A stretch of DNA of 64,000 nt from Candidatus Wolfebacteria bacterium GW2011_GWA1_44_24 (GTDB lineage Bacteria > Patescibacteriota > Minisyncoccia > UBA6257 > UBA9933). Positions 1-64,000 of this stretch are shown here, in pieces. The notes beneath the pieces were generated by a model. It was given only the letters and a program-made list of their open reading frames with translations, was not told where the DNA came from and did no database searches. Both the position numbers and the translations under genes were made by a program. The first letter of the stretch is position 1. Each line of letters starts with the position of its first letter. The stretch covers positions 236,710 through 300,709 of the forward strand of contig LCIO01000001.1 of assembly GCA_001001115.1 (NCBI GenBank), in the 5' to 3' direction.

Positions 1-592
1 AGCAGGCGTAAAACAAAGAAAAAACAAGATACGTCGCCACATAAGCCGGATTGCCGATGGAACCGGAAAACCTGAAACCACTGCCGCCGAACGCTCCGCC
101 GATAAAACCCGACATTTTCAATCCGGCCGCCGCTCCGTAAAGAATCATCAATGCCGCGGCGGCAATCAAGACCCAAAACAATTTCAGCCAATCTTTTTCT
201 TCTCGAAAAACAACCGCCAGGAGCAGAAAGAAAACGTAAAGATGGATTATCTGGATTCCTCCTTCGCCGCGCTCAAAATTGGACCAAAAGGAATTCGACG
301 GATTAACGCCGAAAAATCCCGATAAAATAAAAATAAGGACAAAAATCGAAACGGCGATGACCAGTGGGGATTTTAATTTAGCCGATAAACGGCTGCCCAT
401 GACCGACAATTTATCCTGCAGCAATAATCCCAATAAAAAGAAAATGAGGGCTAAATCAACTGCGGCCCTGAAAAAAACATATTTGCCCACAATAAAAGGA
501 AAAAGAGTGGAGGCGGTGACAATAGCCGTCGAAAACGGCGCCAGATAAAGGAAAAATTTGGAAATTTTAAAAAAATTCAAATTATTATTCAC
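1..592 (-). CDS. O-antigen ligase-like polytopic membrane protein, N-terminal part (gene runs off the left edge)
   Basis: Hand translation of the minus strand from GTG 592 (alt TTG 580) stays open to position 1: ...FPFIVGKYVFFRAAVDLALIFFLLG...FSGSIGNPAYVATYLVFSL. Multiple hydrophobic helices and a GNP.Y.A.YL motif typical of Wzy_C/O-antigen ligase-like proteins. Absent from the ORF track because it is truncated. Confidence 0.45.
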   Translation of the reverse strand, partial: MNNNLNFFKISKFFLYLAPFSTAIVTASTLFPFIVGKYVFFRAAVDLALIFFLLGLLLQDKLSVMGSRLSAKLKSPLVIAVSIFVLIFILSGFFGVNPSNSFWSNFERGEGGIQIIHLYVFFLLLAVVFREEKDWLKLFWVLIAAAALMILYGAAAGLKMSGFIGGAFGGSGFRFSGSIGNPAYVATYLVFSLFYAC

Positions 593-650
593 AAGATTTA
601 TTTCATCTTATCACCAAGTCTTCCAGAGCGCAAATACTTTTGAAAACTAA

Positions 651-680
651 ATCGCCCCCGCGATGCGGGGGCGATTTTTC
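651..680. terminator. GC-rich hairpin terminator downstream of the surface-protein gene
   Basis: ATCGCCCCCGC-gat-GCGGGGGCGAT, a perfect 11-bp stem flanked by A-run/T-run, lying between the stop at 721 and the next gene start. Confidence 0.7.
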
Positions 681-720
681 CGATTATGCGCTATCGGGAA
701 ACTCAATTCAGAATGTCAGA

Positions 721-3700
721 TTAAGTCTTCAGCGTCACAATTTCCACCGTTGGCGTTCCTTCAGTGTAAAGGCCTGTGATGGTGTCGTTAAGATCGCCAT
801 CAAGGTTGGCGTCATAGCCGCCAAGATCGCTTTCCTTTACATAGAACAAGATATTGCCAAGAGCGTTGACGGATATTTGAACAGTATTGTTGTTTTCAGC
901 CGCAACGTTTGTCTTAACAATCAAGTACCTCCAAGAACCGCCATCAATCTTGCGATTGGATTCGGAAACAGTCTCTATGTCGCCGAACGGCAATGTTGAA
1001 GAGCTCAAGCTGGTCCACAAACTGGAAGTGCCATAGCTGACATCGGCGCTGGCGCTGCCGGCTCCCATACTGGAAGCGTAAAGCTTCCAAGTGGTGGTTG
1101 CCACCGAACTGGTGGCGCTGCCGCCGTTAGCAAAAGTGATTGTGCCGGTAGCAAAGTAAATCGGATTGTTACCGTTATTGGTAACTTTGAACACTCCGAC
1201 TGTTTGTCCAGCTGACAATCCAAGCGTAGTCGCCGTAGTCGGCGAAACACCGGAAACCGTGACTTTTTGAGGCACGATATAGGTGATGCCGGTTGATGTC
1301 GCCGTACCCGACTTGGTTCCGGTTGTTAAGCCGGTAACCGAGCCTTTTACCGCTATGTCGTCAGTCGTTGAAGCAACCATAAACCTGAAGTTGTCTCCAA
1401 GTTTGGACGCCGCACCGGAAACATCGGCTTTAACATAAATGTTAACGCCGGTTGTCGGCACTGGAGCGGAAAGCAAGTTGTCAACGGCGGTAAAGGTCTT
1501 TGAACAAGAGCTTACGCCGCACAAATCAAATTGCGCCGCTGTGGCAAACGGACTGGCTGAAGGACTACCCTCGTACAATTTAATGTTCGCGAGAGTGGTG
1601 GTCGCCAGCGCCGCGCCGGTCGATGTCGCCGTAATCTTCAACGAAGTGATTTTTTGCGGTTCAAAGAGAGAAGTCAGTTTGAACGCAAAATATGTTCCGC
1701 CGGAAGTGCCGATGGACGCCACCTGATTAACCGAAGGCGAAGCGCCCGAGCCGGAAACCACCGACAAGAGAAGCTGGCCGGAGCTAACCAAAGTCATTAT
1801 CTGTCCGCTGCCGGCGAATGTAATGTCTCCGCCGCTCAAAGTATTGCCAGTGGTAACGCCAGTCGCCGTAATCGCGCTCGTTGAAGAAGCGATTGCATAC
1901 GAACTGGTCGCATTATTGGGAATACCGGACAAAATATTGGCTTTGAAATGCAATGTAGTCGGCGAAGTTCGAGTCACCAAAAGCGGATTGCTCAAATTAA
2001 ACGTCACCGCATTGCTGGACAACGATTCGGTTGAAGCGGTTGTCGCAAGAGATGAAGTTTCGTCGCCTTTATACAGCGCATAGCCCTTAATGAAGTTGGC
2101 CGGCGAAGAACTGCTATTAGCCTGAGTCACGACAATCTTGGTGACATTGACATCTTCGCCGCTTGATTGGGCGTTCAGCTCAATGATGGCAAATTCATAA
2201 CCATTGGTGCCGGCAACAATCGATTGCGCAAGCGGAGTTGACAAAGTGGTTGCCGACAAAGCCGCCGCCTTGACCGAAATGGCGTTGCCATCGGTGGCGG
2301 TTGCTCCCGGGTCAACCAAATCGTTGGTTACCAATCTCTTAACCTGCGTCAGGTCAAAAGATTTAACCGTGTAAGTGCTGGCCGCGGTCGCAGTGGTCGA
2401 AATTGAACCCTTAACCGTGATAGTGCTGTCTGTTCCGGCTGTTAATATCGGATAAGAGGACAATGTGAAAGTGCTGGCGCTTGCCACGCCGATGCTTGAA
2501 GCCGCGGTGCTGTAAACGGTTACGCCGTTGACTTCCACTTTAACCGTGCCAGTCAAAACAATGCCTGTTCCGCTGGTGGCGATGTAGAAGCTGATTTGGC
2601 GAAGTTCCATATTTTCACCGTTCGGTTTGGCCATATATTTAGCCAAAATAACGTCGGTTGAACCCGGAGTCACCGAACTGGTCGGAGAATCCGTGGCTCG
2701 GCTGAATGTCAGCGAACCCGAACCGATTGTCTGGATATTGAATCCATTGCCAATCGGAAAGGCTGTGTCATTCGTGCCGGCGCCCGGTATCACTGATACC
2801 ATGGTGGTAGCGCCGCGAAGGTCAATGTCGTAGTTGTTATAAACCGCGAAATTGACTGTTCGGCTGGCGCCGTTGATGATTTTCGCTTTAACGATGAAAT
2901 CCTTCGAAGTTCCCTTGTCAATATTGACGGGACTGGCCGAAAGATTAAATGTGACGTATTTACCAACCTGTTGAGCCGTGGCAAGCACGGTGGTGCCGTC
3001 CTGGGCAAGGAGTTGGACGTCTTTAACATCGGTATCAGCCGCGCTGCCATAATTGTACAACATCAAAGTGTACAATTTTATCGCTTCATTGCTTGAAGAT
3101 TCCGTAATGCGGAATCGGGTAATTTCCTGAACATTATTGGGGTCAACATTTAATGTTGAAGAACCCGTGGAAGTCAGCGCGTCAAGGGTTGTTGAAGCCA
3201 ATGAAGTGCCGCCATTGACAACGCTCATCGCGTTGCCGTTGATCGGGAAAACGCCGTTAACCGCCGAAGCGTCGGAAACGATAGCCGAAGCCGAAGCAAG
3301 GCTGAAGCTTACGGTGCCGTTATAATCACCGGTTACTAAATTGAACCGAACCGTGGCGGTTTCAGTTTTACCGGCTGAAACAGCAATCGGATCAGTTGAC
3401 ATCGTAATCAACACCGTATTATCGGCGTTAATTGAAGTAACCACGGTGCCGTGACGGACGCCGCTGGAATCAACCACGTCAACGCCGTTCATTTTGGTGT
3501 TGGCCAAGAAACCGCTCTTGGTTACCGTAATAGCGGTAATTTTTGCGTCTTGGGAAGCGGTTAAATTAACTTTCAACGCTTTGTTGAAAGCCGTGCCCGA
3601 ACCAATAGTCGCTGAAGCCGGGTTATCCGAGGCCAAAGCCAAAGTCAAACCGGTTCCTGGAGTTGTCGGAGTTGTTGGAGTTGTTGGAGTTGTCGGCGTA

Positions 3701-4128
3701 GTTACGGCCAATGAAGCCAAATAAGCGCGGGTTTTGGGACCGAAATATCCGGCAGCCGGAGAAACTCCGGCGCTGGCCTGATATTCACCCAAAGCCGCTC
3801 TGGTCAAAGAACCAAAAAAGCCGGTGGCGCCAACCGCTGCCAAAGCCGCTGCCGCTGATCCTTTATTGACGGATATCAGATAATTCTGCAGGGACTTAAC
3901 ATCGTCTCCCTTGCTGCCGACCGTCAAATCGGTGGCAATCGAAGGAATTGAAGTCGCTGGCGCTTGAACCGCCAACTGCGCCTGCAAAGCCTGAATCTGA
4001 GCCAGCAAGGCCGTGATTTGCGCCTGCAAATCGACGGTTGTCTGACCCATAGCGCCAACAGGAATCATGGTCGCTATCATGGTGATGGCAACCAGGGTTG
4101 TTGAAAATTTGTTTAATGTATTACTCAT
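721..4128 (-). CDS. Giant secreted surface/S-layer-like protein with peptidoglycan-binding domain
   Basis: 1135 aa ORF. N-terminal signal/TM (LVAITMIATMIPVGAMG), QAQ coiled segment, PG_binding_1-like repeat (GSKGDDVKSLQNYL...GYFGPKTRAYL), TPTTPTTPTTPTTP linker, then ~900 aa of Thr/Ser/Ala/Val-rich beta-type sequence. Confidence 0.7.
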   Translation of the reverse strand: MSNTLNKFSTTLVAITMIATMIPVGAMGQTTVDLQAQITALLAQIQALQAQLAVQAPATSIPSIATDLTVGSKGDDVKSLQNYLISVNKGSAAAALAAVGATGFFGSLTRAALGEYQASAGVSPAAGYFGPKTRAYLASLAVTTPTTPTTPTTPTTPGTGLTLALASDNPASATIGSGTAFNKALKVNLTASQDAKITAITVTKSGFLANTKMNGVDVVDSSGVRHGTVVTSINADNTVLITMSTDPIAVSAGKTETATVRFNLVTGDYNGTVSFSLASASAIVSDASAVNGVFPINGNAMSVVNGGTSLASTTLDALTSTGSSTLNVDPNNVQEITRFRITESSSNEAIKLYTLMLYNYGSAADTDVKDVQLLAQDGTTVLATAQQVGKYVTFNLSASPVNIDKGTSKDFIVKAKIINGASRTVNFAVYNNYDIDLRGATTMVSVIPGAGTNDTAFPIGNGFNIQTIGSGSLTFSRATDSPTSSVTPGSTDVILAKYMAKPNGENMELRQISFYIATSGTGIVLTGTVKVEVNGVTVYSTAASSIGVASASTFTLSSYPILTAGTDSTITVKGSISTTATAASTYTVKSFDLTQVKRLVTNDLVDPGATATDGNAISVKAAALSATTLSTPLAQSIVAGTNGYEFAIIELNAQSSGEDVNVTKIVVTQANSSSSPANFIKGYALYKGDETSSLATTASTESLSSNAVTFNLSNPLLVTRTSPTTLHFKANILSGIPNNATSSYAIASSTSAITATGVTTGNTLSGGDITFAGSGQIMTLVSSGQLLLSVVSGSGASPSVNQVASIGTSGGTYFAFKLTSLFEPQKITSLKITATSTGAALATTTLANIKLYEGSPSASPFATAAQFDLCGVSSCSKTFTAVDNLLSAPVPTTGVNIYVKADVSGAASKLGDNFRFMVASTTDDIAVKGSVTGLTTGTKSGTATSTGITYIVPQKVTVSGVSPTTATTLGLSAGQTVGVFKVTNNGNNPIYFATGTITFANGGSATSSVATTTWKLYASSMGAGSASADVSYGTSSLWTSLSSSTLPFGDIETVSESNRKIDGGSWRYLIVKTNVAAENNNTVQISVNALGNILFYVKESDLGGYDANLDGDLNDTITGLYTEGTPTVEIVTLKT

Positions 4129-4314
4129 TTTTTATTTTTAAGTTAGGAGTCGATTTTTACTTCAAAAAGTGAGGTTTTTGAGAATAAAAATGACAATAAA
4201 ATTTTATGATTTAAATGTTTTTGTTTCTGGAAAGTTATCGCTTTCATCAACCGACCCGCTGTCTGGCCATGTGAGGTTAGGCAGCAGCTTAATAAAAGAA
4301 TAACCTGTATAGCA

Positions 4315-4342
4315 AATAAAAAACTCACTTTCAAAAAGTGAG
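4315..4342 (-). terminator. Intrinsic terminator (minus strand) inside the 390-bp spacer upstream of the surface-protein gene
   Basis: Minus strand reads CTCACTTT-ttg-AAAGTGAG followed by TTTTTT. Confidence 0.6.
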
Positions 4343-4419
4343 ACTGATGCCAAAAACCAAAGCTAACGCCAAAAGCTTGATTGCGATTCAGCCTCACTTC
4401 TGAATCTTTATATCTGTTG

Positions 4420-4448
4420 ATAATAACCGCTGGTTATCCCTTTGACAA
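4420..4448 (-). promoter_or_regulatory. Sigma70-like promoter TTGTCA-N17-TATTAT with palindrome ATAACC-agc-GGTTAT in the spacer
   Basis: Minus strand: TTGTCA (4448-4443), 17-nt spacer, TATTAT (4425-4420). The spacer contains a 6+6 inverted repeat (possible operator). Confidence 0.45.
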
Positions 4449-4517
4449 TAGCCTGACTGTGGATAACCGCTTCTTCACCTCTATAATATTTCTAACGAAT
4501 AAGGAGGCTGTTTGTTT

Positions 4518-5261
4518 CTACGGCCGCCACCTGGAAGCCGCAAAAATGACAACGATAGACGCTATAAAAATAATGATGTTTTTCAAAGCCCCTTGCCGGT
4601 TAAGGGTTCCGTTTAAATGATGGATAGCCGACTCTTTCATGACCAAAACCATCGCCAAAAGCAAAGCGCTTGAATTCAAAAAACCCAAAGGCAGAAGAGC
4701 GACGGCCCAAAAAAATTGAAGATTCAAGAAAGTAAAACCAGCGGCCAATAAATTTACTTTCGCCGCCGTTTGTCCCAAATTCAGCGCGAAACGAAACGCT
4801 TCGTGCCAAAGCAAAAATATTGCCAGACCGGCCAATAGATATTTCAACGCAAAAAAATTTGATTTATCGGAAAGAAAAAACGCGACAAAAACCAAAAACA
4901 TCAAAGAATTGTTGAAAAGATGATAGAGCGGCTGGCGATGGACGAAAATCAGATTTTTAATTCCAAGCAGAAGAAAAAATAAAAAAGATAAAATCAAAAC
5001 AACAGCTAATCGCAACGGCCATTGTTCGTTGAACGGATAAAAAACGAAAAGCAAAGAAACAACGAGGAGGATTAGAAAAGAAGAAAGCATCGGCCGGGTT
5101 TTGGAAAACGGCTGGAAATAAAAATAAGCGGCCGCGACAATGAAAATAACGGTCAACGGCCAGCCGGCGGCCGCCAAAAATACGAACAAGCCGAAAATCG
5201 CGGCCTTAAGCGCCGATCGTGATGTGTTCCCCCTTAAAACCAAGCTTAATTTTTTTGGCAT
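4518..5261 (-). CDS. Hypothetical polytopic membrane protein (start uncertain)
   Basis: ORF 4518..5303 encodes ~7 hydrophobic helices. The 5' part overlaps the clpB 3' end, so the start is probably ATG 5261 or TTG 5189. Confidence 0.5.
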
Positions 5262-7845
5262 CTTTAAGTTCGCCTTTAATAATCCGATTGGCCAATTCGT
5301 CAAGAATCAATTTTTGAATCATCCGCTTGATCGGCCTCGCGCCGTAATCCGGGTCAAAACCGGCTTCCGCAATATGCCGTCTTAAGGAATTGTCGACAGT
5401 GACTTCAAATCCCCGGTTGGCCAATTTTTCCTTCAGCATTCCGAGTTGAAGGTCGATGATTTTTTCAATTTCTTTTTTCCCCAAAGGATTAAAAATGATG
5501 ATTTCATCCAAACGATTCAAAAATTCCGGACGGAAAGTTTCTTTAAGCGATTCTTCCACCCGTTCTTTGAATTCATCGGTTTTGTTCTTTTGCTCGTCAA
5601 CGTCTATTCTGGTGCTAAAACCCAATTTGGAAATTTCCCGGAAATACTCGCTGCCGACGTTTGAAGTCAGAACGATAATGGAATTTTTGAAATTGATTAT
5701 TTTGCCCTTGCCGTCGGTCAATCGACCGTTATCCAAAACCTGAAGTAAAAGGTTAAAAACTTCAGGATGGGCTTTTTCGATTTCATCGAATAAAATCAGG
5801 CTGTATGGCCGATGACGGACGGTTTCGGTTAATTGCCCGCCTTCTTCGTGTCCCACATAGCCGGGCGGCGAGCCGATAAGCCGCGCCACGCTGTGGCGTT
5901 CCATATATTCGGACATATCGATTCTAATCAGGGCTTTTTCGTCGTTAAACATGAATTCCGCCAAAGCCCGCACCAGCTCGGTTTTGCCCACGCCGGTCGG
6001 ACCCAAAAACATAAAAGAGCCGAAAGGTTTGTCTTCGGGGGCCAAGCCCGCGCGCGCCCGGCGAAGAGCGCTGGAGATGGCTTTAATCGCTTTTTCCTGG
6101 CCGATGACTCTTCCGGAAAGAACTTCCTCTATTTTGGAAAGTTTTTCCGCTTCAGACTCAAGCATTCTCGAAACCGGAATGCCGGTCCAGCGGGAAACCA
6201 CGGCCGCAATGTCTTCTTCGTCAACTTTTTCTTTTATAAAATGCTGTTCCGCGCCTTTTTTTATTTTCCCCCTTCCTCTTTCAACATATTTTTTTTCAAA
6301 AGCTTTCAACTCTTTTTCCGCCTGAGGCAATTCGCCATAGACGATTTTCGCCACTTTCTCCAAATTTCCTTCCCGCTCGGCCAGTTCCGCTTCTTGGCGC
6401 AAATTTTCCACCTTCTTTCTCAAATTATGAAATTCTTCGAAGGTGATTTTTTCTCCGTGCCACTTGGCGGAAAGTCCGTCGTTTTTCTCTTTCAATTTAC
6501 GCAATTCTTTTTCAATTTCTTTCAGCCGCTTGTCTTTTTTATTTTCAGAAAGCAGAGCCTGGCGTTCAATTTCCAAACGAGTTATTTCTCTTCTCGTTTT
6601 GTCGATTTCTTTCGGCAAACTTTCGGTTTCCAGCCGCCGGCCGGCCGCGGCCTCGTCAATCAAATCAATGGCTTTGTCCGGCAAAAACCGGTCGGTAATG
6701 TAACGAGCCGAAAGATTGACGGCCGAAACAATCGCCTCGTCGGAAATTCTGATGCCGTGATGAAGCTCGTATTTTTCTTTAAGCCCGCGCAAAATCGCGA
6801 CGCTGTCGTTAATCGAAGGTTCATCAACCATAACCGGCGAAAATCGCCTCTCCAAAGCCGCGTCTTTTTCAATGTGGCGCTGATATTCCCTGATGGTGGT
6901 GGCGCCGATAGCCCTCAATTCTCCCCGAGCCAAAGCGGGTTTAAGCAAATTGGAAGCGTCAATCGCTCCTTCGGCCGCGCCGGCGCCGACAATCATATGA
7001 ATTTCATCGATAAAAAGAATGAGCTTCCCGCTCGATTGCTGGATTTCTTTGATAAACGCTTTGAGCCGGTCTTCGAATTCCCCCCGAAATTTCGTGCCGG
7101 CGATTAAAGACCCCAAATCAAGCATGATGATTTCTTTGTTCTTCAGCGGTTCCGGCACGTCGCCCGAAGCAATCCGCTGAGCCAATCCTTCAACCACCGC
7201 TGTTTTGCCCACGCCGGGTTCGCCGATTAAGACCGGATTATTTTTGGTGCGCCGGCTTAAAATCTGAATCAAGCGCCGAAGCTCTTCTCCCCGGCCGATG
7301 ACCGGGTCAAGTTTTCCGGCTCTGGCTGAATTCGTCAGATTAACGGCGTATTTTTCCAACACCTGAAATTTTGATTCCGGCGTCTCATCGGTAATCCGCA
7401 TTGAACCGCGAAGTTGGGCTAAAACCCTAATCGCCGTTTCCCGGCGCAAACCAAAGTTTTCCAGAATCCGGCTGGCGCTAGAACCGCTTTCCAAAATCGC
7501 CAGAAGCAAATGTTCGCAAGAAATAAATTCGTCTTTCTGGTGGCCGGCGATTTTCGCCCCCCGATCCAAAACCTGCATCAATTCCTGGGAAAGATAAAGC
7601 TGGCCGACATTAGAACCGCCGAAAATTTTCGGCTGTTTCTTCAATTCTTCATCAAGCGCCTGAGCCAGAGATTCAAGATTGACGCCGGCCCTTATCAGAA
7701 GCGGCCTGACAAGAGATTGTTCATCGGAAATCAAAGAGATTAAAAGATGGATAATCTTAAGTTCGCCGTGATTTTCTCGGGCCGCCAAATCCTGGGCATT
7801 TTGAAGGGCCTCCTGGGCCTTGATTGTAAAACGATGAAAATTCAT
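5206..7845 (-). CDS. clpB: ATP-dependent chaperone ClpB (two AAA+ modules with coiled-coil middle domain)
   Basis: 879 aa. Clp_N repeats, Walker [10 protein letters not shown] and GPTGVGKTE, long coiled-coil M-domain between NBD1 and NBD2. Confidence 0.95.
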
Positions 7846-7890
7846 AAATTTTGGTATATTATAATAAAAAAATTAAAAAATTCAACGGGT

Positions 7891-9063
7891 ATGAAAAAAA
7901 TCTATTTTGATTGCGCCGCTACTACACCGATTGATTCGACGGTCAAAAAGGCGATGCTGCCTTATTTTTCCGAAAAATTCGGCAATCCCAGTTCGCTTCA
8001 TTCTTTCGGACAGGAAGTAATGGCCGCAATTGATGACTCAAGGGAAAAAATCGCTCGCTCCATCGGCGCGAATTTTCACGAAATAATTTTTACCGGTTCG
8101 GCGACTGAAGCGAATAATCTGGCGTTGCGCGGCGCAATGAAATTTTTTAATAATCAAAAAATTTCACCCTTAAGGATAATTATTTCTGCGATTGAACACG
8201 AATCAATTTTAGAAACCGCTCGAAGTCTTGAAAAAGAAGGAATAGAAATAATTTATCTGCCGGTTAATAAACAAGGAATTGTTGATTTGAAAAAACTAAA
8301 AGATTCCCTCAATGAACGCACGATTTTAATTTCCATAATGTACGCCAACAATGAAATCGGAACAATCCAGCCAATCGCTGAAATTGCGAAAATAATCAGT
8401 GAATTTAAAAAAGGAGAAAAAATTTCTTTCCCCTACCCGCTATTTCACACCGACGCCGTTCAGGCCTTCCAATTTTTGAATTGCGATGTCGAAAAATTGA
8501 GCGTTGATCTGATGACTTTGTCGGGGCATAAAATTTACGGACCAAAAGGAGTCGGCGCGCTATTTATGAAACATATTCCAAATTCTGAATTCCAGATTTT
8601 AAATTCCATCATTACCGGTGGCGGACAGGAATTCGGTTTGCGTTCCGGCACGGAAAACGTGCCCGCCATTGTCGGTTTTGCCAAAGCCGCGGAATTGGCG
8701 GTCAAAAACCGCAAAAAAGAATCTGAAAAAATCGGCCAATTAACGAATTATTTCTGGCAAAAAATCAAAAAAATCTTTCCAAAAACGGAAATAAACGGCA
8801 GCAGAAATCGCCTGCCAAATATCTTAAACGTCTATTTTTCCAACCGTCGCGCTGAAGATTTGTTAATAAAACTTGATTTGGCCGGCGTTGCGGTTTCTTC
8901 CGGCAGCGCTTGTTCAAGCCGCTCGACAAAACTTTCTTACGTCCTCAAAGCCGTCGGCTGCGATGACAAAAGAATAAAAAGCAGTTTGCGTTTCAGTTTT
9001 GGAAAATTCACGACCAAAAAGGAAATTGATGAAGTGATAAAAATAATGGAAAATATTTTATAA
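7891..9063 (+). CDS. Cysteine desulfurase (NifS/IscS class V aminotransferase)
   Basis: MKKIYFDCAATTPID..., SGHKIYGPKGVGALF (PLP-Lys), RSGTENV, SSGSACSS active-site Cys loop. Start moved to ATG 7891 from the ORF-track 7747. Confidence 0.9.
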   Translation: MKKIYFDCAATTPIDSTVKKAMLPYFSEKFGNPSSLHSFGQEVMAAIDDSREKIARSIGANFHEIIFTGSATEANNLALRGAMKFFNNQKISPLRIIISAIEHESILETARSLEKEGIEIIYLPVNKQGIVDLKKLKDSLNERTILISIMYANNEIGTIQPIAEIAKIISEFKKGEKISFPYPLFHTDAVQAFQFLNCDVEKLSVDLMTLSGHKIYGPKGVGALFMKHIPNSEFQILNSIITGGGQEFGLRSGTENVPAIVGFAKAAELAVKNRKKESEKIGQLTNYFWQKIKKIFPKTEINGSRNRLPNILNVYFSNRRAEDLLIKLDLAGVAVSSGSACSSRSTKLSYVLKAVGCDDKRIKSSLRFSFGKFTTKKEIDEVIKIMENIL

Positions 9064-9873
9064 GCCAAATGCCAGCAAACTATTTTTAACGGTTTGCTCG
9101 CTGATTTTTTCCAGTGACAACCCCTTAATTTCCGCCAATTTCTTGGCGGTTTCAATAATATGCGCCGGTTCATTTCTCTGTCCCCGATACGACGCCGGCG
9201 CCACATAAGGCGCGTCGGTTTCCAAAAGAATTTTTTCCAAAGGAATATATCTGATTATTTCGTCAAAATCGCGATTAAAAGTAATCAAACCGCCGAAGGT
9301 GAAATAAAATCCCATTGCCAGCAATTTTTTGGCATCATCCAAGGTGCCGGTGAAAAAATGAATAACGCCGGGTTTTAAATTCTGAACTTCGGATTTTAAA
9401 ATTTCAATTGAATCATCAAACGCCTGCCGGCAATGAATCATCAACGGCTTATCGATTTCATTCGCCAATTTAATGTGTTTTATAAAAACTTCTTTTTGTT
9501 TGATTTTTGATTTTTCATCTTTAATTCTATAATAATCCAATCCGCATTCTCCGATTGCCACCACTTTTTCATTTTTTGCCAATTCCAGATAATAATTTTT
9601 GTCAAAATCTTCCCCCCTGGTTTTATATTGGATTTTCTCGCCGGCTTCCAATCTATCAACTTCTGTCTCAAAAAGGTGGGCTGGATGAAGACCGACAGCC
9701 GCGTAAACGCCTTTCTCGTAATTCTGGGCGATTTCTACGGCGCGCTTGGAAGTTGTTGACTGCGAACCGACATTAACGAGCCAGATATTATTTTTTAAAG
9801 CCTTGTCGATAACTTCCCGCCAATCGTTTTTAAAAGCATTGAAGTTTACGTGGGTATGAGCGTCAAATAACAT
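9058..9873 (-). CDS. tatD: TatD-family metal-dependent hydrolase/DNase
   Basis: MLFDAHTHVNF..., GECGLDY, IHCR, ETDAPY motifs. Confidence 0.9.
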   Translation of the reverse strand: MLFDAHTHVNFNAFKNDWREVIDKALKNNIWLVNVGSQSTTSKRAVEIAQNYEKGVYAAVGLHPAHLFETEVDRLEAGEKIQYKTRGEDFDKNYYLELAKNEKVVAIGECGLDYYRIKDEKSKIKQKEVFIKHIKLANEIDKPLMIHCRQAFDDSIEILKSEVQNLKPGVIHFFTGTLDDAKKLLAMGFYFTFGGLITFNRDFDEIIRYIPLEKILLETDAPYVAPASYRGQRNEPAHIIETAKKLAEIKGLSLEKISEQTVKNSLLAFGL

Positions 9874-9876
9874 AGA

Positions 9877-10992
9877 TTATTCAACAATTTCAAGAATTTC
9901 AAAATCAACATCGGCAATGCCATTCCCGTCATAATTAAGAAGAAAAATCGGCCGAATATAAACGGCGCCTGGATACATTTTACCCGGGTCGCCGGAACTC
10001 GGTTTACGCCCCCCGGCCGGCGTTCCATGCCCCTTAAAATAACCGGTAAAAATATCATAACCGGCTCCGGCAACCAAGGCGATGCCGTCAGCGGCAAAAT
10101 AGTGCTGACTGGTATATGTATTATCCCCGGATTCATTAAGATAAGTTGTTTTATCCGAAGCTATTCCCGCTATGCCGCAATAAACAGAAGAAGGATTTTG
10201 AATTTGGCGAATTTTGCAAGAAATTTTATACAACGCGTTCGAATCAAAAGGAATATTTTCCTGCCACTCATACCACACAAATTGATTTGCGTTCAAATAA
10301 TCTCCCTCGCTGTCGGCTCCCAACAAAACCGTTCCCGACCCGATATTTTTATACCAACCCGGTTGGCCGGCCTTATTAACAACAACGGGGAAATCATTAA
10401 ATGAAAAATTGGTTTTGCGATTAGGAGTTAAAAACAAATCGGTGCCAAGTTCATAAGCAATGGAATCGCCGCCGTCTCGCGAGACCCGAGAAAGATACTT
10501 CGTTGATTCCAACCATGCCGTCAATTCCCAACTCCCTCCCGCGACATAACTATAATAAAGATTGTTTTCCGCAATATTTATCGGGTCAACCGGTAAAACC
10601 GACAGCAAGGAGCCGATACTTAAAGAAGTTAAATCCACCGGAACCCATCCAAAACCATTGGTTTTACGATAATTATCCGGAGTTGAACAAGCATAATCCC
10701 AACCAAAAGGCAAAACAGGCAGATTTGAATTAACGCAAGTCGGCGAAGTATCGGGGATTGAGACATAAACAATTGAAGAAGAGCCGAAATTGGCGCCGCC
10801 CTGAGAAAGATAAATGTTCAAAGCGGAATTTAAAGAGTTAAGCTCCGATAATCTTTTTGAATCTCTGGTGTTTTTTAAAAGCTCTGAAGGATTTAAAACC
10901 AAAACTGTCGTTGTTGATAAAATCGCCAAAATGCCGATAACGATAAGAAGTTCGAGAAGCGTAAAAGATTTTTCGCCGTTGAATTGTTTCAT
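9877..10992 (-). CDS. Type IV pilin-like protein with large C-terminal domain
   Basis: Prepilin N-terminal methylation motif KSFTLLELLIVIGILAIL followed by a 340-aa globular region. Confidence 0.8.
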   Translation of the reverse strand: MKQFNGEKSFTLLELLIVIGILAILSTTTVLVLNPSELLKNTRDSKRLSELNSLNSALNIYLSQGGANFGSSSIVYVSIPDTSPTCVNSNLPVLPFGWDYACSTPDNYRKTNGFGWVPVDLTSLSIGSLLSVLPVDPINIAENNLYYSYVAGGSWELTAWLESTKYLSRVSRDGGDSIAYELGTDLFLTPNRKTNFSFNDFPVVVNKAGQPGWYKNIGSGTVLLGADSEGDYLNANQFVWYEWQENIPFDSNALYKISCKIRQIQNPSSVYCGIAGIASDKTTYLNESGDNTYTSQHYFAADGIALVAGAGYDIFTGYFKGHGTPAGGRKPSSGDPGKMYPGAVYIRPIFLLNYDGNGIADVDFEILEIVE

Positions 10993-10997
10993 TATTT

Positions 10998-12461
10998 TTA
11001 ACTAATTCGCGGAAATAAATTTTCACCCTTGCTGACTTTAATGATTTTTCCGGAATGTTTGACGCTTTTAATAATTTTTCCCGAAGTCTCGGGGAGAAAC
11101 GGTTCCAGCAATAAAGCGACATTTTTTAAAAGCCCGATTAAATTAAAAATGATTTCTGCTTTGTGTTTCTCGTCTTTAATTTTCCACGGCTCGGTTTTAT
11201 TGATGTAATTGTCGCCAAAACTAATCAATTTCCAGATTGCCGCCAGCGCCTCGTTAAATTTAAATTCTTCAAGTTCGTCATTAACTTGTTTTTTGATCTG
11301 TTTTATTTCTTTTGCGATAGCGGGATTAAGCCGCATTTTTTCGGCAATCAACGGCGTCTTGCCCGCCAAAGTCAAAATGCGGGCGCAAAAATTGCCCAAA
11401 CCGTTGGCCAATTCGCCGTTATAACGGAAAATAAATTTTTCCTCGCTGAAATCGCCGTCTTCATAAGCCGGAATTTCCCGCAAAAGATAGTAACGCACCG
11501 CTTCGTTTCCGTATTTCTTTATCAAATCAAAGGGGTTAACCACGTTACCGAGCGATTTTGACATTTTTTGGCCGCCGGAAGTGATGAAGCCGTGAACATA
11601 AATTTTTTGGGGCAATGGCAGTTTCGCCGACAAAAGCATCGCCGGCCAATAAAGAACGTGGAATTTCAAATTGTCCTTGCCGATAATGTGAAGGTCGGCC
11701 GGCCAGAATTTTTTGAAATTTTTCGGATTTTTGCCCCCGAAACCCAAAGCCGAAATGTAGTTTGTCAAAGCGTCGGCCCAAACATAAATAACCTGAGAAT
11801 CGTCGTCCGGCGTTGAAATGCCCCAGGGCAAATTTCTCTTGGGCCGCGAAAAGCTGATGTCTTCTATATCCTGCTTCAAAAAAGCCAGCGCTTCGTTTTT
11901 TCTGGCCAACGGAATTATCATCAATTCGTTCTTTTTTATTTTTGATTCTATCGCTTTGGCGTATTTTGAAAGCCGGAAAAAATAGTTTTCCTCCTCCACC
12001 GTTTCCGGTTCCGTCAGATGTTCCGGGCATTTGCCGTTAATCAAATCTTTCTCCGTTTTATACGCTTCGCAGCCGACGCAATACAATCCTTTGTATTTTT
12101 TTTTATAAATGTCTCCGGCTTTAACCATCGCCAGCCACATTTTCCGCGCGCCGGGCCAGTGTTTTTTCTTATCCGTGGTCCTGATAAAAGCGTCGTAAGA
12201 AATGTTCAGCGATTTATCCAATTCTTTGAATTCCAAAGCGTTCCGGTCAACCAATTCTTGCGGCAAAATTCCTTGTTCGCGGGCGGTCTTGAAAATTTTT
12301 GAGCCGTATTCATCCGTGCCGGTCAAAAAAAAGACATCGCTTCTTTTCAAGCGATGATAACGAGCCAAAACATCGGCCCTAACAAACTGCATGGCATGGC
12401 CCAAATGAGGAGAAGCGTTAACATAACCGATGGCGGTGGTAAGATAAAATTTCTTCGCCAT
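10998..12461 (-). CDS. metG: Methionyl-tRNA synthetase
   Basis: Class I signature SPHLGHA and KMSKS (GGQKMSKSLGNVV), Zn-knuckle CVGC...CPEH. Confidence 0.9.
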   Translation of the reverse strand: MAKKFYLTTAIGYVNASPHLGHAMQFVRADVLARYHRLKRSDVFFLTGTDEYGSKIFKTAREQGILPQELVDRNALEFKELDKSLNISYDAFIRTTDKKKHWPGARKMWLAMVKAGDIYKKKYKGLYCVGCEAYKTEKDLINGKCPEHLTEPETVEEENYFFRLSKYAKAIESKIKKNELMIIPLARKNEALAFLKQDIEDISFSRPKRNLPWGISTPDDDSQVIYVWADALTNYISALGFGGKNPKNFKKFWPADLHIIGKDNLKFHVLYWPAMLLSAKLPLPQKIYVHGFITSGGQKMSKSLGNVVNPFDLIKKYGNEAVRYYLLREIPAYEDGDFSEEKFIFRYNGELANGLGNFCARILTLAGKTPLIAEKMRLNPAIAKEIKQIKKQVNDELEEFKFNEALAAIWKLISFGDNYINKTEPWKIKDEKHKAEIIFNLIGLLKNVALLLEPFLPETSGKIIKSVKHSGKIIKVSKGENLFPRIS

Positions 12462-12470
12462 ATAGCGCGA

Positions 12471-13481
12471 TTATTCTTTAACCGATTTTTTTTGGATTGC
12501 CCAATCTTCAATAATTTCCTGGATTACGACCGCCGCCGGCACCGCCAGAATTATCCCCGCGAAGCCGAAGAGTTGAGCTCCGGCGAGCAAAGAAATCACC
12601 ACCACCACGGGATGAAGTCCGGTGGTGTATCTCATCACCAAAGGCACCAGCAAATGATTTTCCACCTGCTGAATAATCACGAAAAGCGCCGCTACGGAAA
12701 ATCCTAGCGTCAAAGATTGCGATATGACAAGCAGAAACGAAATAATACCGACAAGAACCGGTCCGACATAAGGAACCATTTCCAGAATGCCCGCCAAAAT
12801 TCCCAATATCAAGCTGTATTTAACTCCCAAAATCAAAAGTCCGAAAAAAACCGCCAAGCCGATAATCAAACTTAAAATCAGCTGTCCCTGAAGCCACAAA
12901 CCGATTTTGCGCCGCGCCCGAAAATAAATTTTCATCACGTATTCCTCTTGGGCAGAAGGTAAAACCGCCCTTAAAAATTTTTCAACGCCATATTTGCTGG
13001 CGGACAAATAAAAAGACAAAACAAAAACCGCCGTCAAAAACACAGCGCTCCCAAAAATGGCGGAAATAACGCCGATAAAAGAAATGCCGCCCGAAAGCAA
13101 AGTGTTGGCGAAATTGCCAAGATACACTCCTATGTTTTTAATGAAATCTAAAGAGTTGAAAACTTGAACGGCGGGCAGTTTCAATTGATACTTAGAAAGA
13201 ATATCTGAAAGATTTTTGAATTCCATAATCGCCGCCGGAACAATAGCATAAAGAAGCAAAGTCAGAACCGCCGCGCCGGTGAGAAAAATAAGAATCGTCC
13301 CTAAAATTCTGGGAATTTTTTTCCGTTCCAAAAAACTGATAGGGGCATCAAGGGCCGAGGAAATCACCAGCGCCAAAGCCAAAATTATCAAAACATCGCG
13401 CAAAAGATAAAGCGCGACGCCGAAAACTATCATCAGAAGAATCTTCCAAAGCGATGTCCAGGAAATTTCCAGCTTATTCAT
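12471..13481 (-). CDS. AI-2E family transporter (PerM-like permease)
   Basis: 336 aa, ~8 TM helices, typical ...EMVPYVGPV... motif. Confidence 0.75.
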   Translation of the reverse strand: MNKLEISWTSLWKILLMIVFGVALYLLRDVLIILALALVISSALDAPISFLERKKIPRILGTILIFLTGAAVLTLLLYAIVPAAIMEFKNLSDILSKYQLKLPAVQVFNSLDFIKNIGVYLGNFANTLLSGGISFIGVISAIFGSAVFLTAVFVLSFYLSASKYGVEKFLRAVLPSAQEEYVMKIYFRARRKIGLWLQGQLILSLIIGLAVFFGLLILGVKYSLILGILAGILEMVPYVGPVLVGIISFLLVISQSLTLGFSVAALFVIIQQVENHLLVPLVMRYTTGLHPVVVVISLLAGAQLFGFAGIILAVPAAVVIQEIIEDWAIQKKSVKE

Positions 13482-13493
13482 AATATCACGATA

Positions 13494-14762
13494 TCACAAT
13501 GTTAAAATTTTTTCAAACCGGTTTTTATCCTTGAACGGCCCGATAATCGCCAGATTTAATTTATTGTTCTGAAAAATATCTTTGGCCACCGCCATTATTT
13601 CTTCGGCTTTGACGGCTTGAATTTTTTGCGCCAGTTCGTCCGGACCAATGAGTTTTTTGGTCAAGATTTCCTGACCGCCGTAAAAACTCGCCAGTTCATC
13701 GGATGTTTCAAGCGAAAGCATTAAATTGCCGAGCAAATGGTCTTTTGATTTTTGTAGTTCTTTTTCATCAACTGCTTTTTGGCTCAATTTTCTAAATTCT
13801 TCAAGAATAGCTTTAATTACCTCCTCTATTCTTTTATTATCAACGCCGGCAAAAACAGCTAAATAACCGTGGTCGGTAAATAAATCAGCCTCAGCCCGGA
13901 TATAATAGGCCGCGCCCATCTCGTCCCTAATTTTTTGAAAAAGACGAGAACTCATGCCGCTGCCCAAAATATTAACCAACACTTGAAACGCATACTTTCT
14001 TTTATCAAAAATATCATACGCTCTGACGCCCAAAACCAAATGCGCCTGATCTGATTCTTTATATTTTAATAAAATCTGAGGATTTTCCTGAAATTCTTTG
14101 GTTTTAATTTTTGGAATTTTTTTGTTTGTTTTTATGCCAGAAAAAAAACTTTTAATTTTTCCGACTGCTTCATCATCGAATTTGCCAGAAACAACCGCGA
14201 TTGTTGACGAAGCCAAATAATGATTTTTTTTATATTTTAAAAAGTCTTCACGGTTTAGTTCTTTAATAATTTCCTTGCTTCCGGCAATATCCCAGCCGGC
14301 CGGCTGGTCGCCGTAAAGAAGGTTTAAAAATAATTGTTGAACCCGCCTCATCGGCAAATCTTCGTACATATTTATTTCTTCCACAATAACTCCTCTTTCT
14401 TTATTTATTTCGTTCTGGTCGAAAACCGGATTGAGATACATATCGGAAATAATATCTAAAATTTTATCAAAATGTTTCGGTTGAGCTTTGGCATAATAAC
14501 CCGTATATTCTTGACTGGTAAAAGCGTTATAAGAAGCCCCTAAGCTATCAAGTTCCGAAGCGATATCTATGGCGCGCGGCCTCTTTTTCGTTCCCTTAAA
14601 GCACATATGCTCCAAAAAATGGGAAATGCCGTTGATTTCTTTGGTTTCATATTTTGAACCGGCTTCAACCAAAACCAAAACCGTTGTTGAAAGACTGTCC
14701 GGCTTCGGAACAATAATAATCCGCAATCCGTTTTCTAATGTGATTTTATTGAATTTTTCCAT
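13494..14762 (-). CDS. M16 (pitrilysin/insulinase) family zinc peptidase
   Basis: HFLEHMCFKGT inverted zinc motif (HxxEH) and two-domain length of 422 aa. Confidence 0.85.
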   Translation of the reverse strand: MEKFNKITLENGLRIIIVPKPDSLSTTVLVLVEAGSKYETKEINGISHFLEHMCFKGTKKRPRAIDIASELDSLGASYNAFTSQEYTGYYAKAQPKHFDKILDIISDMYLNPVFDQNEINKERGVIVEEINMYEDLPMRRVQQLFLNLLYGDQPAGWDIAGSKEIIKELNREDFLKYKKNHYLASSTIAVVSGKFDDEAVGKIKSFFSGIKTNKKIPKIKTKEFQENPQILLKYKESDQAHLVLGVRAYDIFDKRKYAFQVLVNILGSGMSSRLFQKIRDEMGAAYYIRAEADLFTDHGYLAVFAGVDNKRIEEVIKAILEEFRKLSQKAVDEKELQKSKDHLLGNLMLSLETSDELASFYGGQEILTKKLIGPDELAQKIQAVKAEEIMAVAKDIFQNNKLNLAIIGPFKDKNRFEKILTL

Positions 14763-16056
14763 TTAACCAATCTATTAATCCGCTGATTTTTATTCTTTCT
14801 TGTTTCGTGGTATCGCGGTCGCGAACGGTAAGCGTATTGTCTTCCAGCGTTCGAAAATCAACCGTTAGACAATACGGCGTGCCGATTTCATCCTGCGAAT
14901 AATAACGCTTGCCGATGTTGCCACGGTCGTCGTAAGCAACCATAAATTTTTTGCGCAAATCGTCGTAAATTTTTTTTGCCGAATTAACCAATTCCGGCTT
15001 GTTGGCCAAAAGCGGGAAAACCGCCGCCTTATAAGGAGCCAATTTCGCGTCTAGTTTCAAATAAATCCTTTCCCCTTCTTCCCGATAAGCGTCAATGAGT
15101 AAAAACAAAATAGAACGGTCGACTCCGGCTGAAGTTTCAATGTCCCAGGGAATATATTTCTCGTCGGTTTCCGGATCGCGATAACCCATATCAACGCCGG
15201 AAAATTTCTGGTGCCGCGACAAATCCCAATCTCCGCGGTTATGAATGCCCATAAATTCCTGCCAGCCCCAGGGCGCGTTATATTCGATGTCAGTCGCGTC
15301 AATGGCGTAATGGGCGCGTTCGGTTTTTGCATGGTCGCGAAAACGCAGATTTTCCTTTCTCATTCCCAACGATAGATACCAATCCATCCTGTTATTTTTC
15401 CAGTATTCAAACCATTTTTCGCCCTCTTTTTCATCCGGCCTGATGTAAAACTGCACTTCCATTTGCTCGAATTCCCGCGAACGGAAAGTAAAATTGCCCG
15501 GCGTAATTTCATTGCGGAAAGCCTTGCCGATTTGAGCGACGCCGAAAGGAATTTTCACCCTTGTCGAATCAAGAACATTTTTGAAATTAACATGAACGCC
15601 ATTGGTGATTTCGCCACGAAGAAAAATTTCCGATTGTTCGCCTTCTACCACTCCCAAATACGCCTTGACCAGCAAATTAAATTGCCGCGGTTCAGTCCAG
15701 TCCGCTTTTTTGTCTTTGTGGATTTTTTCATGATTTTTAATTTCTTCTTCCTTATCGGCCCGAATCCGCTGATGACAAATTTTACATTCAACCAATGGGT
15801 CGGCGAACGCTTTCAAATGGCCCGAAGCTTCCCAAGCTTTCGGATTCATCATAATCGCCGCATCGATGCCGACGATATCATCGCGGCGTTCCACCATATT
15901 TTCCCACCACAAATCCTTCAAATTTTTTTTAAGCAAGGCGCCGACCGGGCCGTAATCCCAGGTGCCGGCCAAACCGCCGTAAATTTCCGAGCCGGGAAAA
16001 ATAAATCCCCGGCGCTTAGCCAAAGAAACGATTTTATCCGTCAGATTATTTGTCAT
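14746..16056 (-). CDS. glyQS: Glycyl-tRNA synthetase (dimeric GlyQS type)
   Basis: N-terminal KRRGFIFPGSEIYGGLAGTWDYGP..., class II motifs, C-terminal anticodon-binding domain. Confidence 0.9.
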   Translation of the reverse strand: MTNNLTDKIVSLAKRRGFIFPGSEIYGGLAGTWDYGPVGALLKKNLKDLWWENMVERRDDIVGIDAAIMMNPKAWEASGHLKAFADPLVECKICHQRIRADKEEEIKNHEKIHKDKKADWTEPRQFNLLVKAYLGVVEGEQSEIFLRGEITNGVHVNFKNVLDSTRVKIPFGVAQIGKAFRNEITPGNFTFRSREFEQMEVQFYIRPDEKEGEKWFEYWKNNRMDWYLSLGMRKENLRFRDHAKTERAHYAIDATDIEYNAPWGWQEFMGIHNRGDWDLSRHQKFSGVDMGYRDPETDEKYIPWDIETSAGVDRSILFLLIDAYREEGERIYLKLDAKLAPYKAAVFPLLANKPELVNSAKKIYDDLRKKFMVAYDDRGNIGKRYYSQDEIGTPYCLTVDFRTLEDNTLTVRDRDTTKQERIKISGLIDWLNGKIQ

Positions 16057-17795
16057 TGGATTACTTGAGTATAATTCAAATCCAAACCGCTGTCTTTCAA
16101 CGATTTGGTGCTAAGGGCTTCGGCGGCAACATTCAATTCGACACCGGTAAATTCGTCAACGGCGGCGGCAATGGTCTGGCTGAGCAACGGAATTTCTTTT
16201 CCGACTTGAGTGATATTAGGCAAAACTTCTATTTGAAAAATCGCTTCAATTGGTTTTCCGATAATGCCTTTGGCGGCCGAAATTCTATCAATAGACCAAT
16301 TAATCTCGCTTGTTCTTTCATTATAAATCGGCTGGGATGCGACGCTACTTTTAACAATATCTGTCAGCCGCGCCCCTGAAAGCAAACTAGCTTTAATATT
16401 TACATCCTTAACGTCTGTGGCGTAATTTTTAACGAGCCAATGAATGGTGAAATTAAGCGGCTGGTTGACTCTCGGCGGCAAAACGCCTTTATTGACAATA
16501 CCCGACGGATCGCGGAAATAAACAGCGGGTTCAACGCTGATTTGTCCTCCAACTTTCGTTTCCAAACCGCTCAAGCCAATGGTTTTGTCGGCCGAAACGT
16601 AATAAGGCACAGTAGGCGAAGAAATTTCAGCTACGACTTTCAAAACAAAATTTTTATCGGACAACTTTTTAATGGGATAAAATTGTTTTGTTTTGATTTC
16701 GAACTCAGTGCCGGCGCTTGAACCGGCCGGCACCTGCCGAAGATTCGAAACATTGGCCGCGTTCCAGACTAAAATATTATTTCGAGAATTAAAAGAACCG
16801 CCGGTTTTCAAGGTCGGAAAATCAAATATTTCTCCGTTCAACTGAGCGGTAATGACCGCATCGCTTAAAACAACATCGCTGTTATTTTGGTAAACAATCC
16901 GATATTTTAATAAATCTCCCGGCCAGGCGATATAATTTTCCGTTTCATTCAAGATAATTTTCAGAGAAAGAGGCGAGGGCGCGATGTAAACGCTGGCGGC
17001 TTTTTCGGCAATCGCATACTTTTGGCCCCGATACGCCGTCTCAATTTGCGATTTGATTTCAAAAAACGACTGTTCAGGTCCGATGATTCTGCCTTTTAGG
17101 GAAATCTTAGCCTGGGCATTTTTCTCCAGCTCGCCGATTTCCAAAATATTGCCGGACAATTTCGGATTCGATTCTTTCAAGACAAAATTTTTCGGAAAAA
17201 TAAAATTCAGTCGGGCACCGGAAAAATTGTTTTCCGAAATATTGGCGTAATTGACGATAATTTCAAATTCTTCGTTGTTTAAAACTTTTTCCGGAGCCGA
17301 CAAATCAAGTTTTACGGCCGATTCCCGAACCGACACTTCAACATTTTGTTTTTTCTCAAAACGAGCTTTTAAGGTTGAAACATAACCGACTGAAATATTA
17401 AAATTTTTCACACTGCCTTCTCCGGCGACAATCAAAATCTGAAATTTATCTTTGAAAATCGCGTCCGGTTCCAAATCGTCGATTTTTTTGGAAAATACGC
17501 GTTTCTCTCCGCTTTCGCCCAAAATTATCGCGGATTCTGGCAAAAAAACGGAAAGATTGACGTCTTGAAGAGTATTCTTTGAACTATTGTCAAAATCAAC
17601 CGACAAATCAAAAGGAACGCCGACCATCGCATTGGCCGGAACGGAAACCGAAAGATTAATTTCCCGTTCAGTGGAAAAATATTGATAAAGATAATAACCG
17701 CTGAAAGCAATCAATATTAAAACAAACGGCGTTAAAATCCAGAATAAAATCCGGCTGAAGCGGCTGATTTTGGAAATGATTATTCTTTCGGACAT
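16053..17795 (-). CDS. Membrane-anchored surface protein with repeated Ig/DUF11-like beta domains
   Basis: 580 aa, single N-terminal TM helix then repetitive beta-rich modules. Start/stop coupled to glyQS. Confidence 0.5.
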   Translation of the reverse strand: MSERIIISKISRFSRILFWILTPFVLILIAFSGYYLYQYFSTEREINLSVSVPANAMVGVPFDLSVDFDNSSKNTLQDVNLSVFLPESAIILGESGEKRVFSKKIDDLEPDAIFKDKFQILIVAGEGSVKNFNISVGYVSTLKARFEKKQNVEVSVRESAVKLDLSAPEKVLNNEEFEIIVNYANISENNFSGARLNFIFPKNFVLKESNPKLSGNILEIGELEKNAQAKISLKGRIIGPEQSFFEIKSQIETAYRGQKYAIAEKAASVYIAPSPLSLKIILNETENYIAWPGDLLKYRIVYQNNSDVVLSDAVITAQLNGEIFDFPTLKTGGSFNSRNNILVWNAANVSNLRQVPAGSSAGTEFEIKTKQFYPIKKLSDKNFVLKVVAEISSPTVPYYVSADKTIGLSGLETKVGGQISVEPAVYFRDPSGIVNKGVLPPRVNQPLNFTIHWLVKNYATDVKDVNIKASLLSGARLTDIVKSSVASQPIYNERTSEINWSIDRISAAKGIIGKPIEAIFQIEVLPNITQVGKEIPLLSQTIAAAVDEFTGVELNVAAEALSTKSLKDSGLDLNYTQVIQ

Positions 17796-18350
17796 TTATA
17801 TCAATACTATCTCTTTTTTGGGAATTTTTATAGCGCACTTGGCGCAAAAGAAAATATAGTCTTCCGGAGAGAAAAAATTTATTTCTTTCCCGCGGCAAAA
17901 AACGCAAGCCGCGTGAGCCGGGTCAAAGCCCAAAATTTTGATGATTAACCGATAAATGGCTTTTTCTTTTTTTTGATAAATAAGCCAATTGGCGACAATC
18001 TCTTTCATTGCCAGCCATAATTTGCGGTCCGGCTGAAGATCAAAAGTCATTTCCTTGAAAAATTTGATAAAATTCAAAAGCCTGAAAAAAACCGCTGGAT
18101 TTTCCTTAAAATTGGCCGAATTAGCGATAGTTAAAGCGTCGACTATCTGAAAGCCGTTTTTTTCCACCAGCCGGACTTGAATAAAATTAAGCGGCTCCAG
18201 GTGTCCGTTTAATTTTGAGGTGATTCTTTTGACGCTTTTGGCTTTAGCGGTTATTTTCCCCAAATCCTCGGTGTATAAAATTATTCTCGCGTCCAAATCG
18301 CCGCTGTCTTCCTTGTCCAGTACCAGCGCTTCGGTAAAGTATTCTACCAT
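17796..18350 (-). CDS. recO: DNA repair protein RecO
   Basis: OB-fold N-terminus (MVEYFTEALVLDKE...) and C-terminal zinc motif CVFC...CAKC. Start trimmed from 18422 to ATG 18350. Confidence 0.75.
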   Translation of the reverse strand: MVEYFTEALVLDKEDSGDLDARIILYTEDLGKITAKAKSVKRITSKLNGHLEPLNFIQVRLVEKNGFQIVDALTIANSANFKENPAVFFRLLNFIKFFKEMTFDLQPDRKLWLAMKEIVANWLIYQKKEKAIYRLIIKILGFDPAHAACVFCRGKEINFFSPEDYIFFCAKCAIKIPKKEIVLI

Positions 18351-18459
18351 AACGCGAATTTTAGCAGATCGAAAGAGTGATTTCCATTCCAATTTTACAT
18401 AAGCTTGACAAAATAAAACCACTGGTTATAATTCCTTAAAATCAATCGCGAATTATATA

Positions 18460-18478
18460 GCCCCGAAAGGGGTTTTTT
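18460..18478 (+). terminator. Short GAAA-tetraloop hairpin plus T6 (orphan, plus strand)
   Basis: GCCCC-GAAA-GGGGT followed by TTTTT. No plus-strand gene upstream. Confidence 0.35.
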
Positions 18479-18616
18479 GATTGGGATTTATAAATAAATT
18501 ATAAAAATTACGAGTGTTGTTTACATTTTCCAGCAGATTGCCTTTCAGAACCAGAATATTTTTGTTCCAGCGACAAAAATTTCTTCCCCCTCGGCGCGCT
18601 GGCTCCGACTATTGAT

Positions 18617-18690
18617 GTAAAGATTTTTGAAACCTAAACGGAAGCGCAGTCCGCCAGCTGGCGGACGTGAGCGGGTTGAAAAAACTTTAC
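18617..18690 (+). ncRNA. Copy A of a conserved 52-nt structured core (18629-18680) with its own outer stem, in the 5' UTR of the 3D-domain gene
   Basis: Core GAAACCTAAACGGAAGCGCAGTCCGCCAGCTGGCGGACGTGAGCGGGTTGAA is 51/52 identical to 24398-24449. Outer stem GTAAAG-a-TTTTT / AAAAA-CTTTAC differs from copy B but still pairs. Confidence 0.55.
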
Positions 18691-18727
18691 ATTTTCCGTT
18701 GCAGAGTAAACAACGCTTGAAAATCTT

Positions 18728-19192
18728 ATGAATAAATACAATAAATATCTGGCGGCTCTCTTGGTTGTGATGAGTTTTAACGTTCTTCAAACCAATGTTT
18801 TCCAGCCAAAAATAGCCGTTATTAACGAAAATTATTCGCTAGACGACTCTTTAACGGCCCAAAATCGGCCTGTTTTGACGCTTGAGAATCAAAAAGTTGC
18901 CAAGCCAAAAATCTTAAAAGTTTGGTTAACCGCTTATTCCAGCACGCCCGAGCAAACCGATGAAACGCCGTTTATCACGGCTTCTGGAAGTTATGTCAGG
19001 AACGGCGTTGTGGCGGCCAATTTCCTGCCAATGGGAGCTAAAATCCGCATTCCAGAAGTTTTCGGCAGCCAAATTTTCGTCGTTGAAGACCGAATGCATC
19101 CCAGATATCAGAACTATATTGATATCTGGTTTCCCGATGCCGAACAAGCCAAAAATTTCGGCAAAAAAATAAGTAAAATAGAAATCCTATAA
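18728..19192 (+). CDS. 3D (MltA/RlpA-like double-psi beta-barrel) domain protein, secreted
   Basis: Signal/TM N-terminus. LTAYSSTPEQTDETPFITASG...VAANFLPMGAKIRIPE...VVEDRM is typical of the 3D domain. Confidence 0.75.
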   Translation: MNKYNKYLAALLVVMSFNVLQTNVFQPKIAVINENYSLDDSLTAQNRPVLTLENQKVAKPKILKVWLTAYSSTPEQTDETPFITASGSYVRNGVVAANFLPMGAKIRIPEVFGSQIFVVEDRMHPRYQNYIDIWFPDAEQAKNFGKKISKIEIL

Positions 19193-19735
19193 AGACAAAG
19201 AGAAAATCGGGAGATCGACCCTAATCGCTTCTCCTTTGTTCTCTTTGTGGGGAACCATTAAATGCCCCTGATTTTTGGCAAGCTCGTACAACTCTTTGGT
19301 AATTTTAACGTCGTTAAGACAATAATTTTTTAATTCTTCCATTCTGCCTTCGCGATATAAAACCGGCGCCTCAAGGCTCAAACCGTTCTTGCCAAAACCC
19401 AAATTGGTTTTCGCCAGAATATCCAAACCGACTCGCCGGCCAAGCAAGATTTCAATCTCATCCAGAATATCAATCCGCGGGATGGAAAAAATGTCGAAAT
19501 TAAAGTGTTTTTTCAAAACCGGCAAATCAAAACGGGAGATGGCGAAACCGACGAGCAAACCGGCATTTCTCAAAATTTCGCCGGCTTCTTTGATTTCGTT
19601 CTCATGAAAATGAAAAAATTTGTCTTGGCCATACGAATAAAGACCGACCAAAGAAATTTCTAATGCGTCGAAATTATCATGACCGACTTCAATGAAAGTA
19701 TTTTTGGTTTCGATGTCTAATACAATGGTATCCAT
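19187..19735 (-). CDS. RNase H-fold DEDD-type 3'-5' exonuclease-like protein
   Basis: MDTIVLDIETKN... (ExoI DxE), ...NDV... later acidic motifs. Start trimmed to ATG 19735, 1 nt after the upstream stop. Confidence 0.55.
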   Translation of the reverse strand: MDTIVLDIETKNTFIEVGHDNFDALEISLVGLYSYGQDKFFHFHENEIKEAGEILRNAGLLVGFAISRFDLPVLKKHFNFDIFSIPRIDILDEIEILLGRRVGLDILAKTNLGFGKNGLSLEAPVLYREGRMEELKNYCLNDVKITKELYELAKNQGHLMVPHKENKGEAIRVDLPIFSLSL

Positions 19736-19736
19736 T

Positions 19737-20210
19737 TTACACGTGTCGGTCCGCCACCTTGGAAGCCGCGTAGCTGTTCGGCTTAGTGCGAGCCTCAAAA
19801 TTATAAGCCCTAACCATTCCCACCACTTCATTAATCATTGATTTTGTTTCGCCGTTTTCGCCGACATCAATATGAATTTCAAAATCAAAATGCGGCGCGT
19901 CGAAACTTTTCAAACTTGCCAGGACTTTTTGCGCCGCTTCAAGTGAAAACATCACTTCTTGGATTATCCGGTCGCGCAAAGTATGAAATTTATCCAATTC
20001 AATCCGGCGCCAAAAATAACGGCCGCCATTCCCCACCCGATGGACAACCACCGCGGTGATAAAATCAACCGGCAAGCCCTCTTTAGCCTCGGAATCAGAA
20101 CCAATGATAATTTTATAATGCCGCTTTTCGTCATCTTTCATAAAACGGATGATTTCGGAAACGGTTTGTTCAATATTTAATTTTAAGCCAAACGGCGTGT
20201 TGAAATTCAT
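19737..20210 (-). CDS. YkuK/DUF458 RNase H-like family protein
   Basis: 157 aa. IIIGSDSE...ITAVVVHRVGNGGRYFW...IHIDVGENGETK pattern as in Bacillus YkuK-type proteins. Confidence 0.6.
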   Translation of the reverse strand: MNFNTPFGLKLNIEQTVSEIIRFMKDDEKRHYKIIIGSDSEAKEGLPVDFITAVVVHRVGNGGRYFWRRIELDKFHTLRDRIIQEVMFSLEAAQKVLASLKSFDAPHFDFEIHIDVGENGETKSMINEVVGMVRAYNFEARTKPNSYAASKVADRHV

Positions 20211-20212
20211 AT

Positions 20213-21202
20213 TTATTTTTGTATCGTTTTTTTTATTTTATTCAATAAATTTTTGTCTTCTTTCAATTTTTGAGTCGCGGCATCCATTCCCACCCCCAGT
20301 TTCTCTCCTTCAAAACTATAGGTATTGCCGCTCTTGCCGACTGTTCCCTGCTTCAAAGCGACATTCAAAATATCGGCGGCGTAAGAAATTCCCTCGCCAT
20401 ACATTATGTCAAATTCCGCGATTTTAAAAGGTGGCGCCACTTTGTTTTTGGCCACCTTGGCTTTAACGCGATTGCCGACCACTTCTTCTCCTTTTTTAAT
20501 TTGCGCAATGCGCCGAATATCAATCCTTACCGATGCGTAAAACTTCAACGCCCGGCCGCCTGGAGTCGTGGTCGGCTCGCCGTATCCCATCATCCCGATT
20601 TTGTCTCGAAGTTGATTTATAAAAATTATTAAAGTGTTTGATTTTGAAGAAATAGCCGTGAGTTTTCTTAACGCTTGACTCATCATTCTTGCCTGAAGTC
20701 CGATAAACTGCGCCCCCATTTCTCCTTCAATCTCGATTTTTGGAGTAAGAGCCGCCACCGAATCAACAACAATCACGTCAATAATTCCCGAACGCACCAA
20801 GCTTTCCAGGATATTAAGCGCTTCCTCGCCGCTGTCCGGCTGGGAAATAATCAAATCATTAATTTTTACGCCTAATTTTTTGGCGTATTCCGGGTCAAGC
20901 GCGTGTTCGGCGTCAATAAAAGCGGCTTTGCCTCCCTGTTTTTGCGCTTCAGCGACAGCATGAAGCGCGAGAGTGGTTTTACCGCTCGATTCCGGGCCAA
21001 AAATTTCAATAATTCTTCCTCTCGGAAAACCTCCCACTCCTAAAGCCAAATCCAACGAAAAAGAACCCGTTGGAACAACGGCGACATCGACTTTTTTAAC
21101 ATCGCCCAATTTCATCACCGCCCCTTCGCCAAACTTTTCTTGAAGCGACTCCAGCAATTTTTCCAAATCTTGTTTTTCTTCCGCGGTTTTTTGTTTTGTC
21201 AT
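20213..21202 (-). CDS. recA: Recombinase RecA
   Basis: [12 protein letters not shown] Walker [11 protein letters not shown]1/L2 loop regions. Confidence 0.97.
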
Positions 21203-21840
21203 TATGGTTGATAAATAATTCGCCTGGTCTCTTTTACTTCTTTTCCTAAAAATCTTTTAACCTTGAATTCAATTGAATTGGCGCCGGGGTTAAGCTCGAT
21301 TTCTTTTTCAAATTGACCGTTGGCACTAACAAAAATTTCTTCGCTATTAATCATCAATTTATCCCGATAATCCCCCAACTCGCCGCTTAATTTAAAATTC
21401 GGCTCTCTGACAATCAAATTGTCGCCGGCCGGATTTAAAATTTCCATTTTCGGAATGCCCAATAAGCTGTTAATCCGCCAAACCAGAAAAAGTATAACAA
21501 AGACAAAAATAATTGCAATCGCAATTCTCTTGATTTTTCTCGGCTTAACGGCAAAACGATTAAAAGGCAGCCGATCATCAAGATTCATTCCGGCGATGAT
21601 TTCGTCTTTGTAAGCTTGCCACGTTCCTTCGCCGTCGATTCTCAAGACTTCGGAAATTTTCATCAAATAACCCCGCAAATAAGCAAGCGGAGGAAATTTT
21701 TTGAAATCGCCCTCAATAAAAGCACTTAAGTGGCGCTTGGAAATGCCGGTTAATTCCGACAGCCGCTCAATGGTCAAGCCGCGGATTTCCATGGCTTCGC
21801 CCAAAAACTCCTTAAAAGATTTTTGCTTATCGTTAGTCAT
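21202..21840 (-). CDS. RodZ-like HTH membrane protein
   Basis: N-terminal Xre-type HTH ([26 protein letters not shown]), one TM helix, C-terminal beta domain. Confidence 0.5.
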
Positions 21841-23941
21841 AATAAACTTCTCTCGGTTTGGCTCCTTCGCCGGGCCCGATAATTCCCTTGGCTTCCATTA
21901 TATCCAGAAGCCGGGCGGCCCGGGCATAACCGATTTTAAGCCGGCGCTGAAGAAGCGAAGCCGACGCCTTTTTCGCGGCTTTAACCGTTTCCACCGCCTC
22001 GTCATACAACTCGTCTTCTTCGCCGGATTCGGCGTATTCGTCAAAAATATTCGATAAATTATCGCTATTAGCTACGCCGTTTTCAAAATTTAAATCCTTT
22101 GGTTCTTCTGTGTCAGCGGAAAAATTTTTATTGTTTTCCCTAATGAAATTGGTTACTTTGCTTATTTCCTCTTCAGAAAGATAAGCCCCCTGGATTCTTT
22201 TCGGCTTTGATAATTCCGATGAAGTAAAGAGCATGTCTCCGCCGCCCAAAAGCTTTTCCGCTCCGGCTGAATCCAAAATAGTCCGGGAATCAACTTGAGA
22301 AGCGACTTGAAGGGCCATTCTGGAAGTGATATTGGCCTTAATCAAACCGGTGATGACTTCAACCGACGGCCGCTGAGTGGAAACAATCAGGTGAATGCCC
22401 GTAGCTCTGGCCATCTGAGCCAATCTGACAATCGCACCCTCGATTTCCCGGCCGTAAGTCGCCATCAAATCAGCCAATTCGTCGATCACCAGTAAAATAT
22501 AAGAAAGCGGTTCATCCGGATGCTTTTTATTATAACTTTGAACGTCGCGCGAACCGGCCCCCAAAAGCGTTTCGTAGCGCTTATCCATTTCTTCAATCAG
22601 CCAGCGAAAAACGCCGGCGGTTTTTTTGGTTTGAGTGATGACCGGCGCGATCAAATGAGGCAGGCCGTCATACGCGGAAAGTTCCACCCTCTTCGGGTCA
22701 ATTAAAATCATTTTCAAAGTTTCGGGCGAATTTTTATAAAGCAAGGAGATTAAAAGGGAATGGATGGCGATTGATTTTCCCGAACCGGTTGAACCGGCAA
22801 TGAGCAAATGCGGCATTTTTTCAATATCCGCGAAAATCGGTTCTCCCGAAACATCGCGGCCCAAAATAAAACCAAGGAGTCCGGAGTCCGCGAATTCCGG
22901 ATAATTCATCAAACTTCCCAGCCGAACTATGGCCGCCACCTTATTCGGCACTTCAATGCCAACCAATGATTTCCCGGGAATCGGCGCTTCAATCCTAATG
23001 GGATGAGCGGCCAAAGCCAAAGACAAATCTTGATTCAAAGCCATGATTCGCGACAATTTAATGCCTTCGGCCGGCTTAAGGGTATAACGGGTAACTTTCG
23101 GGCCGATGTTAATTTCTCCCATTTCCACCGGAATGCCGAATCCCTCCAACGTCCTTTTGATGATATTGGCGCTGGCGCGCAAATCTCCAGAAGTCGGTTT
23201 TTCAATGGACGACTTAAGAAGTTCTAACGGAGGAAAAACATAATTGCCCGACGCCCGGCGTTTAGGAAGAGACATTTTTTTGAATCCTATCGCGGCCGCG
23301 ATTTTTTCCTTAATTGGTTCCTGTTTATCCTCTGTTTTCGGCTCTTCAACTGCCGCAATTTCATTCGTCGGCGCTGGAGCCGGCTCGCTGACTTTCAACG
23401 GCGCCAGAGTCAAAACAGGTTCTTTGTCTTTTTTCATTCTCATTTTGAGAGGTAAATTAAGAGTAACCAGTAAAGAAGCAATATTAATAACGCCGACAAT
23501 AACCAGCGAAGCCATATAACCAAAAAGATATTCCAGGGAACCGATTCCGGCGCCGACAATTCCACTCTTGGAAGGAAGAACAATGTCAATCAGACCCAAG
23601 CCGGCAAAAACGAAAACCACGGCGCCCAGAAAAGTAATCTGATAAATCCGGCGCCGTTCGGAAATCAAAAACACGCCCGCCATAATCAAAAAAGTCAAAG
23701 GTAAGAGATAATATCCCCAGCCGAAAAGCCATTTAAAAATATCGTAAAAAAAATTGCCGACCGGACCGGCGTTTTGAAAACTCGCCAAAAACAAAATCGC
23801 GGCCGCGCCGAAAAAAATCACCGCCCAAACGCTTTTCTTGGTCTCTGGATGAAGCCGAAATTCTTCCGATTCGCCCGACATCAAAGATTTAACGCCGAAT
23901 GCTTTTTTGCTTTTTCTTTTGCGCGACATCTTTTGCTTCAA
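21833..23941 (-). CDS. ftsK: DNA translocase FtsK/SpoIIIE
   Basis: N-terminal TM helices, AGSTGSGKS Walker A, C-terminal winged-helix gamma domain (LQRRLKIGYARAARLLD). Confidence 0.92.
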   Translation of the reverse strand: MKQKMSRKRKSKKAFGVKSLMSGESEEFRLHPETKKSVWAVIFFGAAAILFLASFQNAGPVGNFFYDIFKWLFGWGYYLLPLTFLIMAGVFLISERRRIYQITFLGAVVFVFAGLGLIDIVLPSKSGIVGAGIGSLEYLFGYMASLVIVGVINIASLLVTLNLPLKMRMKKDKEPVLTLAPLKVSEPAPAPTNEIAAVEEPKTEDKQEPIKEKIAAAIGFKKMSLPKRRASGNYVFPPLELLKSSIEKPTSGDLRASANIIKRTLEGFGIPVEMGEINIGPKVTRYTLKPAEGIKLSRIMALNQDLSLALAAHPIRIEAPIPGKSLVGIEVPNKVAAIVRLGSLMNYPEFADSGLLGFILGRDVSGEPIFADIEKMPHLLIAGSTGSGKSIAIHSLLISLLYKNSPETLKMILIDPKRVELSAYDGLPHLIAPVITQTKKTAGVFRWLIEEMDKRYETLLGAGSRDVQSYNKKHPDEPLSYILLVIDELADLMATYGREIEGAIVRLAQMARATGIHLIVSTQRPSVEVITGLIKANITSRMALQVASQVDSRTILDSAGAEKLLGGGDMLFTSSELSKPKRIQGAYLSEEEISKVTNFIRENNKNFSADTEEPKDLNFENGVANSDNLSNIFDEYAESGEEDELYDEAVETVKAAKKASASLLQRRLKIGYARAARLLDIMEAKGIIGPGEGAKPREVYYD

Positions 23942-23959
23942 TTAAACACCAAATTTTGG

Positions 23960-23965
23960 TAAAAT
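23960..23965 (+). promoter_or_regulatory. -10 box TAAAAT (TGg-extended) exactly 7 nt before ATG 23973: leaderless start candidate
   Basis: aaATTTTGGTAAAATtcaatcaATG. Only 31 bp separate this gene from the divergent ftsK start. Confidence 0.45.
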
Positions 23966-23972
23966 TCAATCA

Positions 23973-24374
23973 ATGAAAATGAATCCGAAAATATTTAAAG
24001 CTTACGATATCCGCGGCAAATACCCGCGCGAAATAAACGAAAATATTGTAATGGAAATAGTGGATAAATTTTTACCCCGCAAGTTAAAAATTAAAATTAT
24101 TATCGGCCGCGACGCTCGTTTAAGTTCGCCGAATTTATACAAAGCGGCAATCAAACGATTAAAAATTCAATCCGCCGACTGGCGGAGGAAATTAAAAATT
24201 GTCCCGGCGGGATTGATTACCACACCGATGCTTTCTTTTTTGGTCAATTATCTGAAAGCTGATTTCGGCATAATGATTACCGCCAGCCATAACCCAAAAG
24301 AATACAATGGTTTGAAAATCGTCGGCAAAAACGCCATGCCGATAAGCGGAAAAGATGTTTTACAATTATTATAA
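23973..24374 (+). CDS. Phosphomannomutase/phosphoglucomutase, N-terminal fragment (domain I)
   Basis: KAYDIRGKYP..., active-site loop ITASHNPKEYNGLK. Ends at TAA 24372-24374, in the same frame as the downstream fragment. Confidence 0.8.
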   Translation: MKMNPKIFKAYDIRGKYPREINENIVMEIVDKFLPRKLKIKIIIGRDARLSSPNLYKAAIKRLKIQSADWRRKLKIVPAGLITTPMLSFLVNYLKADFGIMITASHNPKEYNGLKIVGKNAMPISGKDVLQLL

Positions 24375-24472
24375 ACAACAAATACAAAATTGTTTCTGAA
24401 ACCTAAACGGAAGCGCAGTCCGCCAACTGGCGGACGTGAGCGGGTTGAAGAAACAATTTTGTATTCGTTGTT
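24374..24472 (+). ncRNA. Copy B of the structured element: 23-bp stem + 53-nt core region = 99 nt, inserted inside the PMM coding frame
   Basis: AACAACAAATACAAAATTGTTTC (24374-24396) pairs 22/23 with GAAACAATTTTGTATTCGTTGTT (24450-24472). The core contains the perfect hairpin GTCCGCC-aact-GGCGGAC. Confidence 0.6.
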
Positions 24473-24476
24473 GACG

Positions 24477-25418
24477 ATGGCTGTTATGAATTATATAAAA
24501 ATTTACGCTGATTTTCTTAAAAAATTTTTACGACCTCGACAAAAATTGAAGGTGGTTTTTGATTGTTCCAATGGCGTTGCCGGCCCGATAATTAAACAGC
24601 TGACAACCGACAGCCAACAACTGAAAACTTTTTTGATTAATGAAAAATCCGATGGCAATTTTCCGGCTCATGGGCCGAATCCGCTTAAACCCAACGCGTT
24701 AAAACAACTCCAAAATGAAGTCAAAAAACACAAAGCTACTCTCGGAATAATTTTTGACGCCGACGGCGACAGAGTATTTTTCATCGATAATCGCGGCCGC
24801 TTTGTTGACCCGGACGTGATTTCTCGATTGTTAATTTGGCACCTTAAGCCAAAAAAAGTTGTTATCGATGTCCGGACGGGATGGCTCGTAAGAAAATTCA
24901 AAATTAAAAATTCAAAATTAAAAATTCACGAATCAAGCGTTGGGCATTATTTCATAAAAAAATTAATGCGCAAAACTAATGCGGATTTAGGCGTCGAACG
25001 TTCGGGGCATTATTATTTCGGACCAAACATTCATAATCAAAAAAATCTTTATTTTGATTCGGGAATCCTTGCCGCCATTGAAACAATCAATGCGGTTTCA
25101 AAATTGCCGTATTCTTTGGCGGATTTCAGCGATTTATTTCCGCCGCTTTATCGCTCCGGCGAAATCAACATAAAAATCGGCCAGCCGCAAAATATAATAA
25201 AAAAAATTGAAAAAAAATTGAAAAATCAAGCAATAAAAACTTCTCGCCTTGACGGCTTAACGATGGAATTCAATCCTTCGGCAAGCCCGGGAAAAGCCTG
25301 GCGGTTTAATCTGCGGCCGTCAAACACCGAACCGCTGGTCAGATTAAATATTGAAGCAACCGATAAACGATTTCTTGACAATTTTCTTAAAAAGATTTAT
25401 TCTTTAATTAGCAATTAG
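24477..25418 (+). CDS. Phosphomannomutase/phosphoglucomutase, C-terminal fragment (domains II-IV)
   Basis: KLKVVFDCSNGVAG, Mg loop FDADGDR, sugar loop ERSGHYYF, phosphate loop RPSNTEP. First in-frame ATG after the element is 24477 (ORF track starts at TTG 24390 inside the element). Confidence 0.75.
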   Translation: MAVMNYIKIYADFLKKFLRPRQKLKVVFDCSNGVAGPIIKQLTTDSQQLKTFLINEKSDGNFPAHGPNPLKPNALKQLQNEVKKHKATLGIIFDADGDRVFFIDNRGRFVDPDVISRLLIWHLKPKKVVIDVRTGWLVRKFKIKNSKLKIHESSVGHYFIKKLMRKTNADLGVERSGHYYFGPNIHNQKNLYFDSGILAAIETINAVSKLPYSLADFSDLFPPLYRSGEINIKIGQPQNIIKKIEKKLKNQAIKTSRLDGLTMEFNPSASPGKAWRFNLRPSNTEPLVRLNIEATDKRFLDNFLKKIYSLISN

Positions 25419-25444
25419 CGACAACTAAAAAGGGGGTGAGGTGA

Positions 25445-26023
25445 TTGGCAAAGCTCATAATCTTGGATTTCGACGGGGTTTTGGTTAAAAGTGGAAAGAT
25501 GGAAAAGTGCTGGCGGAAATTTTCGGAAGAACTTACCCTGAAAAAAACACCGCGTTTTTTGCTGGAATTTTGCGACATCTTCGATTTCCTGGCAAAGCCG
25601 GCTCCGGAATTAAAACCTGAGGCCAAACGCTTTATTCGGGAACGAGATTCGAAATCGGAGCTCCTGGCTCTTATTACCGACCGCAGCTTGTTCTTTATTT
25701 CCTCGTTCTTTTCCAAGAGCAAAGAAATTTCGCCGACTGATTTTGAATTTATCCAAGTCCGAGAAAGTTTTCTCAACCAATTTTCGCCCTGGATAAAATT
25801 CATCGGCGAGCCCAAAACAAAACCGCAAATTTTTGTTTCCGCTCAAACAAAACCCGCTCCGGAAGTTCTGAAAAACAAAGAGTTAAAACGCTTCTTGGAT
25901 GAAAGAAATATTAAACAAGAAGAGGTTCTTATTATTGACGACCTCTTTGAAATGAGAAAAGCGGCGCGGGAAATGGGCTTTCCGGCGCTGGCGCCGAAAT
26001 TATTTTTCCAAACCGAACCCTGA
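25445..26023 (+). CDS. HAD-superfamily hydrolase-like protein
   Basis: Motif I ILDFDGVL at the N-terminus, TTG start preceded by GGTGAGGTGA Shine-Dalgarno, IIDD near the C-terminus. Confidence 0.5.
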   Translation: MAKLIILDFDGVLVKSGKMEKCWRKFSEELTLKKTPRFLLEFCDIFDFLAKPAPELKPEAKRFIRERDSKSELLALITDRSLFFISSFFSKSKEISPTDFEFIQVRESFLNQFSPWIKFIGEPKTKPQIFVSAQTKPAPEVLKNKELKRFLDERNIKQEEVLIIDDLFEMRKAAREMGFPALAPKLFFQTEP

Positions 26024-26057
26024 TGCTTAAATCATCAAAAAGGGTCCGGTTTTTTTA

Positions 26058-26414
26058 TTAAAGCAAATTAAAAAAATGCGGCCAAAAAACTAGCAAACCG
26101 ATAATAACTGCTCCAAAACTGGCCACTAAAACTATCGCGGCCATCAAATCCTTTATAAGCCGCACCTGCTCGTTATATTTTGGCTGAAGGAAATCCAACA
26201 ATCGCTCAATGACGACATTAACCAATTCCAAAGTCAGCACCGTGAAAATTGCCGTCATCAAAACCGCTTTTTCGGTCCGACTGGTCGGAAAATAAAGCAT
26301 TGCCGCGACAACCAGCGCGGCAACGATAATCATTATCTTAAAATTCCGCTCGTGAATAAGGGTTTCTTTCAAGCCGTTAAAAGCGTATTTGAAGCTATCG
26401 CGCAATTTTCTCAT
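26058..26414 (-). CDS. dgkA: Diacylglycerol/undecaprenol kinase (DgkA family)
   Basis: 118 aa, 3 TM helices, ERNF...ELVNVVIERLLD motif. Confidence 0.8.
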   Translation of the reverse strand: MRKLRDSFKYAFNGLKETLIHERNFKIMIIVAALVVAAMLYFPTSRTEKAVLMTAIFTVLTLELVNVVIERLLDFLQPKYNEQVRLIKDLMAAIVLVASFGAVIIGLLVFWPHFFNLL

Positions 26415-27231
26415 CTTTATTTAAATTATAAAAGTTTTCAAAAACTTTTGCCACTAAAATCGGGCCGGCGCCGCCTGGCGTAGGCGTATAAAATGACAAT
26501 TGATCTCCGATATTTGATAATTGACCGCTATCTAAATCGCCGGAAATTTTATTGTTTTCATCAAAAGAATATCCGAAATCAATTATTCCGGCATCTTGTT
26601 TCAATATTTCCGGTTTTATCAAACCGGCCTGACCAACGCCAGAAATTATCAAATCGTAATTTTTCAAGTCGGATAAATCGCTGTTTTTTTTAAAAATTTT
26701 CAGCTCCTTGACTTGGTTCATTAACCAAACGGCAACCGGTTTGCCGATTAAAAAACCGGCGCCAACAACTGCGACCTTAACATCTGACAACCGACATTTG
26801 ACCTCTGACAATATTTCTTCAACTGTTTCGATTGCCGGCGGCAAAACCGGATTTCGGCCAACATAAAACGCGCCAAGCGCCCGCTCGCCCAAAACATCAA
26901 TATCTTTTTCCCGCGGAATAACGTTCAATATATAATGCTTATTAATATGTTCCGGCAAAGGCAACTGCACAATCACGCCGCCAACCTTTTTTAAAAGCGC
27001 GATTTTTAAAACTTCTTTTCGCAACTCGTCGTTTTTTAAATCTGACGAGGATTTATAAATTCGAAAATCAATACCCAACTCTTTGGCGACATTTTCTTTT
27101 TGTTTTAAAAAACTTTCCGATTGCTGATTATCGCCCGCTAAAACCGCCGCCAAAATTTTCTCCGGTTTAGGCCGGGTTTTCAATTCGTCAATGATATTTT
27201 GAGCTATTTTTTTACCGTCAATAATCTTCAT
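26395..27231 (-). CDS. folD: Bifunctional methylenetetrahydrofolate dehydrogenase/cyclohydrolase FolD
   Basis: MKIIDGKKIA..., VQLPLP, TPGGAGP motifs. Confidence 0.9.
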   Translation of the reverse strand: MKIIDGKKIAQNIIDELKTRPKPEKILAAVLAGDNQQSESFLKQKENVAKELGIDFRIYKSSSDLKNDELRKEVLKIALLKKVGGVIVQLPLPEHINKHYILNVIPREKDIDVLGERALGAFYVGRNPVLPPAIETVEEILSEVKCRLSDVKVAVVGAGFLIGKPVAVWLMNQVKELKIFKKNSDLSDLKNYDLIISGVGQAGLIKPEILKQDAGIIDFGYSFDENNKISGDLDSGQLSNIGDQLSFYTPTPGGAGPILVAKVFENFYNLNKDEKIAR

Positions 27232-27232
27232 T

Positions 27233-27625
27233 TTAAATATTTTTATAATGCTTTATTACATAATCTTTTCTACAAATTGTCAAGGCAATTAAATCTATTT
27301 GCCAACCCTTCTTGTCGTCAATCAATTCTAATCGATGATTGGCGTACAAAGAAGCGGTTCTTTGAAGTTTTGCCAATTTAACACTCGTCAGCTGATTTTC
27401 GGCCGAAATTTGATTGTAATTTTCGTTAACGGTGTGTAATTTTTCCACACCACGAACGGTTTTTACTTCTACAAACACCAGGGTTTTATCCGGCGCCTTG
27501 GCAATTATATCCAATTCTCCCCATTTTTGCCTAAAATTGCGTTCAATTATCTTATATTTATTCTCCATAAGATATCTACAAGCTATATTTTCACCAAACT
27601 GGCCGATTTCTGATTTATAAGTCAT
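27233..27625 (-). CDS. yraN: YraN-family (UPF0102) endonuclease-like protein
   Basis: GENIACRYL...GELDIIA...VFVEVKT restriction-endonuclease-like core. Confidence 0.8.
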   Translation of the reverse strand: MTYKSEIGQFGENIACRYLMENKYKIIERNFRQKWGELDIIAKAPDKTLVFVEVKTVRGVEKLHTVNENYNQISAENQLTSVKLAKLQRTASLYANHRLELIDDKKGWQIDLIALTICRKDYVIKHYKNI

Positions 27626-27632
27626 TTAATCA

Positions 27633-27638
27633 ATTATA
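27633..27638 (-). promoter_or_regulatory. -10 box TATAAT 7 nt upstream of yraN ATG (leaderless geometry)
   Basis: Minus strand ttattgTATAATtgattaaATGact. Confidence 0.45.
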
Positions 27639-27809
27639 CAATAATAAAGTGAATATGCCACACCGTAATCAATGTAAAACGTTTTCACATGCTAAACAAA
27701 AAACAAATTTGCCACAAAATGATTAAAAATGTTTCACGGCAAACATTAAAAAACGCTATGATTAAAAAACCCACATTTCATGCGGGTTTTTAAAAATGGC
27801 CGTTTCCAG

Positions 27810-27859
27810 TGTTTCACACTTTTTACAATGTTTCACACTGTTTTACACTTTTTGTCAAG
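27810..27859. repeat. Phased ~10-bp tandem motif array TGTTTCACAC / TTTTTACAA / TGTTTCACAC / TGTTTTACAC / TTTTTGTCAA
   Basis: Read directly. Related copies at 27680-27690 (CGTTTTCACAT) and 27730-27739 (TGTTTCACGG). Confidence 0.6.
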
Positions 27860-27888
27860 AAAAAAGCCCGAAATTGAATCTCGGGCTT
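27859..27888 (-). terminator. Intrinsic terminator of the galT-like gene
   Basis: Minus strand AGCCCGA-gattcaatt-TCGGGCT followed by TTTTTT. Confidence 0.75.
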
Positions 27889-27911
27889 TATAATTTTACA
27901 TCATTTACATT

Positions 27912-28946
27912 TTAGGCTTTTCTTAAAACTTCTGCCGCTTCTTCTGGAAGCACATTGTTAATATGGAAACCCGTGGCGATTTCAAATGAACTATAGAGCC
28001 GAATTCTCGGGATTATTTCGATGTGCCAGTGAAAATCTTCCCGAAGGGTCTGCCACTTTGACCAACAAGCATTCTGGTTAGGGGCGGTATAGACAACCAT
28101 TGTGTAAGAAACGCCGTCTTCTTCGCCGGTAACCACCGCGTTGAGTTTCATAATCGCGGTTTTAAGCATAGCGGCGAATTCCAGGTCAAAAAACGATTCT
28201 TCAAAAAACGGTTCATGACGCTTCGGCAATACAAGCATTTCATACGGCACCCTGCTCCATGGCGGCGCTAAAAGGATATGACTCCTGCTCTCCATTATTA
28301 TCCTTTCGCCGTTTTTCTCTTCCACTCCGAGAATATCGCACAAAAGACACCTGTTTTTCGAATTAAAATGCTTTTTCAGATGCCAGAGTTTTTCTTTCAT
28401 CGCCGACGATATTACCGGCGAACCGACCACTACCGCGTGGGGATGGGTTATTTTTACCCGCGTCCCGCTGCCGTAGTTTTTATAAACCAGGACTTGCCGG
28501 ATATTCCCGTCTTTTTTAAGGTCGCTGATTCTTTCCCCGAATACGCCTAGAATTTCCTTGATTTTTTCCGCCGGCATATTGGGCCAGGTATCATCGTGGC
28601 GCGATGACTCGACGATAATCTCATTGGCGCCCGTAGCGGAAATAAAATCGTAAATATCCATGCCGAGCCGTTTTTGTTTTTCTACCCGAAAAATCGGATT
28701 TTTATCCGGCACCACCCGGATCCGCCAGCCTGGTTGATTGGGCCAACCGTTATCGCGGCGCGCCGTTATTTCCGAAGGTGTCAATTTTTCATTGCCTTCG
28801 CAAAACGGACAAGGCTCGATACCGCATTTGCCATCTCCTTTGTGATGAATCGTATATTTGCCGCTAAGAGGATTTTTTATGAGATGCGATTCTTCCAGCA
28901 AGCTTTTTGTTTCTGACAACATCTTTTCCTTACTATTCAGTTCCAT
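27912..28946 (-). CDS. Galactose-1-phosphate uridylyltransferase-like (GalT/HIT superfamily) protein
   Basis: Zn motif CPFCEGNE, histidine motif THPHAVV, two half-barrel organisation, 344 aa. AAGGGAGGT SD upstream. Confidence 0.7.
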   Translation of the reverse strand: MELNSKEKMLSETKSLLEESHLIKNPLSGKYTIHHKGDGKCGIEPCPFCEGNEKLTPSEITARRDNGWPNQPGWRIRVVPDKNPIFRVEKQKRLGMDIYDFISATGANEIIVESSRHDDTWPNMPAEKIKEILGVFGERISDLKKDGNIRQVLVYKNYGSGTRVKITHPHAVVVGSPVISSAMKEKLWHLKKHFNSKNRCLLCDILGVEEKNGERIIMESRSHILLAPPWSRVPYEMLVLPKRHEPFFEESFFDLEFAAMLKTAIMKLNAVVTGEEDGVSYTMVVYTAPNQNACWSKWQTLREDFHWHIEIIPRIRLYSSFEIATGFHINNVLPEEAAEVLRKA

Positions 28947-29044
28947 ATAAATAACCTCCCTTTTAAGTTGTTAAGCGTTCATGCCCGTTTTGGCTCACGT
29001 TGAACGGATTATAACAAAAATTTCCAGATAAGAAAACTTTCCTG

Positions 29045-29116
29045 TGGGCGATGCAGGGATTGAGCCTGCGGCCTTCTCGGTGTAAACGAGACGCTCTGCC
29101 ACTGAGCTAATCGCCC
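29045..29116 (-). tRNA. tRNA-Val (anticodon UAC)
   Basis: Hand-folded cloverleaf: GGGCGAT/ATCGCCC acceptor, GCTC/GAGC D stem, TCTCG-TTTACAC-CGAGA anticodon arm, GCAGG-CTCAATC-CCTGC T arm. No encoded CCA. Confidence 0.85.
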
Positions 29117-29120
29117 GACA

Positions 29121-29696
29121 TTACATCCTTTTTATCATCCTTCTGACAATATTCTCAAAAATAACGATAACAACAATGAAGCCGATTATCAAGAAAGCGG
29201 CGGTTTTCAGGTCTTGACGCAAAACATTTGTTTTGTAAGCGAAAACATACCCCAAAGAAACAAAAGTAATGGACCAAATAAGTCCGGCCAGCCAGCTGTA
29301 TCTCAGCAACTCCTTAAGCGGAATTTTTACATAGCCGCTGGCCACCAAAACAAGCTTGTTAAAACTCCAGGCGAATTTTGAAATAAAAACATACAAGCCG
29401 TCGTTAATTTTCAATTTTTCCAAAAAAGCGCCGGCTTTTTCCAGATGAATGAACAGAAATTTTTTTCTTTTTGATTCGGCAAGTTTCCAGCCGATTGACC
29501 AATAGATTAAATCGTGGACAATCGAGGCTGCAAAAGCTACAATTATAACATCAAGAATATCAAGGTAGCCATTGCGGCTCAGAACTCCGGCCAAAAGCAA
29601 AATCACTTCTCCCTCAATCAAAACGGCGAGAAAAATAATTACATACGAGATAAAGCGATGAGTTTCGGAAAAATTAACGAGCAATGATTCAACCAT
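29121..29696 (-). CDS. DedA/SNARE-associated family membrane protein
   Basis: MVESLL...FLAVLIEGEVILLLAG... Start trimmed to ATG 29696, because the ORF-track extension runs through a conserved non-coding repeat. Confidence 0.7.
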   Translation of the reverse strand: MVESLLVNFSETHRFISYVIIFLAVLIEGEVILLLAGVLSRNGYLDILDVIIVAFAASIVHDLIYWSIGWKLAESKRKKFLFIHLEKAGAFLEKLKINDGLYVFISKFAWSFNKLVLVASGYVKIPLKELLRYSWLAGLIWSITFVSLGYVFAYKTNVLRQDLKTAAFLIIGFIVVIVIFENIVRRMIKRM

Positions 29697-29703
29697 AAAA
29701 AGT

Positions 29704-29834
29704 GTGCAGTATTCTTGAATTAGTCCGAACGCATTTCGTCCTGAGCTTGTCGAAGGGTGAGGAAGTCCCACCGCGAAAATTCGGAAAGGCGGCGGAGCCG
29801 CACCGCTGACAATTTCAAGTTTTTCTTTGGCGGC
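29704..29834 (-). repeat. Modular intergenic repeat, copy 1 (modules A + variable GC hairpins + D)
   Basis: Minus strand GCCGCCAAAGAAAAACTTGAAATTGTCA...GAAATGCGTTCGGACTAATTCAAGAATACTGCAC. Same ends as 51148-51285. Confidence 0.8.
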
Positions 29835-30658
29835 TACTTTATCTTTTTAACTTTAATCCCATGTTTATGCAAGAGTTTAATCCCATCATCATTTCCATAA
29901 GGATGCAAATAATAAACTTCCGAAATATGTTTTTTCAAAATTTCTTGAGAGCAAAGAATACATGGCGGAATAAGAATATAAAGTTTTGTCTTTTTCAAAT
30001 CAACACCTTTAGATTCTGCTTTTTTGATAACAATATGCTCGGCATGTATGTCTTTGCTCTCAATGTTGTCCGACTCGGCAATAATCTTTCCTTGCAAAGT
30101 AATAAGCGCGGAAATTTTTCCAATAGATGCCTTGCTATGGTCAGCCAAAAAATACAAGCGTCGAACAATTGGATTTTTAATTTTGGAATAATCGCGCTGT
30201 GCCAATATCTGTTTGGCAAGAAAACTCGTGCTGGAGCAGCGCACGTCTTTCTCAAGGAAAACTACTTTAATATTTGGAAATTTGTCGTTAATCAAACGAG
30301 CGCGGTATTTTCTATACTTCATCGTCTCTTTCGAGAAAACGTAGTTTCGCGGTTTGATAATTTCCAAATATTTTTCGTAGTGAGACGGCTTATCGAGAAT
30401 CAAAACAAAATCAACAAATTCAAGTGCCGCGACAATTTCAGCACGACGTTTTTCACTAACGATGGGGCGATTAAATCCCTTCCGAACCCTAACTGTTTTG
30501 TCCGCTTGGACGATTACGACGAGGGGTCTGCCGACTTCGCTACATTTCCGCAAATAGCGGAGGTGGCCAGCATGGAACAAATCAAAAACGCCACCGACGA
30601 GCGTTGCTGTATGTGGCTTGAGCGTCTTTTTGAGCTTTGTAAGGGTAATAATTTTCAT
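29834..30658 (-). CDS. Fusion protein: cytidylyltransferase-like nucleotidyltransferase (N) + CMP/dCMP-type zinc deaminase (C)
   Basis: GGVFDLFHAGHLRYL (HxGH nucleotidyltransferase) at the N-terminus. HAEHIV...PPCILCSQEI (HAE / PCxxC) in the C-terminal half. Confidence 0.65.
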   Translation of the reverse strand: MKIITLTKLKKTLKPHTATLVGGVFDLFHAGHLRYLRKCSEVGRPLVVIVQADKTVRVRKGFNRPIVSEKRRAEIVAALEFVDFVLILDKPSHYEKYLEIIKPRNYVFSKETMKYRKYRARLINDKFPNIKVVFLEKDVRCSSTSFLAKQILAQRDYSKIKNPIVRRLYFLADHSKASIGKISALITLQGKIIAESDNIESKDIHAEHIVIKKAESKGVDLKKTKLYILIPPCILCSQEILKKHISEVYYLHPYGNDDGIKLLHKHGIKVKKIK

Positions 30659-30661
30659 TCA

Positions 30662-30784
30662 TTATTTAAAAAATTTTCTTCCCCCAAAATGCAAAATCGC
30701 CAATTCGTTTTTGCCCCCAAAATTGAATACCGATTGGTCGCCGAGCGAAGCGAGGCGAACCTTTCAAACTTGCGAATTCCTTTC
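30662..30784 (-). repeat. Modular intergenic repeat, copy 5 (A' + internal ATTTTGGGGG duplication + C)
   Basis: Minus strand GGAATTCGCAAGTTTGA...AATTTTGGGGGCAAAAAC...ATTTTGGGGGAAGAAAATTTTTTAAATAATGA-ATG. Confidence 0.7.
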
Positions 30785-30869
30785 TGGTGCCGAGGGTGGG
30801 ATTTGAACCCACACGCCTTGCGGCGCCAGCTCCTAAAGCTGGTGCGTCTGCCAATTTCGCCACCTCGGC
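30785..30869 (-). tRNA. tRNA-Leu (anticodon UAG), CCA encoded
   Basis: GCCGAGG/CCTCGGC acceptor, CCAGC-TTTAGGA-GCTGG anticodon arm, long variable arm, GTGGG-TTCAAAT-CCCAC T arm, ACCA end. Confidence 0.88.
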
Positions 30870-30876
30870 AAAAAGA

Positions 30877-30905
30877 TTGACTTTCAATTTAGATTATGTT
30901 ATAAA
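30877..30905 (+). promoter_or_regulatory. Sigma70-type promoter TTGACT-N17-TATAAA for the SPFH operon
   Basis: TTGACT 30877-30882, 17-nt spacer, TATAAA 30900-30905. A strong SD AAGGAGGAAAT-ATG follows at 30999. Confidence 0.6.
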
Positions 30906-30998
30906 TCTAATCAAGTTCTTTCACATAAATAATATGGCGGAATTGAGATAAAAACAACTTAACTGGCCCCGCTAAACAAGGGCAAACAAGGAGGAAAT

Positions 30999-32255
30999 AT
31001 GGATATGGGAAAAAAAGAGTCGTTGCTGAAAGCGCTTAAAGGCTTCTGGCTCGCGCTTAAAGGATTCTGGCTCGCAATGGGCATAATCTGCTTAATCCTG
31101 TTTTCCGCCGATATCTGGTTATCCGGATATTCAAATTCCACGACATTTCTTGGCGCGGAATGGAAATGGAATTGGGGGTTGGCGGCATTTTTAGCCCAAT
31201 TGTTTTATGTCGTTGTAAGTTTCCGGATAGTCGGACCGACAGAACTCGGAGCGGTGCTTTTCTTCGGAAAACCTCTATATAACGTGAAGTCCGGGCTAAA
31301 CCTCGTTCCGTTCCTTGTGTGTCGGTTAGTAAAGAATACAAGGAATATTATCGAGATTGAGCTTCCTACTAGGCCTGAACTAATATTCAGGTCGGAATTA
31401 GAAAAAGAAGAGGTTGTTCCAAAGGATCTTCTGGACAATGGATACAAACCTCCAATCAGGGTTCAATTTGGCGCGCCGGGAATTGAATTGAGCACAAAAG
31501 AACTCGAGTCTCAGCTCAACGATCCCAATATCATGGAAGATGAACGCAAAAGATTGGAGAGAATCAAAAAACTCTATGAGACTTTAAATAGGTTTATAGC
31601 AAACGAAAATATCCAAAACGATCCGCTAAATGTCCGCATGACTGCGGAAACTCCTCTCACGGTTCGATTGAAAATCAAAAGCCTTGTTAGGTTTTTGATA
31701 ACGTTCGATTCACTAGAGAAAGCAAAAGGCCAAATCCAAGATATCGCGGTAGCGATGCTTAACCGCGAATTTTCAAAAATCACTCCCGCGGTGGCTCAAG
31801 CTCATCTCGGAACGTTTAGTGAGCTCATCAAAGAGGAAATCGCCGAAAGAATAGAGAGCAATAAGGGTGATGGCGGCATAGAGATTGTGACTGTGCTTTT
31901 GCGTCCTTTTGGCTACAGTCACAAACTTAACGCATCTCTTCAATCATTTGCCGAAGCGCGAGCGAAAAAGCGGGCAACGGTTATTGATGCCGAAGCTCAG
32001 AAAGAGAAAGATACGCTTGAAGGCGAAGGAAAAGGTGCCGCTGAAAAAGCTATTATTGATGGAAGGACTGAGGGGTTTAAAGGAATGATGGAAAAACTCG
32101 GAGTTTCTGCTCAAGAGGTGCTTGGAGCTGAAATCGCCAGAGAATTCGCTGTCAATCCCGGCCAAAAAACGGTTATCGTCGGTCAAAAAGGCTTTGCTGA
32201 TGTTCTTGGCATTGCCGCTGCGATAGGCGAGACTTTCAAGGAGGGAGGAAAATGA
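30999..32255 (+). CDS. SPFH/Band 7 (stomatin/flotillin-like) domain membrane protein
   Basis: N-terminal TM helices, FRIVGPTELGAVLFFGKP...V core, long Ala/Glu/Lys-rich coiled C-terminus. In-frame 21-bp tandem duplication at 31032-31073 (ALKGFWL x2). Confidence 0.75.
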   Translation: MDMGKKESLLKALKGFWLALKGFWLAMGIICLILFSADIWLSGYSNSTTFLGAEWKWNWGLAAFLAQLFYVVVSFRIVGPTELGAVLFFGKPLYNVKSGLNLVPFLVCRLVKNTRNIIEIELPTRPELIFRSELEKEEVVPKDLLDNGYKPPIRVQFGAPGIELSTKELESQLNDPNIMEDERKRLERIKKLYETLNRFIANENIQNDPLNVRMTAETPLTVRLKIKSLVRFLITFDSLEKAKGQIQDIAVAMLNREFSKITPAVAQAHLGTFSELIKEEIAERIESNKGDGGIEIVTVLLRPFGYSHKLNASLQSFAEARAKKRATVIDAEAQKEKDTLEGEGKGAAEKAIIDGRTEGFKGMMEKLGVSAQEVLGAEIAREFAVNPGQKTVIVGQKGFADVLGIAAAIGETFKEGGK

Positions 32256-32761
32256 GACTGGAGTTAATAATCTTTTTCATCTTTCTTGCAAGCGCGATTG
32301 TACTTTTCGCGTGGAAAAAAATAGAAAAAGAGGTTGAGAAGCCACAAGAGAAAAAACCCGGAGGGCCACAGCCGCCATCACCTAGCCGGAAAAAAATCCA
32401 CTTAGCTAATGGCGTTGGGCTGGCCATAATAATCCTCGCCGCAGTTATCATCTACAAGATGGTCGGAGAGGAATGGTTTCAGCCGCGGACGGCAACGGCA
32501 ATCCACAAAGTCTGGGTTTTAGACCAGACTGTGACGGTGTCATCAAATGAGTGGGTAAATTTACCCATAAAGTTTGACGGCAAGGAGTATAAGTTTGCTC
32601 CGGACACGACATCGGCAGAGATTGAATTCGTTGCCGACGGCCGTTACGGAATCGCCGACAGCCGCACCCAGTTTGACTTCGGAGAAATCCGAAAGTCGCT
32701 GAAGGCTAGAGCAATAAAGGAAAAAGCGGTGGTTTATATGTATACCGCTAATCCTTCCTGA
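32252..32761 (+). CDS. Hypothetical 2-TM protein with C-terminal beta-rich soluble domain (possible NfeD-like partner of the SPFH protein)
   Basis: ATGA start/stop coupling with the SPFH gene. Two hydrophobic helices separated by a Lys/Pro-rich loop. Confidence 0.4.
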   Translation: MRLELIIFFIFLASAIVLFAWKKIEKEVEKPQEKKPGGPQPPSPSRKKIHLANGVGLAIIILAAVIIYKMVGEEWFQPRTATAIHKVWVLDQTVTVSSNEWVNLPIKFDGKEYKFAPDTTSAEIEFVADGRYGIADSRTQFDFGEIRKSLKARAIKEKAVVYMYTANPS

Positions 32762-32778
32762 GAAGGTGATTTATTCAA

Positions 32779-32818
32779 AGCCGCGCAAGGATTTATCCAA
32801 GCGCGGCTGTTTTATTTT
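32779..32818 (+). terminator. Intrinsic terminator of the SPFH operon
   Basis: AGCCGCGC-aaggatttatccaa-GCGCGGCT then GTTTTATTTT. Confidence 0.8.
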
Positions 32819-32843
32819 AAAATTATTTGTTATTATGAATATA

Positions 32844-32871
32844 TTGATATTGGTTGAATTTAATTTATAAT
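32844..32871 (+). promoter_or_regulatory. Promoter TTGATA-N16-TATAAT for the pilin-like gene array
   Basis: TTGATA 32844-32849, TATAAT 32866-32871, ATG 8 nt later (32880). Confidence 0.55.
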
Positions 32872-32879
32872 TTAATTGA

Positions 32880-33299
32880 ATGATTAAATCATTTTCCGGA
32901 AATAAATTTTTATATTTGATTGCGATATTTATCATTTTTTTAAACATTCTGTTTTTTATCGGTATTAATAATATATCAGCGGCGGAGCCTCCTCCCGGCG
33001 GCACAACATACACCACTCCCTCTAAAAGCGGCGGTTTATACGACCCCTTGGGGGGACAAACCATCACCAGTTTAATCCAAAATCTTATCGGGTTTCTCAT
33101 TAAAATCGGCGCGCCTATCGTGGCTTTGATGGTTTTATACGGCGGTTTTTTGATATTGACCGCCGGCGACAAACCCGAGCAGATTACCAAGGGAAAAAAC
33201 ACCATTCTTTACGCGGCTATTGGCTATACAATTATCTTGTGTTCTTGGGGCGTTATTTATATAATTCAACAAGTACTGGGAGCGAAATTAATAAAATGA
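32880..33299 (+). CDS. VirB2/T4SS-pilin-like small membrane protein, paralog 1
   Basis: Signal/TM, variable Pro/Gly/Thr region, TM1-YGGFLILTAGDKPEQITKGK-TM2 hairpin. Same architecture as 34948..35337. Confidence 0.55.
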   Translation: MIKSFSGNKFLYLIAIFIIFLNILFFIGINNISAAEPPPGGTTYTTPSKSGGLYDPLGGQTITSLIQNLIGFLIKIGAPIVALMVLYGGFLILTAGDKPEQITKGKNTILYAAIGYTIILCSWGVIYIIQQVLGAKLIK

Positions 33300-33628
33300 A
33301 AATCTTAAACAAAATTTCATTATTTTCAACAATTTTTTATTTAATGGGCATTTTCCCATTAATTGGTTTTGCTCAAGAATCTCCCGTTAAAAGCATTGAT
33401 GATGTAATGAATGTTTTAAAAAGCATTGTTAATGTGATGTACACGGCTTTCTTTATTGTGGCGATTATGTTTATAATCCTTGCGGCTTTTAATTATTTAA
33501 CCGCCCAAGACGATCCGGAAAAAATCAAAAGCGCCACTCGCCAGATAATGTGGGCGGCGGTGGCGATAGCGGTGGCTTTAATTTCGGTAGGATTTAATAA
33601 AATTGTAGAAAGTTTTATAAAACCATAA
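33296..33628 (+). CDS. VirB2/T4SS-pilin-like small membrane protein, paralog 2
   Basis: ATGA overlap with paralog 1. Signal peptide...AAFNYLTAQDDPEKIKSATRQIMWAAVAIAVALISVG. Confidence 0.55.
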   Translation: MKILNKISLFSTIFYLMGIFPLIGFAQESPVKSIDDVMNVLKSIVNVMYTAFFIVAIMFIILAAFNYLTAQDDPEKIKSATRQIMWAAVAIAVALISVGFNKIVESFIKP

Positions 33629-34090
33629 ATGTTTTTGAATATAAAAAAAATCTTTATTTTATTATTGATATTGGGAATTATTTTCCCGATTTTTTCATTT
33701 GCTGCGTTTCCTGTGGGAGAAGTTGCTGGGCCTGGAGGAAAATTACCAGAAGGCGCGGGAATTAAAGAAGTTTCTGATTTAGTTGGCATTCTTACAAAAG
33801 TTCTTGCGTGGATATATACAATTCTTTTTATTATTGCGATTATATTCATCCTCATTGCCGCTTTCACTTATTTAACCGCTCAAGCGGACCCGGAAAAAAT
33901 CAAAACTGCCACTCGCCAGATAATGTGGGCGGCGGTGGCGATAGCGGTGGCTTTAATTTCGGTGAGTATTAATGTGATAATAAGCAATTTTATAAGCCCA
34001 AGCGATAGTGGAGTTTTAGTAAATCCTAGCGGACAAAGTCCTTATTATTTAGATGTAGATCTTGGAATTTTCAATAAACCGCGAAAATAA
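33629..34090 (+). CDS. VirB2/T4SS-pilin-like small membrane protein, paralog 3 (with C-terminal extension)
   Basis: AAFTYLTAQADPEKIKTATRQIMWAAVAIAVALISVS. Start abuts the stop of paralog 2. Confidence 0.55.
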   Translation: MFLNIKKIFILLLILGIIFPIFSFAAFPVGEVAGPGGKLPEGAGIKEVSDLVGILTKVLAWIYTILFIIAIIFILIAAFTYLTAQADPEKIKTATRQIMWAAVAIAVALISVSINVIISNFISPSDSGVLVNPSGQSPYYLDVDLGIFNKPRK

Positions 34091-34096
34091 ATAAAG

Positions 34097-34465
34097 ATGA
34101 AAAAAGTTTTAATTTTATCAATATTTTTATCAATATTTATTGCAAATAATTCTTTTGCCATAACTGCCGGAACAATTCCTTCAGCCGAGCAATTGGGCGT
34201 TTCTAACGCCCCGAAAATTGAAAAAGTTGACACATTAGTTAATATTATTAGAAATATCGTAAAGTGGACATATATAATTTTCTTTATCGTGGCCGTATTT
34301 TTTATAATTTTAGCGGCTTTCACTTATTTAACCGCTCAAGCGGACCCAGAAAAAATCAAAACTGCCAATAAACAAATTCTTTACGCGGTTATCGCCATTG
34401 TTATCGCTCTTTTAGCCATCGGCTTTGATACGATAATAAAATCATTTCTGCAAAGCGGCGCTTGA
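34097..34465 (+). CDS. VirB2/T4SS-pilin-like small membrane protein, paralog 4
   Basis: AAFTYLTAQADPEKIKTANKQILYAVIAIVIALLAIG. Confidence 0.55.
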   Translation: MKKVLILSIFLSIFIANNSFAITAGTIPSAEQLGVSNAPKIEKVDTLVNIIRNIVKWTYIIFFIVAVFFIILAAFTYLTAQADPEKIKTANKQILYAVIAIVIALLAIGFDTIIKSFLQSGA

Positions 34466-34533
34466 TTGCTTTTTAGCTTGAATGTTTTAATATATTAATA
34501 TGTATTGAAAAGGTCGCAAATGCTTATTTAATT

Positions 34534-34887
34534 ATGAAAACAAAAATTTTTATTATTGCCGCGGGATTATTGGCAGTTTCGGCAATCGCGGGAAATGTCG
34601 CTTTAGCGATTCAAATTCCGGGTATCAGTCAGGTCGGCCCCACATCGGTGACCGGAACAGTGGATGTGATTAAAAATATTGTTAAGTGGGTTTATATTCT
34701 ATTCTTCATCATCGCCGTTCTTTTCATTATTTTGGCGGCTTTCAATTATTTGACTGCCCAGGGCGACGAAGAAAAAGTCAAAACCGCGAAAAATCAGATT
34801 ATTTACGCGGTAGTGGCGATTGTCGTGGCTTTGCTGGCCGTCAGTTTTGACACCATTATCAGCAATTTCCTGCAAAGCGGTCAATAA
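34534..34887 (+). CDS. VirB2/T4SS-pilin-like small membrane protein, paralog 5
   Basis: AAFNYLTAQGDEEKVKTAKNQIIYAVVAIVVALLAVS. Confidence 0.55.
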   Translation: MKTKIFIIAAGLLAVSAIAGNVALAIQIPGISQVGPTSVTGTVDVIKNIVKWVYILFFIIAVLFIILAAFNYLTAQGDEEKVKTAKNQIIYAVVAIVVALLAVSFDTIISNFLQSGQ

Positions 34888-34907
34888 ATTCTCAAAATTT
34901 TCCAAAC

Positions 34908-34945
34908 AAAAAACCCCGTTAGAATTTTCTATCGGGGTTTTTGTT
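34908..34945. terminator. Bidirectional intrinsic terminator between convergent pilin-like genes
   Basis: AAAACCCCG-ttagaattttctat-CGGGGTTTT flanked by A-run and T-run. Confidence 0.8.
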
Positions 34946-34947
34946 TA

Positions 34948-35337
34948 TCAGCAGAATTTTCCCGCCTTTCCCCATTCCCAGGGCTTGAAGCTGCCTCCTC
35001 CTAAAATTTCTATAACTTCCCTAATAATCAGCCAGGCGCCCACGGCGATTAAAACGCCGATAATCGCCGATTGGATGATTTTCCGGCCTTGGGCCGCCCG
35101 TTCGGCCGATTCTCCGGCGGTCAATATTACAAATCCGCCGTAAACAATGAAAATCACCGTAACGGGAATGGCGATGTTGTAAAGAGCGAAATTAATGACA
35201 TTTTCAGCCAAAGTTTTCAGATGGCAAAAATTGCACGCCGGTTCTCCGGCGCCGCCGCACGGCACAAGACCGGCGGCTTGAACAGCCATAACAGAAAACA
35301 CGAAACAGAAAATGGAAAATAGAATTATTTTTTTCAT
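34948..35337 (-). CDS. T4SS-pilin-like protein, paralog 6 (Cys-rich LVPCGG...C..C type)
   Basis: Signal peptide, GLVPCGGAGEPACNFCHL, TM1-YGGFVILTAGESAERAAQGRK-TM2. This is the pattern I associate with CPR 'T4SS pilin' family proteins. Confidence 0.6.
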   Translation of the reverse strand: MKKIILFSIFCFVFSVMAVQAAGLVPCGGAGEPACNFCHLKTLAENVINFALYNIAIPVTVIFIVYGGFVILTAGESAERAAQGRKIIQSAIIGVLIAVGAWLIIREVIEILGGGSFKPWEWGKAGKFC

Positions 35338-36627
35338 TTAAAGATTATTTATCTCGTTTTCGGCCTGTTCCAGCGCTTTTTCCGGCGACAATCTTCCGTT
35401 TAACACAGATTCTACCATATTGGAAAAAATTTGTTTAACCGCGTTGTTGTCCGGCTGAAACCAGGATTTGGCGGTCAGAGTTTGATTAACAAATACTCCC
35501 AAGTCCGGGTCGTTTTGATATTTTTTGAATAAATCTCTTAACGCCGGCGGCCGCTTTGACGCCAGAAGATACTGTTCGGCGATTTGATTATTGGCGGCAA
35601 CGGAGATTATAAAATCCCACGCCAAAGCCGCGTTTTTGCTTTGATTAGAAACTGCCAAGCCCCAATAATCGGCGTAATTTACCGGCTTTTCTTTATTAAA
35701 CTGAAGCATCGGCGCAACCGCCAAATTCAAAAAAGGATTTTTTGATTTAATAACCGGAATTGCCGAAGCATAATTCAAAATCGCGGCGGTTGTTTCCTGG
35801 CTGAAATTATCCAAAGAAGGCCGGAGGTTGTCGTTCCAGGTGTAATAAACGCTGGAAGGATTGCCGAATTGAAGATAAAAATTCAGGGCCTCAAGGCCGC
35901 CGGTTCTGGAAAAATTCGCTTGGCCGTTTTTATCGATCATTTCGGCGCCGAACTGAAACATCAATAAACTCAATAAATCGCCGGCCTTGTCAACGCTTTT
36001 TTCCGAACCGCCGATTGCCAAAGCCGCTTTGGCGATTTTGCCGCCGGAACCGATTTCTCTGAGCCGCGGAATCAGATATTTGAATTCATCCCAAGTTTTC
36101 GGCGCCACTGCCGCGCCTTTGACGTCAAAATAATCTTTATTGTAAATCAGCGCGAGGGTATCAACATAAAGAGGCAAAGCGTAAATTCTGGCGGCGCTTG
36201 TAAAATCCTGCTCCGCCACTTGAGGGAACAATTGGCGAAATCGGGCTAAAGAAATTTGCGTTTCAGCTGCCGGAAAAATTTTATTGTAATGTTTCGGCAG
36301 CCAACTATTGCGAAACATAAAAATATCCGGACCTTGACCGCTGGCCAAGGCGTCAACCAGAGAATCTTCAAAACTGTTTTCCGGAAATTGAGCGTAAGTT
36401 ATTCTGACGCTCGGATTAATCTGGGAATAAGCGTCTATGGTTTGCCTCATTATCGTTTCATCTTCAATGCCCCAGAAAACGATTTCCGTTTGTTTTCCGC
36501 CGTAAAGGCCGCCGCCGGTTCCCGATTGCCTTAATCCCGGAAGGACGCCCAAAAGAATCAAAACGAAAAATAAAACCGCTGATCCGGCAATGCCAATAAT
36601 AATTATTTGATTGCGGGTGAAATTCAT
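35338..36627 (-). CDS. Extracellular solute-binding protein (sugar-type ABC SBP family 1), membrane anchored
   Basis: 429 aa, N-terminal TM anchor, typical SBP_bac_1 length and composition. No permease/ATPase adjacent. Confidence 0.65.
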
Positions 36628-39077
36628 AAAACAACTATTCCCGCCACCTTGTCTCCTTCTTTTAATCTCATTATTTTGACTCCGGAAGTGGCGCGGCCGC
36701 TGATTCTGACGCTGGAAATTTTTGTTCTGATAATTTGGCCCTTAGCGGAAAGCGCCAATAATTCTTCTTCATCGCCGATAATCCGGGCGCTAACGACTTT
36801 TCCGGTTTTGCTTGTGACTTTGGCGGTTTTAATTCCCGAACCGCCGCGGCTTTGAACTTTATATTCTTTAAGCGCTGTTTGTTTGGCAAATCCGTTTTCC
36901 ATCACCACTAATAGCCGCTGGTCGCTGGTTGCTGGTTGCTGGTCTTTTTTAATTATATCAATTCCAGCCACAAAATCACCGCCTTTCAACCTAATGGCCT
37001 TGACGCCGGCCGCTGTCCGGCCCGTTGGCCGCAATTGGCTTTCTTTGAATCTGATTGCCTGACCAAAAACGGTGGTTAAAATAATTTCGTCTTTCCCGGA
37101 AGAAAGCTTTGCCCACTTCAATTCGTCTCCCTTGGAAAGATTAATGGCAATGATGCCGCTTCGCCTGACATTGGAAAAATCTTCCAAAGATGTTTTTTTG
37201 ATTATTCCGTTTTTCGTCGTCATTACCAAATAGTTATCGGTTATTGATTGTTTGTTCTCGATTGAAGCGTAAGAAACTATGGCGCTGATGTTTTCCCCAG
37301 CCGGAATTTCCAAAAAATTCTGAATCAATTTTCCTTTGGCCGTCCGGGAACCAACCGGGATTTCATAAACTTTGGTCTGAAACGCTTTCCCTTTGTCGGT
37401 GAAAAATAAAATATTGTCGTGGGTATCGGCGGAAATAAAATGGCTCAATAAATCTTCTTCCGCCACTTCTCCGCCAATCAACCCCTTGCCGCCGCGGCGC
37501 TGAGCCTTAAAAGTCGTCGGGGGAATTCTTTTAATATAGCCCGCGGCCGAGAGAGAAATAACCGCTTCTTCCTGCGGAATCAAATCTTCTTCTTTGAATT
37601 CTTTGAGTCCGGCAACGACAACTTTGGTCCGACGTTCATCGCCGTATTTTTTTTTCAGTTCCAAAAGTTCGTCTTTGATGACTTTTAATATCTTTTGCGG
37701 GCTTTTAAGAAGCGTCTCAAGGCCGGCAATGAGTTTTCTTTTTTCTTTAAGTTCGTCTTCGATTTTTTGCCGTTCCAAAGCCGCCAAAGTCCTTAATTTC
37801 ATTTCTAAAATCGCGGCGGCCTGGATATCGGTGAGTTTGAAATTTTTCACCAATTTTTGGTGGGCTTCTTCGCTGTCTTTTGATTTTTTGATGGTTTCGA
37901 TAATTTTGTCGATTACCGAAAGCGCTTTACTCAATCCTTCCAGAATATGAGCTCTTTCCTTGGCTTTTTTAAGGTCAAATTCCGCCCGCCTTTTCACCAC
38001 TTCTCGGCGATGTTCGACATAAGCCAAAAGGATATCTTTAAGCGAAAAAAGCTGGGGCTGAATGCCCGCCGAAAGCGCTATCATGTTAAAATGAAAATCT
38101 TTTTGAAGGTCGGTATATTTATATAATTGATTGAGGATTTTTTGCGCCAAAGCGTCGTTTTTGAGTTCAATAACGATTCGCAGGCCTTCGCGGTCGCTCT
38201 CGTCGCGGATATCGCGGATTCCTTCAATTCTTTTCTCTTGCGCCAGTCCGGCGATTTTTATAATCAGCTCGGATTTGTTCACCTGGTAGGGGATTTCCGT
38301 TATGACAATATCAAGCTGATTTTTGGCTCGCTCGACAATTTCCGCCTTGGCCCGAACAGTAACGGGGCCGCGGCCGGAAGCATAAACTTCGCCAATCGAT
38401 TTTTTATCGTAGATAATTCCTCCGGTGGGAAAATCCGGACCCTGGACAAATCGCAATAAATCTTCAACAGCCGCTTTGGGGTTTTCAATCAGATGGATGA
38501 CGGCGTCAACGATTTCATTCAGATTATGAGGCGGAATATTGGTGGCCATTCCCACGGCAATTCCCGAAACGCCGTTTAACAAAAGATTAGGAAGTCTTCC
38601 CGGCAAAACTTTCGGCTCGTTGCGGCTAACGTCGTAATTGGGTTGCCAATCAACGGTTTCTTTCTCAATATCAAACAAGAGTTCTTCGCTAATTTTTGAC
38701 AACCGCGCTTCGGTATATCTCATTGCCGCGGCCGCGTCGCCGTCAACGCTGCCAAAATTGCCCTGGCCGTCGATTAAAGGATAACGCAAGGAAAAATCCT
38801 GGGCCATTCTGACCAAGGCGTCGTAAATCGACATATCGCCGTGCGGATGATATCGGGCCATTGTCTGGCCGATAACATTGGCCGATTTTCTGAATTTGAC
38901 ATTTGCGGTCAAACCGTCATCCCACATTGCCCAGAGAATCCGCCTTTGAACCGGCTTCAATCCGTCCCGAACGTCGGGCAAGGCGCGGGAAACAATTACC
39001 GACATCGCATAATCAAGATACGACTCGCGAAGTTCATCGGTGATTTCCCGTTTTTCAATTTTTTCTGTTTTATCCAT
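36624..39077 (-). CDS. gyrA: DNA gyrase subunit A
   Basis: [12 protein letters not shown], active-site region AAAMRYTE, C-terminal beta-pinwheel repeats. Confidence 0.97.
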
Positions 39078-39097
39078 AAAAAATCGCTTAGAAAGTC

Positions 39098-39376
39098 TTA
39101 TTCTATAGTAATTGTTCTTTCTCCCATTGCGCCGTAAAGCAAATTTCCGAATTTTTCTTTAACCTGAATCGCAATTGCCTTGAGGCCAGTCTTAAAAATA
39201 CGCCAAAAACCGATTTCCGCCTTATCCGAATGATTGCCGACCGCTTCAATTGAATATCTCAAATAAATCAGCCAAAAACCGATGACAATAACCGCTGAAA
39301 CAGCGCTCATTATAAACAGCCAGCGTTTTTTAACGCTCTCGTCGGCGGCCTGAATTTTTTTAAAAAAATTTTTCAA
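39098..39376 (-). CDS. Small hypothetical membrane protein
   Basis: 92 aa with one clear TM helix ([21 protein letters not shown]). Coupled to flanking genes. Confidence 0.4.
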
Positions 39377-39996
39377 GGTTTTAGGGTAACAATCTTTGTT
39401 TTTTTAATTTCCGCCAAATCTTTCTTTTTAATCGTTAATTTCTCCTGCGGCTCGATTTTTTGATGATTAATTTCCTCCAAAAAAATTTTCAAATCATCAG
39501 CCGGCCTTTTCAAACCGGAAATTTTATAAAAAGAAGGAATTACGATTTTCGGCTCAATCTGTTTAATCAATTTAACGGCCGACTTTTGTTCCAAAAAAGG
39601 CTTGCCGCCGGCCGGAATGAATAAAATGTCTATTTCTTCAAAATGCTCGTCGATTTCCAATTCAGGTATTTGGCTTATATGCCCCAAAAAGGCCAAGCGC
39701 AAAGATTCAACTTCGAGCAAAAAAACCGTTTTGAAAAATTTTTCCGAAGATTCTTTCAATAAATTGAAGCCGGCGATATTTATTCCTTTGATATTATATT
39801 CGCCGGGGCCGATAATCTGGCCGACTGATTCGTCGTCCGGCTGGTTAATCGGCAAAGGCGTCAAGGTTTTGAGCAAAACATCAAACTTAAAACGCGGCGT
39901 TGCCAATCCGCTCGAAGCATGGGGCGGGTCGGTCAATACAGTCGTTTCGCCGCTCATCACCTTAAAACAACCTTCGCCGTAAAAAGAAATTGTCAT
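39373..39996 (-). CDS. MBL-fold (Lactamase_B_3/UPF0173-like) protein
   Basis: MTISFYGEGCFKV...LTDP..., 207 aa, typical of short MBL-fold proteins. Confidence 0.55.
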   Translation of the reverse strand: MTISFYGEGCFKVMSGETTVLTDPPHASSGLATPRFKFDVLLKTLTPLPINQPDDESVGQIIGPGEYNIKGINIAGFNLLKESSEKFFKTVFLLEVESLRLAFLGHISQIPELEIDEHFEEIDILFIPAGGKPFLEQKSAVKLIKQIEPKIVIPSFYKISGLKRPADDLKIFLEEINHQKIEPQEKLTIKKKDLAEIKKTKIVTLKP

Positions 39997-40072
39997 GAAT
40001 ATTTTATAGTTTATATTGTATCAAAAAAGGTATTGATTTTCAACCGGCTTTGTTATAACATTCCTTACTGTT

Positions 40073-41164
40073 ATGAATTCAAAAGCAATCAACCCCGCTC
40101 TTCTGCCTCAAATCATCAAAACCGAGCCGGACTTAATTTCCTTCCTTAAAGAAGGGGATTTGGTGGAAACCAGAATTTTAACTAAAGCGCCAAAGGCGGT
40201 TTATTTTGATTTGAATAAATTCGGCACCGGCATTGTTTACGGCAACGAACTCATGAATTCCAGGGATATTCTGAAAAACTTGGCCGAAGGCGAAACAATA
40301 AGCGCCAAAGTGATTTCCTCCGACAACGAAGAAGGATTTATCGAGCTTTCATTAGCCGGCGCCTACAAGCAAAAAGAATGGCAAGTTTTGAAAGAAACGA
40401 TGGAAAATGACGAAATTCTAAGTGTTAAAATAAGCGGCGCCAATACCGGCGGCTTAACGACTGAGATCAGCGGCATCAAAGCTTTTTTGCCCGTTTCCCA
40501 ACTAAGCAATAAAAATTATCCAAGAGTCGAATCAAACAATCGGCAAGACATCGTAAAAGAACTGGGAAAAATGGTCGGCCAGGAATTAAAGGTTAAAATC
40601 ATCGACCTTAATTCCCGCACCAATAAATTGATTCTTTCCGAAAAAGAAGCGGCTGAAGAAGACACAAAAAAGCTTCTGGCCAATTACAAAGTTGGCGATA
40701 TGGTTGACGCGATTGTTTCCGGGGTGACAAATTTCGGCGTTTTTGTCCGTTTCATCGACCAGCCGGCAATCGAAGGAATGATTCATATTTCGGAACTGGA
40801 CTGGAGAATAATCGACCATCCCAAAGAAGTCGTAAAAATTGACGAAACCATCAAGGCAAAAATTGTTGAAATCAAAGACAGCCAGGTTTTTCTCTCTCTT
40901 AAATCTTTAAAATCCGATCCTTGGCAAGGTATCGAAGAAAAATTAAAAAAAGGGGAGGAGATAAGCGGCGTTGTTTATAAATGCAATCCTATAGGCGCTT
41001 TGATAAATTTGAACAACGGTCTTCAGGGATTGATTCATGTTTCCGAATTCGGCTCAACCGAAGAAATGAAAAAACAACTGGAAATCAACAAAGAATATCA
41101 GTTCGTCATTGACGCGGTCAAGCCGGAAGAAAAAAGAATTATCTTAAAAATCGCTAAAAAATAG
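40073..41164 (+). CDS. rpsA: 30S ribosomal protein S1 (four S1 domains)
   Basis: Repeated S1 OB-fold units (G.V.G.V...GA/VF V.....G.IH.SE). Confidence 0.85.
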   Translation: MNSKAINPALLPQIIKTEPDLISFLKEGDLVETRILTKAPKAVYFDLNKFGTGIVYGNELMNSRDILKNLAEGETISAKVISSDNEEGFIELSLAGAYKQKEWQVLKETMENDEILSVKISGANTGGLTTEISGIKAFLPVSQLSNKNYPRVESNNRQDIVKELGKMVGQELKVKIIDLNSRTNKLILSEKEAAEEDTKKLLANYKVGDMVDAIVSGVTNFGVFVRFIDQPAIEGMIHISELDWRIIDHPKEVVKIDETIKAKIVEIKDSQVFLSLKSLKSDPWQGIEEKLKKGEEISGVVYKCNPIGALINLNNGLQGLIHVSEFGSTEEMKKQLEINKEYQFVIDAVKPEEKRIILKIAKK

Positions 41165-41378
41165 TTATCCCCAATGGGTATTGATTTTTTTACAATAAAA
41201 TGTTAAGCTTTTAAAAGTATTGAGGAGCGGGAAAAGTGTAATCTTTATATTTTTCCAGCTCTTTAATAGTTAGTTTTGTTTGTAGGAATAAAAAGAAGGG
41301 AGGAAAAAGAACCAAGAAGGAATGGGGGTGTGTTGGAATAAAAACCTGAAGCAAAGAAAGGAAGGAGGAGAAAAAGAT

Positions 41379-41810
41379 ATGGAAAACGCGGACAGACACG
41401 GACGGGGGAGGAAATGCATTATATGTCTCAAGCCCTTCAAAAAGGGGGAAGATTCCATTTCGGGAGCGCATTCGGACCGCTGCTACACGGAATTAGGGAT
41501 AGTTTTGGAGATAAAAACGATCTCCAACCAGATTATTAACCTCCTCAGCGAGAAAGGCGTGATAATCAACGCCGCCATCAAAACAAACATCATGGAAGCG
41601 GTACGCTTCGATGGGGTAAAGAAAGCGGCAAAGGCCCTCATCTCATTCCTGAAAAAAAACTTCGGGAAAATAAAAGCGTTGCCGTTCGCCGAGTACGTTC
41701 GCTTCGTCGTCAAAGAAACGGAAGAGCTGGCGGACATCCTCGGCCTTCGTCGCTCGCCCTTCGCTGTCTTTATCGCCACTTCAAACAAAGAAATGCGCGC
41801 CAGTCCGTGA
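41379..41810 (+). CDS. Orphan hypothetical protein with N-terminal Cys/His cluster
   Basis: GGAGGAG SD 8 nt before ATG 41379. MENADRHGRGRKCIICLKPF...HSDRCY. GC visibly higher than its neighbours. Followed by a terminator. Confidence 0.45.
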   Translation: MENADRHGRGRKCIICLKPFKKGEDSISGAHSDRCYTELGIVLEIKTISNQIINLLSEKGVIINAAIKTNIMEAVRFDGVKKAAKALISFLKKNFGKIKALPFAEYVRFVVKETEELADILGLRRSPFAVFIATSNKEMRASP

Positions 41811-41865
41811 AGTCCGCGGGCGCGCTGATAAAAGAGGACGCCTCCCCTCTTTTATCTCTTCAAGA

Positions 41866-41897
41866 GCCGCAAGGTCTTTCTGACTTGCGGCTTTTTT
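41866..41897 (+). terminator. Intrinsic terminator after the orphan ORF
   Basis: GCCGCAAG-gtctttctga-CTTGCGGC then TTTTTT. Confidence 0.8.
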
Positions 41898-41906
41898 ATT
41901 TCAAAA

Positions 41907-41933
41907 TTGACAGTAAATTTGTTATAATATAAT
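41907..41933 (+). promoter_or_regulatory. ftsH promoter TTGACA-N15-TATAAT with -10 exactly 7 nt before the ATG
   Basis: TTGACA 41907-41912, TATAAT 41928-41933, CTCTGGA, ATG 41941. Confidence 0.5.
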
Positions 41934-41940
41934 CTCTGGA

Positions 41941-43779
41941 ATGATGAATAATTTATCAAAAAATATTTTGTGGGCGGTGATGACTCTTCTAATAATCGCT
42001 TTTGTTTTTTCTTTGCTCTATTCGGGACAAAAAACGCCGGCGGTTCTAACTTTGGACCAATTGGCGACAAAAATCAATTCCGGTGAAGTTTCAAAAATTG
42101 TTGTCAGCGGCAATGATTTAAAGATTGAATTAAAAACCGCTGAAAAAGCGGTTTCTAAAAAAGAAGCTGAAACCAGTTTGACCGAAACTCTTAAAAATTA
42201 CGGCGTTGAGCCGCTGGCGCTTCAAAAAGTCGGCTTTGAAATTCAGGAAGAATCGGGATTGCGATTTTGGCTTTCAATTCTAATCCCGTCGCTTCTGCCC
42301 CTGATTATTATCGGCGTTTTCTTCTGGCTGATGTTCCGCCAGGCAAAAACCGGAATGAGCCAGGCCTTCACTTTCGGCAAAGCCAATATCAAGCTTTTTT
42401 CTCAATTTAAAGACCGGATCACCTTCGAAGACGTGGCTGGACTCAAAGAAGCCAAACAAGAATTGATGGAAGTGGTTGATTTTCTGAAAAATCCCAAAAA
42501 ATATCTGGAAATCGGCGCCAAAATTCCGCGAGGCGTTTTATTGTACGGCGCGCCGGGTACCGGGAAAACGCTTTTGGCGCGCGCCGTTGCCGGCGAAGCC
42601 AATGTTCCGTTTTTCCATATCTCCGGTTCGGAATTTGTGGAAATGTTTGTCGGTGTGGGAGCTTCGCGCGTCCGCGATCTTTTTGACACCGCCAAAAAAG
42701 CCGGCCGGTCAATAATCTTTATCGATGAAATTGACGCGGTGGGACGGGAACGCGGCGCCGGACTCGGCGGCGGGCATGACGAAAGGGAACAAACCTTAAA
42801 TCAAATTTTGGTGGAGATGGACGGCTTTGAAAAAAACGACGCCCGGATAGTTATCGCGGCCACCAATCGTCCGGATGTTTTGGACCCGGCGTTGCTTCGG
42901 CCGGGCCGGTTTGACCGCCGGGTAATTCTTGATTTGCCGGATATCAACGACCGCGAAGAAATTTTAAAAATCCATTCTCTCGGTAAAATGCTGGTAAAAG
43001 ATATCAGTTTGCGGAGAGTGGCGGAACGCACGCCGGGATTTTCCGGAGCTGATTTGGCGAATTTAATGAATGAAGCGGCTATTTCAGCGGCTCGTCAAAA
43101 TAAACTCTCCATCAGCCAGCAGGATATTTTTGATTCCGTCGAGAAAGTTCTGCTCGGACCCGAACGCCGCTCCAGAATTCTATCCAAAAAAGAAAAAGAA
43201 ATTACCGCTTATCACGAAGCCGGACACGCTTTGGTGGCGGCGGGCTTAAAAAATGCCGACCCGGTTCATAAAGTATCAATCGTCGCCCGAGGCCGAGCCG
43301 GCGGCTACACCATGAAGTTGCCGATTGAGGAAACTTATTTGCGCACCAAATCCCAGTTTATGGCGGATCTCGCCACTATGCTTGGCGGGTATGTTTCCGA
43401 AAAAATCGTTTTCAGCGATATTTCCACCGGCGCTTCTAATGATTTGCAATCCGCTTCTTCTTTAGCGAGAAAACTGGTGACTAAATTCGGGATGAGCGAA
43501 AAATTGGGACCGATAACTTTCGGCAAAACCGACGAATTGGTTTTTTTAGGCCGGGAAATCGCCATGGAAAAAAATTATTCCGAAAAAGTGGCGGCGGAAA
43601 TAGATAAAGAAATAAAAGAAATCATTGAAAAGGCTCGTCAAGCGGCAAAAAGAATTATTGTTTCCAAGCGGAAATCCCTGGAAAAACTCGCTAAAACTTT
43701 GATGGAGAAAGAAACGCTTGAACGGGAAGAGTTTGAAAGCTTGATAAAAAGTTTTAAATTAAGAACAATAACTGTATAG
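41941..43779 (+). CDS. ftsH: ATP-dependent zinc metalloprotease FtsH
   Basis: [11 protein letters not shown] Walker A, SRH region, zinc site HEAGHA. Confidence 0.97.
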
Positions 43780-43794
43780 ATAAAACCGTTAAAC

Positions 43795-43868
43795 GCGCCT
43801 GTAGCTCAGTTGGTCAGAGCGCCGAGCTTATACCTCGGTGGTCCTTGGTTCGAATCCAAGCAGGCGCA
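43795..43868 (+). tRNA. tRNA-Ile (anticodon UAU)
   Basis: GCGCCTG/CAGGCGC acceptor, GCTC/GAGC D stem, CCGAG-CTTATAC-CTCGG anticodon arm (34-36 = TAT), CTTGG-TTCGAAT-CCAAG T arm. Body resembles bacterial tRNA-Ile. Confidence 0.8.
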
Positions 43869-43872
43869 CCGC

Positions 43873-45123
43873 ATGAAATTCATCGCCGACCTTCACATCC
43901 ACTCCAAATATTCCCGCGCCACTTCTCCAAACATGGTTTTGGAAGAACTGGACCGCTGGGCTGACGACAAAGGCATTTTGGTTATGGGAACCGGAGATTT
44001 CACCCATCCGAAATGGTTTAAGGAGATTAAAGAAAAATTAGAACCGGCCGAACCCGGGCTTTTTAAGTTGAAGCCACAATACAAGAAAAAAACCTTCAAA
44101 GAAACTCTGGCTGAAACGCGATTTTTGTTAAGCGTGGAAATTTCCGGTATTTACAAAAAAAATGGAAAAGTTCGCAGAATCCATAATTTAATTTTTAGCC
44201 CGAATATTAAAATAGCGGAAGAAATAAACAGTCAGTTGGGTAAAATCGGCAATTTAAAATCCGACGGCCGGCCGATTCTGGGACTTGATTCCGAAAGGTT
44301 GGCTGAAATCATTTTTAACATCAACTCCGAAGCGGCAATTATCCCGGCTCACGCCTGGACGCCGTGGTTCAGTATTTTCGGCTCAATGTCCGGTTTTGAT
44401 TCCATTGAAGAATGTTTTGGCAAATACGCTGATAAAATTTTTGCCATTGAAACCGGCTTGAGCAGCGACCCGGCAATGAACTGGCAGCTTTCAAAACTGG
44501 ACAATATTGCTCTGATTTCCAATTCCGATTCTCACAGCTTGGAAAAAATCGGCCGCGAAGCCAACATATTCGACACAAAATTGTCTTATAAGGGAATAAT
44601 AGATGCGATAAAAAGCGGCGCGCCAAAATTTGTCGCCACCATCGAATTTTTCCCGGAAGAAGGCAAATATCATTATGACGGCCACAGAAACTGCGATGTC
44701 ATTTTCCATCCCGACGAAACAGCCAAACACAACGGCATTTGTCCGGTCTGTAAAAAACCGCTGGTCATCGGCGTAATGAATCGCGTCGCCAAACTAGCGG
44801 ACAAAAAAAACCTAAAAATAGAAATTGAAAATAATATCCGTAAATATGATGATTTTACGCCTTACTATAACTTGGTGGCGTTGAGAACCATTATCGCCGA
44901 AGCTTTTGCTGTTGGTCCGACTTCCAAAAAAGTAAAAGCCGAATACGAAAAATTGGTAAAAATATTCGGCAATGAACTTAAAATCCTTATGGAAACTGAT
45001 TATGACGATTTAAAATCCGCCGCCGGCGTCAAAATCGCCGAAGGAGTAAAAAGAGTCAAGGAGGGCAAATTAAAAATCCGTCCCGGCTATGACGGCGAAT
45101 ACGGAGAAGTCAAAATTTTTTAA
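43873..45123 (+). CDS. Endonuclease Q (PHP-domain, TIGR00375-type) family protein
   Basis: MKFIADLHIHSKYSRA..., PAHAWTPW, SNSDSHS, zinc ribbon CPVCKKPL, C-terminal PGYDGEYGEVKIF. Start reset to ATG 43873, since the ORF-track start overlaps the tRNA. Confidence 0.85.
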   Translation: MKFIADLHIHSKYSRATSPNMVLEELDRWADDKGILVMGTGDFTHPKWFKEIKEKLEPAEPGLFKLKPQYKKKTFKETLAETRFLLSVEISGIYKKNGKVRRIHNLIFSPNIKIAEEINSQLGKIGNLKSDGRPILGLDSERLAEIIFNINSEAAIIPAHAWTPWFSIFGSMSGFDSIEECFGKYADKIFAIETGLSSDPAMNWQLSKLDNIALISNSDSHSLEKIGREANIFDTKLSYKGIIDAIKSGAPKFVATIEFFPEEGKYHYDGHRNCDVIFHPDETAKHNGICPVCKKPLVIGVMNRVAKLADKKNLKIEIENNIRKYDDFTPYYNLVALRTIIAEAFAVGPTSKKVKAEYEKLVKIFGNELKILMETDYDDLKSAAGVKIAEGVKRVKEGKLKIRPGYDGEYGEVKIF

Positions 45124-46832
45124 ATTTCAATCACCACCGGCAAAATCATCGGACGGCGATTTGTTTTATTGTACAAAAACTGCCCGATTTGGTCTCTTAT
45201 CATCGCCTTAATATAATCAGCGTCAATCTGCTGGGAAGGAACGCGAGTTACCATTGATTTGATTCTTTTTCTGATTTCTTCAACAAGCTCCTTATTCTCT
45301 TTCAAATAAATAAATCCGCGGGAAATAATATCGGGATTTTTCAAAAACCTGCTGGTATGGCGGTCTAATGTCGTGATTATCACAACCATTCCCTCCTGCG
45401 CCAACACTCGGCGATCCCTTAAAACAACCTCTCCCACATCGCCCACTCCCAACCCGTCAACCATAACGTAATATGACGGCACCATTTCTTCGGAAATCCG
45501 CGCCGCATCTTTTGATAATAATAATACTTGACCGTTGTCAACAATCGGCGTTTCTTCCGGCCTTAATTTCAGCGCCTCTTGTGCCAATTGAGCATTGCGC
45601 CAACGCATAAAATAATATCCGTGAACCGGAGTATAAAATTTCGGCTTCACCATTTTCATCACAATTTTAAGATCTTCCTGAGGCGCGTGCCCGCTGGAAT
45701 GGATATCAACCATCCTTGAGTGATAAATTATTCCGCCTTGCCTGGCGATGTCATCTAAAAGAATTTGGACGCTTCTTTCGTTCCCGGGAATAACCGACGA
45801 AGATAAAAGCACGATGTCTCCTTTCTTAATCTGCACTTGCTTGTGGTCGCCGTTAATAATGCGCATTAAACTAGCATTGGATTCTCCCTGAGCGCCGGTG
45901 CATAAAAGCACAATTTTATCATCTTTATATTTATTAATTTCGTTGAGCGGAATAATGGTTTCTTTTTTAATTTTCATAAAACCGAGATTCTGGGCGATTT
46001 GAATGTTATTTTTCATTGAAAATCCGCTGACGAAAATCTTCCTGTTATATTTTTCGGCGATTTTAATTATTTCCGAAAGCCTGTCTAAAAGCGAAGCGAA
46101 TGTGGCAACAATAATTCTTCCGTCGGCTTTTTTGAATATCTTTTCTATTTCCGCTTCCACAATGCGTTCAGAAAGAGAATGTCCCTCTTTGTCGGCTCCG
46201 GTTGACTCAAGCAAAAGAGTGTGGATTTTTTGCTTTCCGATTTTTTCCCAAGTATCCAGATTTTGAGGGTTTCCTTCAACATCATAATCAACCCTAAAAT
46301 CTCCGGGATGGACCATTTTCCCGACGGGCGTGTCTAAAATTACGCCGATGCTGTCGGGGATTGTATGAGCGGTGCTAAAAAATTCTACCCTGAAATTCTC
46401 CGATATTTGCTTGATTTCGCCGTCTTTCACTATTTCAAATTCAAGTTTTGGCGCGTTTGGAAAATCTTCCTGGCGGCGATTTATCATTGCCCTATTAAGC
46501 GCTGTCGTATATATCAGAGGATTGCCGATTTTATTCATTATATAAGGAATAGCGCCGATGTGGTCCAAATGGCCGTGCGTGACAATCAGCCCTTTGATAT
46601 TTTTTTTCTTGGCCTCCAGATAAGAAATATTGGGAATGATAAAATCTATCCCGGGAGTCGTTTCTTCAGGAAATTGAAGGCCGGCGTCAATAACGACAAT
46701 TTCATTTCCGTATTCGAAAAACATCATATTGCGCCCGACTTCTTCAAGCCCGCCTAAAGCGACAAATCTAACAACCCCTTCCTTTGGATGAGTTTTTATA
46801 AATTCTTTTTTAATTGTTCGTTTAATGGGCAT
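45120..46832 (-). CDS. rnj: Ribonuclease J (MBL/beta-CASP)
   Basis: VTHGHLDHIG motif, beta-CASP and C-terminal domains. Start reset to ATG 46832 (MPIKRT...), because the ORF-track extension crosses tRNA-Leu. Confidence 0.9.
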   Translation of the reverse strand: MPIKRTIKKEFIKTHPKEGVVRFVALGGLEEVGRNMMFFEYGNEIVVIDAGLQFPEETTPGIDFIIPNISYLEAKKKNIKGLIVTHGHLDHIGAIPYIMNKIGNPLIYTTALNRAMINRRQEDFPNAPKLEFEIVKDGEIKQISENFRVEFFSTAHTIPDSIGVILDTPVGKMVHPGDFRVDYDVEGNPQNLDTWEKIGKQKIHTLLLESTGADKEGHSLSERIVEAEIEKIFKKADGRIIVATFASLLDRLSEIIKIAEKYNRKIFVSGFSMKNNIQIAQNLGFMKIKKETIIPLNEINKYKDDKIVLLCTGAQGESNASLMRIINGDHKQVQIKKGDIVLLSSSVIPGNERSVQILLDDIARQGGIIYHSRMVDIHSSGHAPQEDLKIVMKMVKPKFYTPVHGYYFMRWRNAQLAQEALKLRPEETPIVDNGQVLLLSKDAARISEEMVPSYYVMVDGLGVGDVGEVVLRDRRVLAQEGMVVIITTLDRHTSRFLKNPDIISRGFIYLKENKELVEEIRKRIKSMVTRVPSQQIDADYIKAMIRDQIGQFLYNKTNRRPMILPVVIEI

Positions 46833-46846
46833 TTTTTTATTTTTTG

Positions 46847-46929
46847 TGGGCGCGGAGGGATTTGAACCCTCAAGGACAAAGTCCATACGCTCCTGAAGCG
46901 TACGCGTATGCCAATTCCGCCACGCGCCC
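46847..46929 (-). tRNA. tRNA-Leu (anticodon CAG)
   Basis: GGGCGCG/CGCGCCC acceptor, TACGC-TTCAGGA-GCGTA anticodon arm, long variable arm, GAGGG-TTCAAAT-CCCTC T arm. No encoded CCA. Confidence 0.85.
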
Positions 46930-46941
46930 GCAAAATCTGCT

Positions 46942-48579
46942 TTATTTAAACACTCTTGCTGTCTTAATATACCATTGAGCGATATTTTTAAAACGCTCCT
47001 CGGGAGAAGAAATCGACGATTCTTCCACTCCCGAAAGCGTCTTCTTGCTGACATAAAGATAATCCGGCGAATAAAGGAAAACTGCCGGATGGTCCTGCTC
47101 AATCAACGATTGAAGACTCATGAATTCGGACTGCCTTTTTGTTTCGTCAAAATCCTTCCTGATCGATTCAATCAGACTGTCCGCAATTTTATTCTCGTAA
47201 AGCGCCAAATTCAGGCCGGGATAAAATCTTTCCGAAGAATGCCAGAAAGAAAAAAGGTCTGGGCTTTTGCCCAAAATATTGCCGAAAAGAATCATCTGAT
47301 AATTTCTATTTTTAATGATATTGTTGTTAATCTCGGCCAAAGAAAGAACTGAAATGTTCAGTTTAACTCCGATCTTCAGCCATTGGTCGCGAATAAGTTC
47401 CGCGGTTTTGATTAAGAAAGGCATTTCCGGAACCGTCAAATTAAATTCCAGTTTAACCGTATTTTTTTCTATCTCTTTTGTCCGGACGTTCTCCTTATTA
47501 TTCCATTTCCAGCCGGTATTTTCAAGAATGGCGTTGGCTTTATCAAAAGAAGAAGATTCTGAACCAAGTCCGGAAGGCCCGCCAATCAACGGTCCGGAAA
47601 CCGGCGTTGCTTGCCGTTTTAAGACTTTGTCGATAATTTCATTTTTGTCAACGGCCGTATTCAGCGCCAATCTCACATTTTTATCCTTTAGGGCTGGCTG
47701 GGCGTTGATATTGAAAAAGACGGCATAATATTTCAGCGTCTTAAAAAAAGAAATTTTATGGGTAAAAGCGATTTTAGACAAATCATCGGGGTTTGTCAAA
47801 CCAAAACCGTCGATGGCGCCGAGATTAAAAGCGTTGACCATTTCTTCTTCGTTGGTAAAAAAAACAAATTCGATTTCTCCCAAGTAAGGCGCTGGCCCGA
47901 AATAATTTTTACTTTGCTCTAAAACATAAGAGGTAATATAACCGTCAGAGCGTTTGCTCAAATTTTTGAACCGAAAAGGACCGCTGCCGACCGGCTCAAA
48001 ATTATAATTGGAGAGTCGCAAATTGGCGGCCGGAATATCGGCAAAAATGTGTTTGGGAATTGGTTTAAGACCCAAAACGGTGTCGTTGAAAAAAGAGTAA
48101 GAGGCGGGAAGATTAAATTCCACTTCCCGTTCGCTGACCCTTGAAATTTTAACGCCTTGCCAATTGGAAAAAAGAGGAGAGCGGACATCCGAATTCTGAA
48201 TGGTTTCCACCGTAAAAATAACATCGTCGGAAGTTATCGGCCGGCTGTCCTGCCAGAAAATTCCGTCTTTCAAGCGATAACGCCAGCTTTTGCCGTCTTC
48301 GCTGATTTTATAAGTGTCAATCATTCCGGAAAAATCGCCGAAAAGCAATTCAACCAAATCCTTATCTGCGCTTGAAACCGTCAAAACCGGATTGATAAAA
48401 CTCGGCTGGCCAAGAACACCTTCCCTGTGTTCGCCGCCGGAAACCGCCACAATTTTTGTGTTTTCCTTGATATAATTCGCCGCCAGCAAGGAAAAAGAAA
48501 GCAAAAATACGAACAGCGCTCCGCTGAAAATAAAAATTTCCTTGCGCGAAAAAAACTTGAATAATTGTTTAATAAACAT
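46942..48579 (-). CDS. ABC-type substrate-binding protein family 5 (peptide/nickel type), membrane anchored
   Basis: 545 aa, N-terminal TM anchor, SBP_bac_5-like length and motifs (WQDSRPITSDDV...). Confidence 0.7.
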   Translation of the reverse strand: MFIKQLFKFFSRKEIFIFSGALFVFLLSFSLLAANYIKENTKIVAVSGGEHREGVLGQPSFINPVLTVSSADKDLVELLFGDFSGMIDTYKISEDGKSWRYRLKDGIFWQDSRPITSDDVIFTVETIQNSDVRSPLFSNWQGVKISRVSEREVEFNLPASYSFFNDTVLGLKPIPKHIFADIPAANLRLSNYNFEPVGSGPFRFKNLSKRSDGYITSYVLEQSKNYFGPAPYLGEIEFVFFTNEEEMVNAFNLGAIDGFGLTNPDDLSKIAFTHKISFFKTLKYYAVFFNINAQPALKDKNVRLALNTAVDKNEIIDKVLKRQATPVSGPLIGGPSGLGSESSSFDKANAILENTGWKWNNKENVRTKEIEKNTVKLEFNLTVPEMPFLIKTAELIRDQWLKIGVKLNISVLSLAEINNNIIKNRNYQMILFGNILGKSPDLFSFWHSSERFYPGLNLALYENKIADSLIESIRKDFDETKRQSEFMSLQSLIEQDHPAVFLYSPDYLYVSKKTLSGVEESSISSPEERFKNIAQWYIKTARVFK

Positions 48580-48625
48580 TAAATCTGTCCGGGCCTGCTT
48601 GGTCGGATTGCCGGATTTACAAAAA

Positions 48626-48838
48626 CTATCTAAGCAGGCTGAATAAAGATAATCCCATTAAGATGACGACCAAAACAATGGTTGCGCCGAAAATTATCCG
48701 TTCCAACCCGCGGCGAGTCTGGTAAAACCCCCCTTCGGACCCGCCAAAAACTCCGGAAAGTCCGGAAGAGCGTTCTTGCAATAAAATTAAAACAATCAAA
48801 ACAACGGAAACAATAATTTGAATGACGGAGATAAGCAT
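48626..48838 (-). CDS. secG: Preprotein translocase subunit SecG
   Basis: 70 aa, two TM helices around LLQERSSGLSGVFGG. Confidence 0.8.
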   Translation of the reverse strand: MLISVIQIIVSVVLIVLILLQERSSGLSGVFGGSEGGFYQTRRGLERIIFGATIVLVVILMGLSLFSLLR

Positions 48839-49206
48839 TATTTATGGAATCTTTTCGCCAAAAAATCGGAAATGAGGTGAACCGCGCTAATAATCAACGT
48901 GGCGTATAATAAAGACAATATGCCGTTAATTTTAACGCTTTCGGAATAAAAGTCAAGAAAATAAAGAATGGCGGCGTTGATGAAAATCAGTCCCGCCCCC
49001 AGAGTAACAATAATAAAAGGGCTGAAGATGAGTTTTAAAACCGGCTTGATGAAGATATTAATGGCGGTAAAAATCACCACCGTTGTCAAAAATTGAACCG
49101 ATAAAAAACCGGCGGTAATTTCAAAACCTTTAATAAAATAAGCAGCCAGCCAAAGAGACAAAAAATTGGAAAGAAAAAGAAAAATTAGCTTAAAAATCAA
49201 TCTCAT
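48838..49206 (-). CDS. Phage-holin-family-4-like (YvlD-type) small membrane protein
   Basis: ~122 aa, four hydrophobic helices. Start trimmed to ATG 49206 to avoid overlapping the divergent gene. Confidence 0.5.
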   Translation of the reverse strand: MRLIFKLIFLFLSNFLSLWLAAYFIKGFEITAGFLSVQFLTTVVIFTAINIFIKPVLKLIFSPFIIVTLGAGLIFINAAILYFLDFYSESVKINGILSLLYATLIISAVHLISDFLAKRFHK

Positions 49207-49299
49207 AATTATCCACAGCTTCTGTTTGGAATATCCGGGATTATCCATTATACTATAAAATAGTAATCCAAAGGTCGATAAATATTTTATCACAAAGAA

Positions 49300-49977
49300 A
49301 TGATAATTCAAAATTTAGCGGATGCCACAATTAGTTCACTTCTGAACACTTGGGGCGGTGTCATCGGTTTTATTCCGTCGTTGATCGGCGCGTTGATTAT
49401 TTTAATCATCGGCTTGATTGTCGCGGCCGGTTTGAAATCGCTGGTAGAAAGAATTCTTAGCGCCGTCAAATTGGACAACTTGCTTCGCCGATTGGAGGTG
49501 GAAAGTTATTTCCAGCGCGCGGGAATGTCGTTGAATTCAGGCAAATTTTTCGGCTCATTAGTTTACTGGTTTTTCGTGATTGTTTTTGTTCTAGCGGCAG
49601 CCGATACGGTTGGCCTAAGAGGGCTTTCTCAGTTTCTGGGAGAAGTCGTCGCTTACATTCCAAACATTATCGTTGCCGCATTGATAATGCTGGTAACGGC
49701 ATTGGTGGCTAGCGCTCTAAGAACCGCGGTCAGCTCATCGGTGATGAGCGCCAAGCTTCACGCTTCCAAATTTTTGGGAACATTGGTTTGGTGGGCGGTG
49801 GTGGTTTTCGGCTTTATCAGCGCTTTGATACAGCTGGGAATCGCGCCCATGCTTCTCAACACCCTGATTACCGGCTTGGTTGCGATGTTGGCCTTAGCCG
49901 GCGGCATTGCTTTCGGTTTAGGAGGCAAAGATTACGCGGCTTATCTTTTAAACAAATTAAAAGAGCGCGTTGAATAA
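49300..49977 (+). CDS. Membrane protein with conserved TM-helix repeats (mechanosensitive-channel-associated type)
   Basis: 225 aa, repeated helix-loop units (IPNIIVAALIMLV..., LGIAPMLLNTLI...). Confidence 0.45.
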   Translation: MIIQNLADATISSLLNTWGGVIGFIPSLIGALIILIIGLIVAAGLKSLVERILSAVKLDNLLRRLEVESYFQRAGMSLNSGKFFGSLVYWFFVIVFVLAAADTVGLRGLSQFLGEVVAYIPNIIVAALIMLVTALVASALRTAVSSSVMSAKLHASKFLGTLVWWAVVVFGFISALIQLGIAPMLLNTLITGLVAMLALAGGIAFGLGGKDYAAYLLNKLKERVE

Positions 49978-49995
49978 AAAATTCATAGATTATTC

Positions 49996-50027
49996 AAAAA
50001 CCCCCGCATTGCGGGGGTTTTTGTTTT
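49996..50027. terminator. Bidirectional intrinsic terminator
   Basis: AAAAA-CCCCCGC-att-GCGGGGG-TTTTTGTTTT. Confidence 0.85.
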
Positions 50028-50072
50028 CTTATTTACTATCCTATTTTACGATCGTTAAATAGGATAGTAAAC

Positions 50073-50408
50073 TTATTTCCCTCTGCCTTCGTATTTTTCA
50101 AAAATCGTCCAAAAACTGAGGTTTTTTTCTCCCTGATTATAAACCTTGTGGAAATCGCCGGCAGGCACAAGCACCATATCCCCGGTTTTGACTTGAATTT
50201 TGCGGCTGGCCGCCTCCATCAATCCTTCGCCGTCAATAAAAACGTAAACCTCATCGGCATCGACATGGGAATGACCGGTGGTGGCTTTTTGCGGCTCAAG
50301 CTCGGTCAAAGAAACCGTTAAATGATTCAGGTCAGATAAATCGTAAACTTTATAAATCTCGTTGTCTCTTATAAGCTTGGCCGATTGTTTATACTCCTTA
50401 ATATCCAT
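50073..50408 (-). CDS. Cupin-domain protein
   Basis: 111 aa. GHSHVDADEVYVFIDGEG...GDMVLVPAGDFH, a two-motif cupin signature. Confidence 0.65.
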   Translation of the reverse strand: MDIKEYKQSAKLIRDNEIYKVYDLSDLNHLTVSLTELEPQKATTGHSHVDADEVYVFIDGEGLMEAASRKIQVKTGDMVLVPAGDFHKVYNQGEKNLSFWTIFEKYEGRGK

Positions 50409-50450
50409 ATATCCATAGAATAATAAATTATGGCGATAATTTCAATTGTA

Positions 50451-50491
50451 AAAAATAAAAAAAGCCCCGAGCAATAAACTGCAAGGGGCTC
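50451..50491 (-). terminator. Intrinsic terminator downstream of 50513..50998
   Basis: Minus strand AGCCCC-ttgcagtttattgctc-GGGGCT then a T-rich run. Confidence 0.6.
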
Positions 50492-50512
50492 GATGATTAA
50501 CAAGCGCTGTCG

Positions 50513-50998
50513 CTAACTCGCTATGCGCTTGTAGAGGAAAAACGGCATAAGCCGGAGAATTAACTCTCGGCTCCACCATTTTACCCAGGAACGGGTGCGC
50601 GGTTGCGTCGAGTCCGAACAGAACCACCCGTCGTTGGGGAACGGAAGCGCACAGACCCGAAGCGCAATCCGCGCTCCAGCTTCTTTAATTGCTTCCCGCA
50701 TATCTCTCTTGCACCGCCAAAGATGCGGTTCAGCGGCAACGACCCAGAGCTCTCCGAATCCTTTCTTTATTGCCCACTGGACAGCTCCTCGCGCAACACG
50801 GAGAGTCGGCGGCGGATTGCCGGGTTCCTCCTTGATATATTCCACCGAAATAGCATCCCCAACACAAACATCGCTTTGAGTGTACACCGTAGCGTCAAGG
50901 TTATACGCTTTTGTCGAGCAAATTGTAGTGATGAGCCGATTAGAACGGATGGTTTTTGGGACTCCAAATCCAAATGCAACAATGCCTGTGTTTTTCAA
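50513..50998 (-). CDS. Hypothetical protein, possibly DUF218/YdcF-like; GC-rich
   Basis: TTG start 4 nt after GGAGGTGA. ...LWVVAAEPHLWRCKRDMREA resembles the DUF218 LVTS..H..RA motif. A hand-counted 100-nt sample is ~59% GC. Confidence 0.4.
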   Translation of the reverse strand: MKNTGIVAFGFGVPKTIRSNRLITTICSTKAYNLDATVYTQSDVCVGDAISVEYIKEEPGNPPPTLRVARGAVQWAIKKGFGELWVVAAEPHLWRCKRDMREAIKEAGARIALRVCALPFPNDGWFCSDSTQPRTRSWVKWWSRELILRLMPFFLYKRIAS

Positions 50999-51147
50999 TC
51001 TTCACCTCCTATATTTGAAGTTGTAAAAAGAGCTGATTTCTAACTAAATTAAATATAACATAGATTATTTTATTTGTAAAGAGTGAGAAAAAATTTACTG
51101 ATTTGCTTTGTCCGCCGATGGCCTAAATCTTCTAAAAAGAAAATTTG

Positions 51148-51285
51148 GTGCAGTATTCTTGAATTAGTCCGAACACATTTCGCCGCCTGCGGCGGCAAAG
51201 ATTCGCCTGCCTGAATTGGTGCGGCTCGCCCCGCCGAGCGGGGCTCGCCGCGTTCTTTGACAATTTCAAGTTTTTCTTTGGCGAC
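51148..51285 (-). repeat. Modular intergenic repeat, copy 2 (A + variable GC hairpins + D)
   Basis: Minus strand GTCGCCAAAGAAAAACTTGAAATTGTCA...GAAATGTGTTCGGACTAATTCAAGAATACTGCAC. Confidence 0.8.
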
Positions 51286-51339
51286 AAATTCATTCTCGGA
51301 AAAGAAAAAAGCGGCTTTGTCATTCATGACAGGGTGCCG

Positions 51340-52200
51340 CTAAACCCTCTGTTTAAGTTCTTTTCGAACATACAGTGTTGGTCGCCAAGGGTGGCACATA
51401 AAAATAGAGCCGAAGCTGACGGCTTTCGCGCCGAGACTTCTGACTTTTTCGAGATCGTCGAAATCCCACACGCTTGGTCCGATTACAGGAATTGTTGTCA
51501 GCTCGGTAAGTTTCTTGACCAAACCCCATGTGAATGGCTGAGCAATTTTTCCAGATACACCACCACCCCCAAGGATTTCAAGAGGGCTTCGGCGATTTGG
51601 GAAAGCTACTGCCCAGGGAATGCTGTTGATTGAAATGGCTTCGACAAGATTCTCAGCCCCTTTCACGATTTGCGAAATATCGTGAGTGACAGACACTTTA
51701 AGAATCAACGGCAGACGAGAATTGGTCTTGACCGCTTCGCAACTTGCAATGACTCTCGCTGTGTCTTGCAAGACGTAAGTTTCAGCGTTCGGACATGAAG
51801 CGTTGATTTCCAACCCAGCTAAGTCAAAGCCGTTCAGCATCCCTGCCATTTCCGCTAATTCTTCCGGTTCTCCGAAAATCGAAACAATCAGAGGAATTTT
51901 TGTTGAATTGAGTGATGGGCCGATTTTCTTACACCACCAATCAATCCCTGGGTTTGACAGCCCGACTGCGTTGACAACCCCGCCACGGACTAATCGCAGG
52001 CAACGAAATGGATTATACCATCGCAGATTTCCTTCCGTTGGCCGAAGTGTCAATGTTTTGGTTACCGAAGTAAAGAGTGTTGGGTCAAGAAGCCCGATCC
52101 AACGCCAAGGTTGTTCCCATAGCCAACCCTTTCCGTCGAAACTCAATGCACCACTTGCGGTCATGTATTCAAAGGTATGACCATTGGAAAACCTTATCAT
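51340..52200 (-). CDS. Dihydroorotate dehydrogenase-like (class 1 DHOD/DHPD family) TIM-barrel flavoprotein
   Basis: NAVGLSNPG, EINASCPN (catalytic Cys loop), GGGGVSG, GAKAVSFGS. AAGGAGGTG SD upstream. Confidence 0.7.
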   Translation of the reverse strand: MIRFSNGHTFEYMTASGALSFDGKGWLWEQPWRWIGLLDPTLFTSVTKTLTLRPTEGNLRWYNPFRCLRLVRGGVVNAVGLSNPGIDWWCKKIGPSLNSTKIPLIVSIFGEPEELAEMAGMLNGFDLAGLEINASCPNAETYVLQDTARVIASCEAVKTNSRLPLILKVSVTHDISQIVKGAENLVEAISINSIPWAVAFPNRRSPLEILGGGGVSGKIAQPFTWGLVKKLTELTTIPVIGPSVWDFDDLEKVRSLGAKAVSFGSIFMCHPWRPTLYVRKELKQRV

Positions 52201-52340
52201 GGTTATTCACCTCCTTTTTGTGTTGTAAGGTACAAAATAAGTTAGATTTTCCCAACCTATTGCCAAACAGATATTACACCTCAAAAAATAAAAAATCAAA
52301 CAAAAAACAGAAATTCCCCAGAATTTCTGTAACAAATAAT

Positions 52341-52481
52341 ATGAAAAAATTTTCTTTTACCCAAAATTCAAAATATGGTTTCCTCCAGAGGTGGGCAGGC
52401 GAGCCGATGTTTTTCTCTGGGTTCTTTTGCGGTTTTGAGCGGAGCCGCACCGCTGACAATTTCAAGTTTTTCTTTGGCGGC
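52341..52481 (-). repeat. Modular intergenic repeat, copy 3 (A + B + C)
   Basis: Minus strand GCCGCCAAAGAAAAACTTGAAATTGTCAGCGGTGCGGCTCCGC-TCAAAACCGCAAAAGAACCCAGAGAAAAACATCGGCTCG...ATTTTGGGTAAAAGAAAATTTTTTCAT. Confidence 0.8.
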
Positions 52482-52534
52482 ATTTAATTATGAATTCTCA
52501 AAACAAGAATAACGCTATGACTACAAATCAACAA

Positions 52535-53263
52535 CTACTTGCTTACATCGTAAGCAACGCGGACATTAGACCCCTCGGGTTTTATTTTTCTGATTGTTAT
52601 TCCGCGAATATCTGCAAGATTGTTTACATGTGTCCCGCCACAAGGAACGCCGAAGTCTCCATACATCACAACGCGAGCAGGTTTTCCCTCTAGCAGATAT
52701 TCAGGGACATGATGGCAAACTTCGTGCATCTTTTCCTTCGGCATAAAAATAAGTTTGGTTGGGCGATTTTCACCAATAAATTTATTGCACAAATTTTCAA
52801 TGTCGGTTTTCAATTTTTCCTTATCCAGTTCGCCAAGACTTCCGGCGTATTCAACATAAGGACCTTCTGGAAAATGATAGCCCTTGCCGGGCACCCAATT
52901 AAGTTTCAAGGCAGTAACCGCCATGTCAACAACATGACCGGCAGAGTTAATACGACTGTTGAGTGCGCGGCGTGTTTCATCAACTACACACTTGACGGTT
53001 TCTCCGGTTTGAAAAGTTACGGAATCAAATTTTCCGATGTGCTTCACTACTCCCTCAACAAAGCGCACTTCTTCAACGGAAAATTTTCCAGAAGGTCTTT
53101 CGATTACGCCCTTGTCGTATGGCTGACCGCCACCTTGCGGATAGAAAACAGTTTGATCCAAAAGAACAATATCCTTACCGTTTTCTTGCGTTACCTCCAA
53201 AACCTTTGCTTCAGTAGCAAGGAGATTGAAATCTTCCAAATAAAGCAGTTTCGTTGGTTGCAT
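52535..53263 (-). CDS. alaX: AlaX-type alanyl-tRNA editing protein (tRNA_SAD domain)
   Basis: QTVFYPQGGGQPYDKG, SAGHVVD, PCGGTHV zinc/editing motifs. 242 aa. Confidence 0.75.
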   Translation of the reverse strand: MQPTKLLYLEDFNLLATEAKVLEVTQENGKDIVLLDQTVFYPQGGGQPYDKGVIERPSGKFSVEEVRFVEGVVKHIGKFDSVTFQTGETVKCVVDETRRALNSRINSAGHVVDMAVTALKLNWVPGKGYHFPEGPYVEYAGSLGELDKEKLKTDIENLCNKFIGENRPTKLIFMPKEKMHEVCHHVPEYLLEGKPARVVMYGDFGVPCGGTHVNNLADIRGITIRKIKPEGSNVRVAYDVSK

Positions 53264-53267
53264 AGGA

Positions 53268-53387
53268 TTAAAAAATTTTCTTCCCCCAAAATTAAAATAT
53301 GGTTCGAGCCGATGTTTTTCTCCGGGTTCTTTTGCGGTTTTGAGCGGCGCGGCTTCGCCGCCTTTCCGATCAAACTTGCAATTTCCT
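53268..53387 (-). repeat. Modular intergenic repeat, copy 4 (A' + B + C) filling the tRNA-Arg to alaX spacer
   Basis: Minus strand GGAAATTGCAAGTTTGA...TCAAAACCGCAAAAGAACCCGGAGAAAAACATCGGCTCG...ATTTTGGGGGAAGAAAATTTTTTAATCCT-ATG. Confidence 0.8.
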
Positions 53388-53390
53388 ACA

Positions 53391-53465
53391 TGGTGCCCCC
53401 GCGAGGAATCGAACCTCGATTTTAGCCTTCGGAGGGCTATGTTCTATCCATTGAACTACGGAGAC
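53391..53465 (-). tRNA. tRNA-Arg (anticodon CCG), CCA encoded
   Basis: GTCTCCG/CGGGGGC acceptor (two G-U pairs), GTTC/GAAC D stem, TAGCC-CTCCGAA-GGCTA anticodon arm, CGAGG-TTCGATT-CCTCG T arm. Confidence 0.8.
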
Positions 53466-53467
53466 AG

Positions 53468-53725
53468 CTATTTTATAAAATTTTTATCAATTTTACGATA
53501 AAATTTAATTCTTTCGTTTGTATTATTTTTTAAAGTATATTCTCGAAATCTTGCTTCTGAACGAAAATTAAAATATTCTTCTCCCAATAAAACGAGTGGC
53601 CGTCGGTCTCTCGTCGCCACAACAAATCCTTTATTATGACGCTCTAATCTTTGTTTTAAATTATCAGTATGCCCGACATAATACTTGCCGTCAATTAGAG
53701 ACTTTAATAAATAAACATAATACAT
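53468..53725 (-). CDS. Small stand-alone GIY-YIG nuclease family protein
   Basis: MYYVYLLKS..DGKYYVGHTDNLKQRLERHN: GIY/YIG motifs plus conserved Arg and Asn. Confidence 0.85.
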   Translation of the reverse strand: MYYVYLLKSLIDGKYYVGHTDNLKQRLERHNKGFVVATRDRRPLVLLGEEYFNFRSEARFREYTLKNNTNERIKFYRKIDKNFIK

Positions 53726-53802
53726 GACTCCTTCGGTCTCCGACTCTTCGAGTCGTTAGACTCGGAGAGAGGGAGGCATTGTATCCATTCAACTACGAGG
53801 AC
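53726..53802 (-). pseudogene. tRNA 5'-half remnant (acceptor + D arm only) followed by an 11-bp hairpin
   Basis: GTCCTCGTAGTTGAATGGATACAAT matches the first 25 nt of the adjacent tRNA-Arg at 20/25, with a compensatory D-stem change. No anticodon-stem partner or T arm follows. Confidence 0.55.
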
Positions 53803-54308
53803 AAAAACATTAATTTAATATAAACCACATCGCTCGGCGCGGGCGAGTAAGAAATTTTTTCCTCCACTTTTTTAAAAGCGTCTTTGATTTTTTTCGCCAA
53901 TTGTTTAGCCAATTGATTTTCCGTTGAAGTAACAATCAAGTTTCTTTTGTCTTTCTTAATTTCAATCAGGCGGTGCTGGGAATCGCGAGCGTAAGCTCGA
54001 CGGCCAAAAGCCTCTATTAAATGGACGAGTTCTTTTAAAAACTTGTCGGGGATGTTTAAAATGACGATTTCTCCTTCAAACTGCTTGTTTTTTATCATCT
54101 TGCAGGCCGGACAAAGCAAAAATTTTATCGCCAGATTCTCGGCAAGGTTCTTATAATGGCGAAGATTGTGGTGCCAAGATTTTTTATAGTAAACCGCGTT
54201 GCAGTTTTTACAGAAAACCAGTCCAGTTTTCCCGCGGACAAATTCATGCTCCTCGGTACGCGGCGCGTAAAATTCAATGGCTTCGGTTTTAACGATATTT
54301 TTTTTCAT
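53793..54308 (-). CDS. Zinc-ribbon protein of unknown function (resembles BCAM0308-type family from memory)
   Basis: CKNC...CPAC pairs, ...LIVTSTENQLAKQLAKKI... The last 3 codons and the stop lie inside the tRNA-like remnant. Confidence 0.45.
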   Translation of the reverse strand: MKKNIVKTEAIEFYAPRTEEHEFVRGKTGLVFCKNCNAVYYKKSWHHNLRHYKNLAENLAIKFLLCPACKMIKNKQFEGEIVILNIPDKFLKELVHLIEAFGRRAYARDSQHRLIEIKKDKRNLIVTSTENQLAKQLAKKIKDAFKKVEEKISYSPAPSDVVYIKLMFLSS

Positions 54309-55432
54309 CAGTAAACTAAGTTATATATTAACCCCGAAATAAAAACAAGAATCAAAAAATAAACGATAACCGGGTTGATTTTGCGTAAAAATCCAACCGC
54401 CGGCGCGGCTTTGAAACTTTTTTGCCACATCAAAATCACTAAAATTCCTTCCAAGCCGACAAAAACGCCGCCGGTCAGCGCCACCATCTCCAAAAAATTC
54501 TGAAAACCCAAAAAATAAAGAATTAAAGGAGAAAACGCCGCGACTAAGCCGGATAAAATATGCGGAAAATTCAAATCGTGTTCCAAACTTTTTTTGATGT
54601 CGCGGCCGATAACGATGTAGGTACTCCACAAAGAAATTATCCCCAAAACGCCCAAAACTCCGATAATTAAAAGAGGAGTTTGGCCCAACAAACCGGAAAT
54701 GGAATCTTCGGAAACTATTTTTGACAAGCCTAAAATTCCAAAAATAAACAATGTGAAAACCGCGGCCGGCGCGACGCTCCCGACAATAATCGATTTTTTT
54801 GCCAAAAGAGGCGAGAGACTGTTGTTTCGGAAATAGCCGAGCAACGCCGGAATAGCCACCCTGCCGGCCAAAGAAAATAGAATGACTCCGTACGGCAGAA
54901 AAGCGTTATTAAAATTAAAAAGCGGCGCAGTAAATATTTTTCCCAAATTTTCCGCGCCAAAAAGAAAAACTATCAAAACGATTAAGGCCGTGCCGAGAAA
55001 AATCAGAAGCTCGGAAATCGCCAATTTATTAATTCCCAAAAAAATCGCGGCTGAGCCGAAAAACCAAAAAATCAACAGTTTGTGAATATCGCTTGCTCCC
55101 GGCAAAATCAAATTAATAAAACTGATGGAGAGAATCAAATAAACGGTGAGAGAAAAAATCGCTCCCAAAATCGTCATCAGCATTCCGGACCAAAAACCAA
55201 TATCGCCGAAATAGATTCTCGCGTAGCCGGCAAAACGATGATTTTCCGAAGTTCGTAAAATAATATCCGCGTACATTAAATGAATCAGAATGGAAACCAA
55301 GCCGAAAAAAAATAAATAAAATAAACCCAAGCCAATGCCGGATTTTTGAAAAACATAAGGCAGGGCAAACATTCCGGCGCCGATAATCGTTTCAGCCAGT
55401 AAGCCGGCCGGCAGAATAAAATTCTTATACAT
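54308..55432 (-). CDS. Amino-acid transporter-like polytopic membrane protein
   Basis: 374 aa, ~11 TM helices, N-terminal GAGMFALPY motif typical of aromatic/amino-acid permease families. Confidence 0.55.
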   Translation of the reverse strand: MYKNFILPAGLLAETIIGAGMFALPYVFQKSGIGLGLFYLFFFGLVSILIHLMYADIILRTSENHRFAGYARIYFGDIGFWSGMLMTILGAIFSLTVYLILSISFINLILPGASDIHKLLIFWFFGSAAIFLGINKLAISELLIFLGTALIVLIVFLFGAENLGKIFTAPLFNFNNAFLPYGVILFSLAGRVAIPALLGYFRNNSLSPLLAKKSIIVGSVAPAAVFTLFIFGILGLSKIVSEDSISGLLGQTPLLIIGVLGVLGIISLWSTYIVIGRDIKKSLEHDLNFPHILSGLVAAFSPLILYFLGFQNFLEMVALTGGVFVGLEGILVILMWQKSFKAAPAVGFLRKINPVIVYFLILVFISGLIYNLVY

Positions 55433-55438
55433 ATATAA

Positions 55439-55684
55439 TTAAACGGCGTAAATTTTGTCTCCCTCTCTCACCTTTTCGCCGACCTTAATCCCAACCTCCT
55501 GTCCTTTTTTGGCGCTTTCAATGTCTTTGTGGTCGTACTGTATCGATTCAATGGTTTGGGTGAAATCCGTGTGAGCGCCCTTTAAATGGACGGTTTCTCC
55601 GATTTTTACCGCCTGATTGAATTTCGCGATTGCCACGCCCAGATGGCCGTAATAATGAGTGATTTCACCGATTGGTTTTTCCAT
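55439..55684 (-). CDS. Translation-elongation-factor-domain-II-like small beta-barrel protein
   Basis: 81 aa. IGEITHYYGHLGVAIAKF...GETVHLKG...GQEVGIKVGEKVREGDKIY. Confidence 0.55.
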   Translation of the reverse strand: MEKPIGEITHYYGHLGVAIAKFNQAVKIGETVHLKGAHTDFTQTIESIQYDHKDIESAKKGQEVGIKVGEKVREGDKIYAV

Positions 55685-55726
55685 AAAGCGTTCGCTAATT
55701 AGCGATTACTTCGCGACCTTTAGTTT

Positions 55727-56320
55727 TCAGTGATTGTGGTTGTTTTCTTTTTCTTTTTTAATTATATCCGCCAGTTTATCCAAAAGCGTTTTGGGGTCAG
55801 CAGCAAAAACAATTTTTCCCTCCATTTCTTTGGCCCGGTGGGATTTTTCAATCAAAGTTTTGAAAAGTTCGTCTGTTTCCCATTCCCCCTGCAAAATGCC
55901 AATGGGCTTTTTGTCTTCAAAAGTAATGGTGAATTCATTTAACGTGCCCATCCGGCCGCAGCCGAAAATCACGGCGTCGGCCGATCTCACCAAAAGCAAA
56001 TTTCTGCCCGAATAATTAAAGCCGGTATAAATGATTAAATCATGATAATCGGTGGGCAGCTGAAAATCTTTAATGTGTTCTTTTTCGGTGGCAGCCGGAG
56101 ACAAACCAACCACGATGCCTCCCTCAGCTTTGGCGCCTTTGGCGGCCCAGTAAGGGAAGCCGGTAGTGGCGCCGGTTACCAAAACTGCGTCATGCCGGAC
56201 AATTTCTTTTCCCAATTCTTCGGCAATATTAAAAGCCGTTTGTCCGCAATGGCCGGTTTCCGCCGCGCCGGAAACGCAGATTTTATATTTATAAGTTGTA
56301 TGACAAATATTATTATCCAT
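55727..56320 (-). CDS. TIGR00725/LOG-like (Rossmann SLOG) family protein
   Basis: ICVSGAAETGHCG...AVLVTGATTGFPYWAAKGAKAEGG...GTLNEF. Confidence 0.65.
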   Translation of the reverse strand: MDNNICHTTYKYKICVSGAAETGHCGQTAFNIAEELGKEIVRHDAVLVTGATTGFPYWAAKGAKAEGGIVVGLSPAATEKEHIKDFQLPTDYHDLIIYTGFNYSGRNLLLVRSADAVIFGCGRMGTLNEFTITFEDKKPIGILQGEWETDELFKTLIEKSHRAKEMEGKIVFAADPKTLLDKLADIIKKEKENNHNH

Positions 56321-56328
56321 CCAAAAAA

Positions 56329-57696
56329 TTATAACACAACCGCGTCTCCCATTGAAGGCACAATCGCCTCAACCGCCAAGTCGTCCATAATTTTGCCAGC
56401 CAAAGGCAAAGACTGGTCTTCTTCTCCCTGGACCACAAAAACTTTTTTTAATGATTTTTCGGCCGACCTCAGCCACTTCAACAGTTTTAAACTGTCGGCG
56501 TGAGCCGAATAACCTCCGATATTTTCTTTCCGGCAATTAACCGAAACTTCTTCGCCAAAAATTTTCACTTTTTTCTCTCCGTCCAAAATCCGCCGGCCCA
56601 AAGAATCTTTTGACTGATAACCGATGAATAAAATGGCGCTTTTGTGGTCGGGCAAATAACGAAATTCATGATGAAGAATTCTGCCGCCCTGAGACATTCC
56701 GCTGCCGGCGATAATGATTTTCGGCGGCGGCACGCCGTTGATTTCTTTTGACTGTTCGGTGGTTAAAGAGAATTTTAATCCCGGAAAGTCAAAAATGGCG
56801 TCTCCTTTGCGCATCAAAGCCAGGGATTCCTTGTCGAAATAATCCGAATCTTGGGAATATTTCTTATAAATCGCGGTAAGTTTAATGGCCAGCGGACTGT
56901 CGATAAAAATCGGAACTCGCGGAATACGGCCGTTTTCCACAAGTTCATTAAGTTCATAAAGCAAGTCCTGCGTCCGTTCCATGGCAAAAGCCGGAATCAT
57001 CAACGTTCCGCCGGCCTCTATCGTATCTTCGATCACGTCTTCTAAAATGTCTTTTCTTCTTTCCAAATCTTCGTGGACTCTATTGCCGTAAGTTGATTCA
57101 ATAACCGCGTAATCGACAGCCGGAAGATTTTCTGTGTCTCTGACAATCGGAGTGGCAACATTGCCCAAGTCGCCGGAAAAAGCGATTTTTTTGCCGTCAA
57201 CGGCAACAACGATGAAGCTTGAGCCAAGAATATGGCCGGCGTCAAAAAATTCTATCTCAATCCCGCCCTGGGCAGAGCCAATTCGAAATTTTTGGCGATA
57301 CCTGATTGTTTTCCAAAGCTCCATTGTTTTATTGATGTCTTCAAGAGAGTAAAGCGCTGGCATCTTTTTTTCTTCGGCTTCCTTATTCAAAAGATGCTCG
57401 GAATCAATCAAAAGATGTTCGGCAAAATTTTTGGTCGGCGCCGTAGAAAAAATTTCTCCTCTGAAGCCGTCTTTATAAAGTTTCGGCAAACGACCGGTGT
57501 GGTCTATATGAGCGTGAGTAATCAAAACCGCGTCAATGATTTTCGGATCATAGGGAAACGGCTCGAAATTGTGACGCTCGCAAAAACTCGAACCCTGAAA
57601 AAGCCCGCAATCGATCAAAATTTTCGCGTTTTCGCTTTCCAATAAATAATTGGCGCCGGTTACCGTCCGGGCCGCGCCGTAAAAAGTCAGTTTCAT
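56329..57696 (-). CDS. MBL-fold beta-CASP RNA-metabolising hydrolase (CPSF73-like)
   Basis: ITHAHIDHTG motif, beta-CASP insert, C-terminal RMMBL-like region. 455 aa. Confidence 0.8.
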   Translation of the reverse strand: MKLTFYGAARTVTGANYLLESENAKILIDCGLFQGSSFCERHNFEPFPYDPKIIDAVLITHAHIDHTGRLPKLYKDGFRGEIFSTAPTKNFAEHLLIDSEHLLNKEAEEKKMPALYSLEDINKTMELWKTIRYRQKFRIGSAQGGIEIEFFDAGHILGSSFIVVAVDGKKIAFSGDLGNVATPIVRDTENLPAVDYAVIESTYGNRVHEDLERRKDILEDVIEDTIEAGGTLMIPAFAMERTQDLLYELNELVENGRIPRVPIFIDSPLAIKLTAIYKKYSQDSDYFDKESLALMRKGDAIFDFPGLKFSLTTEQSKEINGVPPPKIIIAGSGMSQGGRILHHEFRYLPDHKSAILFIGYQSKDSLGRRILDGEKKVKIFGEEVSVNCRKENIGGYSAHADSLKLLKWLRSAEKSLKKVFVVQGEEDQSLPLAGKIMDDLAVEAIVPSMGDAVVL

Positions 57697-58148
57697 AAAT
57701 AAATTATTCTTTCATTTTCCCTTTTCCCGTGTTCAAATTTTATCTTAATTATATTTTTGGGTAAATACCTTTTAACTACTTCCGGCCATTCAATCAAAAC
57801 AATGTTCTGCGGATTGTTTAAAATTTCTTTTAATCCCAATTCCAGCAGTTCTTTGGGTTTGTGAAGGCGATAATAATCAATATGATAAATATTTTTAAAT
57901 CTTAAATTTTTGATCTTAAATCTTTTTGCCAGTACAAAAGTCGGACTGGTTATTTTTTTTCTGATTCCCGCGCCCCTCATAAATCCTTGGACAAAAGTTG
58001 TTTTGCCCGTTCCCAAATGGCCGCTTAAAGCCAAAACCAGAGCAGCTTTGCCGGAAAATTTCGTTTTAAGGATTTCTCGGGCCAGTAAGGCGGCGAATTT
58101 TTTAGTCTTAATGAAACCGTTGGATTCTATCGAGCTATATTTAACCAT
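57693..58148 (-). CDS. tsaE: tRNA t6A biosynthesis ATPase TsaE
   Basis: LSGHLGTGKTTFVQG P-loop, HIDYYRL, 151 aa. Confidence 0.8.
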   Translation of the reverse strand: MVKYSSIESNGFIKTKKFAALLAREILKTKFSGKAALVLALSGHLGTGKTTFVQGFMRGAGIRKKITSPTFVLAKRFKIKNLRFKNIYHIDYYRLHKPKELLELGLKEILNNPQNIVLIEWPEVVKRYLPKNIIKIKFEHGKRENERIIYL

Positions 58149-59128
58149 TTATAAGTCTCTTCTGTTGCCATCCTGCCGATCGGCGTTCTCTGAAGAAAAC
58201 CGATTTTTATCAAATAGGGCTCGTAAACTTCTTCAATAACTCCTTTTTCTTCGCCCAAGGCCGCGGTCAAGGCGTTGACTCCCACCGGTCCACCCCCAAA
58301 TTTCTCAATTATCATTTTCAAAAGATGGCGGTCGTAGGATTCCAGTCCCATTTCGTCAATTTCCAAAATTTTAAAAGTTTCCGAGACAATCTCTTTGTCA
58401 ATAATTTTTAAATTTCTCATCTCGGCAAAATCTCTTGAACGCTTAAGCAAACGGTTAGCCAAGCGGGGAGTGAAGCGCGACGCCCTAGCAATGGCTGAAA
58501 CCGCTTCCGAAGCGATTTCAAAACCAAGGATTTTGGCCGAGCGCTCGACAATCGCTTCGATGTCTTGTTTTTCATAATAATCAAATCTGAAAATCGCGCC
58601 AAAACGCGAACGCAAAGGAGGAGAAATTAAATTAACCCGGGTGGTGGCGCAAATCAGAGTAAAATAAGGCAAGTCCAGGGAAATCGCCCTTGCCGAAGGG
58701 CCCTTGCCGAGAGTCAAATGAATTTTCCTCTCGTCAATGGCTGAATAAAATAATTCTTCAACGGGCCTCGGTACCCGATGAGCTTCATCAATAAACAAAA
58801 TGTCTTTTTCTTCCAAGTTGGATAAAATGGCCGCCAAATCGCCGATTCGGCTTAAACTCGGCCCCGAGACAACCCGCAAATTACTTTTGCTCTCTGCGGC
58901 GATTAAATGAGCCAGAGTGGTTTTCCCCAGTCCCGGCTGGCCGTAGAATAACAAATGATCGAATGGTTCGTTTCTTTTATTAGCGGCCTCCAAAATTATT
59001 TTCAGGCCTTTTTTAATTCTTTTCTGGCCGATATAATCATTCCAAGAAAAAGGCCTCAATACAGCATCGAGAGATTGGTCATCTTTCGGTTTTTGATTCC
59101 TTGTTTTCTTAATATTGACTTTTTTCAT
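58127..59128 (-). CDS. ruvB: Holliday junction branch migration helicase RuvB
   Basis: LRP..W.DYIGQ, GQPGLGKTTLA, FIDEAHR, sensor and winged-helix C-terminus. Confidence 0.95.
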   Translation of the reverse strand: MKKVNIKKTRNQKPKDDQSLDAVLRPFSWNDYIGQKRIKKGLKIILEAANKRNEPFDHLLFYGQPGLGKTTLAHLIAAESKSNLRVVSGPSLSRIGDLAAILSNLEEKDILFIDEAHRVPRPVEELFYSAIDERKIHLTLGKGPSARAISLDLPYFTLICATTRVNLISPPLRSRFGAIFRFDYYEKQDIEAIVERSAKILGFEIASEAVSAIARASRFTPRLANRLLKRSRDFAEMRNLKIIDKEIVSETFKILEIDEMGLESYDRHLLKMIIEKFGGGPVGVNALTAALGEEKGVIEEVYEPYLIKIGFLQRTPIGRMATEETYKWLNIAR

Positions 59129-59143
59129 AAAGTATGCTATGTT
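59115..59143 (+). promoter_or_regulatory. Promoter TTGACT-N17-TATGTT pointing into the pilB-ruvB spacer (antisense to ruvB start)
   Basis: TTGACT 59115-59120, 17-nt spacer, TATGTT 59138-59143. The predicted +1 (~59150) sits at the foot of the 19-bp helix. Confidence 0.5.
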
Positions 59144-59149
59144 GTTGAT

Positions 59150-59302
59150 AACCGTCTGACCCTGTGGGCAAATTAGGAATTGTTTTTAGTTTTCGGACGA
59201 TTCGGCTCCGGCTGGGTCTATCCTCGGAACAATTCTTGACCTTGCGGGATTTATCTCCCGCGAGACTTTAACCAATGTGCCCACAGAGTCAGGCGGTTTT
59301 TT
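59150..59302 (+). ncRNA. Candidate ~150-nt structured sRNA (three-way junction closed by a 19-bp helix, ending in U6)
   Basis: CCGTCTGACCCTGTGGGCA (59152-59170) pairs with TGCCCACAGAGTCAGGCGG (59278-59296). Internal helices AGGAATTGTT/AACAATTCTT and GCGGGA-tttatc-TCCCGC. TTTTTT at 59297-59302. Confidence 0.5.
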
Positions 59303-61028
59303 ATTGCCACGCTATCGATCCGGTCGCCGATTCCACTTCCTCAAAAGAAGTGAAGCCGGAAATTATTTTCAAAATACCATCCTGCTGCATAGTTACCATT
59401 TCCTGATTCAGGGCGAATCTTTCAATCGCTGATTCCGGAGCTCCGGCCAAAATCAAATCCTCCAACTCTTTACGAGAGGAAAGGTCGCGATGAGCCGGAT
59501 TAATAAGCAATTTTTCATACTCCGGGTCGTTTAATAATAATTCATAAATTCCGATTCGGCCAAGATAACCGGAGTTATTACATTTTAAGCATCCTTTCGG
59601 CTGATAAATTTTAATTTCTTTGAAATTGTCCCGGCTGACTCTTCTCGGCAATTTATCAAAGAATTTCTCGATTTTGTTTTTAAGTTCGGGGTTGGTCTCT
59701 TGGGGACTTTTACAAAACCGGCACAAGCGGCGAACCAGTCTTTGGGCGATTATCAAATTCAGCGCCGGCCCGATGCTGGACGGCTTAACGCCCAAATCAA
59801 GCAGCCGAGGAACGACGCCCGAAGCCGAATTGGCGTGAACCGTTGAAAAAACCAAATGTCCGGTCAGGGCGGCTTGAATACCGATTTCCGCTGTTTCTTT
59901 GTCGCGCATTTCGCCGACTAAAATAACGTCTGGGTCCTGACGCATTAAAGAACGTAAACCGTTGGCAAAAGTGTACCCCGCCCCTTCGTCAACCTGGGTC
60001 TGTTCAATCCCTTCCAAATGATACTCAATCGGATCTTCAATGGCGATGATTTTTATGGTCGGGCTTTTTTTATATTTAAGGAAAGCGTAAAGGGTGGTGG
60101 TTTTGCCGGCGCCGGTCGGTCCGGCGTTTAAAATCATGCCGTTGGGCCTTTTCAATTCGGTTTTAATAATTTCTAAATCGTCTTCCCTGATCCCCAAATC
60201 CGACAGGGTTAAGTTGACGACTTCCGGGTCAAGCAAACGCATTACCGCCACTTCCCCGAATTCCGAAGGCGCGATCGCCACCCTGACTTCGATTTTTTTA
60301 TCAGGGAAAGAAATGCTGAATCGGCCGTCTTGCGGTTTGTTGCGAATATTAATTTTCAGATCGGAAAGCAATTTGACGCGCGAAAGCAATCGGGAATAAA
60401 AATCGCGCCCAAAATTTTCAAACGCGTCGTGCAAAATGCCGTCAATTCTAATTCTTAATTTCACCCTATCTTCAAGCGGCTCAAAATGAACATCCGATGC
60501 CCGCAAGACAAGCGCGCCGAACAAAACAATTTCAAAAATTTTGCCCAACTCATCATTAAGAAAATCAATTGAGCCAAGTGCTTCGGTAAAATTTTTAACC
60601 GAAACCAATTTCTCTTTAAGTTTTAAGAATTTGTCCGTCTGAATTTCAATTTTGCCGGTGATTTGCTTTTGACGCTCGGAAATAAAGCGGTAAAAATCAA
60701 AAGCGCGGGAAAGGCCGCTTAAAGAAGCGGTAAAAAGCCGAATTTCAAACCCCTGGGACTTCAGTTTTTTAGTCAATTCTTTGACTAAAAACGAGTCGGG
60801 GTCCGCGGCCGCTATAAATAATTTTTTTTCTTTAATATCAACGGCAACAATTTGCGTCTTTTTGGCGATTTCCTTAGAAATCAATCCCAGCGCTTCAGTA
60901 TTAATGGGTAAGGCCGACAAATCAATATAGGGATGGCCACTTTTTTGAGCTCTTCTTTGAGCGTCTCGCTCTTCGGCTTGGCGCCGCAAATTAGTCAATT
61001 TTTGCTGAAGATTAGAACCTGGCAACAT
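59301..61028 (-). CDS. pilB: Type II/IV secretion ATPase (GspE/PilB family)
   Basis: N-terminal T2SSE_N domain, GPTGAGKTTT Walker A, Asp and His boxes, tetracysteine CRFC...CLKC. Start set to ATG 61028. Confidence 0.88.
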   Translation of the reverse strand: MLPGSNLQQKLTNLRRQAEERDAQRRAQKSGHPYIDLSALPINTEALGLISKEIAKKTQIVAVDIKEKKLFIAAADPDSFLVKELTKKLKSQGFEIRLFTASLSGLSRAFDFYRFISERQKQITGKIEIQTDKFLKLKEKLVSVKNFTEALGSIDFLNDELGKIFEIVLFGALVLRASDVHFEPLEDRVKLRIRIDGILHDAFENFGRDFYSRLLSRVKLLSDLKINIRNKPQDGRFSISFPDKKIEVRVAIAPSEFGEVAVMRLLDPEVVNLTLSDLGIREDDLEIIKTELKRPNGMILNAGPTGAGKTTTLYAFLKYKKSPTIKIIAIEDPIEYHLEGIEQTQVDEGAGYTFANGLRSLMRQDPDVILVGEMRDKETAEIGIQAALTGHLVFSTVHANSASGVVPRLLDLGVKPSSIGPALNLIIAQRLVRRLCRFCKSPQETNPELKNKIEKFFDKLPRRVSRDNFKEIKIYQPKGCLKCNNSGYLGRIGIYELLLNDPEYEKLLINPAHRDLSSRKELEDLILAGAPESAIERFALNQEMVTMQQDGILKIISGFTSFEEVESATGSIAWQ

Positions 61029-61035
61029 TGATAAT

Positions 61036-61041
61036 ATTATA
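61036..61041 (-). promoter_or_regulatory. -10 box TATAAT 7 nt upstream of pilB ATG (leaderless geometry)
   Basis: Minus strand gttaTATAATattatcaATGttgcc. Confidence 0.4.
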
Positions 61042-61159
61042 TAACAGAAATAGTTTTCCACAACTAATTCACAGATTCTTGGTTTCGCGTCATTTGACTA
61101 AATCTATAATCAAAATAAAATAGGGATAATCGTTTGCAAAATAAAAATTTAAAACAACC

Positions 61160-62515
61160 ATGAACTCCGAACAACTCTGGGAAACAACTTTATCGGAACT
61201 TGAACTCCAAATCTCGCGAGCCAACTTTCTGACTTGGCTTAAAAACAGCCGCTTGCTCGAAAAAAAAGACGGTGGAGAAGTTTTGATCGGCCTGGCGAAT
61301 AATTTTGCCAAAGAATGGGTGGAAAATAAATATCACAAGATGATTTTTGAGATACTTAAAAACCATGACGACTCCGTTAAAAAAATTGAATATACGGTTG
61401 TCGGCTCAAAAATATCTTTTTCGGAAAAAAATTTTTCAGAGAACAAAGAACGTCAACCAACTCTTCCGGAATTCAAAGTTGATCCCGAGACGGGACTGCA
61501 CCCCCGATACGTTTTAAATTCGTTCGTTGTCGGCTCTTCCAACGAGCTAGCTTACGCGGCCAGTCTCGCGGTTGTTAAAAATGTAGGATCAAAATATAAT
61601 CCGCTTTTTATTTATGGCGGCACCGGCCTCGGCAAAACCCACCTGATTCAGGCCATCGGCAATGAAATTAAAAAAATTTATAAAAATAAAGTTAAGGTTA
61701 AATATGTGCATTGCGAAAAATTCGTCAATGAAGTGGTTAGCGGCATTCGCAATAAAAGAATGGAGGATATTAAAGATAGATATCGCAGTATTGATGTTTT
61801 AATTATTGACGACATTCAATTCATCGGCGGCAAAGAAAGAAGTGAGGAAGAATTTTTCCACACCTTCAACGTTTTGCATGAAAATAACAAACAAATCATT
61901 ATTTCCTCCGACCGGCCGCCGGCCTCTTTGCCGACGCTTCACGAACGGCTGCGTTCGCGTTTTGAGGGCGGAATGGCCGCGGACATCACTTACCCGGACT
62001 TTGAAACGCGAATGGCTATTATTAAAACCAAGTTGGCGGAAATAAAAGGCGATTTGCCGGATAATATCTGCCAAATTATCGCTTCCCGGGTGCAAAGAAA
62101 CATTAGAGAAATTGAGGGAATTTTGAATAAAATCTTGTTTTATGGAGAAACAAAACGCATCGGGTTGGATTCTAAAACAGTTGAAGAAATAATCGACAAC
62201 ACCATCAAGCGGGTGGATAAAAAGGTGACTCCCAATCAAATAATTGGGGCGGTGGCTAATTTTTTTGAAGTTTTGCCCGAAGATATCTCTAACCACTCTC
62301 GCCGGAAAAAAGTGATTGAACCGAGGCAAATTTCTATTTTCCTGCTTCGGGAAATATTGGGGATGTCTTATCCGGATATTGGGGAAAAAATAGGGAAAAG
62401 AGACCACACCACCGCCATTCACTCTTATGAGAAAATTTTAAGGGAAACCAACAAAAATCAACCGTTAAACCAAAAAATCGCGCTAATAAAAGAATTAATT
62501 TACGAAAATCAATAA
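61160..62515 (+). CDS. dnaA: Chromosomal replication initiator DnaA
   Basis: GGTGLGKTHL Walker A, IIDDIQF, box VII, C-terminal DNA-binding helix (DHTTAIHSYEKI). Confidence 0.97.
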   Translation: MNSEQLWETTLSELELQISRANFLTWLKNSRLLEKKDGGEVLIGLANNFAKEWVENKYHKMIFEILKNHDDSVKKIEYTVVGSKISFSEKNFSENKERQPTLPEFKVDPETGLHPRYVLNSFVVGSSNELAYAASLAVVKNVGSKYNPLFIYGGTGLGKTHLIQAIGNEIKKIYKNKVKVKYVHCEKFVNEVVSGIRNKRMEDIKDRYRSIDVLIIDDIQFIGGKERSEEEFFHTFNVLHENNKQIIISSDRPPASLPTLHERLRSRFEGGMAADITYPDFETRMAIIKTKLAEIKGDLPDNICQIIASRVQRNIREIEGILNKILFYGETKRIGLDSKTVEEIIDNTIKRVDKKVTPNQIIGAVANFFEVLPEDISNHSRRKKVIEPRQISIFLLREILGMSYPDIGEKIGKRDHTTAIHSYEKILRETNKNQPLNQKIALIKELIYENQ

Positions 62516-62668
62516 ACTTATTAACCCCCGCTTATTCACAAGCAGTCTGGGTTTAAAAATTAAAAACAGTTAATTTAGTAATGGACATTTTAAGTTTATC
62601 CACAAATTAACATCCCCCAACTAAAACTACTAATTATTTATTTATATAGTTATTATATAATTGTTATT
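62516..62668. other. Probable oriC: dnaA-dnaN spacer with DnaA boxes and AT-rich unwinding region
   Basis: Perfect TTATCCACA at 62596-62604, one-mismatch TTATTCACA at 62532-62540, then an ~45-bp almost pure A/T tract (62625-62668). Confidence 0.6.
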
Positions 62669-63784
62669 ATGAAATTTATTGTTCTTAATAAAAATCTTAA
62701 AGATGGGTTGCGGGCAATAGAGCGGATTGCCGAAGAAAATTCTAATCTGCCGATTTTAAAGAATTTTTTAATTGAATCGTTTGAAAATAAAATTAAACTG
62801 GCGGCGACCAATCTTGAACTGGGAATAATTAGTTTTATTTCTGGGAAAATTATTGAAAACGGCGGATTAACAATACCGCTGAATTTATTTAATTCAATAA
62901 TTAATAATCTTCAAGTTGAAAGAATTAATTTGGAGTTAACTAAAAATAATAAATTATCAATAAAAACCGACAACTATCAGGCGGAAATTCAAGGAATTAA
63001 AAAAGAAGAATTCCCAATTATTCCAAAAATAAAAAACGACGAATTTTATTTAAAAATTCAAAATTCGGAACTAAAAAACATTTTATCGTTAATTGTCGGC
63101 GCCGCGGCCCAAGAAAACAGGCCAGAACTCAACGGTATTTTATTGGACTACCAAACAACTTTATTAAAATTAGCCGCCACCGACACCTTCCGGCTTTCGG
63201 AAAAAACTATTTTCAACACCCAGTTTGAATCAAATATAGATAAAAATTTTAAAATAATCATCCCCCTAAAAACAATCCAAGAAGTTATTCGGGGATTACA
63301 ATTTAATGAAGAAGGAAAAACCGCTATTTTTTTTGACGCCAATCAAATTCTTTTCAAAACCGAAAACACGGAAATAATTTCTCGGCTGATTAACGGCGAG
63401 TATCCTGATTATCAGCAGATTATTCCCAAAAATTTTGAAACGGAAATATCCCTAAACAAAGATGAATTAATCGGCGCCCTTAAACTAGCCGGTGTTTTTA
63501 CAGACCAACTCAACGAAATAAAATTTATTATCAAAGAAGGCGCTAAAAACATAGAAGTATTTTCTTTTAATCAATCTCTGGGAGAAAACCGGTATTTGAT
63601 TCCGGCAAAAATAAAAGGAGCGGCGGCGGAAGTTGCGTTTAATTGGCGATTTTTATTGGATGGAATAAAAAACCTGGCTTCGGAAAATGTTTTTATCGGG
63701 CTGAACGGTTCGGCTAAGCCGGCGCTTATTAATTCGCTAAAAGACTCTTCTTGGTTTTACGTTTTAATGCCGATTAAGGGCTAA
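62669..63784 (+). CDS. dnaN: DNA polymerase III beta sliding clamp
   Basis: 371 aa, three-domain clamp. N-terminal MKFIVLNKNLKDGL..., ATDTFRLSE, C-terminal LMPIKG. TATAAT 62656-62661 lies 7 nt before the ATG. Confidence 0.93.
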   Translation: MKFIVLNKNLKDGLRAIERIAEENSNLPILKNFLIESFENKIKLAATNLELGIISFISGKIIENGGLTIPLNLFNSIINNLQVERINLELTKNNKLSIKTDNYQAEIQGIKKEEFPIIPKIKNDEFYLKIQNSELKNILSLIVGAAAQENRPELNGILLDYQTTLLKLAATDTFRLSEKTIFNTQFESNIDKNFKIIIPLKTIQEVIRGLQFNEEGKTAIFFDANQILFKTENTEIISRLINGEYPDYQQIIPKNFETEISLNKDELIGALKLAGVFTDQLNEIKFIIKEGAKNIEVFSFNQSLGENRYLIPAKIKGAAAEVAFNWRFLLDGIKNLASENVFIGLNGSAKPALINSLKDSSWFYVLMPIKG

Positions 63785-64000
63785 TCGGATTTTGCCGGGT
63801 CCATATTTGAACTGGCGCTTCCCAATTTTTGAATTGGGCGTCGTTTTCGGGATTTTGGGGAGACTGGCCCAAAGGATCGTTTTTGTCCGCGTAATAAAGA
63901 ATGTTGTGAATCCCCCCGTCAAGGTTTACATAATTGCCGCTTAACATCGGTTTTTCGATTATGTCTTGAGTCGGCGGTTTGTTAAAGGTCTCGGGGGCGT
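63774..64000 (-). CDS. 3' end of an unidentified convergent gene (runs off the right edge)
   Basis: Hand translation of the minus strand is open from 64000 to TAA at 63776-63774: ...NYVNLDGGIHNILYYADKNDPLGQSPQNPENDAQFKNWEAPVQIWTRQNPISP*. It overlaps the dnaN stop by 11 nt. Confidence 0.35.
   Translation of the reverse strand, partial: APETFNKPPTQDIIEKPMLSGNYVNLDGGIHNILYYADKNDPLGQSPQNPENDAQFKNWEAPVQIWTRQNPISP

Follow-up and report, generated by a model that had tools for sequence, protein, structure and literature searches.

A dispersed nested-palindrome repeat family with a conserved hairpin core in Candidatus Wolfebacteria and other CPR bacteria

Two copies of a hairpin element in the window

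The stretch of DNA that was analysed (64 kb, hereafter the window) belongs to a Candidatus Wolfebacteria genome from Rifle groundwater, and on its plus strand a 52-nt core, GAAACC...GGGTTGAA, is found twice, at 18629-18680 (copy 1, where the full core reads GAAACCTAAACGGAAGCGCAGTCCGCCAGCTGGCGGACGTGAGCGGGTTGAA) and at 24398-24449 (copy 2). The initial annotation of this DNA had drawn attention to the pair, and its count of 51 identical positions out of 52 is confirmed by a sequence check in which 0 such matches were expected by chance (100 shuffles). The sole difference, G18657 in copy 1 against A24426 in copy 2, does fall within the 4-nt loop of GTCCGCC-NNNN-GGCGGAC, as had been described. This placement had been used to argue for a hairpin loop over a symmetric site on double-stranded DNA; the position stands, but the argument is weakened by the inner hairpin of copy 1, which is a perfect 18-nt palindrome.

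Each copy folds into one long hairpin, both as RNA (z = -5.0 and -8.9) and as single-stranded DNA (ssDNA). From the outside inward the fold consists of an outer stem, a tandem GA/GA step, an AACCY/GGGUU helix, a 5' bulge of 8 nt (AAACGGAA), the short, irregular GCGCAG/CGUGAGC helix, which contains a G·A mismatch as well as a bulged G, and finally a GC-rich inner hairpin. The AACC/GGTT pairing, the tandem GA/GA step and the large 5' bulge that had been noted earlier are all present, although the bulge had been put at 10 nt and is 8 nt in the consensus, because the Y pairs with G.

Covariance model R1 finds no copies in the window other than these two, scoring copy 2 at 109.7 bits and copy 1 at 74 bits. 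Copy 2 (24374-24472, plus strand) is an intact element of the short form, with its 5' arm at 24374-24397, its core at 24398-24449 (loop AACT, 24425-24428) and its 3' arm at 24449-24472. Its outer stem, earlier given as 23 bp, is in fact 24 bp long (24374-24397 with 24449-24472) and holds one A·C mismatch. With a folding energy of -50 kcal/mol as RNA and -31 kcal/mol as ssDNA, it is the strongest inverted repeat of the window.

Copy 1 (18615-18705, plus strand) is truncated on its 5' side, as a comparison with other assemblies of the species (L152, L154 and L155) indicates. What is left of the 5' arm (18615-18628) is followed by GA (18629-18630), AACCU (18631-18635), the bulge AAACGGAA (18636-18643), GCGCAG of the irregular helix (18644-18649), the inner palindrome (18650-18665), CGUGAGC (18666-18672), a single G (18673), GGGUU (18674-18678), GA (18679-18680) and a full 3' arm (18681-18705).

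The inner hairpins of the two copies share their sequence and the outer stems differ at more than one third of positions. The outer helices had been called completely different in sequence, but both match the family consensus of an A-rich 5' arm ending in TTTYT, that of copy 1 being a remnant; to judge from this consensus they are diverged homologues and not unrelated sequences. Two further inverted repeats of the window, one with 25-nt arms 99 nt apart (59150-59298) and the other a near-perfect palindrome of 40 nt (50032-50071), are unrelated to the hairpin-core element.

Copy 1 and apparent deletions

In the same-species assemblies L152, L154 and L155 the outer stem of copy 1 is intact and 26 bp long (CTGCAACGGAAAATGTAAAGATTTTT / AAAAACTTTACATTTTCCGTTGCAG), giving a fold energy of -58 kcal/mol, and the 11-14 bp that remain in the window are a remnant of it. 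The window is without 87 nt that all three assemblies possess (L152:1290-1376), with the junction at 18614|18615. One end of the missing segment lies in the loop of a GC-rich palindrome and the other in the outer stem of copy 1; it includes the outer half of the 5' arm, the unpaired 3' arm being retained as far as 18705. The full palindrome of the sister assemblies reads GGCGCGCTGGCTCCGAC-tatt-GTCGGAG..CCAGCGCGCC; comparison with them identifies 18590-18614 (plus strand) as its left half, the right half having been lost in the window through the same deletion.

The NCBI assembly of the window species, L151 (LCCF01000004.1), has a deletion of 124 nt relative to window 24441-24564, which begins inside the core of copy 2 (after CGTGAGCG) and takes out the start of the C-terminal PMM cistron; either a true variant or an artefact of assembly may account for it. 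Apparent deletions thus begin inside both copies of the window species and would link the repeat to strain-level deletion, on the basis of an assembly comparison in which artefacts are possible.

One further feature lies at 18405-18482, where the plus strand has a perfect TTGACA-16-TATAAT promoter and, about 25 nt beyond it, a hairpin resembling a terminator, AGCCCCGAAAGGGGTTTTTT. Together these would give a transcription unit of about 40 nt that overlaps the start of the minus-strand RecO gene.

Copy 2 and the split PMM gene

Copy 2 lies between two plus-strand cistrons of PMM. The N-terminal cistron (PMM-N, 23973-24374, 133 aa) holds domain I only (Pfam PGM_PMM_I), and the C-terminal cistron (PMM-C, 24486-25418) holds domains II-IV by Pfam and has a start that is conserved in homologues. 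The stop codon of PMM-N (TAA, 24372-24374) adjoins the base of the hairpin, the stem beginning at the last base of the TAA, and the conserved PMM-C start, MNYIKIY (ATG at 24486), is found 14 nt 3' of the stem, so that the 98-nt hairpin occupies the spacer between the cistrons.

A single stop separates the open reading frames 23973-24374 and 24390-25418, which share a frame, and this would suit an intact PMM gene interrupted by an intron-like element or one for translational bypass. But dozens of relatives show the same split and a conserved Met start of the second cistron, and the four that were inspected have no element, which refutes such a reading and leaves it next to no probability. In these four relatives (L054-L057) a domain-I frame of 131-140 aa stops at the same residue as in the window, and the spacing to the second PMM frame is -19 to +28 nt. 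The PMM homologues nearest in sequence (55-66% identity, from Wolfebacteria and related CPR) are almost all of about 310 aa with domains II-IV only, and M[ND]YIKIY is the start of dozens of PMM-C homologues. The split falls at the same residue throughout one clade of CPR, with a 19-nt overlap of the cistrons in some relatives, and a tblastn search of PMM against the element loci found no co-occurrence. As these homologues indicate, PMM is an anciently split gene, and copy 2 simply fills an intercistronic spacer.

Public gene calls place the start of PMM-C (P0001) at TTG 24390, inside the element, giving a protein of 342 aa that begins MCLKPKRKRSPPTGGRERVEE. This start is an annotation artefact caused by the repeat, which in this way also affects how genes are called.

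A dispersed family in CPR genomes and groundwater

CPR genomes are tiny and gene-dense and are thought to be poor in mobile DNA. The hairpin repeat is present in Wolfebacteria, Jorgensenbacteria and other Paceibacteria-type lineages of this group, and its copies, of 95-170 nt, number more than 150 when those of at least 14 CPR genomes and of 86 groundwater metagenome contigs are taken together. Species-representative genomes, searched with the pattern ACGGAAGCGCA-N14-24-GTGAGCGGGTT, gave 53 loci of which 50 are true copies, almost all in Patescibacteria (Jorgensenbacteria, Wolfebacteria, Paceibacterota and further lineages). The highest copy number, at least 17, is that of one fragmented MAG, and the repeat breaks assemblies. 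When metagenome contigs were searched with the bulge left unspecified, 89 more copies were found on the 86 groundwater contigs, and although the bulge was unconstrained it reads YAAACGGAAG, or a 1-nt variant of it, in 84 of the 89. The inner hairpin in this set takes 38 different sequences of 15-28 nt, and model R1 retrieves further diverged copies. A scan of IMG/VR with the core pattern gave five matches, none upheld by the covariance model, and BLAST against plasmids and phages gave no copies.

The unit that is common to the family has an A/T-rich outer stem of 20-28 bp around a conserved asymmetric core, with the consensus GA-AACCY-(AAACGGAA bulge)-GCGCAG-(variable GC-rich inner palindrome)-CGUGAGC-GGGUU-GA. 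As the window holds two copies only, they might be supposed to resemble each other by chance, or to stem from a simple segmental duplication nearby without belonging to a family, but the zero chance expectation and the more than 150 copies in other genomes and metagenomes refute this, and it has virtually no probability left.

In the initial annotation the core had not been matched by eye to hammerhead, twister, group II domain V or a tRNA-like consensus, and Rfam has no real match for either copy. At gathering thresholds only tRNAs pass in the whole window; at E <= 10 the copies give spurious miRNA-hairpin matches and Hammerhead_HH10 at 12.4 bits against a threshold of 75, and apart from generic miRNA-hairpin models no family attains E < 0.1. 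Readings of the core as a K-turn, hammerhead, group II domain V, attC box or SRP-like structure were rejected after comparison by eye, the registers or consensus bases being a misfit. The literature searched contained no description of MITEs or palindromic repeats from CPR. Both sites in the window are copies of a dispersed, non-coding family of nested palindromes of CPR/Patescibacteria that was previously undescribed, and the earlier proposal of a candidate novel hairpin family is borne out by a family that is real, uncatalogued and covarying.

Covariation and a strand-specific fold

Covariation was assessed in 55 distinct copies aligned to the model. Standard pairs occupy 96.6% of cells, a figure that falls to 75.6% in column shuffles and to about 45% when the partners are slid, and 28 of the 35 pairs have changes on both sides; the covariation score is 0.576, compared with 0.179 for shuffles and 0.07-0.12 for slid partners. 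The AACC/GGUU helix covaries too (AGCC/GGCU, AAUC/GAUU), and the Y:G pair switches between U·G and C-G. Compensatory covariation above controls identifies the element as a conserved structured nucleic acid. A conserved core with covarying helices had been read as the signature of an RNA (or ssDNA) fold, and whilst the core, the covariation and the family are real, covariation in a DNA palindrome alone cannot show a fold at the RNA level, as DNA palindromes can covary without any RNA function.

Mismatches are informative as to the strand. In an alignment-free count with symmetric scoring over 96 distinct outer stems, the core strand has 98 G·T/U against 15 A·C mismatches (about 6:1), which at the level of clusters amounts to 53 G·U against 15 A·C events; 56 copies have more G·U than A·C, and 6 have more A·C than G·U. 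The inner hairpins have 21 G·U against 3 A·C. The wobble excess is on the strand that carries the bulge, and the fold is therefore selected on that strand, which in turn requires a single-stranded state, either RNA or ssDNA.

Long form and transposition footprint

In several genomes the hairpin of about 95 nt sits inside an element of about 153 bp that has 16-bp terminal inverted repeats (CTTTGAATTACGAAAT). These repeats are found on both sides of 36 copies, most often spanning 152-153 bp. Of 33 distinct long-form copies, 9 lie between perfect 7-bp direct repeats (such as TAGAATA, ATGGATA and TTATGTA), where 0.26 would be expected, and a further 5 have direct repeats matching at 6 of 7 positions, where 1.0 would be expected; these duplications are a footprint of transposition. 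Duplication of a TA dinucleotide was considered and rejected, since TA is enriched at the ends yet the true duplication is of 7 bp. Long-form copies with terminal repeats and 7-bp duplications are true MITEs, and the suggestion that the element is not a classical MITE does not hold for these relatives of the window copies. Short forms, namely the two window copies and 45 others, have their own stem only, without the terminal repeats of the family, and at short-form ends, those of the window included, target-site duplication is not above control; the mobility of the short form itself is putative.

Hairpin dynamics at the DNA level

It is apparent that the parts of the element are rearranged relative to one another. 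The core occurs in both orientations with respect to the asymmetric subterminal and outer segments, and inner loops are also found flipped, as in CCCCGCTTTGCGGGG and CCCCGCAAAGCGGGG. Three otherwise different copies (L004:~1660-1690, L045:~170-200 and L017:7386-7491), which belong to two genomes, have an identical perfect palindrome of 20 nt, CCTGCCTGCCGGCAGGCAGG, inserted at CTGA|AACC. The family includes truncated remnants, solitary terminal repeats and a mini-element made of two terminal repeats alone. Inner hairpins are often common to the copies within one genome, and some genomes carry four different ones; the inner element frequently has GAA triloops and perfect palindromes, as stable DNA hairpins typically do. 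The inversions of core and loop, the nested palindromes and the deletions point to hairpin dynamics at the DNA level.

Genomic context

The presence of both window copies on the sense strand of their genes, with one in a 5' UTR, had been thought meaningful, but across the family the core is on the same strand as co-directional flanking genes in 32 cases and on the opposite strand in 30 (13:13 and 19:17). Core orientation relative to local GC skew is 46:52, giving no replication-strand bias, and copies are found in convergent, divergent and tandem gene contexts. Promoters upstream of the core strand show no asymmetry (24 against 18) and there is no terminator.

Within the 8-kb loci around copies there is no recurrent neighbouring gene family or transposase beyond chance, and no Y1/HUH transposase or integrase next to any copy. 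The neighbours are housekeeping genes, such as those for SmpB, IF3 and ABC-transporter operons. Copies within genes are rare (about 3 in 150), and neither window copy lies in coding sequence. One is in frame inside the NAD-dependent DNA ligase LigA (L013:4301-4407), where the adenylation domain is seen as two Pfam stretches, and another is in frame inside a GT2 glycosyltransferase (L067:2285-2400), both yielding peptides that end ...RERVEG/RERVEE. Lying at operon junctions and even translated inside an essential ligase, the repeat is an instance of palindromic selfish DNA shaping CPR genomes.

Likeness to known elements

Bacterial MITEs share traits of the repeat family (PMC2229807). Correia/NEMIS elements of Neisseria, ERIC/IRU, RUP and YPAL are likewise of 100-170 bp, non-coding, A/T-rich, multi-copy and found in operon spacers, and they have terminal inverted repeats and target-site duplications like those of the long form. 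Like the CPR repeat they fold into a long stem-loop, which in RNA form is a substrate of RNase III-type enzymes, as the CPR hairpin would be, and there are shorter and longer versions distinguished by an internal or terminal block in both, the Correia ones being of 107 and 155 bp (PMC2229807). The CPR repeat differs from them in its 7-bp duplication in place of TA, in that its most conserved part is a central asymmetric core and not the terminal repeats, in that core and inner palindrome occur in both orientations, in its widespread short form without terminal repeats or duplications, and in its CPR host range, no CPR MITE having been found in the literature searched.

Rickettsia palindromic elements (RPEs) are also palindromic repeats of about 100-150 bp, both intergenic and in frame within genes, in reduced genomes, and their in-frame insertion in protein genes resembles the L013 LigA and L067 GT2 copies (PMC2229807). 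However, there is no sequence relation, and only about 3 of 150 CPR copies are genic.

With REP/BIME and their RAYT, IS200/IS605 ends and attC sites the CPR repeat shares a hairpin conserved in structure and variable in sequence, conserved unpaired bases, a fold on one strand and, in the short form, ends without target-site duplication. Unlike REP/RAYT and attC it has no GTAG/CGTC head, no attC R/L boxes and no cassette arrays, no Y1/HUH or integrase gene was seen in the 8-kb loci, and it is far longer than REPs, which are palindromes of 20-40 nt. A likeness may also exist to the GC-cluster palindromes of yeast mitochondria and the hairpin-loop inversions of chloroplast spacers, in GC-rich mini-palindromes nested within A/T-rich DNA, repeated insertion at the same points and loops or centres that are inverted from copy to copy; the hosts and sequences are different. 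A rod-like hairpin with conserved internal loops is shared with a number of Rfam RNAs (hammerhead, twister, pistol, hatchet, group II domain V, 6S, SRP, Y RNA), although none of the Rfam families, hammerhead, twister, pistol and hatchet included, falls below an E of 0.1 except the generic miRNA-hairpin models.

Interpretation

The repeat is probably best seen as a CPR-wide, MITE-like family of nested palindromes, with a conserved asymmetric core that would be recognised, in its folded strand, by a protein acting in trans. Terminal repeats, 7-bp duplications, random orientation, the lack of a recurrent neighbour and in-frame genic copies all favour it, whilst the short form without terminal repeats or duplication, the failure to find a transposase partner and a core more conserved than the ends, which is unusual in MITEs, count against it. 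On this account the long form, as a MITE, would be moved in trans by a cut-and-paste transposase, and the window copies would represent the form without terminal repeats, inserted in intergenic and intercistronic spacers and now decaying or stable. The covarying stems result from selection, together with correction and inversion of palindromes at the DNA level, for a hairpin on the core strand as a single strand, as the covariation and the wobble asymmetry show. The bulge and irregular helix would most likely be the module recognised by a trans-acting protein that handles the folded strand, acting on ssDNA during mobilisation or on RNA after read-through transcription, and a co-transcribed duplex of 24-26 bp would serve as a substrate for RNase III-type enzymes. 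Tight operon junctions such as that of the split PMM gene may tolerate the hairpin because its two ends lie together.

The conservation of the core is the feature that a purely mobile origin accounts for least readily. It is more conserved than the terminal repeats, and at orthologous positions in the genomes of two other Wolfebacteria species (L038:1290-1500, reverse complement, and L051:6200-6420), where two tandem core units about 110 nt apart are without the GA/GA step, core and inner hairpin are 98% identical, compared with 83-88% for the coding flanks and 41-72% for the neighbouring non-coding DNA. This suggests that the core there is constrained in place, or homogenised by gene conversion, and goes beyond a purely selfish relic. 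The identical inner hairpins of the two window copies, set against their diverged outer stems, fit a purely selfish relic no better. It can tentatively be proposed that the invariant asymmetric core (the 8-nt ACGGAAG bulge, the G·A mismatch, the bulged G and a hairpin of free sequence) is a new module under in-place purifying selection, either an RNA that binds protein or is catalytic, or a new kind of site in folded ssDNA on which a CPR-specific enzyme acts, that has been spread by hitch-hiking on MITEs. The role of the core may be protein recognition of a folded single strand, whether DNA or RNA. As it outconserves adjacent coding sequence and folds on one strand, it is a candidate for a new protein-nucleic-acid interaction, and this in organisms that cannot yet be cultured alone.

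It is doubtful that the hairpin-core unit is mainly a functional structured RNA (a trans-acting small RNA, an element of mRNA processing or stability, or an undiscovered ribozyme) with MITE-like spread as its vehicle. Strong covariation in three helices, the changes in AACC/GGUU among them, would be expected of such an RNA, as would the wobble bias on the core strand, the alternating U·G and C-G pair, the bulge kept in the unconstrained search, a core that outconserves its coding flanks and z-scores of -5 to -9. Yet orientation shows no preference relative to transcription, promoters on the core strand have no asymmetry and terminators are missing, and no Rfam ribozyme or RNA matches even at E <= 10; the GAA triloops and perfect palindromes are hallmarks of DNA hairpins, and inverted cores and loops, duplicated target sites and copies in frame within genes are in keeping with mobile DNA.

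It is unlikely that the short form is instead a folded-ssDNA substrate for recombination or transposition, in which a strand-specific HUH or tyrosine enzyme reads the inner hairpin and the extrahelical bulge and inserts without target-site duplication. The short-form ends without duplication, the strand-specific wobble tolerance, a stable ssDNA fold and the sharing of inner hairpins by copies of one genome are in keeping with this, and variable stems with conserved unpaired bases are what attC sites and IS608 ends have. However, the 8-kb loci hold no Y1/HUH transposase or integrase beside any copy, there is no GC-skew or replication-strand bias, no conserved flanking tetranucleotide and neither the GTAG/CGTC head of REPs nor attC R/L boxes, and some genomes have four different inner hairpins.

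Palindromes within PMM coding sequence

A palindrome, TCCGCCGACTGGCGGA, is found in frame within the PMM-N coding sequence (24171-24186, plus strand), where it encodes SADWRR, a peptide missing from relatives. It is of the same type as the inner hairpin of the element, and a palindrome of this type takes the place of the bulge in one core unit of L038. PMM homologues of CPR (P0009, P0089, P0092, P0093 and others) have variable low-complexity inserts at fixed points, including repeated GGLASRSLSE, SAPPTGGW and PSASSGQAW, and these look like translated palindromic or tandem DNA insertions.

Follow-up and report, generated by a model that had tools for sequence, protein, structure and literature searches.

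Enzymes of the alpha-D-phosphohexomutase superfamily are expected to be single polypeptides, whereas the phosphomannomutase (PMM/PGM) homologue found in the stretch of Candidatus Wolfebacteria DNA analysed here (64,000 nucleotides, hereafter 'the window') lies in two open reading frames (ORFs) with a 99-nt hairpin between them. The question raised by this locus is whether ribosomes cross the hairpin to make one enzyme, as a sequence-only reading had suggested, or whether the two pieces are genes in their own right. The explanation favoured here, with a probability of roughly 0.8, is that the enzyme is encoded by two cistrons and that the hairpin is a repeat inserted later at their junction.

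The two genes and the hairpin between them

The features of the locus and of a related hairpin elsewhere in the window are listed below, where R1 is a covariance model of the repeat family.

18606-18701, plus strand: second hairpin copy, core 18629-18681 (R1 71.5 bits, E 3.9e-15)
23973-24374, plus strand: PMM/PGM gene 1, N piece, domain I, 133 aa (Pfam PGM_PMM_I, E 2.6e-28)
24170-24187, plus strand: mini-palindrome ATCCGCCGACTGGCGGAG inside gene 1, stem the same as that of the element's apical hairpin
24374-24472, plus strand: 99-nt hairpin element (fold z = -9.07; R1 98.4 bits, E 5e-22)
24374-24397 / 24449-24472: outer stem of the junction hairpin
24397-24449, plus strand: 53-nt conserved core (TGAAACCTAAACGGAAGCGCAG-hairpin-CGTGAGCGGGTTGAA), 52/53 nt identical to 18629-18681
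24398-24399 / 24447-24448: tandem G.A
24400-24404 / 24442-24446: P2
24405-24412: asymmetric loop AAACGGAA
24413-24418 / 24435-24441: P3 base, GCGCAG / CGTGAGC
24418-24435: apical hairpin
24486-25418, plus strand: PMM/PGM gene 2, C piece, domains II-IV, 310 aa (Pfam PGM_PMM_II/III/IV)

The initial description of two in-frame pieces with intact catalytic motifs and one TAA between them was borne out by both the sequence and Pfam. All four domains score above the Pfam cut-offs, PGM_PMM_I on the N piece and II, III and IV on the C piece. When the catalytic loops of the superfamily are defined as T(A/S)SHNP (phosphoserine), DxDxDR (metal), E/xSGH (sugar) and RxSxTEP (phosphate), all four are present and intact across the two pieces: the catalytic serine loop TASHNP (24279-24296) in gene 1, and DADGDR (24756-24773), ERSGHYYF (24996-25019) and RPSNTEP (25314-25334) in gene 2. 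The N piece aligns to residues 23-137 of the Xanthomonas PGM 5kl0 and the C piece to residues 185-463 of the same chain (residues 186-464 of the top match, 6nn2), and the split falls where domains 1 and 2 meet in PGMs of known structure. The TAA at 24372-24374 is the sole stop between the pieces, and the frame is open from 24375 to 25415; both the main candidate start of gene 2, ATG 24486, and the alternative, ATG 24477, are in frame with 23973. A frame common to both genes is a one-in-three coincidence. The stop and the start are separated by 102-111 nt with a very stable structure between them. Inspection of the sequence revealed no clear Shine-Dalgarno (SD) motif 5' of either ATG, and a promoter scan of 23800-24700 found no promoter-like site.

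The hairpin itself was also confirmed as first described, with 22 of 23 positions paired between arms 24374-24396 and 24450-24472; a repeat finder extends these arms to 30 nt (24374-24403 / 24443-24472) at 90%. The RNA fold of 24360-24485 reaches -53.3 kcal/mol, compared with -24.4 +/- 3.2 for shuffled sequences, none of which was as good (0/200). A chimeric or misassembled insert had been named as one way in which the observation could fail, but the identical junction sequence is carried by independent assemblies (JGI 3300025015, ENA ERZ978281, ERZ28564383 and ERZ909590), and misassembly is therefore rejected. Positions 24443-24566 are missing from the NCBI record and two contigs stop at 24418/24442, breaks of the kind that a repeat is expected to produce. 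The hairpin allele is found in most assemblies of the population, from many samples (16 + 18 contigs).

Separate N and C genes in related lineages

As judged by comparison with relatives, the two-gene split was shown to be conserved and to be older than the hairpin. Among the 120 closest homologues, 100 are C-only proteins (55-66% identity, about 296-354 aa), all of which lack PF02878 and begin with a Met 2-5 residues ahead of (N/D)Y(I/L)K(I/L)Y.FLKK; the N-terminus of gene 2, MNYIKIYADFLKK, matches the beginning of these proteins. The other 20 are full-length relatives that are more distant (43-52% identity). Six related lineages have adjacent N and C genes and no hairpin, with three frame relations and with junctions that are either overlaps of 4-19 nt or spacers of 6 or 28 nt. 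The overlap is 13-19 nt with the C gene in the -1 frame in L032, L035 and L037, and takes the form ATGA in L097, whilst L039 has a 28-nt spacer and a +1 frame. The sixth of these junctions is in L045, a segment of a co-occurring strain that is, after its N-gap, 97.6-99.6% identical to the locus; here the spacer is 6 nt, with SGKEILRIMNKE ending at a stop, TAA TGA ATT ATG across the junction and a C protein that begins MNKKFIKIY. This hairpin-less allele is known from one gapped scaffold.

Alignment of orthologues had been proposed as a check on the 99 nt, and it went against an interrupted single gene: the insert is absent from the orthologue loci (zero R1 matches), which are split nonetheless. 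Orthologous N genes terminate no more than 1-3 residues from the end position of gene 1. Both pieces are under purifying selection (dN/dS of 0.09-0.29 for the N piece and 0.13-0.28 for the C piece), values that do not extend to the time after the insertion, the gene being identical in all hairpin-bearing strains. Sequencing frameshifts are an unlikely source of the split orthologues, as independent assemblies agree, and programmed frameshifting in the overlapping ones is ruled out by the three frame relations and the conserved ATG. Because the split is older than the hairpin and the C genes of relatives have their own ATG, gene 1 is best read as ending natively at the TAA and gene 2 as having its native start at ATG 24486 (or 24477). 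A literature search on split PMM or alpha-D-phosphohexomutase found no report of such a form.

In the proposed explanation, the enzyme would have been split long ago in a Wolfebacteria-like clade at the boundary of domains I and II, giving an N gene for domain I with the catalytic serine and a C gene for domains II-IV. The N gene would simply end at the TAA, an ordinary stop, and the C gene would probably be translated from its own ATG, most likely 24486 and otherwise 24477, with the two polypeptides presumably assembling non-covalently. The 99-nt hairpin would have been inserted later into the short intercistronic junction; it represents a palindromic, non-coding repeat that is dispersed and widespread in Patescibacteria and usually occupies short intergenic spacers in operons. 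With the hairpin folded, the base of the helix would bring stop and start to within 5-14 nt of each other, which would allow the C gene to be initiated, by re-initiation or independently, on the AU-rich, single-stranded RNA just 3' of the stem. A two-polypeptide enzyme with a start after the hairpin had been among the alternatives listed at the outset, and that part is supported; the insert did not create the split, however, which is ancestral, and of the two ATGs 24486 (MNYIKIY...) is the more likely start.

The split genes of reduced genomes such as those of Nanoarchaeum/DPANN (mentioned in PMC6349945) are alike in that a conserved single-chain enzyme is cut at a domain boundary into two polypeptides, with purifying selection on each half; the present case differs in that the halves are adjacent and usually overlap (translational coupling), and that the clade is bacterial (Patescibacteria). 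That Wolfebacteria-like Patescibacteria share, across the clade and under selection, a two-gene form of a sugar-phosphate mutase that is normally one chain matters for annotation, where the halves are now labelled 'hypothetical' or taken as truncated, and for judging the metabolic capacity of reduced genomes.

A dispersed palindromic repeat

The junction hairpin was shown, at the level of sequence, to be a copy of a dispersed repeat with a covarying structure. The second copy in the window is intergenic, with a RecO-like gene (17796-18422, minus strand) on one side and a gene at 18728-19192 (plus strand) on the other, and its outer stem (about 18614-18628 / 18681-18693) is short and unrelated to that of the junction copy. 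The core was found in 25 genome stretches and 48 metagenome stretches, and R1 gave about 90 matches in about 75 distinct contexts, including the 2 in the window; the carriers are Patescibacteria genomes and metagenomes of several lineages. Copies are about 90-110 nt in size and share an architecture of tandem G.A, a 5-bp helix, the AAACGGAA bulge and the GCGCAG/CGUGAGC helix base, enclosed by a covarying outer stem of 20-28 bp and topped by a covarying apical stem whose length varies among copies. In 28 aligned copies from other genomes the core is invariant or nearly so. In the family alignment, 92% of cells are paired, compared with 37-50% in slid controls, and double-sided changes are seen at 29/37 pairs; on the sense strand there are 55 G.U against 24 A.C pairs, plus one invariant U.G pair.

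For the majority of copies the distance to flanking ORFs is ~40-48 nt; both orientations occur (21 antisense and 10 sense relative to the flanking genes, which is not decisive), and the sense frame through the insert is stop-free in 22/53 copies (42%), the only sense frame that is often open. Copies are also found inside genes, namely LigA (3 lineages) and a GT2 glycosyltransferase (5 lineages), where they are in frame and stop-free and so are apparently translated and not skipped. These insertions are almost invariant at the nucleotide level: in the five lineages with the GT2 gene there are ~4 variable columns in about 85 nt of element, whereas the codons on either side have 9-17 in every 30 nt. 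The GT2 copies differ by one indel, +9 nt in L016, whose length is divisible by 3, and an ACGGAAG(A/T)G repeat flanks the insert.

Several observations bear on how the repeat might move. Near-identical recent copies occur within one genome, and perfect 8-bp direct repeats flank six copies (L009, L019, L008, L057, L062 and L092). The copies of H52-bin123_1 carry an additional conserved terminal inverted repeat (TIR), CTTTGAATTACGAAAT, and most TIR-bearing H52 copies are flanked by 7-8-bp direct repeats; the ends of other copies differ from one another. An automated scan for target duplications gave a score barely higher overall than in shuffles (6.86 vs 6.42 of 8), the scan being noisy owing to self-palindromic words in the arms. 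The window copies have no clear TIR or target-site duplication (TSD); at the junction there is only a loose AATTAT...ATAA repeat (24364-24374 / 24488-24498), which is not a convincing duplication. No transposase partner or autonomous element was seen among 97 genes flanking copies, nor at loci with only the left half of the core, where a gene might separate the two halves; what turned up there was one truncated copy (L055), one (L061) whose apical loop contains a further hairpin element, and matches due to chance. Neighbour-gene enrichment near copies yielded housekeeping genes only, and no GTAG/CGTC tag or RAYT partner was seen near copies. No copy of the repeat was found in phage and plasmid collections or viral contigs, four viral 18-mer matches being coding sequences for KPKRKR-type peptides without a hairpin. 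Rfam 15 at the gathering threshold returned tRNAs only for the whole window, and at E <= 10 nothing meaningful for the two window copies or for a second hairpin family. This second, unrelated hairpin repeat family is also present in Patescibacteria. Nothing relevant was found in the literature on the core sequence or on MITEs or palindromic repeats in CPR.

The verdict reached is that an ordinary split-gene junction here carries a new MITE/RPE-like element. Rickettsia palindromic elements (RPE), reportedly described by Ogata et al. in 2000, are said to be dispersed palindromes of ~100-150 nt that lie between genes and also in frame within genes, adding a peptide segment. The present repeat is likewise palindromic, with intergenic copies and in-frame insertions in genes (here LigA and GT2), and it too belongs to a host-dependent bacterium with a reduced genome. 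The likeness is one of behaviour only, since the sequences are unrelated; here, furthermore, the centre is invariant, the stems covary, several Patescibacteria lineages are involved, 8-bp target duplications accompany some copies, and TIRs mark one subfamily. In a classical MITE it is the ends, not the centre, that are expected to be most conserved. MITEs, REPINs (PMC3116915; REP superfamilies, PMC3733652) and ERIC-type repeats are, like the present family, short, non-coding, multi-copy hairpins, mostly intergenic and in either orientation; near-identical recent copies, 7-8-bp flanking direct repeats and compensatory changes that preserve the hairpin are further features seen here. MITEs and REPINs differ in having conserved recognition sequences at their ends or arms, whereas the asymmetric internal-loop centre is most conserved here. 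The family colonises both operon spacers and protein-coding genes of Patescibacteria, breaks assemblies and is under a sequence constraint far above expectation for junk.

Alternative explanations for the junction and the repeat

Programmed bypassing would have ribosomes take off from TTA 24369-24371 at the TAA, slide over 99 nt and land at TTG 24468-24473 to give one fused enzyme of ~440 aa. The model is gene 60 of T4, for which the requirements were taken as matched codons, a stop or hungry codon in a 5' stem-loop, a gap of ~50 nt, an internal SD, AU-rich flanks and a KKYK-type nascent signal. The likeness to gene 60 and to the byp elements of Magnusiomyces lies in a mobile insert that separates two coding segments and in an RNA hairpin with a stop codon at its 5' edge (bioRxiv 10.1101/2022.08.31.505936; PMC11194080); indeed, TAA 24372-74 sits directly after the take-off codon at the base of a very stable stem, with Leu codons at both feet and both pieces in one frame. 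The supposedly matched codons are, however, not identical (TTA and TTG), no GGAGG-like internal SD was seen by inspection of 24375-24470, the N piece ends ...GKDVLQLL (GKNAMPISGKDVLQLL) with no KKYK-like signal ahead of the stop, and there is no homing-endonuclease context. No tRNA-Leu(UAA), the proposed reader of both codons, lies within the 64-kb window. The gap in gene 60 is 50 nt (bioRxiv 10.1101/2022.08.31.505936; PMC11194080), and sliding processivity is reported to drop sharply beyond ~56 nt (PMC11194080), well short of the 99 nt here. Where relatives lack the insert, the pieces are two ORFs in other frames and not one continuous ORF, each C gene having its own conserved ATG; the hairpin-less allele of the same population even has two stops between the pieces. 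Mitochondrial byps are untranslatable (stops or frameshifts) within essential genes, unlike the open, in-frame copies in LigA and GT2; in any case, 42% of copies have an open through-frame. As relatives have separate N and C genes, a fused product is not required. Bypassing is thus considered highly improbable, and a false lead is removed: the locus is no bacterial housekeeping case of gene-60-like bypassing.

Processing of the RNA, either by cutting of the stem (e.g. by RNase III), which would uncouple the cistrons, or by excision of the hairpin with ligation of the ends into a continuous mRNA, is also very unlikely. The 24-bp near-perfect helix with its paired core in an mRNA presumed to be co-transcribed, and the excess of G.U over A.C on the sense strand, are compatible with a folded RNA substrate. 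Rejoining is unneeded, though, as the enzyme is two-gene in relatives, and open frames through the LigA and GT2 copies would be unnecessary were the element removed from mRNA. That no Rfam ribozyme or intron family was detected at E <= 10 also speaks against processing; simple cleavage without ligation would still be compatible with these findings. It is likewise unlikely that the insertion is a recent, polar and inactivating one, with coupling or initiation of the C gene blocked and PMM activity effectively lost in the strain. The wider and highly structured stop-to-start distance (relatives overlap or have <=28 nt), the lack of an obvious SD or of a promoter-like site in 23800-24700 and the identity of hairpin-bearing strains, which makes intact motifs weak proof of function, are in its favour. 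Against it, the hairpin allele dominates assemblies of the population, stop and start would be 5-14 nt apart once the hairpin is folded, and the same element lies in many operon spacers and even within LigA without decay of the genes. An inactivating insertion had been entertained from the outset, and of that idea the insertion, here of a repeat, is supported; because its site is intercistronic, no gene need be inactivated.

A broader, tentative possibility concerns the repeat itself, which could be a module with a function as structured RNA or single-stranded DNA, now spread through the genome; small RNAs, ribozymes and protein-binding sites are examples. The invariant core across distant Patescibacteria, the covariation of both stems, the strand-specific G.U excess with its invariant U.G pair, the near-invariance of the GT2 insert and an apical stem of variable length, as in many RNA motifs, would fit such a module. 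The occurrence of both orientations and of copies inside ORFs argues against it, as do target duplications and near-identical recent copies, which are typical of mobile repeats, and the failure of the promoter scan, the 97 flanking genes and Rfam to supply a promoter, partner gene or known motif. It is similarly conceivable, if doubtful, that the repeat represents an undescribed, Patescibacteria-specific class of structured nucleic acid whose core is selected at the nucleotide level in essential genes, even in antisense. Were this true, such selection would entail a partner that acts in trans and recognises a single folded strand, be it RNA or single-stranded DNA; a processing enzyme, a ribozyme activity or a new mobilisation machinery would be candidates. 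In that case the hairpin at the PMM junction might in addition be a structured coupler of the gene 1 stop and the gene 2 start.

A minor observation concerns gene 1, where the mini-palindrome at 24170-24187 coincides with 4 extra residues (QSADWRRK) that are missing from orthologues. Sites of the form CCGCCNNNNGGCGG occur 3 times in the 64 kb, compared with 0.11 expected, and the mini-palindrome may be a remnant of the element or a conversion tract.

The two-gene mutase and its junction

The apparent interruption of the phosphomannomutase (PMM/PGM) gene is, with a probability of roughly 0.8, the intercistronic junction of a two-gene enzyme in which a repeat copy has landed. The sequence-only reading had described two pieces with a complete motif set, one frame and one stop, and this is borne out by ORFs, motif positions and Pfam domains; ATG 24477 and ATG 24486 are in frame with 23973, TAA 24372-24374 is the sole intervening stop, and in the hairpin arms 22 of 23 positions are paired, with an extension to 30 nt at 90%.

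Features of the junction (plus strand of the window)
23973-24374, +: N piece, 133 aa, ends ...GKDVLQLL*; TASHNP at 24279-24296; Pfam PGM_PMM_I, E 2.6e-28
24374-24472: hairpin element, 99 nt; core at 24397-24449
24486 or 24477 to 25418: C piece; DADGDR, ERSGHYYF and RPSNTEP all present; Pfam PGM_PMM_II, III and IV

The hairpin starts exactly at the last base of the TAA, and the RNA fold of 24360-24485 reaches -53.3 kcal/mol (shuffles: -24.4 +/- 3.2; z = -9.07). The source population is groundwater Candidatus Wolfebacteria (GW2011_GWA1_44_24, GWB1_41_12, GWA2_42_10). A chimera or misassembly, which had been named as a possible undoing of the locus, is ruled out because independent JGI and ENA assemblies carry the hairpin-bearing sequence at 100% identity. 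Two further contigs end inside the element, at 24418 and 24442, and GenBank LCCF01000004.1 (fetched locus L001, 10470/10471) lacks window positions 24443-24566, a gap of 124 nt that begins inside the element and leads to the frameshifted 261-aa C-piece annotation KKS25267.1; such breaks and gaps are assembler behaviour at repeats. Within the N gene, a GC-rich mini-palindrome (ATCCGCCGACTGGCGGAG, 24170-24187) shares its stem with the apical hairpin of the element, coincides with four residues that orthologues do not have and has a terminator-like score on the minus strand; three such sites occur in 64 kb, against 0.11 expected.

When both pieces were joined as a query, the closest 100 of the 120 homologues listed (55-66% identity, ~296-354 aa) were found to be without domain I, and all begin with a Met 2-5 residues ahead of (N/D)Y(I/L)K(I/L)Y.FLKK; the 20 full-length proteins are farther off (43-52%). 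In five fetched loci the N gene lies directly upstream of the C gene and the hairpin is absent.

Junctions in five fetched relatives (own handles)
L032: 13-nt overlap, C in -1 frame
L035 and L037: 19-nt overlap, C in -1 frame
L097: ATGA overlap
L039: 28-nt spacer, +1 frame

These are not sequencing frameshifts, because independent assemblies agree for each lineage. The N genes stop within a few residues of one shared position, which identifies TAA 24372-24374 as the native stop; the comparison with orthologues that had been called for found the stop position conserved and the hairpin missing. Between lineages, amino acid identity is 52-71% for the N piece (dN/dS 0.09-0.29) and 55-64% for the C piece (dN/dS 0.13-0.28), and both are under purifying selection, with similar rates of evolution. 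Aligned with Xanthomonas phosphoglucomutase 5kl0, the N piece corresponds to residues 23-137 and the C piece to ~185-463, which places the cut at the domain 1/2 junction, where ~30 residues of the usual chain are absent. In being cut at a domain boundary, the mutase is like split genes known from other reduced genomes; a literature search found no report of a split form of this enzyme. In a more distant lineage (L096, 1051-2415) a C piece (domains II-IV) has variant loops FDSSNG and RFSQTEP, and its upstream neighbour is a response-regulator receiver gene, where the domain I gene would be; this lineage has either lost the N piece or encodes it at another place. Once compared with relatives the locus is ordinary; the modest novelty that emerged alongside lies in the repeat family and in the splitting of the enzyme across the clade.

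Translation across the junction

The headline idea of the sequence-only reading was a ribosomal hop over the hairpin, as in T4 gene 60, which would yield a single fused enzyme. Of the features that define that system only one is found here, a stop codon at the hairpin base. The codons do not match, there is no ~50-nt gap containing an internal Shine-Dalgarno motif, a nascent-peptide signal is lacking and relatives do not have one continuous gene; sliding processivity is reported to drop sharply beyond 56 nt (PMC11194080). The conserved ATG and the three frame relations of the relatives' separate genes argue against frameshifting or bypassing and for two polypeptides with translational coupling, so that the bypass is unsupported and most improbable. 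The shared frame is a one-in-three coincidence, and as the through-frame has no stop in 22 of 53 copies, the lack of further stops is unremarkable. The two-polypeptide alternative of the same reading is supported with corrections: the split is older than the hairpin and was not caused by it, and the C gene probably starts at ATG 24486, which gives the N-terminus most often seen in homologues (MNYIKIYADFLKK), although ATG 24477 could serve as well. The two codons are 5-14 nt past the stem, in AU-rich sequence. A closed hairpin would bring stop and start about as near as in relatives, and the C gene would be initiated either by re-initiation after termination or independently; no promoter-like site or strong Shine-Dalgarno motif was seen near the junction. 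Less probably, the insertion is recent and harms C-gene expression; all hairpin-bearing strains are identical over the gene, so that their intact motifs say little about selection since the insertion.

A co-occurring strain (L045, ENA ERZ28564304 scaffold_9284; 97.6-99.6% identical to the window) carries on a single scaffold the hairpin allele 5' of an N-gap and, 3' of it, a hairpin-less junction reading ...SGKEILRIMNKE* TAA TGA ATT ATG MNKKFIKIY; the scaffold here (1777-1860) joins two alternative alleles of one population. In the hairpin-less allele two copies of a 13-nt direct repeat (GAATTATGAATAA) are separated by 8 nt, two stops lie in frame, and a 21-nt deletion would yield a continuous ORF; an insertion or excision in the past may have left this pattern.

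The repeat family

The 53-nt core recurs with one difference at 18629-18681, between divergent genes, where the stem is entirely different and shorter. A core-derived pattern found 25 stretches in species-representative genomes, all of them Patescibacteria MAGs (Wolfebacteria-labelled, Saccharibacteria-labelled or unclassified; more than a dozen copies in H52-bin123_1 alone), and 48 metagenome stretches matched a 19-mer of core sequence. R1, a covariance model built from element copies, scored the two window copies at 98.4 and 71.5 bits and gave ~90 matches in fetched loci, with no copy in the PMM loci of relatives. No Rfam family matches the element, the phage, plasmid and viral contigs searched are free of it, and no paper that gives the core sequence or reports repeats of this kind from these bacteria was found.

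Parts of the element, in all copies
Outer stem: 20-28 bp, AT-rich, loose consensus only
Tandem G.A / G.A
Helix AACCU/GGGUU: 5 bp, invariant U.G pair
Bulge AAACGGAA: 8 nt, purine-rich, 5' strand only
Helix base GCGCAG / CGUGAGC
Apical hairpin: variable in sequence and length

Across 28 aligned copies 92% of cells are paired, a share that falls to 37-50% when partners are slid by 1-3 columns, and 29 of 37 pairs have changes on both sides; the observed pairing and covariation values were reached by none of 500 shuffles. Variable pairs are more often G.U (55) than A.C (24), which indicates that one particular strand folds, as RNA or single-stranded DNA.

Most of the ~75 distinct contexts are short spacers between co-directional genes (median distance to flanking ORFs 40-48 nt; 21 copies antisense, 10 sense), and the flanking genes are ordinary housekeeping ones, among which transposase, integrase and reverse transcriptase are not enriched. 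In H52-bin123_1 the copies are near-identical (94-99% over ~150-180 nt) and flanked by 7-8-bp AT-rich direct repeats, and those at L009, L010, L017, L021, L023, L026, L028 and L030 have an extra, conserved outer inverted repeat (CTTTGAATTACGAAAT); perfect 8-bp flanking repeats occur at several other copies too. It follows that the element, or some of its subfamilies, probably moves as DNA and duplicates its target. Together with a TIR-only mini-palindrome without core (L017, 2694-2749), the extra TIR and the duplications indicate that the core hairpin may sit inside a classical MITE or have been captured by one.

By analogy the element is filed as a dispersed palindromic repeat of a previously unreported variety. 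Closest in behaviour are Rickettsia palindromic elements, which insert in frame in proteins of a reduced genome, and MITE/REPIN/ERIC-type repeats, which are likewise dispersed and hairpin-forming with compensatory changes; apparent target duplications at some copies fit the latter. Unlike either class, the element conserves its asymmetric centre and not its ends and spans distant Patescibacteria, and no partner gene was found. Less likely, though a real possibility, is a function of the element as a structured RNA or as a module of single-stranded DNA.

Copies inside genes and a second hairpin family

A sense copy lies eight residues before the KxDG lysine of the NAD-dependent DNA ligase LigA in three lineages (L011, L079, L094), and an antisense copy lies in a family-2 glycosyltransferase (GT2) gene in five (L016, L064, L060, L050, L065). 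All are stop-free, and the indel among GT2 copies (+9 nt, L016) is a multiple of three. The GT2 flanking codons have 9-17 variable columns per 30 nt, against about four in the ~85 nt of element outside the apical loop, and it is the antisense strand, not the mRNA, that has the G.U pairs. Such constraint at the nucleotide level is the most surprising of the results. Both in-gene copies are far more conserved in nucleotides than the codons around them, encode near-palindromic peptides (e.g. EEISFSLNPLTP..GLRFRLGFGEKEISS) and have flanking direct repeats, ACGGAAG(A/T)G at GT2 and GCGAGC at LigA.

A second, unrelated hairpin family (ACCGG.GTTCGC-stem-CTCCAGCGG-stem ... CTCGGC ... GACCAAGC ... CCTCCG), without an Rfam match, was seen in fetched loci.

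Second-family positions
L041: ~1880-2060
L043: ~1900-2080
L042: ~1370-1600
L035: ~1000-1120
L061: ~120-300

Its sites include the interior of an aminotransferase gene and the apical loop of a core-family hairpin, in which it is nested. In full-length PMM of Harrisonbacteria-like relatives it is the translated low-complexity domain I/II linker, the site at which the Wolfebacteria-like clade is split. The linker thus looks like a hotspot for such elements, which offers a hint as to the origin of the split.

Follow-up and report, generated by a model that had tools for sequence, protein, structure and literature searches.

SCC elements such as SCCmec carry a serine recombinase (CcrAB or CcrC), use the 3' end of a conserved RNA-related gene as their insertion site and form tandem arrays, and recombinase-less 'pseudo' elements that retain the att ends also occur. 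They use one target gene (rlmH), span tens of kb and belong to the Firmicutes. In the A118 model of the large serine integrases, the attP half-sites are the longer ones. The SSV integrases are tyrosine recombinases that are split in two upon integration. Tycheposons, the cargo elements of the streamlined genomes of Prochlorococcus, integrate at tRNA genes, accumulate beside the tRNA and leave degenerate remnants (10.1101/2020.12.28.424599). Of 937 tycheposons, 910 use tyrosine recombinases, each of which recognises a single one of 7 tRNAs, and the elements combine replication modules with cargo that can reach 10 kb or more (10.1101/2020.12.28.424599).

The locus analysed here is a 64-kb stretch of Candidatus Wolfebacteria DNA (the window), in which an earlier note had described a modular repeat upstream of unrelated minus-strand genes. 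All five large copies of the repeat were confirmed and greatly exceed chance; they lie on the minus strand at the coordinates given in that note, 29704..29834 (c1), 51148..51285 (c2), 52341..52481 (c3), 53268..53387 (c4) and 30662..30784 (c5). The description 'upstream of unrelated genes' held by position only: what the copies are tied to is tRNA 3' ends and the 3' sides of the genes that they enclose. We consider it very probable that these intergenic modules belong to a CPR/Patescibacteria-specific family of very small integrative elements, of which they form the non-coding ends and the internal joints, and in which a large serine recombinase (LSR) would insert small gene cassettes directly after tRNA gene 3' ends. 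We found no published description of such a tRNA-end cassette element family. The window contains two arrays, both located at tRNAs, with three ordinary-looking cargo genes between them, and no recombinase gene was found within its 64 kb; none could be demonstrated in the rest of the genome either.

The occurrence of each module was compared with 100 dinucleotide shuffles, in which 0 matches were expected for each of A, B, C and D. Module A was present as three identical 25-mers (29807..29831, 51258..51282 and 52454..52478), module B as two copies (52400..52438 and 53305..53343), module C as two exact copies (30666..30690 and 53268..53292) with a degenerate third (52343..52372), and module D as two copies (29704..29737 and 51148..51181), all on the minus strand. 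Module A' is weak by itself (2 matches against 0.93 expected) and was accepted by context because both copies sit 3 nt past the encoded CCA end of a tRNA. A sixth copy had been proposed at 18575..18590 as a C-like fragment; it is a chance match, having only GGGGGAAGAAATTTTT in common with the module, and a sensitive search using whole-element references did not recover it.

The modules were mapped onto full elements in other genomes (loci with L numbers) to identify their origin. Module A corresponds to recombinase codons ~30-42, inside an ORF of ~490 aa (EFAAKEKLEIVA) of L047 and L022. Module B is a deletion joint, in which codons ~47-53 (B1) are fused to codons ~450-458 (K), and A' with c5 is an antisense copy of the last 33 codons, which forms the attachment arm on the tRNA side. 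Module C is the sequence immediately 5' of the recombinase start in full elements, and module D is the second attachment arm, terminating in a tRNA-like ...GCACCA. On L047, the window copies correspond to 2937-2963 (A), 2982-3001 and 4191-4208 (B), 2743-2831 (c5) and 2677-2708 (D); the internal repeats of L047 are all 100% identical and tile exactly. The element loci were retrieved with an exact module A 22-mer, and the conservation of A is therefore inflated by ascertainment. The earlier suggestion of a mosaic of recombining modules of mobile-DNA origin is borne out. The open reading frames running through the repeats had rightly been regarded as artefacts: an 85-aa ORF (51070..51327) spans c2 and has no Pfam hit, a 69-aa gene call in L001 lies over c3 between alaX and the dihydroorotate-dehydrogenase-like (DHODH-like) gene, and both copies bear the recombinase-derived AAKEKLEIV or VAKEKLEIV.

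The full element, of ~2.6 kb, consists of the LSR gene and one cargo gene and is placed exactly at the tRNA 3' end. From the tRNA, left to right, the canonical order is tRNA, recombinase gene (antisense), attP-like joint, B1-K-C, one cargo gene, A-V-D and host, where V is a variable region. The last codons of the recombinase gene overlap the CCA end of the tRNA, and the attP-like joint is intact as T.CCA.D, inverted. The protein carries Resolvase, Recombinase and Zn_ribbon_recom domains, and in the integrated state its C-terminus reads ...FPVWW and continues into tRNA antisense, whereas the intact joint gives ...FPVWW-SILK(V/I)VRTHF.... Of the 92 recombinase genes that do not lie at a contig end, 70 terminate on the 3' end of a tRNA in antisense, with 31 isoacceptors represented, and most of the remainder adjoin tRNA-like ends.

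The attL junctions show the pattern CCA-NNN-AGGAA. CCA was present at 44 of 52 internal joints; at the outer D ends, GCA is followed by C in 82% and by the full CCA in only 34%, after which host DNA begins. An attP of the form D...GCA.CCA.NNN.AGGAAA... would be expected to recombine with almost any tRNA gene at its 3' terminus; strands would probably be exchanged at about the discriminator or the first C of CCA, and insertion would place the cargo downstream of the tRNA and co-directional with it. The cargo slot, which cargo genes would have entered, is framed by A, B1, K and T, all of them duplicated parts of the recombinase gene, and recombination among these internal repeats would generate recombinase-less cassettes and tandem arrays. 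We infer that the LSR acts on these elements and catalyses their insertion.

Array 1, on the minus strand, has the order tRNA-Leu(TAG), rc(T), C, cargo, A, V, D and dedA. The tRNA-Leu(TAG) gene (30785..30869; ARAGORN and Rfam) encodes a ...GGCACCA 3' end that forms the chromosomal (B) arm of attL, and the array begins 0 nt past its CCA, as in 27 other loci. The P' arm (30690..30784), comprising A' and most of c5, is rc(T), the final ~33 recombinase codons in antisense; it displayed 64% identity to residues 458-490 (tblastn, E=1.7e-7) and 83% nucleotide identity to L047 2743-2831. Module C (30666..30690), which precedes the recombinase ATG in full elements, is here located 7 nt upstream of the ATG of cargo 1, a cytidylyltransferase-like/cytidine-deaminase fusion of 274 aa (29834..30658; Pfam). 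Module A (29808..29834; codons ~30-42, AAKEKLEIV) begins on the stop codon of this gene and is 100% identical to L047 2937-2963, within the recombinase ORF. It is followed by the GC-rich region V with its hairpins (29738..29807) and by module D (29704..29737), the P arm, which ends in ...CTGCAC and forms the attR junction with the host at 29704|29703; the dedA ATG lies 8 nt beyond.

Joining the D end to the P' arm predicts a circle junction that is absent in the window. The same junction is contiguous upstream of the recombinases of L061, L104, L183 and L170 (92-94% over 122 nt, in L061 and L104 as the intact joint), and it was found at lower identity in dozens more loci. The element architecture recurs in many loci, and L014, L017 and L066 have the recombinase-less layout of array 1. 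In the relatives L223 and L227, the dedA orthologue lies 4 nt after tRNA-Ile(TAT). In the window, an endonuclease-Q gene comes 2 nt after tRNA-Ile(TAT), the two together occupying 43795..45123 on the plus strand. This region is probably the partner breakpoint of a rearrangement that shifted dedA from tRNA-Ile(TAT) to the D end of array 1.

Array 2, also on the minus strand, comprises two tandem cargo units: tRNA-Arg(CCG), an rc(T) stub, an rc(V) stub, B1-K, C, alaX, A, a stub, B1-K, C, the DHODH-like gene, A, V, D and host. The tRNA-Arg(CCG) gene (53391..53465; ARAGORN and Rfam) is the B arm of attL. Next to it, only the initial ~20 nt of the P' arm persist as A' (53370..53390; TGT AGGAAATTGCAAGTTTGA), the remainder having been deleted together with the recombinase. 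The adjoining inverted V stub (TCGGAAAGGCG) with its GC quasi-palindrome (53344..53369; inverted repeat I3) is the reverse complement of the V start in c1. B1 (codons ~47-53, KTAKEPG) and K (codons ~450-455, KNIGSN) occupy 53300..53343 and match L047 2982-3001 and 4191-4208; the same deletion is present in the mini-recombinases of L105 and L108. Module C (53268..53297) lies 4 nt upstream of the ATG of cargo 2, alaX (52535..53263), which fills a C...A slot and encodes an AlaX-like tRNA-editing protein of 242 aa (Pfam tRNA-synt_2c and tRNA_SAD).

The joint between the two cargo units is the first part of c3 (52400..52482), consisting of A (52455..52482), a collapsed palindrome stub (52439..52454) and B1 with K (52400..52438), and joints of this type recur in L028, L030, L082, L103 and L143. 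The degenerate module C of the second unit (52343..52372) is 97% identical to L047 2544-2571. A terminator-like hairpin of 10 pairs with a T run (52307..52330) lies 3' of c3. After it comes upstream sequence belonging to the DHODH-like gene itself, in which a Shine-Dalgarno-like AAAGGAGGTG stands right before the ATG. Cargo 3 (51340..52200) encodes the DHODH-like protein of 286 aa (Pfam DHO_dh), and L018 holds a 90%-identical copy of the gene, again followed by module A. Copy c2 (51148..51291) is the attR of the array, with A at 51259..51291, V at 51182..51258 and D at 51148..51181; the copy folds with z=-3.2, its V contains strong GC hairpins and its D ends in ...CTGCACCA. L143 is a two-cassette array like array 2 in which the recombinase is intact. 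An empty orthologous site was identified in L231, which comes from a different species with a diverged tRNA sequence: it is collinear with window positions 56065-53769 up to the orthologous tRNA-Arg(CCG), past which no modules, no alaX and no DHODH-like gene were found.

Elements of this family were found at no fewer than 413 loci in species-representative genomes, labelled almost exclusively as Patescibacteria/CPR, and module A occurs on more than 120 metagenome contigs. The labels Gammaproteobacteria, Latescibacterota and Woesearchaeota among these loci are probably due to mis-binning. The cassette C-gene-A-V-D of array 1 recurs in L108 with 92% identity over 986 nt between unrelated flanks, at tRNA-Arg(CCG) rather than tRNA-Leu(TAG), in an unrelated higher-GC genome (host GC 0.56-0.63 against 0.41 for the cassette). 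The 95 C...A slots, with a median of 843 nt, hold 90 unrelated single-gene clusters, and recombinases 84-90% identical at the DNA level accompany unrelated cargo, even inside one genome. Both window arrays retain both att arms, so that a recombinase provided in trans could excise them. Among 20-odd strain-level assemblies, no excision variants or empty sites were detected; because all have the same occupied arrangement, the window copies may be fixed and immobile.

This fixed arrangement, together with the lack of a recombinase in the window, would also fit inert scars of decayed integrative elements, in which alaX, the DHODH-like gene and the transferase-deaminase gene are trapped resident genes and no cassette system exists. 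The enclosed genes do resemble housekeeping or metabolic genes, and the DHODH-like gene has its own upstream region, its Shine-Dalgarno-like sequence and the preceding terminator-like hairpin. We regard this reading as improbable, given the transferase-deaminase cassette at a different tRNA in an unrelated genome, the A module after the DHODH-like gene in L018 too, the narrow size of the slots with their 90 different genes and the orthologous tRNA-Arg site of L231 without alaX and the DHODH-like gene. It is less improbable, though still unlikely, that the mosaic arose mainly from a second, attC-like site-specific reaction at A-palindrome-B1 and not from homologous recombination among internal repeats. 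The A|B1 breakpoint of the recombinase genes coincides exactly with a conserved 7-bp palindrome that shows covariation (98.8% of cells paired, 55 cells changed on both sides), and 0 of 500 shuffles attained the observed value. Joints of the type A-x-B1-K-C occur in at least 6 loci, B1 and K rank among the most conserved DNA segments of the recombinase gene, and A carries the D-arm core motif, inverted. However, inversion plus deletion among the identical internal repeats suffices to derive every observed variant, no free A-x-B1 circle junction with cargo was seen, and the palindrome could instead be an mRNA or regulatory feature; the ragged, imprecise cargo boundary on the A side also argues against a clean second reaction.

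The covarying hairpin, if an mRNA feature, would suit the structured leader RNA proposed in the earlier note, that is, transcribed cis-regulatory leaders or small RNAs controlling the downstream genes. Copies c4 and c5 lie directly 5' of start codons that have no Shine-Dalgarno sequence, and the pairing of the A and D ends noted before was confirmed: of 59 distinct units drawn from many genomes, 53 form no fewer than 9 of the 12 pairs, whereas shuffled 12-mers give 4.8 ± 1.6; the ends are inverted-repeat-like. The GC hairpins of the variable part are equally real, V being 65% GC with a perfect 6-8-bp stem adjoining D in 38 of 60 units (~4% of shuffles). Nevertheless, no Rfam family overlapped any copy even at E<=1, no common fold was found across copies, and in folding against shuffles 4 of the 5 copies gave z values of -0.5 to +1.0 on the sense strand and none was significant on the antisense strand. 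As the modules are coding-gene fragments and att arms, identical modules occupy the 3' side of some genes and the 5' side of others, and the invariance of A leaves the A-D pairing without compensatory support, a leader function is very improbable. The other earlier suggestion was a REP/BIME-like element, in which case the copies would be selfish extragenic palindromes that a RAYT-type transposase has spread. The modular mosaic, the GC-rich palindromes in an AT-rich genome and the segment inverted between c1 and c4 (I3) speak for it. The suggestion is already contradicted and hardly credible: the copies are not short dispersed palindromes, all modules derive from one LSR element with attL, attR and attP relations, the only two arrays in 64 kb are anchored at tRNA 3' ends and frame single genes, and the inverted repeat of V in the canonical element accounts for the c1/c4 inversion.

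The integrative elements proposed here share features with several known systems. Like REP/BIME sequences, they form mosaic intergenic repeats with GC-rich palindromes, but they have no short dispersed REP unit and no RAYT, and their modules are recombinase-gene derived and tRNA-anchored. As with the SSV1-type archaeal integrases, which have attP within the integrase gene, the recombinase ORF and the att site overlap, and integration alters the 3' end of the gene; here, the enzyme is a serine recombinase and only its last few codons change. Tycheposons are likewise tRNA-integrating cargo elements of streamlined hosts that pile up by the tRNA and leave remnants, whereas tyrosine enzymes, few tRNAs and large cargo with replication modules are features of tycheposons. 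The arrays of mostly single, diverse, often unannotatable genes of 0.5-1 kb, the conserved recombination-associated 3' flank of each gene and the fast turnover of cargo relative to the recombinase recall integron cassettes, and the imperfect inverted-repeat ends A...D around a variable centre recall attC. Unlike integrons, the elements have no IntI tyrosine recombinase and no attI or attC consensus; their platform is a tRNA 3' end, their flanks are recombinase-gene copies and most arrays hold one or two cassettes.

The large serine integrases (phiC31, Bxb1, A118, SPbeta) have the same Resolvase, Recombinase and zinc ribbon domains, and the SPbeta and A118 integrases are the nearest solved relatives of the element recombinase (best PDB matches). 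Both follow the scheme attP x attB to attL and attR, with few bases common at the crossover. In the D arm, the GTTCGGAC motif lies 5 nt farther from the crossover than the tRNA T-loop GTTCRAAT, a spacing that may resemble the longer attP half-sites of these integrases. The elements differ in targeting a generic tRNA 3' end (31 isoacceptors) and not one protein-coding gene, in their small size (~2.6 kb, one cargo gene) and lack of phage, conjugation or replication genes, in the overlap of the recombinase 3' end with the att site, in the framing of the cargo by a second, inverted attP-like joint and recombinase-gene fragments, and in that no directionality factor was identified. With SCC elements they share insertion at the 3' end of an RNA-related gene, tandem arrays and recombinase-less forms that retain the att ends; unlike SCC, the CPR elements use many tRNA targets and carry single-gene cargo of ~0.8 kb.

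The five large repeat copies were confirmed on the minus strand where the earlier note had placed them, namely c1 (29704-29834), c2 (51148-51285), c3 (52341-52481), c4 (53268-53387) and c5 (30662-30784). Module A was present as an identical 25-mer three times, B and D each occurred twice, and C occurred as two exact copies and a third, degenerate one; none of these was expected in dinucleotide shuffles. The A' module was not significant by itself and is given weight by its context, as each copy lies 3 nt past a CCA that a tRNA gene encodes, that of tRNA-Leu(TAG) (30785-30869) for c5 and that of tRNA-Arg(CCG) (53391-53465) for c4. A 16-nt C-like fragment at 18575-18590, which had been counted as a further member, was not recovered by sensitive searches; it was treated as a chance match and dropped from the family. 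The observation of a repeat family was real, while both identities proposed for it, a structured leader RNA and a REP/BIME-like element, were wrong.

When metagenomes were scanned for the central 22 nt of A, more than 120 contigs from many environments were returned. In two of these comparator loci, L047 and L022, the 22-mer falls within an ORF of ∼490 aa that encodes ...EFAAKEKLEIVA.... The encoded protein is a large serine recombinase (LSR) that carries Resolvase, Recombinase and Zn-ribbon domains, and its closest solved relatives are the SPbeta and A118 integrases. The window copies were mapped onto L047, whose internal repeats are 100% identical and tile exactly. Module A corresponds to recombinase codons ∼30-42, and B to codons ∼47-53 (B1) joined to codons ∼450-455 (K), an internal deletion also present in the "mini-recombinases" of L105 and L108. 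The c5 copy (A'...C) consists of the final 33 codons in inverted form (T, ∼100 nt) followed by C, the sequence before the recombinase ATG, and D is a conserved arm with a tRNA-like ...GCACCA end. Within the 64-kb window no recombinase gene was found, only fragments, and the window copies are therefore non-autonomous derivatives.

Some recombinase genes of the family are themselves pseudogenes, such as that of L100 (3578-5035), which has an in-frame stop. In L094 (5618-6997) and L051 (2701-4101) the recombinase match begins only at about residue 22-29, so that the N-terminal region with the catalytic serine is missing; in L094 a cargo gene sits in its place. Public gene calls also run through the repeats, with an 85-aa "hypothetical protein" over c2 (window 51070-51327) and a 69-aa one over c3, between alaX and the DHODH-like gene (L001 10781-10990). 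As the earlier note had suspected of such ORFs, both are probably artefacts; they contain recombinase-derived codons (AAKEKLEIV and VAKEKLEIV).

Annotation of all fetched loci gave a canonical element of ∼2.6 kb. Its order is a tRNA gene, the recombinase gene in antisense, an inverted T.CCA.D joint, B1-K-C, one cargo gene, A-V-D and then host DNA, and the last codons of the recombinase (...FPVWW) are the antisense of the tRNA ...CCACCA. The V segment is variable, has 65% GC and forms a perfect inverted repeat flanking the cargo unit on both sides; a GC stem of 6-8 bp adjoins D in 38 of the 60 distinct units. A recombinase-less layout, tRNA followed by T-C-cargo-A-V-D, was observed in L014, L017 and L066 and is the layout of array 1, which carries the cytidylyltransferase/deaminase gene between tRNA-Leu(TAG) and dedA. 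The two-cassette joint A-stub-B1-K-C was observed in L143, with an intact recombinase, and in L028, L030, L082 and L103, and matches array 2, which carries alaX and the DHODH-like gene behind tRNA-Arg(CCG). Here c4 is the canonical left part minus the stretch from T position ∼21 through to the last 11 nt of inverted V, and c3 is a collapsed V-D...D-V palindrome separating the two cargo units. The variants in L094 and L020 would have arisen by inversion between the V-D repeats and deletion between the direct A repeats. Because such deletion and inversion variants can be derived from the internal repeats, the apparent mosaic of modules is best read, from the sequence comparisons, as a set of recombinants among the element's own repeats. 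An invertible recombinase segment between the T inverted repeats was also considered and rejected, as the orientation is fixed (70 cases versus 2 doubtful ones).

Attachment sites were examined at both ends of the elements. Leaving aside recombinase genes cut by a contig end, 70 of 92 terminate at the 3' end of a tRNA gene lying in antisense, with 31 isoacceptors represented, and most of the remaining 22 adjoin tRNA-like ends missed by ARAGORN or a D mimic. The attL always reads tRNA...CCA-NNN-AGGAAA, and the internal joints read D...(G/C)CA-CCA-NNN-AGGAA in 44 of 52. At the outer D ends, a C follows ...GCA in 82% and a full CCA is present in 34%, with unrelated host DNA beyond. These statistics of outer ends and joints indicate that the shared identity does not extend past roughly the discriminator and the initial C of CCA. 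The shared core is accordingly very short: beyond about CA.C(CA) no identity is shared among the tRNA ends, the D ends and the joints, and there are no long direct repeats. In D, GTTCGGAC lies 29 nt from the CCA end, and in tRNAs the T-loop GTTCRAAT lies 24 nt from it; this 5-nt offset may be the counterpart of the longer attP half-sites of serine integrases.

When the D end of array 1 (29704) and its tRNA-side arm (30784) were joined in silico, the joined sequence was absent from the window itself. An uninterrupted counterpart closely precedes the recombinases of L061, L104, L183 and L170 (92-94% identity over 122 nt), and less similar ones are present in dozens of further loci. The ends of array 1 thus stand in the expected relation attL + attR = attP. 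The predicted circle junctions are ...AAGAATACTGCAC joined to CAGAAAGGAATTCGCAAGTTTGAAAGG... for array 1 and ...AAGAATACTGCAC joined to CATGTAGGAAATTGCAAG... for array 2. From these sequence relations we infer the recombination mechanism, including integration and excision that would be catalysed by the LSR. Three element-free tRNA genes of the window (29044-29116, 43795-43870 and 46846-46929) have CAC at positions 72-74 and no full CCA, and the two element-bearing ones read CACCA. The idea that the element always supplies the CCA is not general, as the unoccupied tRNA-Ile genes in L223 and L227 encode CCA; the unoccupied tRNA-Arg in L231 does not.

In the relative L231, the locus is collinear with window 56065-53769 up to tRNA-Arg(CCG), through an LDcluster4 gene, a small ORF, an amino-acid transporter and a 171/183-aa gene. 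Past the tRNA it continues as TAAAAAA..., with no modules, no alaX and no DHODH-like gene, and is therefore an unoccupied orthologous site. An 85-aa ORF with a GIY-YIG nuclease domain (window 53468-53725), between the 171-aa gene and tRNA-Arg(CCG), has no counterpart in the collinear L231 and so looks like an independent small insertion. In L223 and L227, tRNA-Ile and dedA are contiguous, without an element. The window and L108 share the cassette C-[cytidylyltransferase/deaminase]-A-V-D at 92% identity over 986 nt, and the flanks have no similarity. In L108 it lies at tRNA-Arg(CCG) beside a mini-recombinase, and has 41% GC in a host of 56-63% GC. The DHODH-like gene recurs in L018 at 90% identity, where A again follows it. 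At strain level, neither empty sites nor excision variants turned up when three flanking or cargo proteins were used as queries; many strain-level assemblies of the window genome break at the arrays.

The scan of species-representative genomes identified at least 413 loci, and several genomes had two element copies. Among the matches listed, nearly all were labelled Patescibacteria/CPR, including many Parcubacteria lineages, Microgenomates, Magasanikbacteria and Peribacteria. Carriage by phages was considered and set aside, as relatives occurred on only five viral contigs, three of them close.

The cargo was examined in 95 slots between C and A, with a median of 843 nt (IQR 751-943). These slots hold 90 clusters of unrelated proteins, nearly always as a single gene. 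Most cargo proteins had no Pfam match; those that did included methyltransferases, SDR, Na/Ca exchanger, subtilase, NAD(P)HX dehydratase and carbamoyltransferase, as well as HisG, ASD, asparaginase, PRAI, SET-domain proteins and Mu Gam. Defence-island cargo was not supported, with few PADLOC matches and few defence families. Recombinases 84-90% identical in DNA carry unrelated cargo, even within one genome (L164, L166). A sharp cargo boundary at A was not observed; the boundary is ragged, with subfamily-specific extensions, and for this reason we consider homologous exchange via the conserved flanks more likely than a clean second site-specific reaction.

Every intact recombinase gene contains, between A and B1, a stem of 7 bp with a 3-nt loop, whose stem sequence varies between elements. 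Of its cells 98.8% are paired, and 55 cells changed on both sides, synonymous third positions included; none of 500 shuffles attained the observed value, and slid controls reached at most 48% pairing. The stem lies at the exact point where the cargo units are "opened", and B1 and K are likewise some of the best-conserved DNA segments within the gene. The palindrome may serve as a site on the DNA or as a feature of the mRNA.

The order of genes around tRNA ends has also changed. In the relatives L223 and L227 the dedA orthologue lies 4 nt past tRNA-Ile(TAT), in the order FtsH-tRNA-Ile-dedA-tRNA-Val. In the window, dedA (29121-29696) and tRNA-Val follow the D end of array 1, and FtsH (41941-43779) with tRNA-Ile (43795-43870) lies 14 kb off on the opposite strand, abutting endoQ (43873-45123). 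The endoQ gene is preceded by a different tRNA in each genome examined, being behind tRNA-Arg(CCG) and one gene in L231 and behind a tRNA cluster in L229. A simple 14-kb inversion would predict tRNA-Leu(TAG) next to endoQ in relatives, and this prediction failed. The history is therefore more complex, and we claim only that the breakpoints fall at tRNA 3' ends and at a cassette end. In another relative, L225 (3493-4001), the interval from the 3' end of tRNA-Ile(TAT) to dedA is exactly occupied by a hemerythrin gene, with no modules, and dedA is closely followed by a LAGLIDADG endonuclease gene.

The RNA, palindrome and transposon readings can be weighed against this gene-derived origin. A cis-regulatory leader or riboswitch would be expected to share a fold, and the GC hairpins of c2 do give that copy unusual stability. 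The other four copies, folded by MFE on both strands, were no better than shuffles; no common fold emerged, and Rfam, at gathering and permissive thresholds (E<=1), matched only the tRNAs and nothing over the copies. The REP/BIME identity describes short palindromes of 20-40 nt, dispersed in both orientations, whereas the modules are 25-100 nt, derive from a gene and form only two arrays in 64 kb, both at tRNA ends. REP/BIME elements are also associated with a RAYT (Y1 transposase); among the eight repeat-adjacent ORFs scanned, none matched a transposase family. A GC hairpin, GTCCGCCA(G/A)CTGGCGGAC, occurs elsewhere in the window within a 62-nt repeat, 95% identical at 18624-18685 and 24393-24454, the latter flanked by a 30-nt inverted repeat (24374-24403 and 24443-24472); this repeat has no relation to the A-D modules, and Rfam gave no match to it at the gathering threshold.

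The outward-facing A pairs, ∼1.2 kb apart, resemble the terminal repeats of an insertion sequence, a reading that was dropped because A lies inside the recombinase ORF and behind the cargo gene. For an IS or MITE more generally, the two ends, the tRNA-side arm (P') and D, would have to form a terminal inverted-repeat pair, which they do not, and nothing is duplicated outside the CA.C core.

Further features of the window were observed apart from the arrays. Four diverged tandem paralogues occupy 33239-34887 (a 222-nt repeat family, 62-73% identity); public calls for that part of the contig (L205-L207) include several adjacent small genes with T4SS_pilin (PF18895) matches. A 9-nt tandem repeat (GTTGTTGGA-like, 3653-3703) lies within a 1135-aa ORF (721-4128). 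The dnaA and dnaN genes are adjacent on the plus strand (61160-63784), and the region of the replication origin is therefore probably within the window.

CPR/Patescibacteria have minimal genomes and patchy metabolic gene content, and we found no description of their routes of gene gain. The present elements, which occur in hundreds of species-level genomes, are one concrete vehicle, inserting a single gene at a time behind tRNA genes; the recombinase-less window cassettes carry ordinary enzymes, namely an AlaX editing protein, a DHODH-like enzyme and a nucleotide-modifying fusion. They also account for recurring contig breaks and spurious short ORFs beside tRNAs in CPR metagenome-assembled genomes. 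An LSR clade that naturally targets the near-universal ...CA-CCA tRNA end would be unusual among integrases in having many targets, and may be of use in tool development. As a wider and still doubtful proposal, the family might be an integron-like gene-capture platform specific to CPR/Patescibacteria. One LSR clade would use the tRNA 3' end as a landing pad, shuttle single-gene cassettes between phylum-level-divergent hosts, swap cargo via a second site (the covarying A-palindrome-B1 motif in its own gene) and reshuffle tiny genomes by tRNA-end recombination. The last part is suggested because dedA and endoQ sit behind different tRNAs in related Wolfebacteria.

The repeats belong to a widespread tRNA-end cassette family for which no prior description was found in the openly accessible full-text literature. 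Serine-integrase elements share a similar working mode, and SCC elements resemble it in their arrays and recombinase-less forms. Integron cassettes are alike in cargo statistics; the IntI tyrosine recombinase is absent, the family enzyme being a serine recombinase. The slots of the present elements are single-gene and have a conserved 3' flank, which is not an attC. Tycheposons are ecologically alike and use a tRNA-specific tyrosine recombinase with a replication module, whereas the elements described here use an LSR, target many tRNAs and lack replication genes. Unlike all four systems, the family combines a generic tRNA-end target, minimal size and an att site overlapping the recombinase 3' end with an internal inverted attP-like joint and cargo flanks that are fragments of the recombinase gene.
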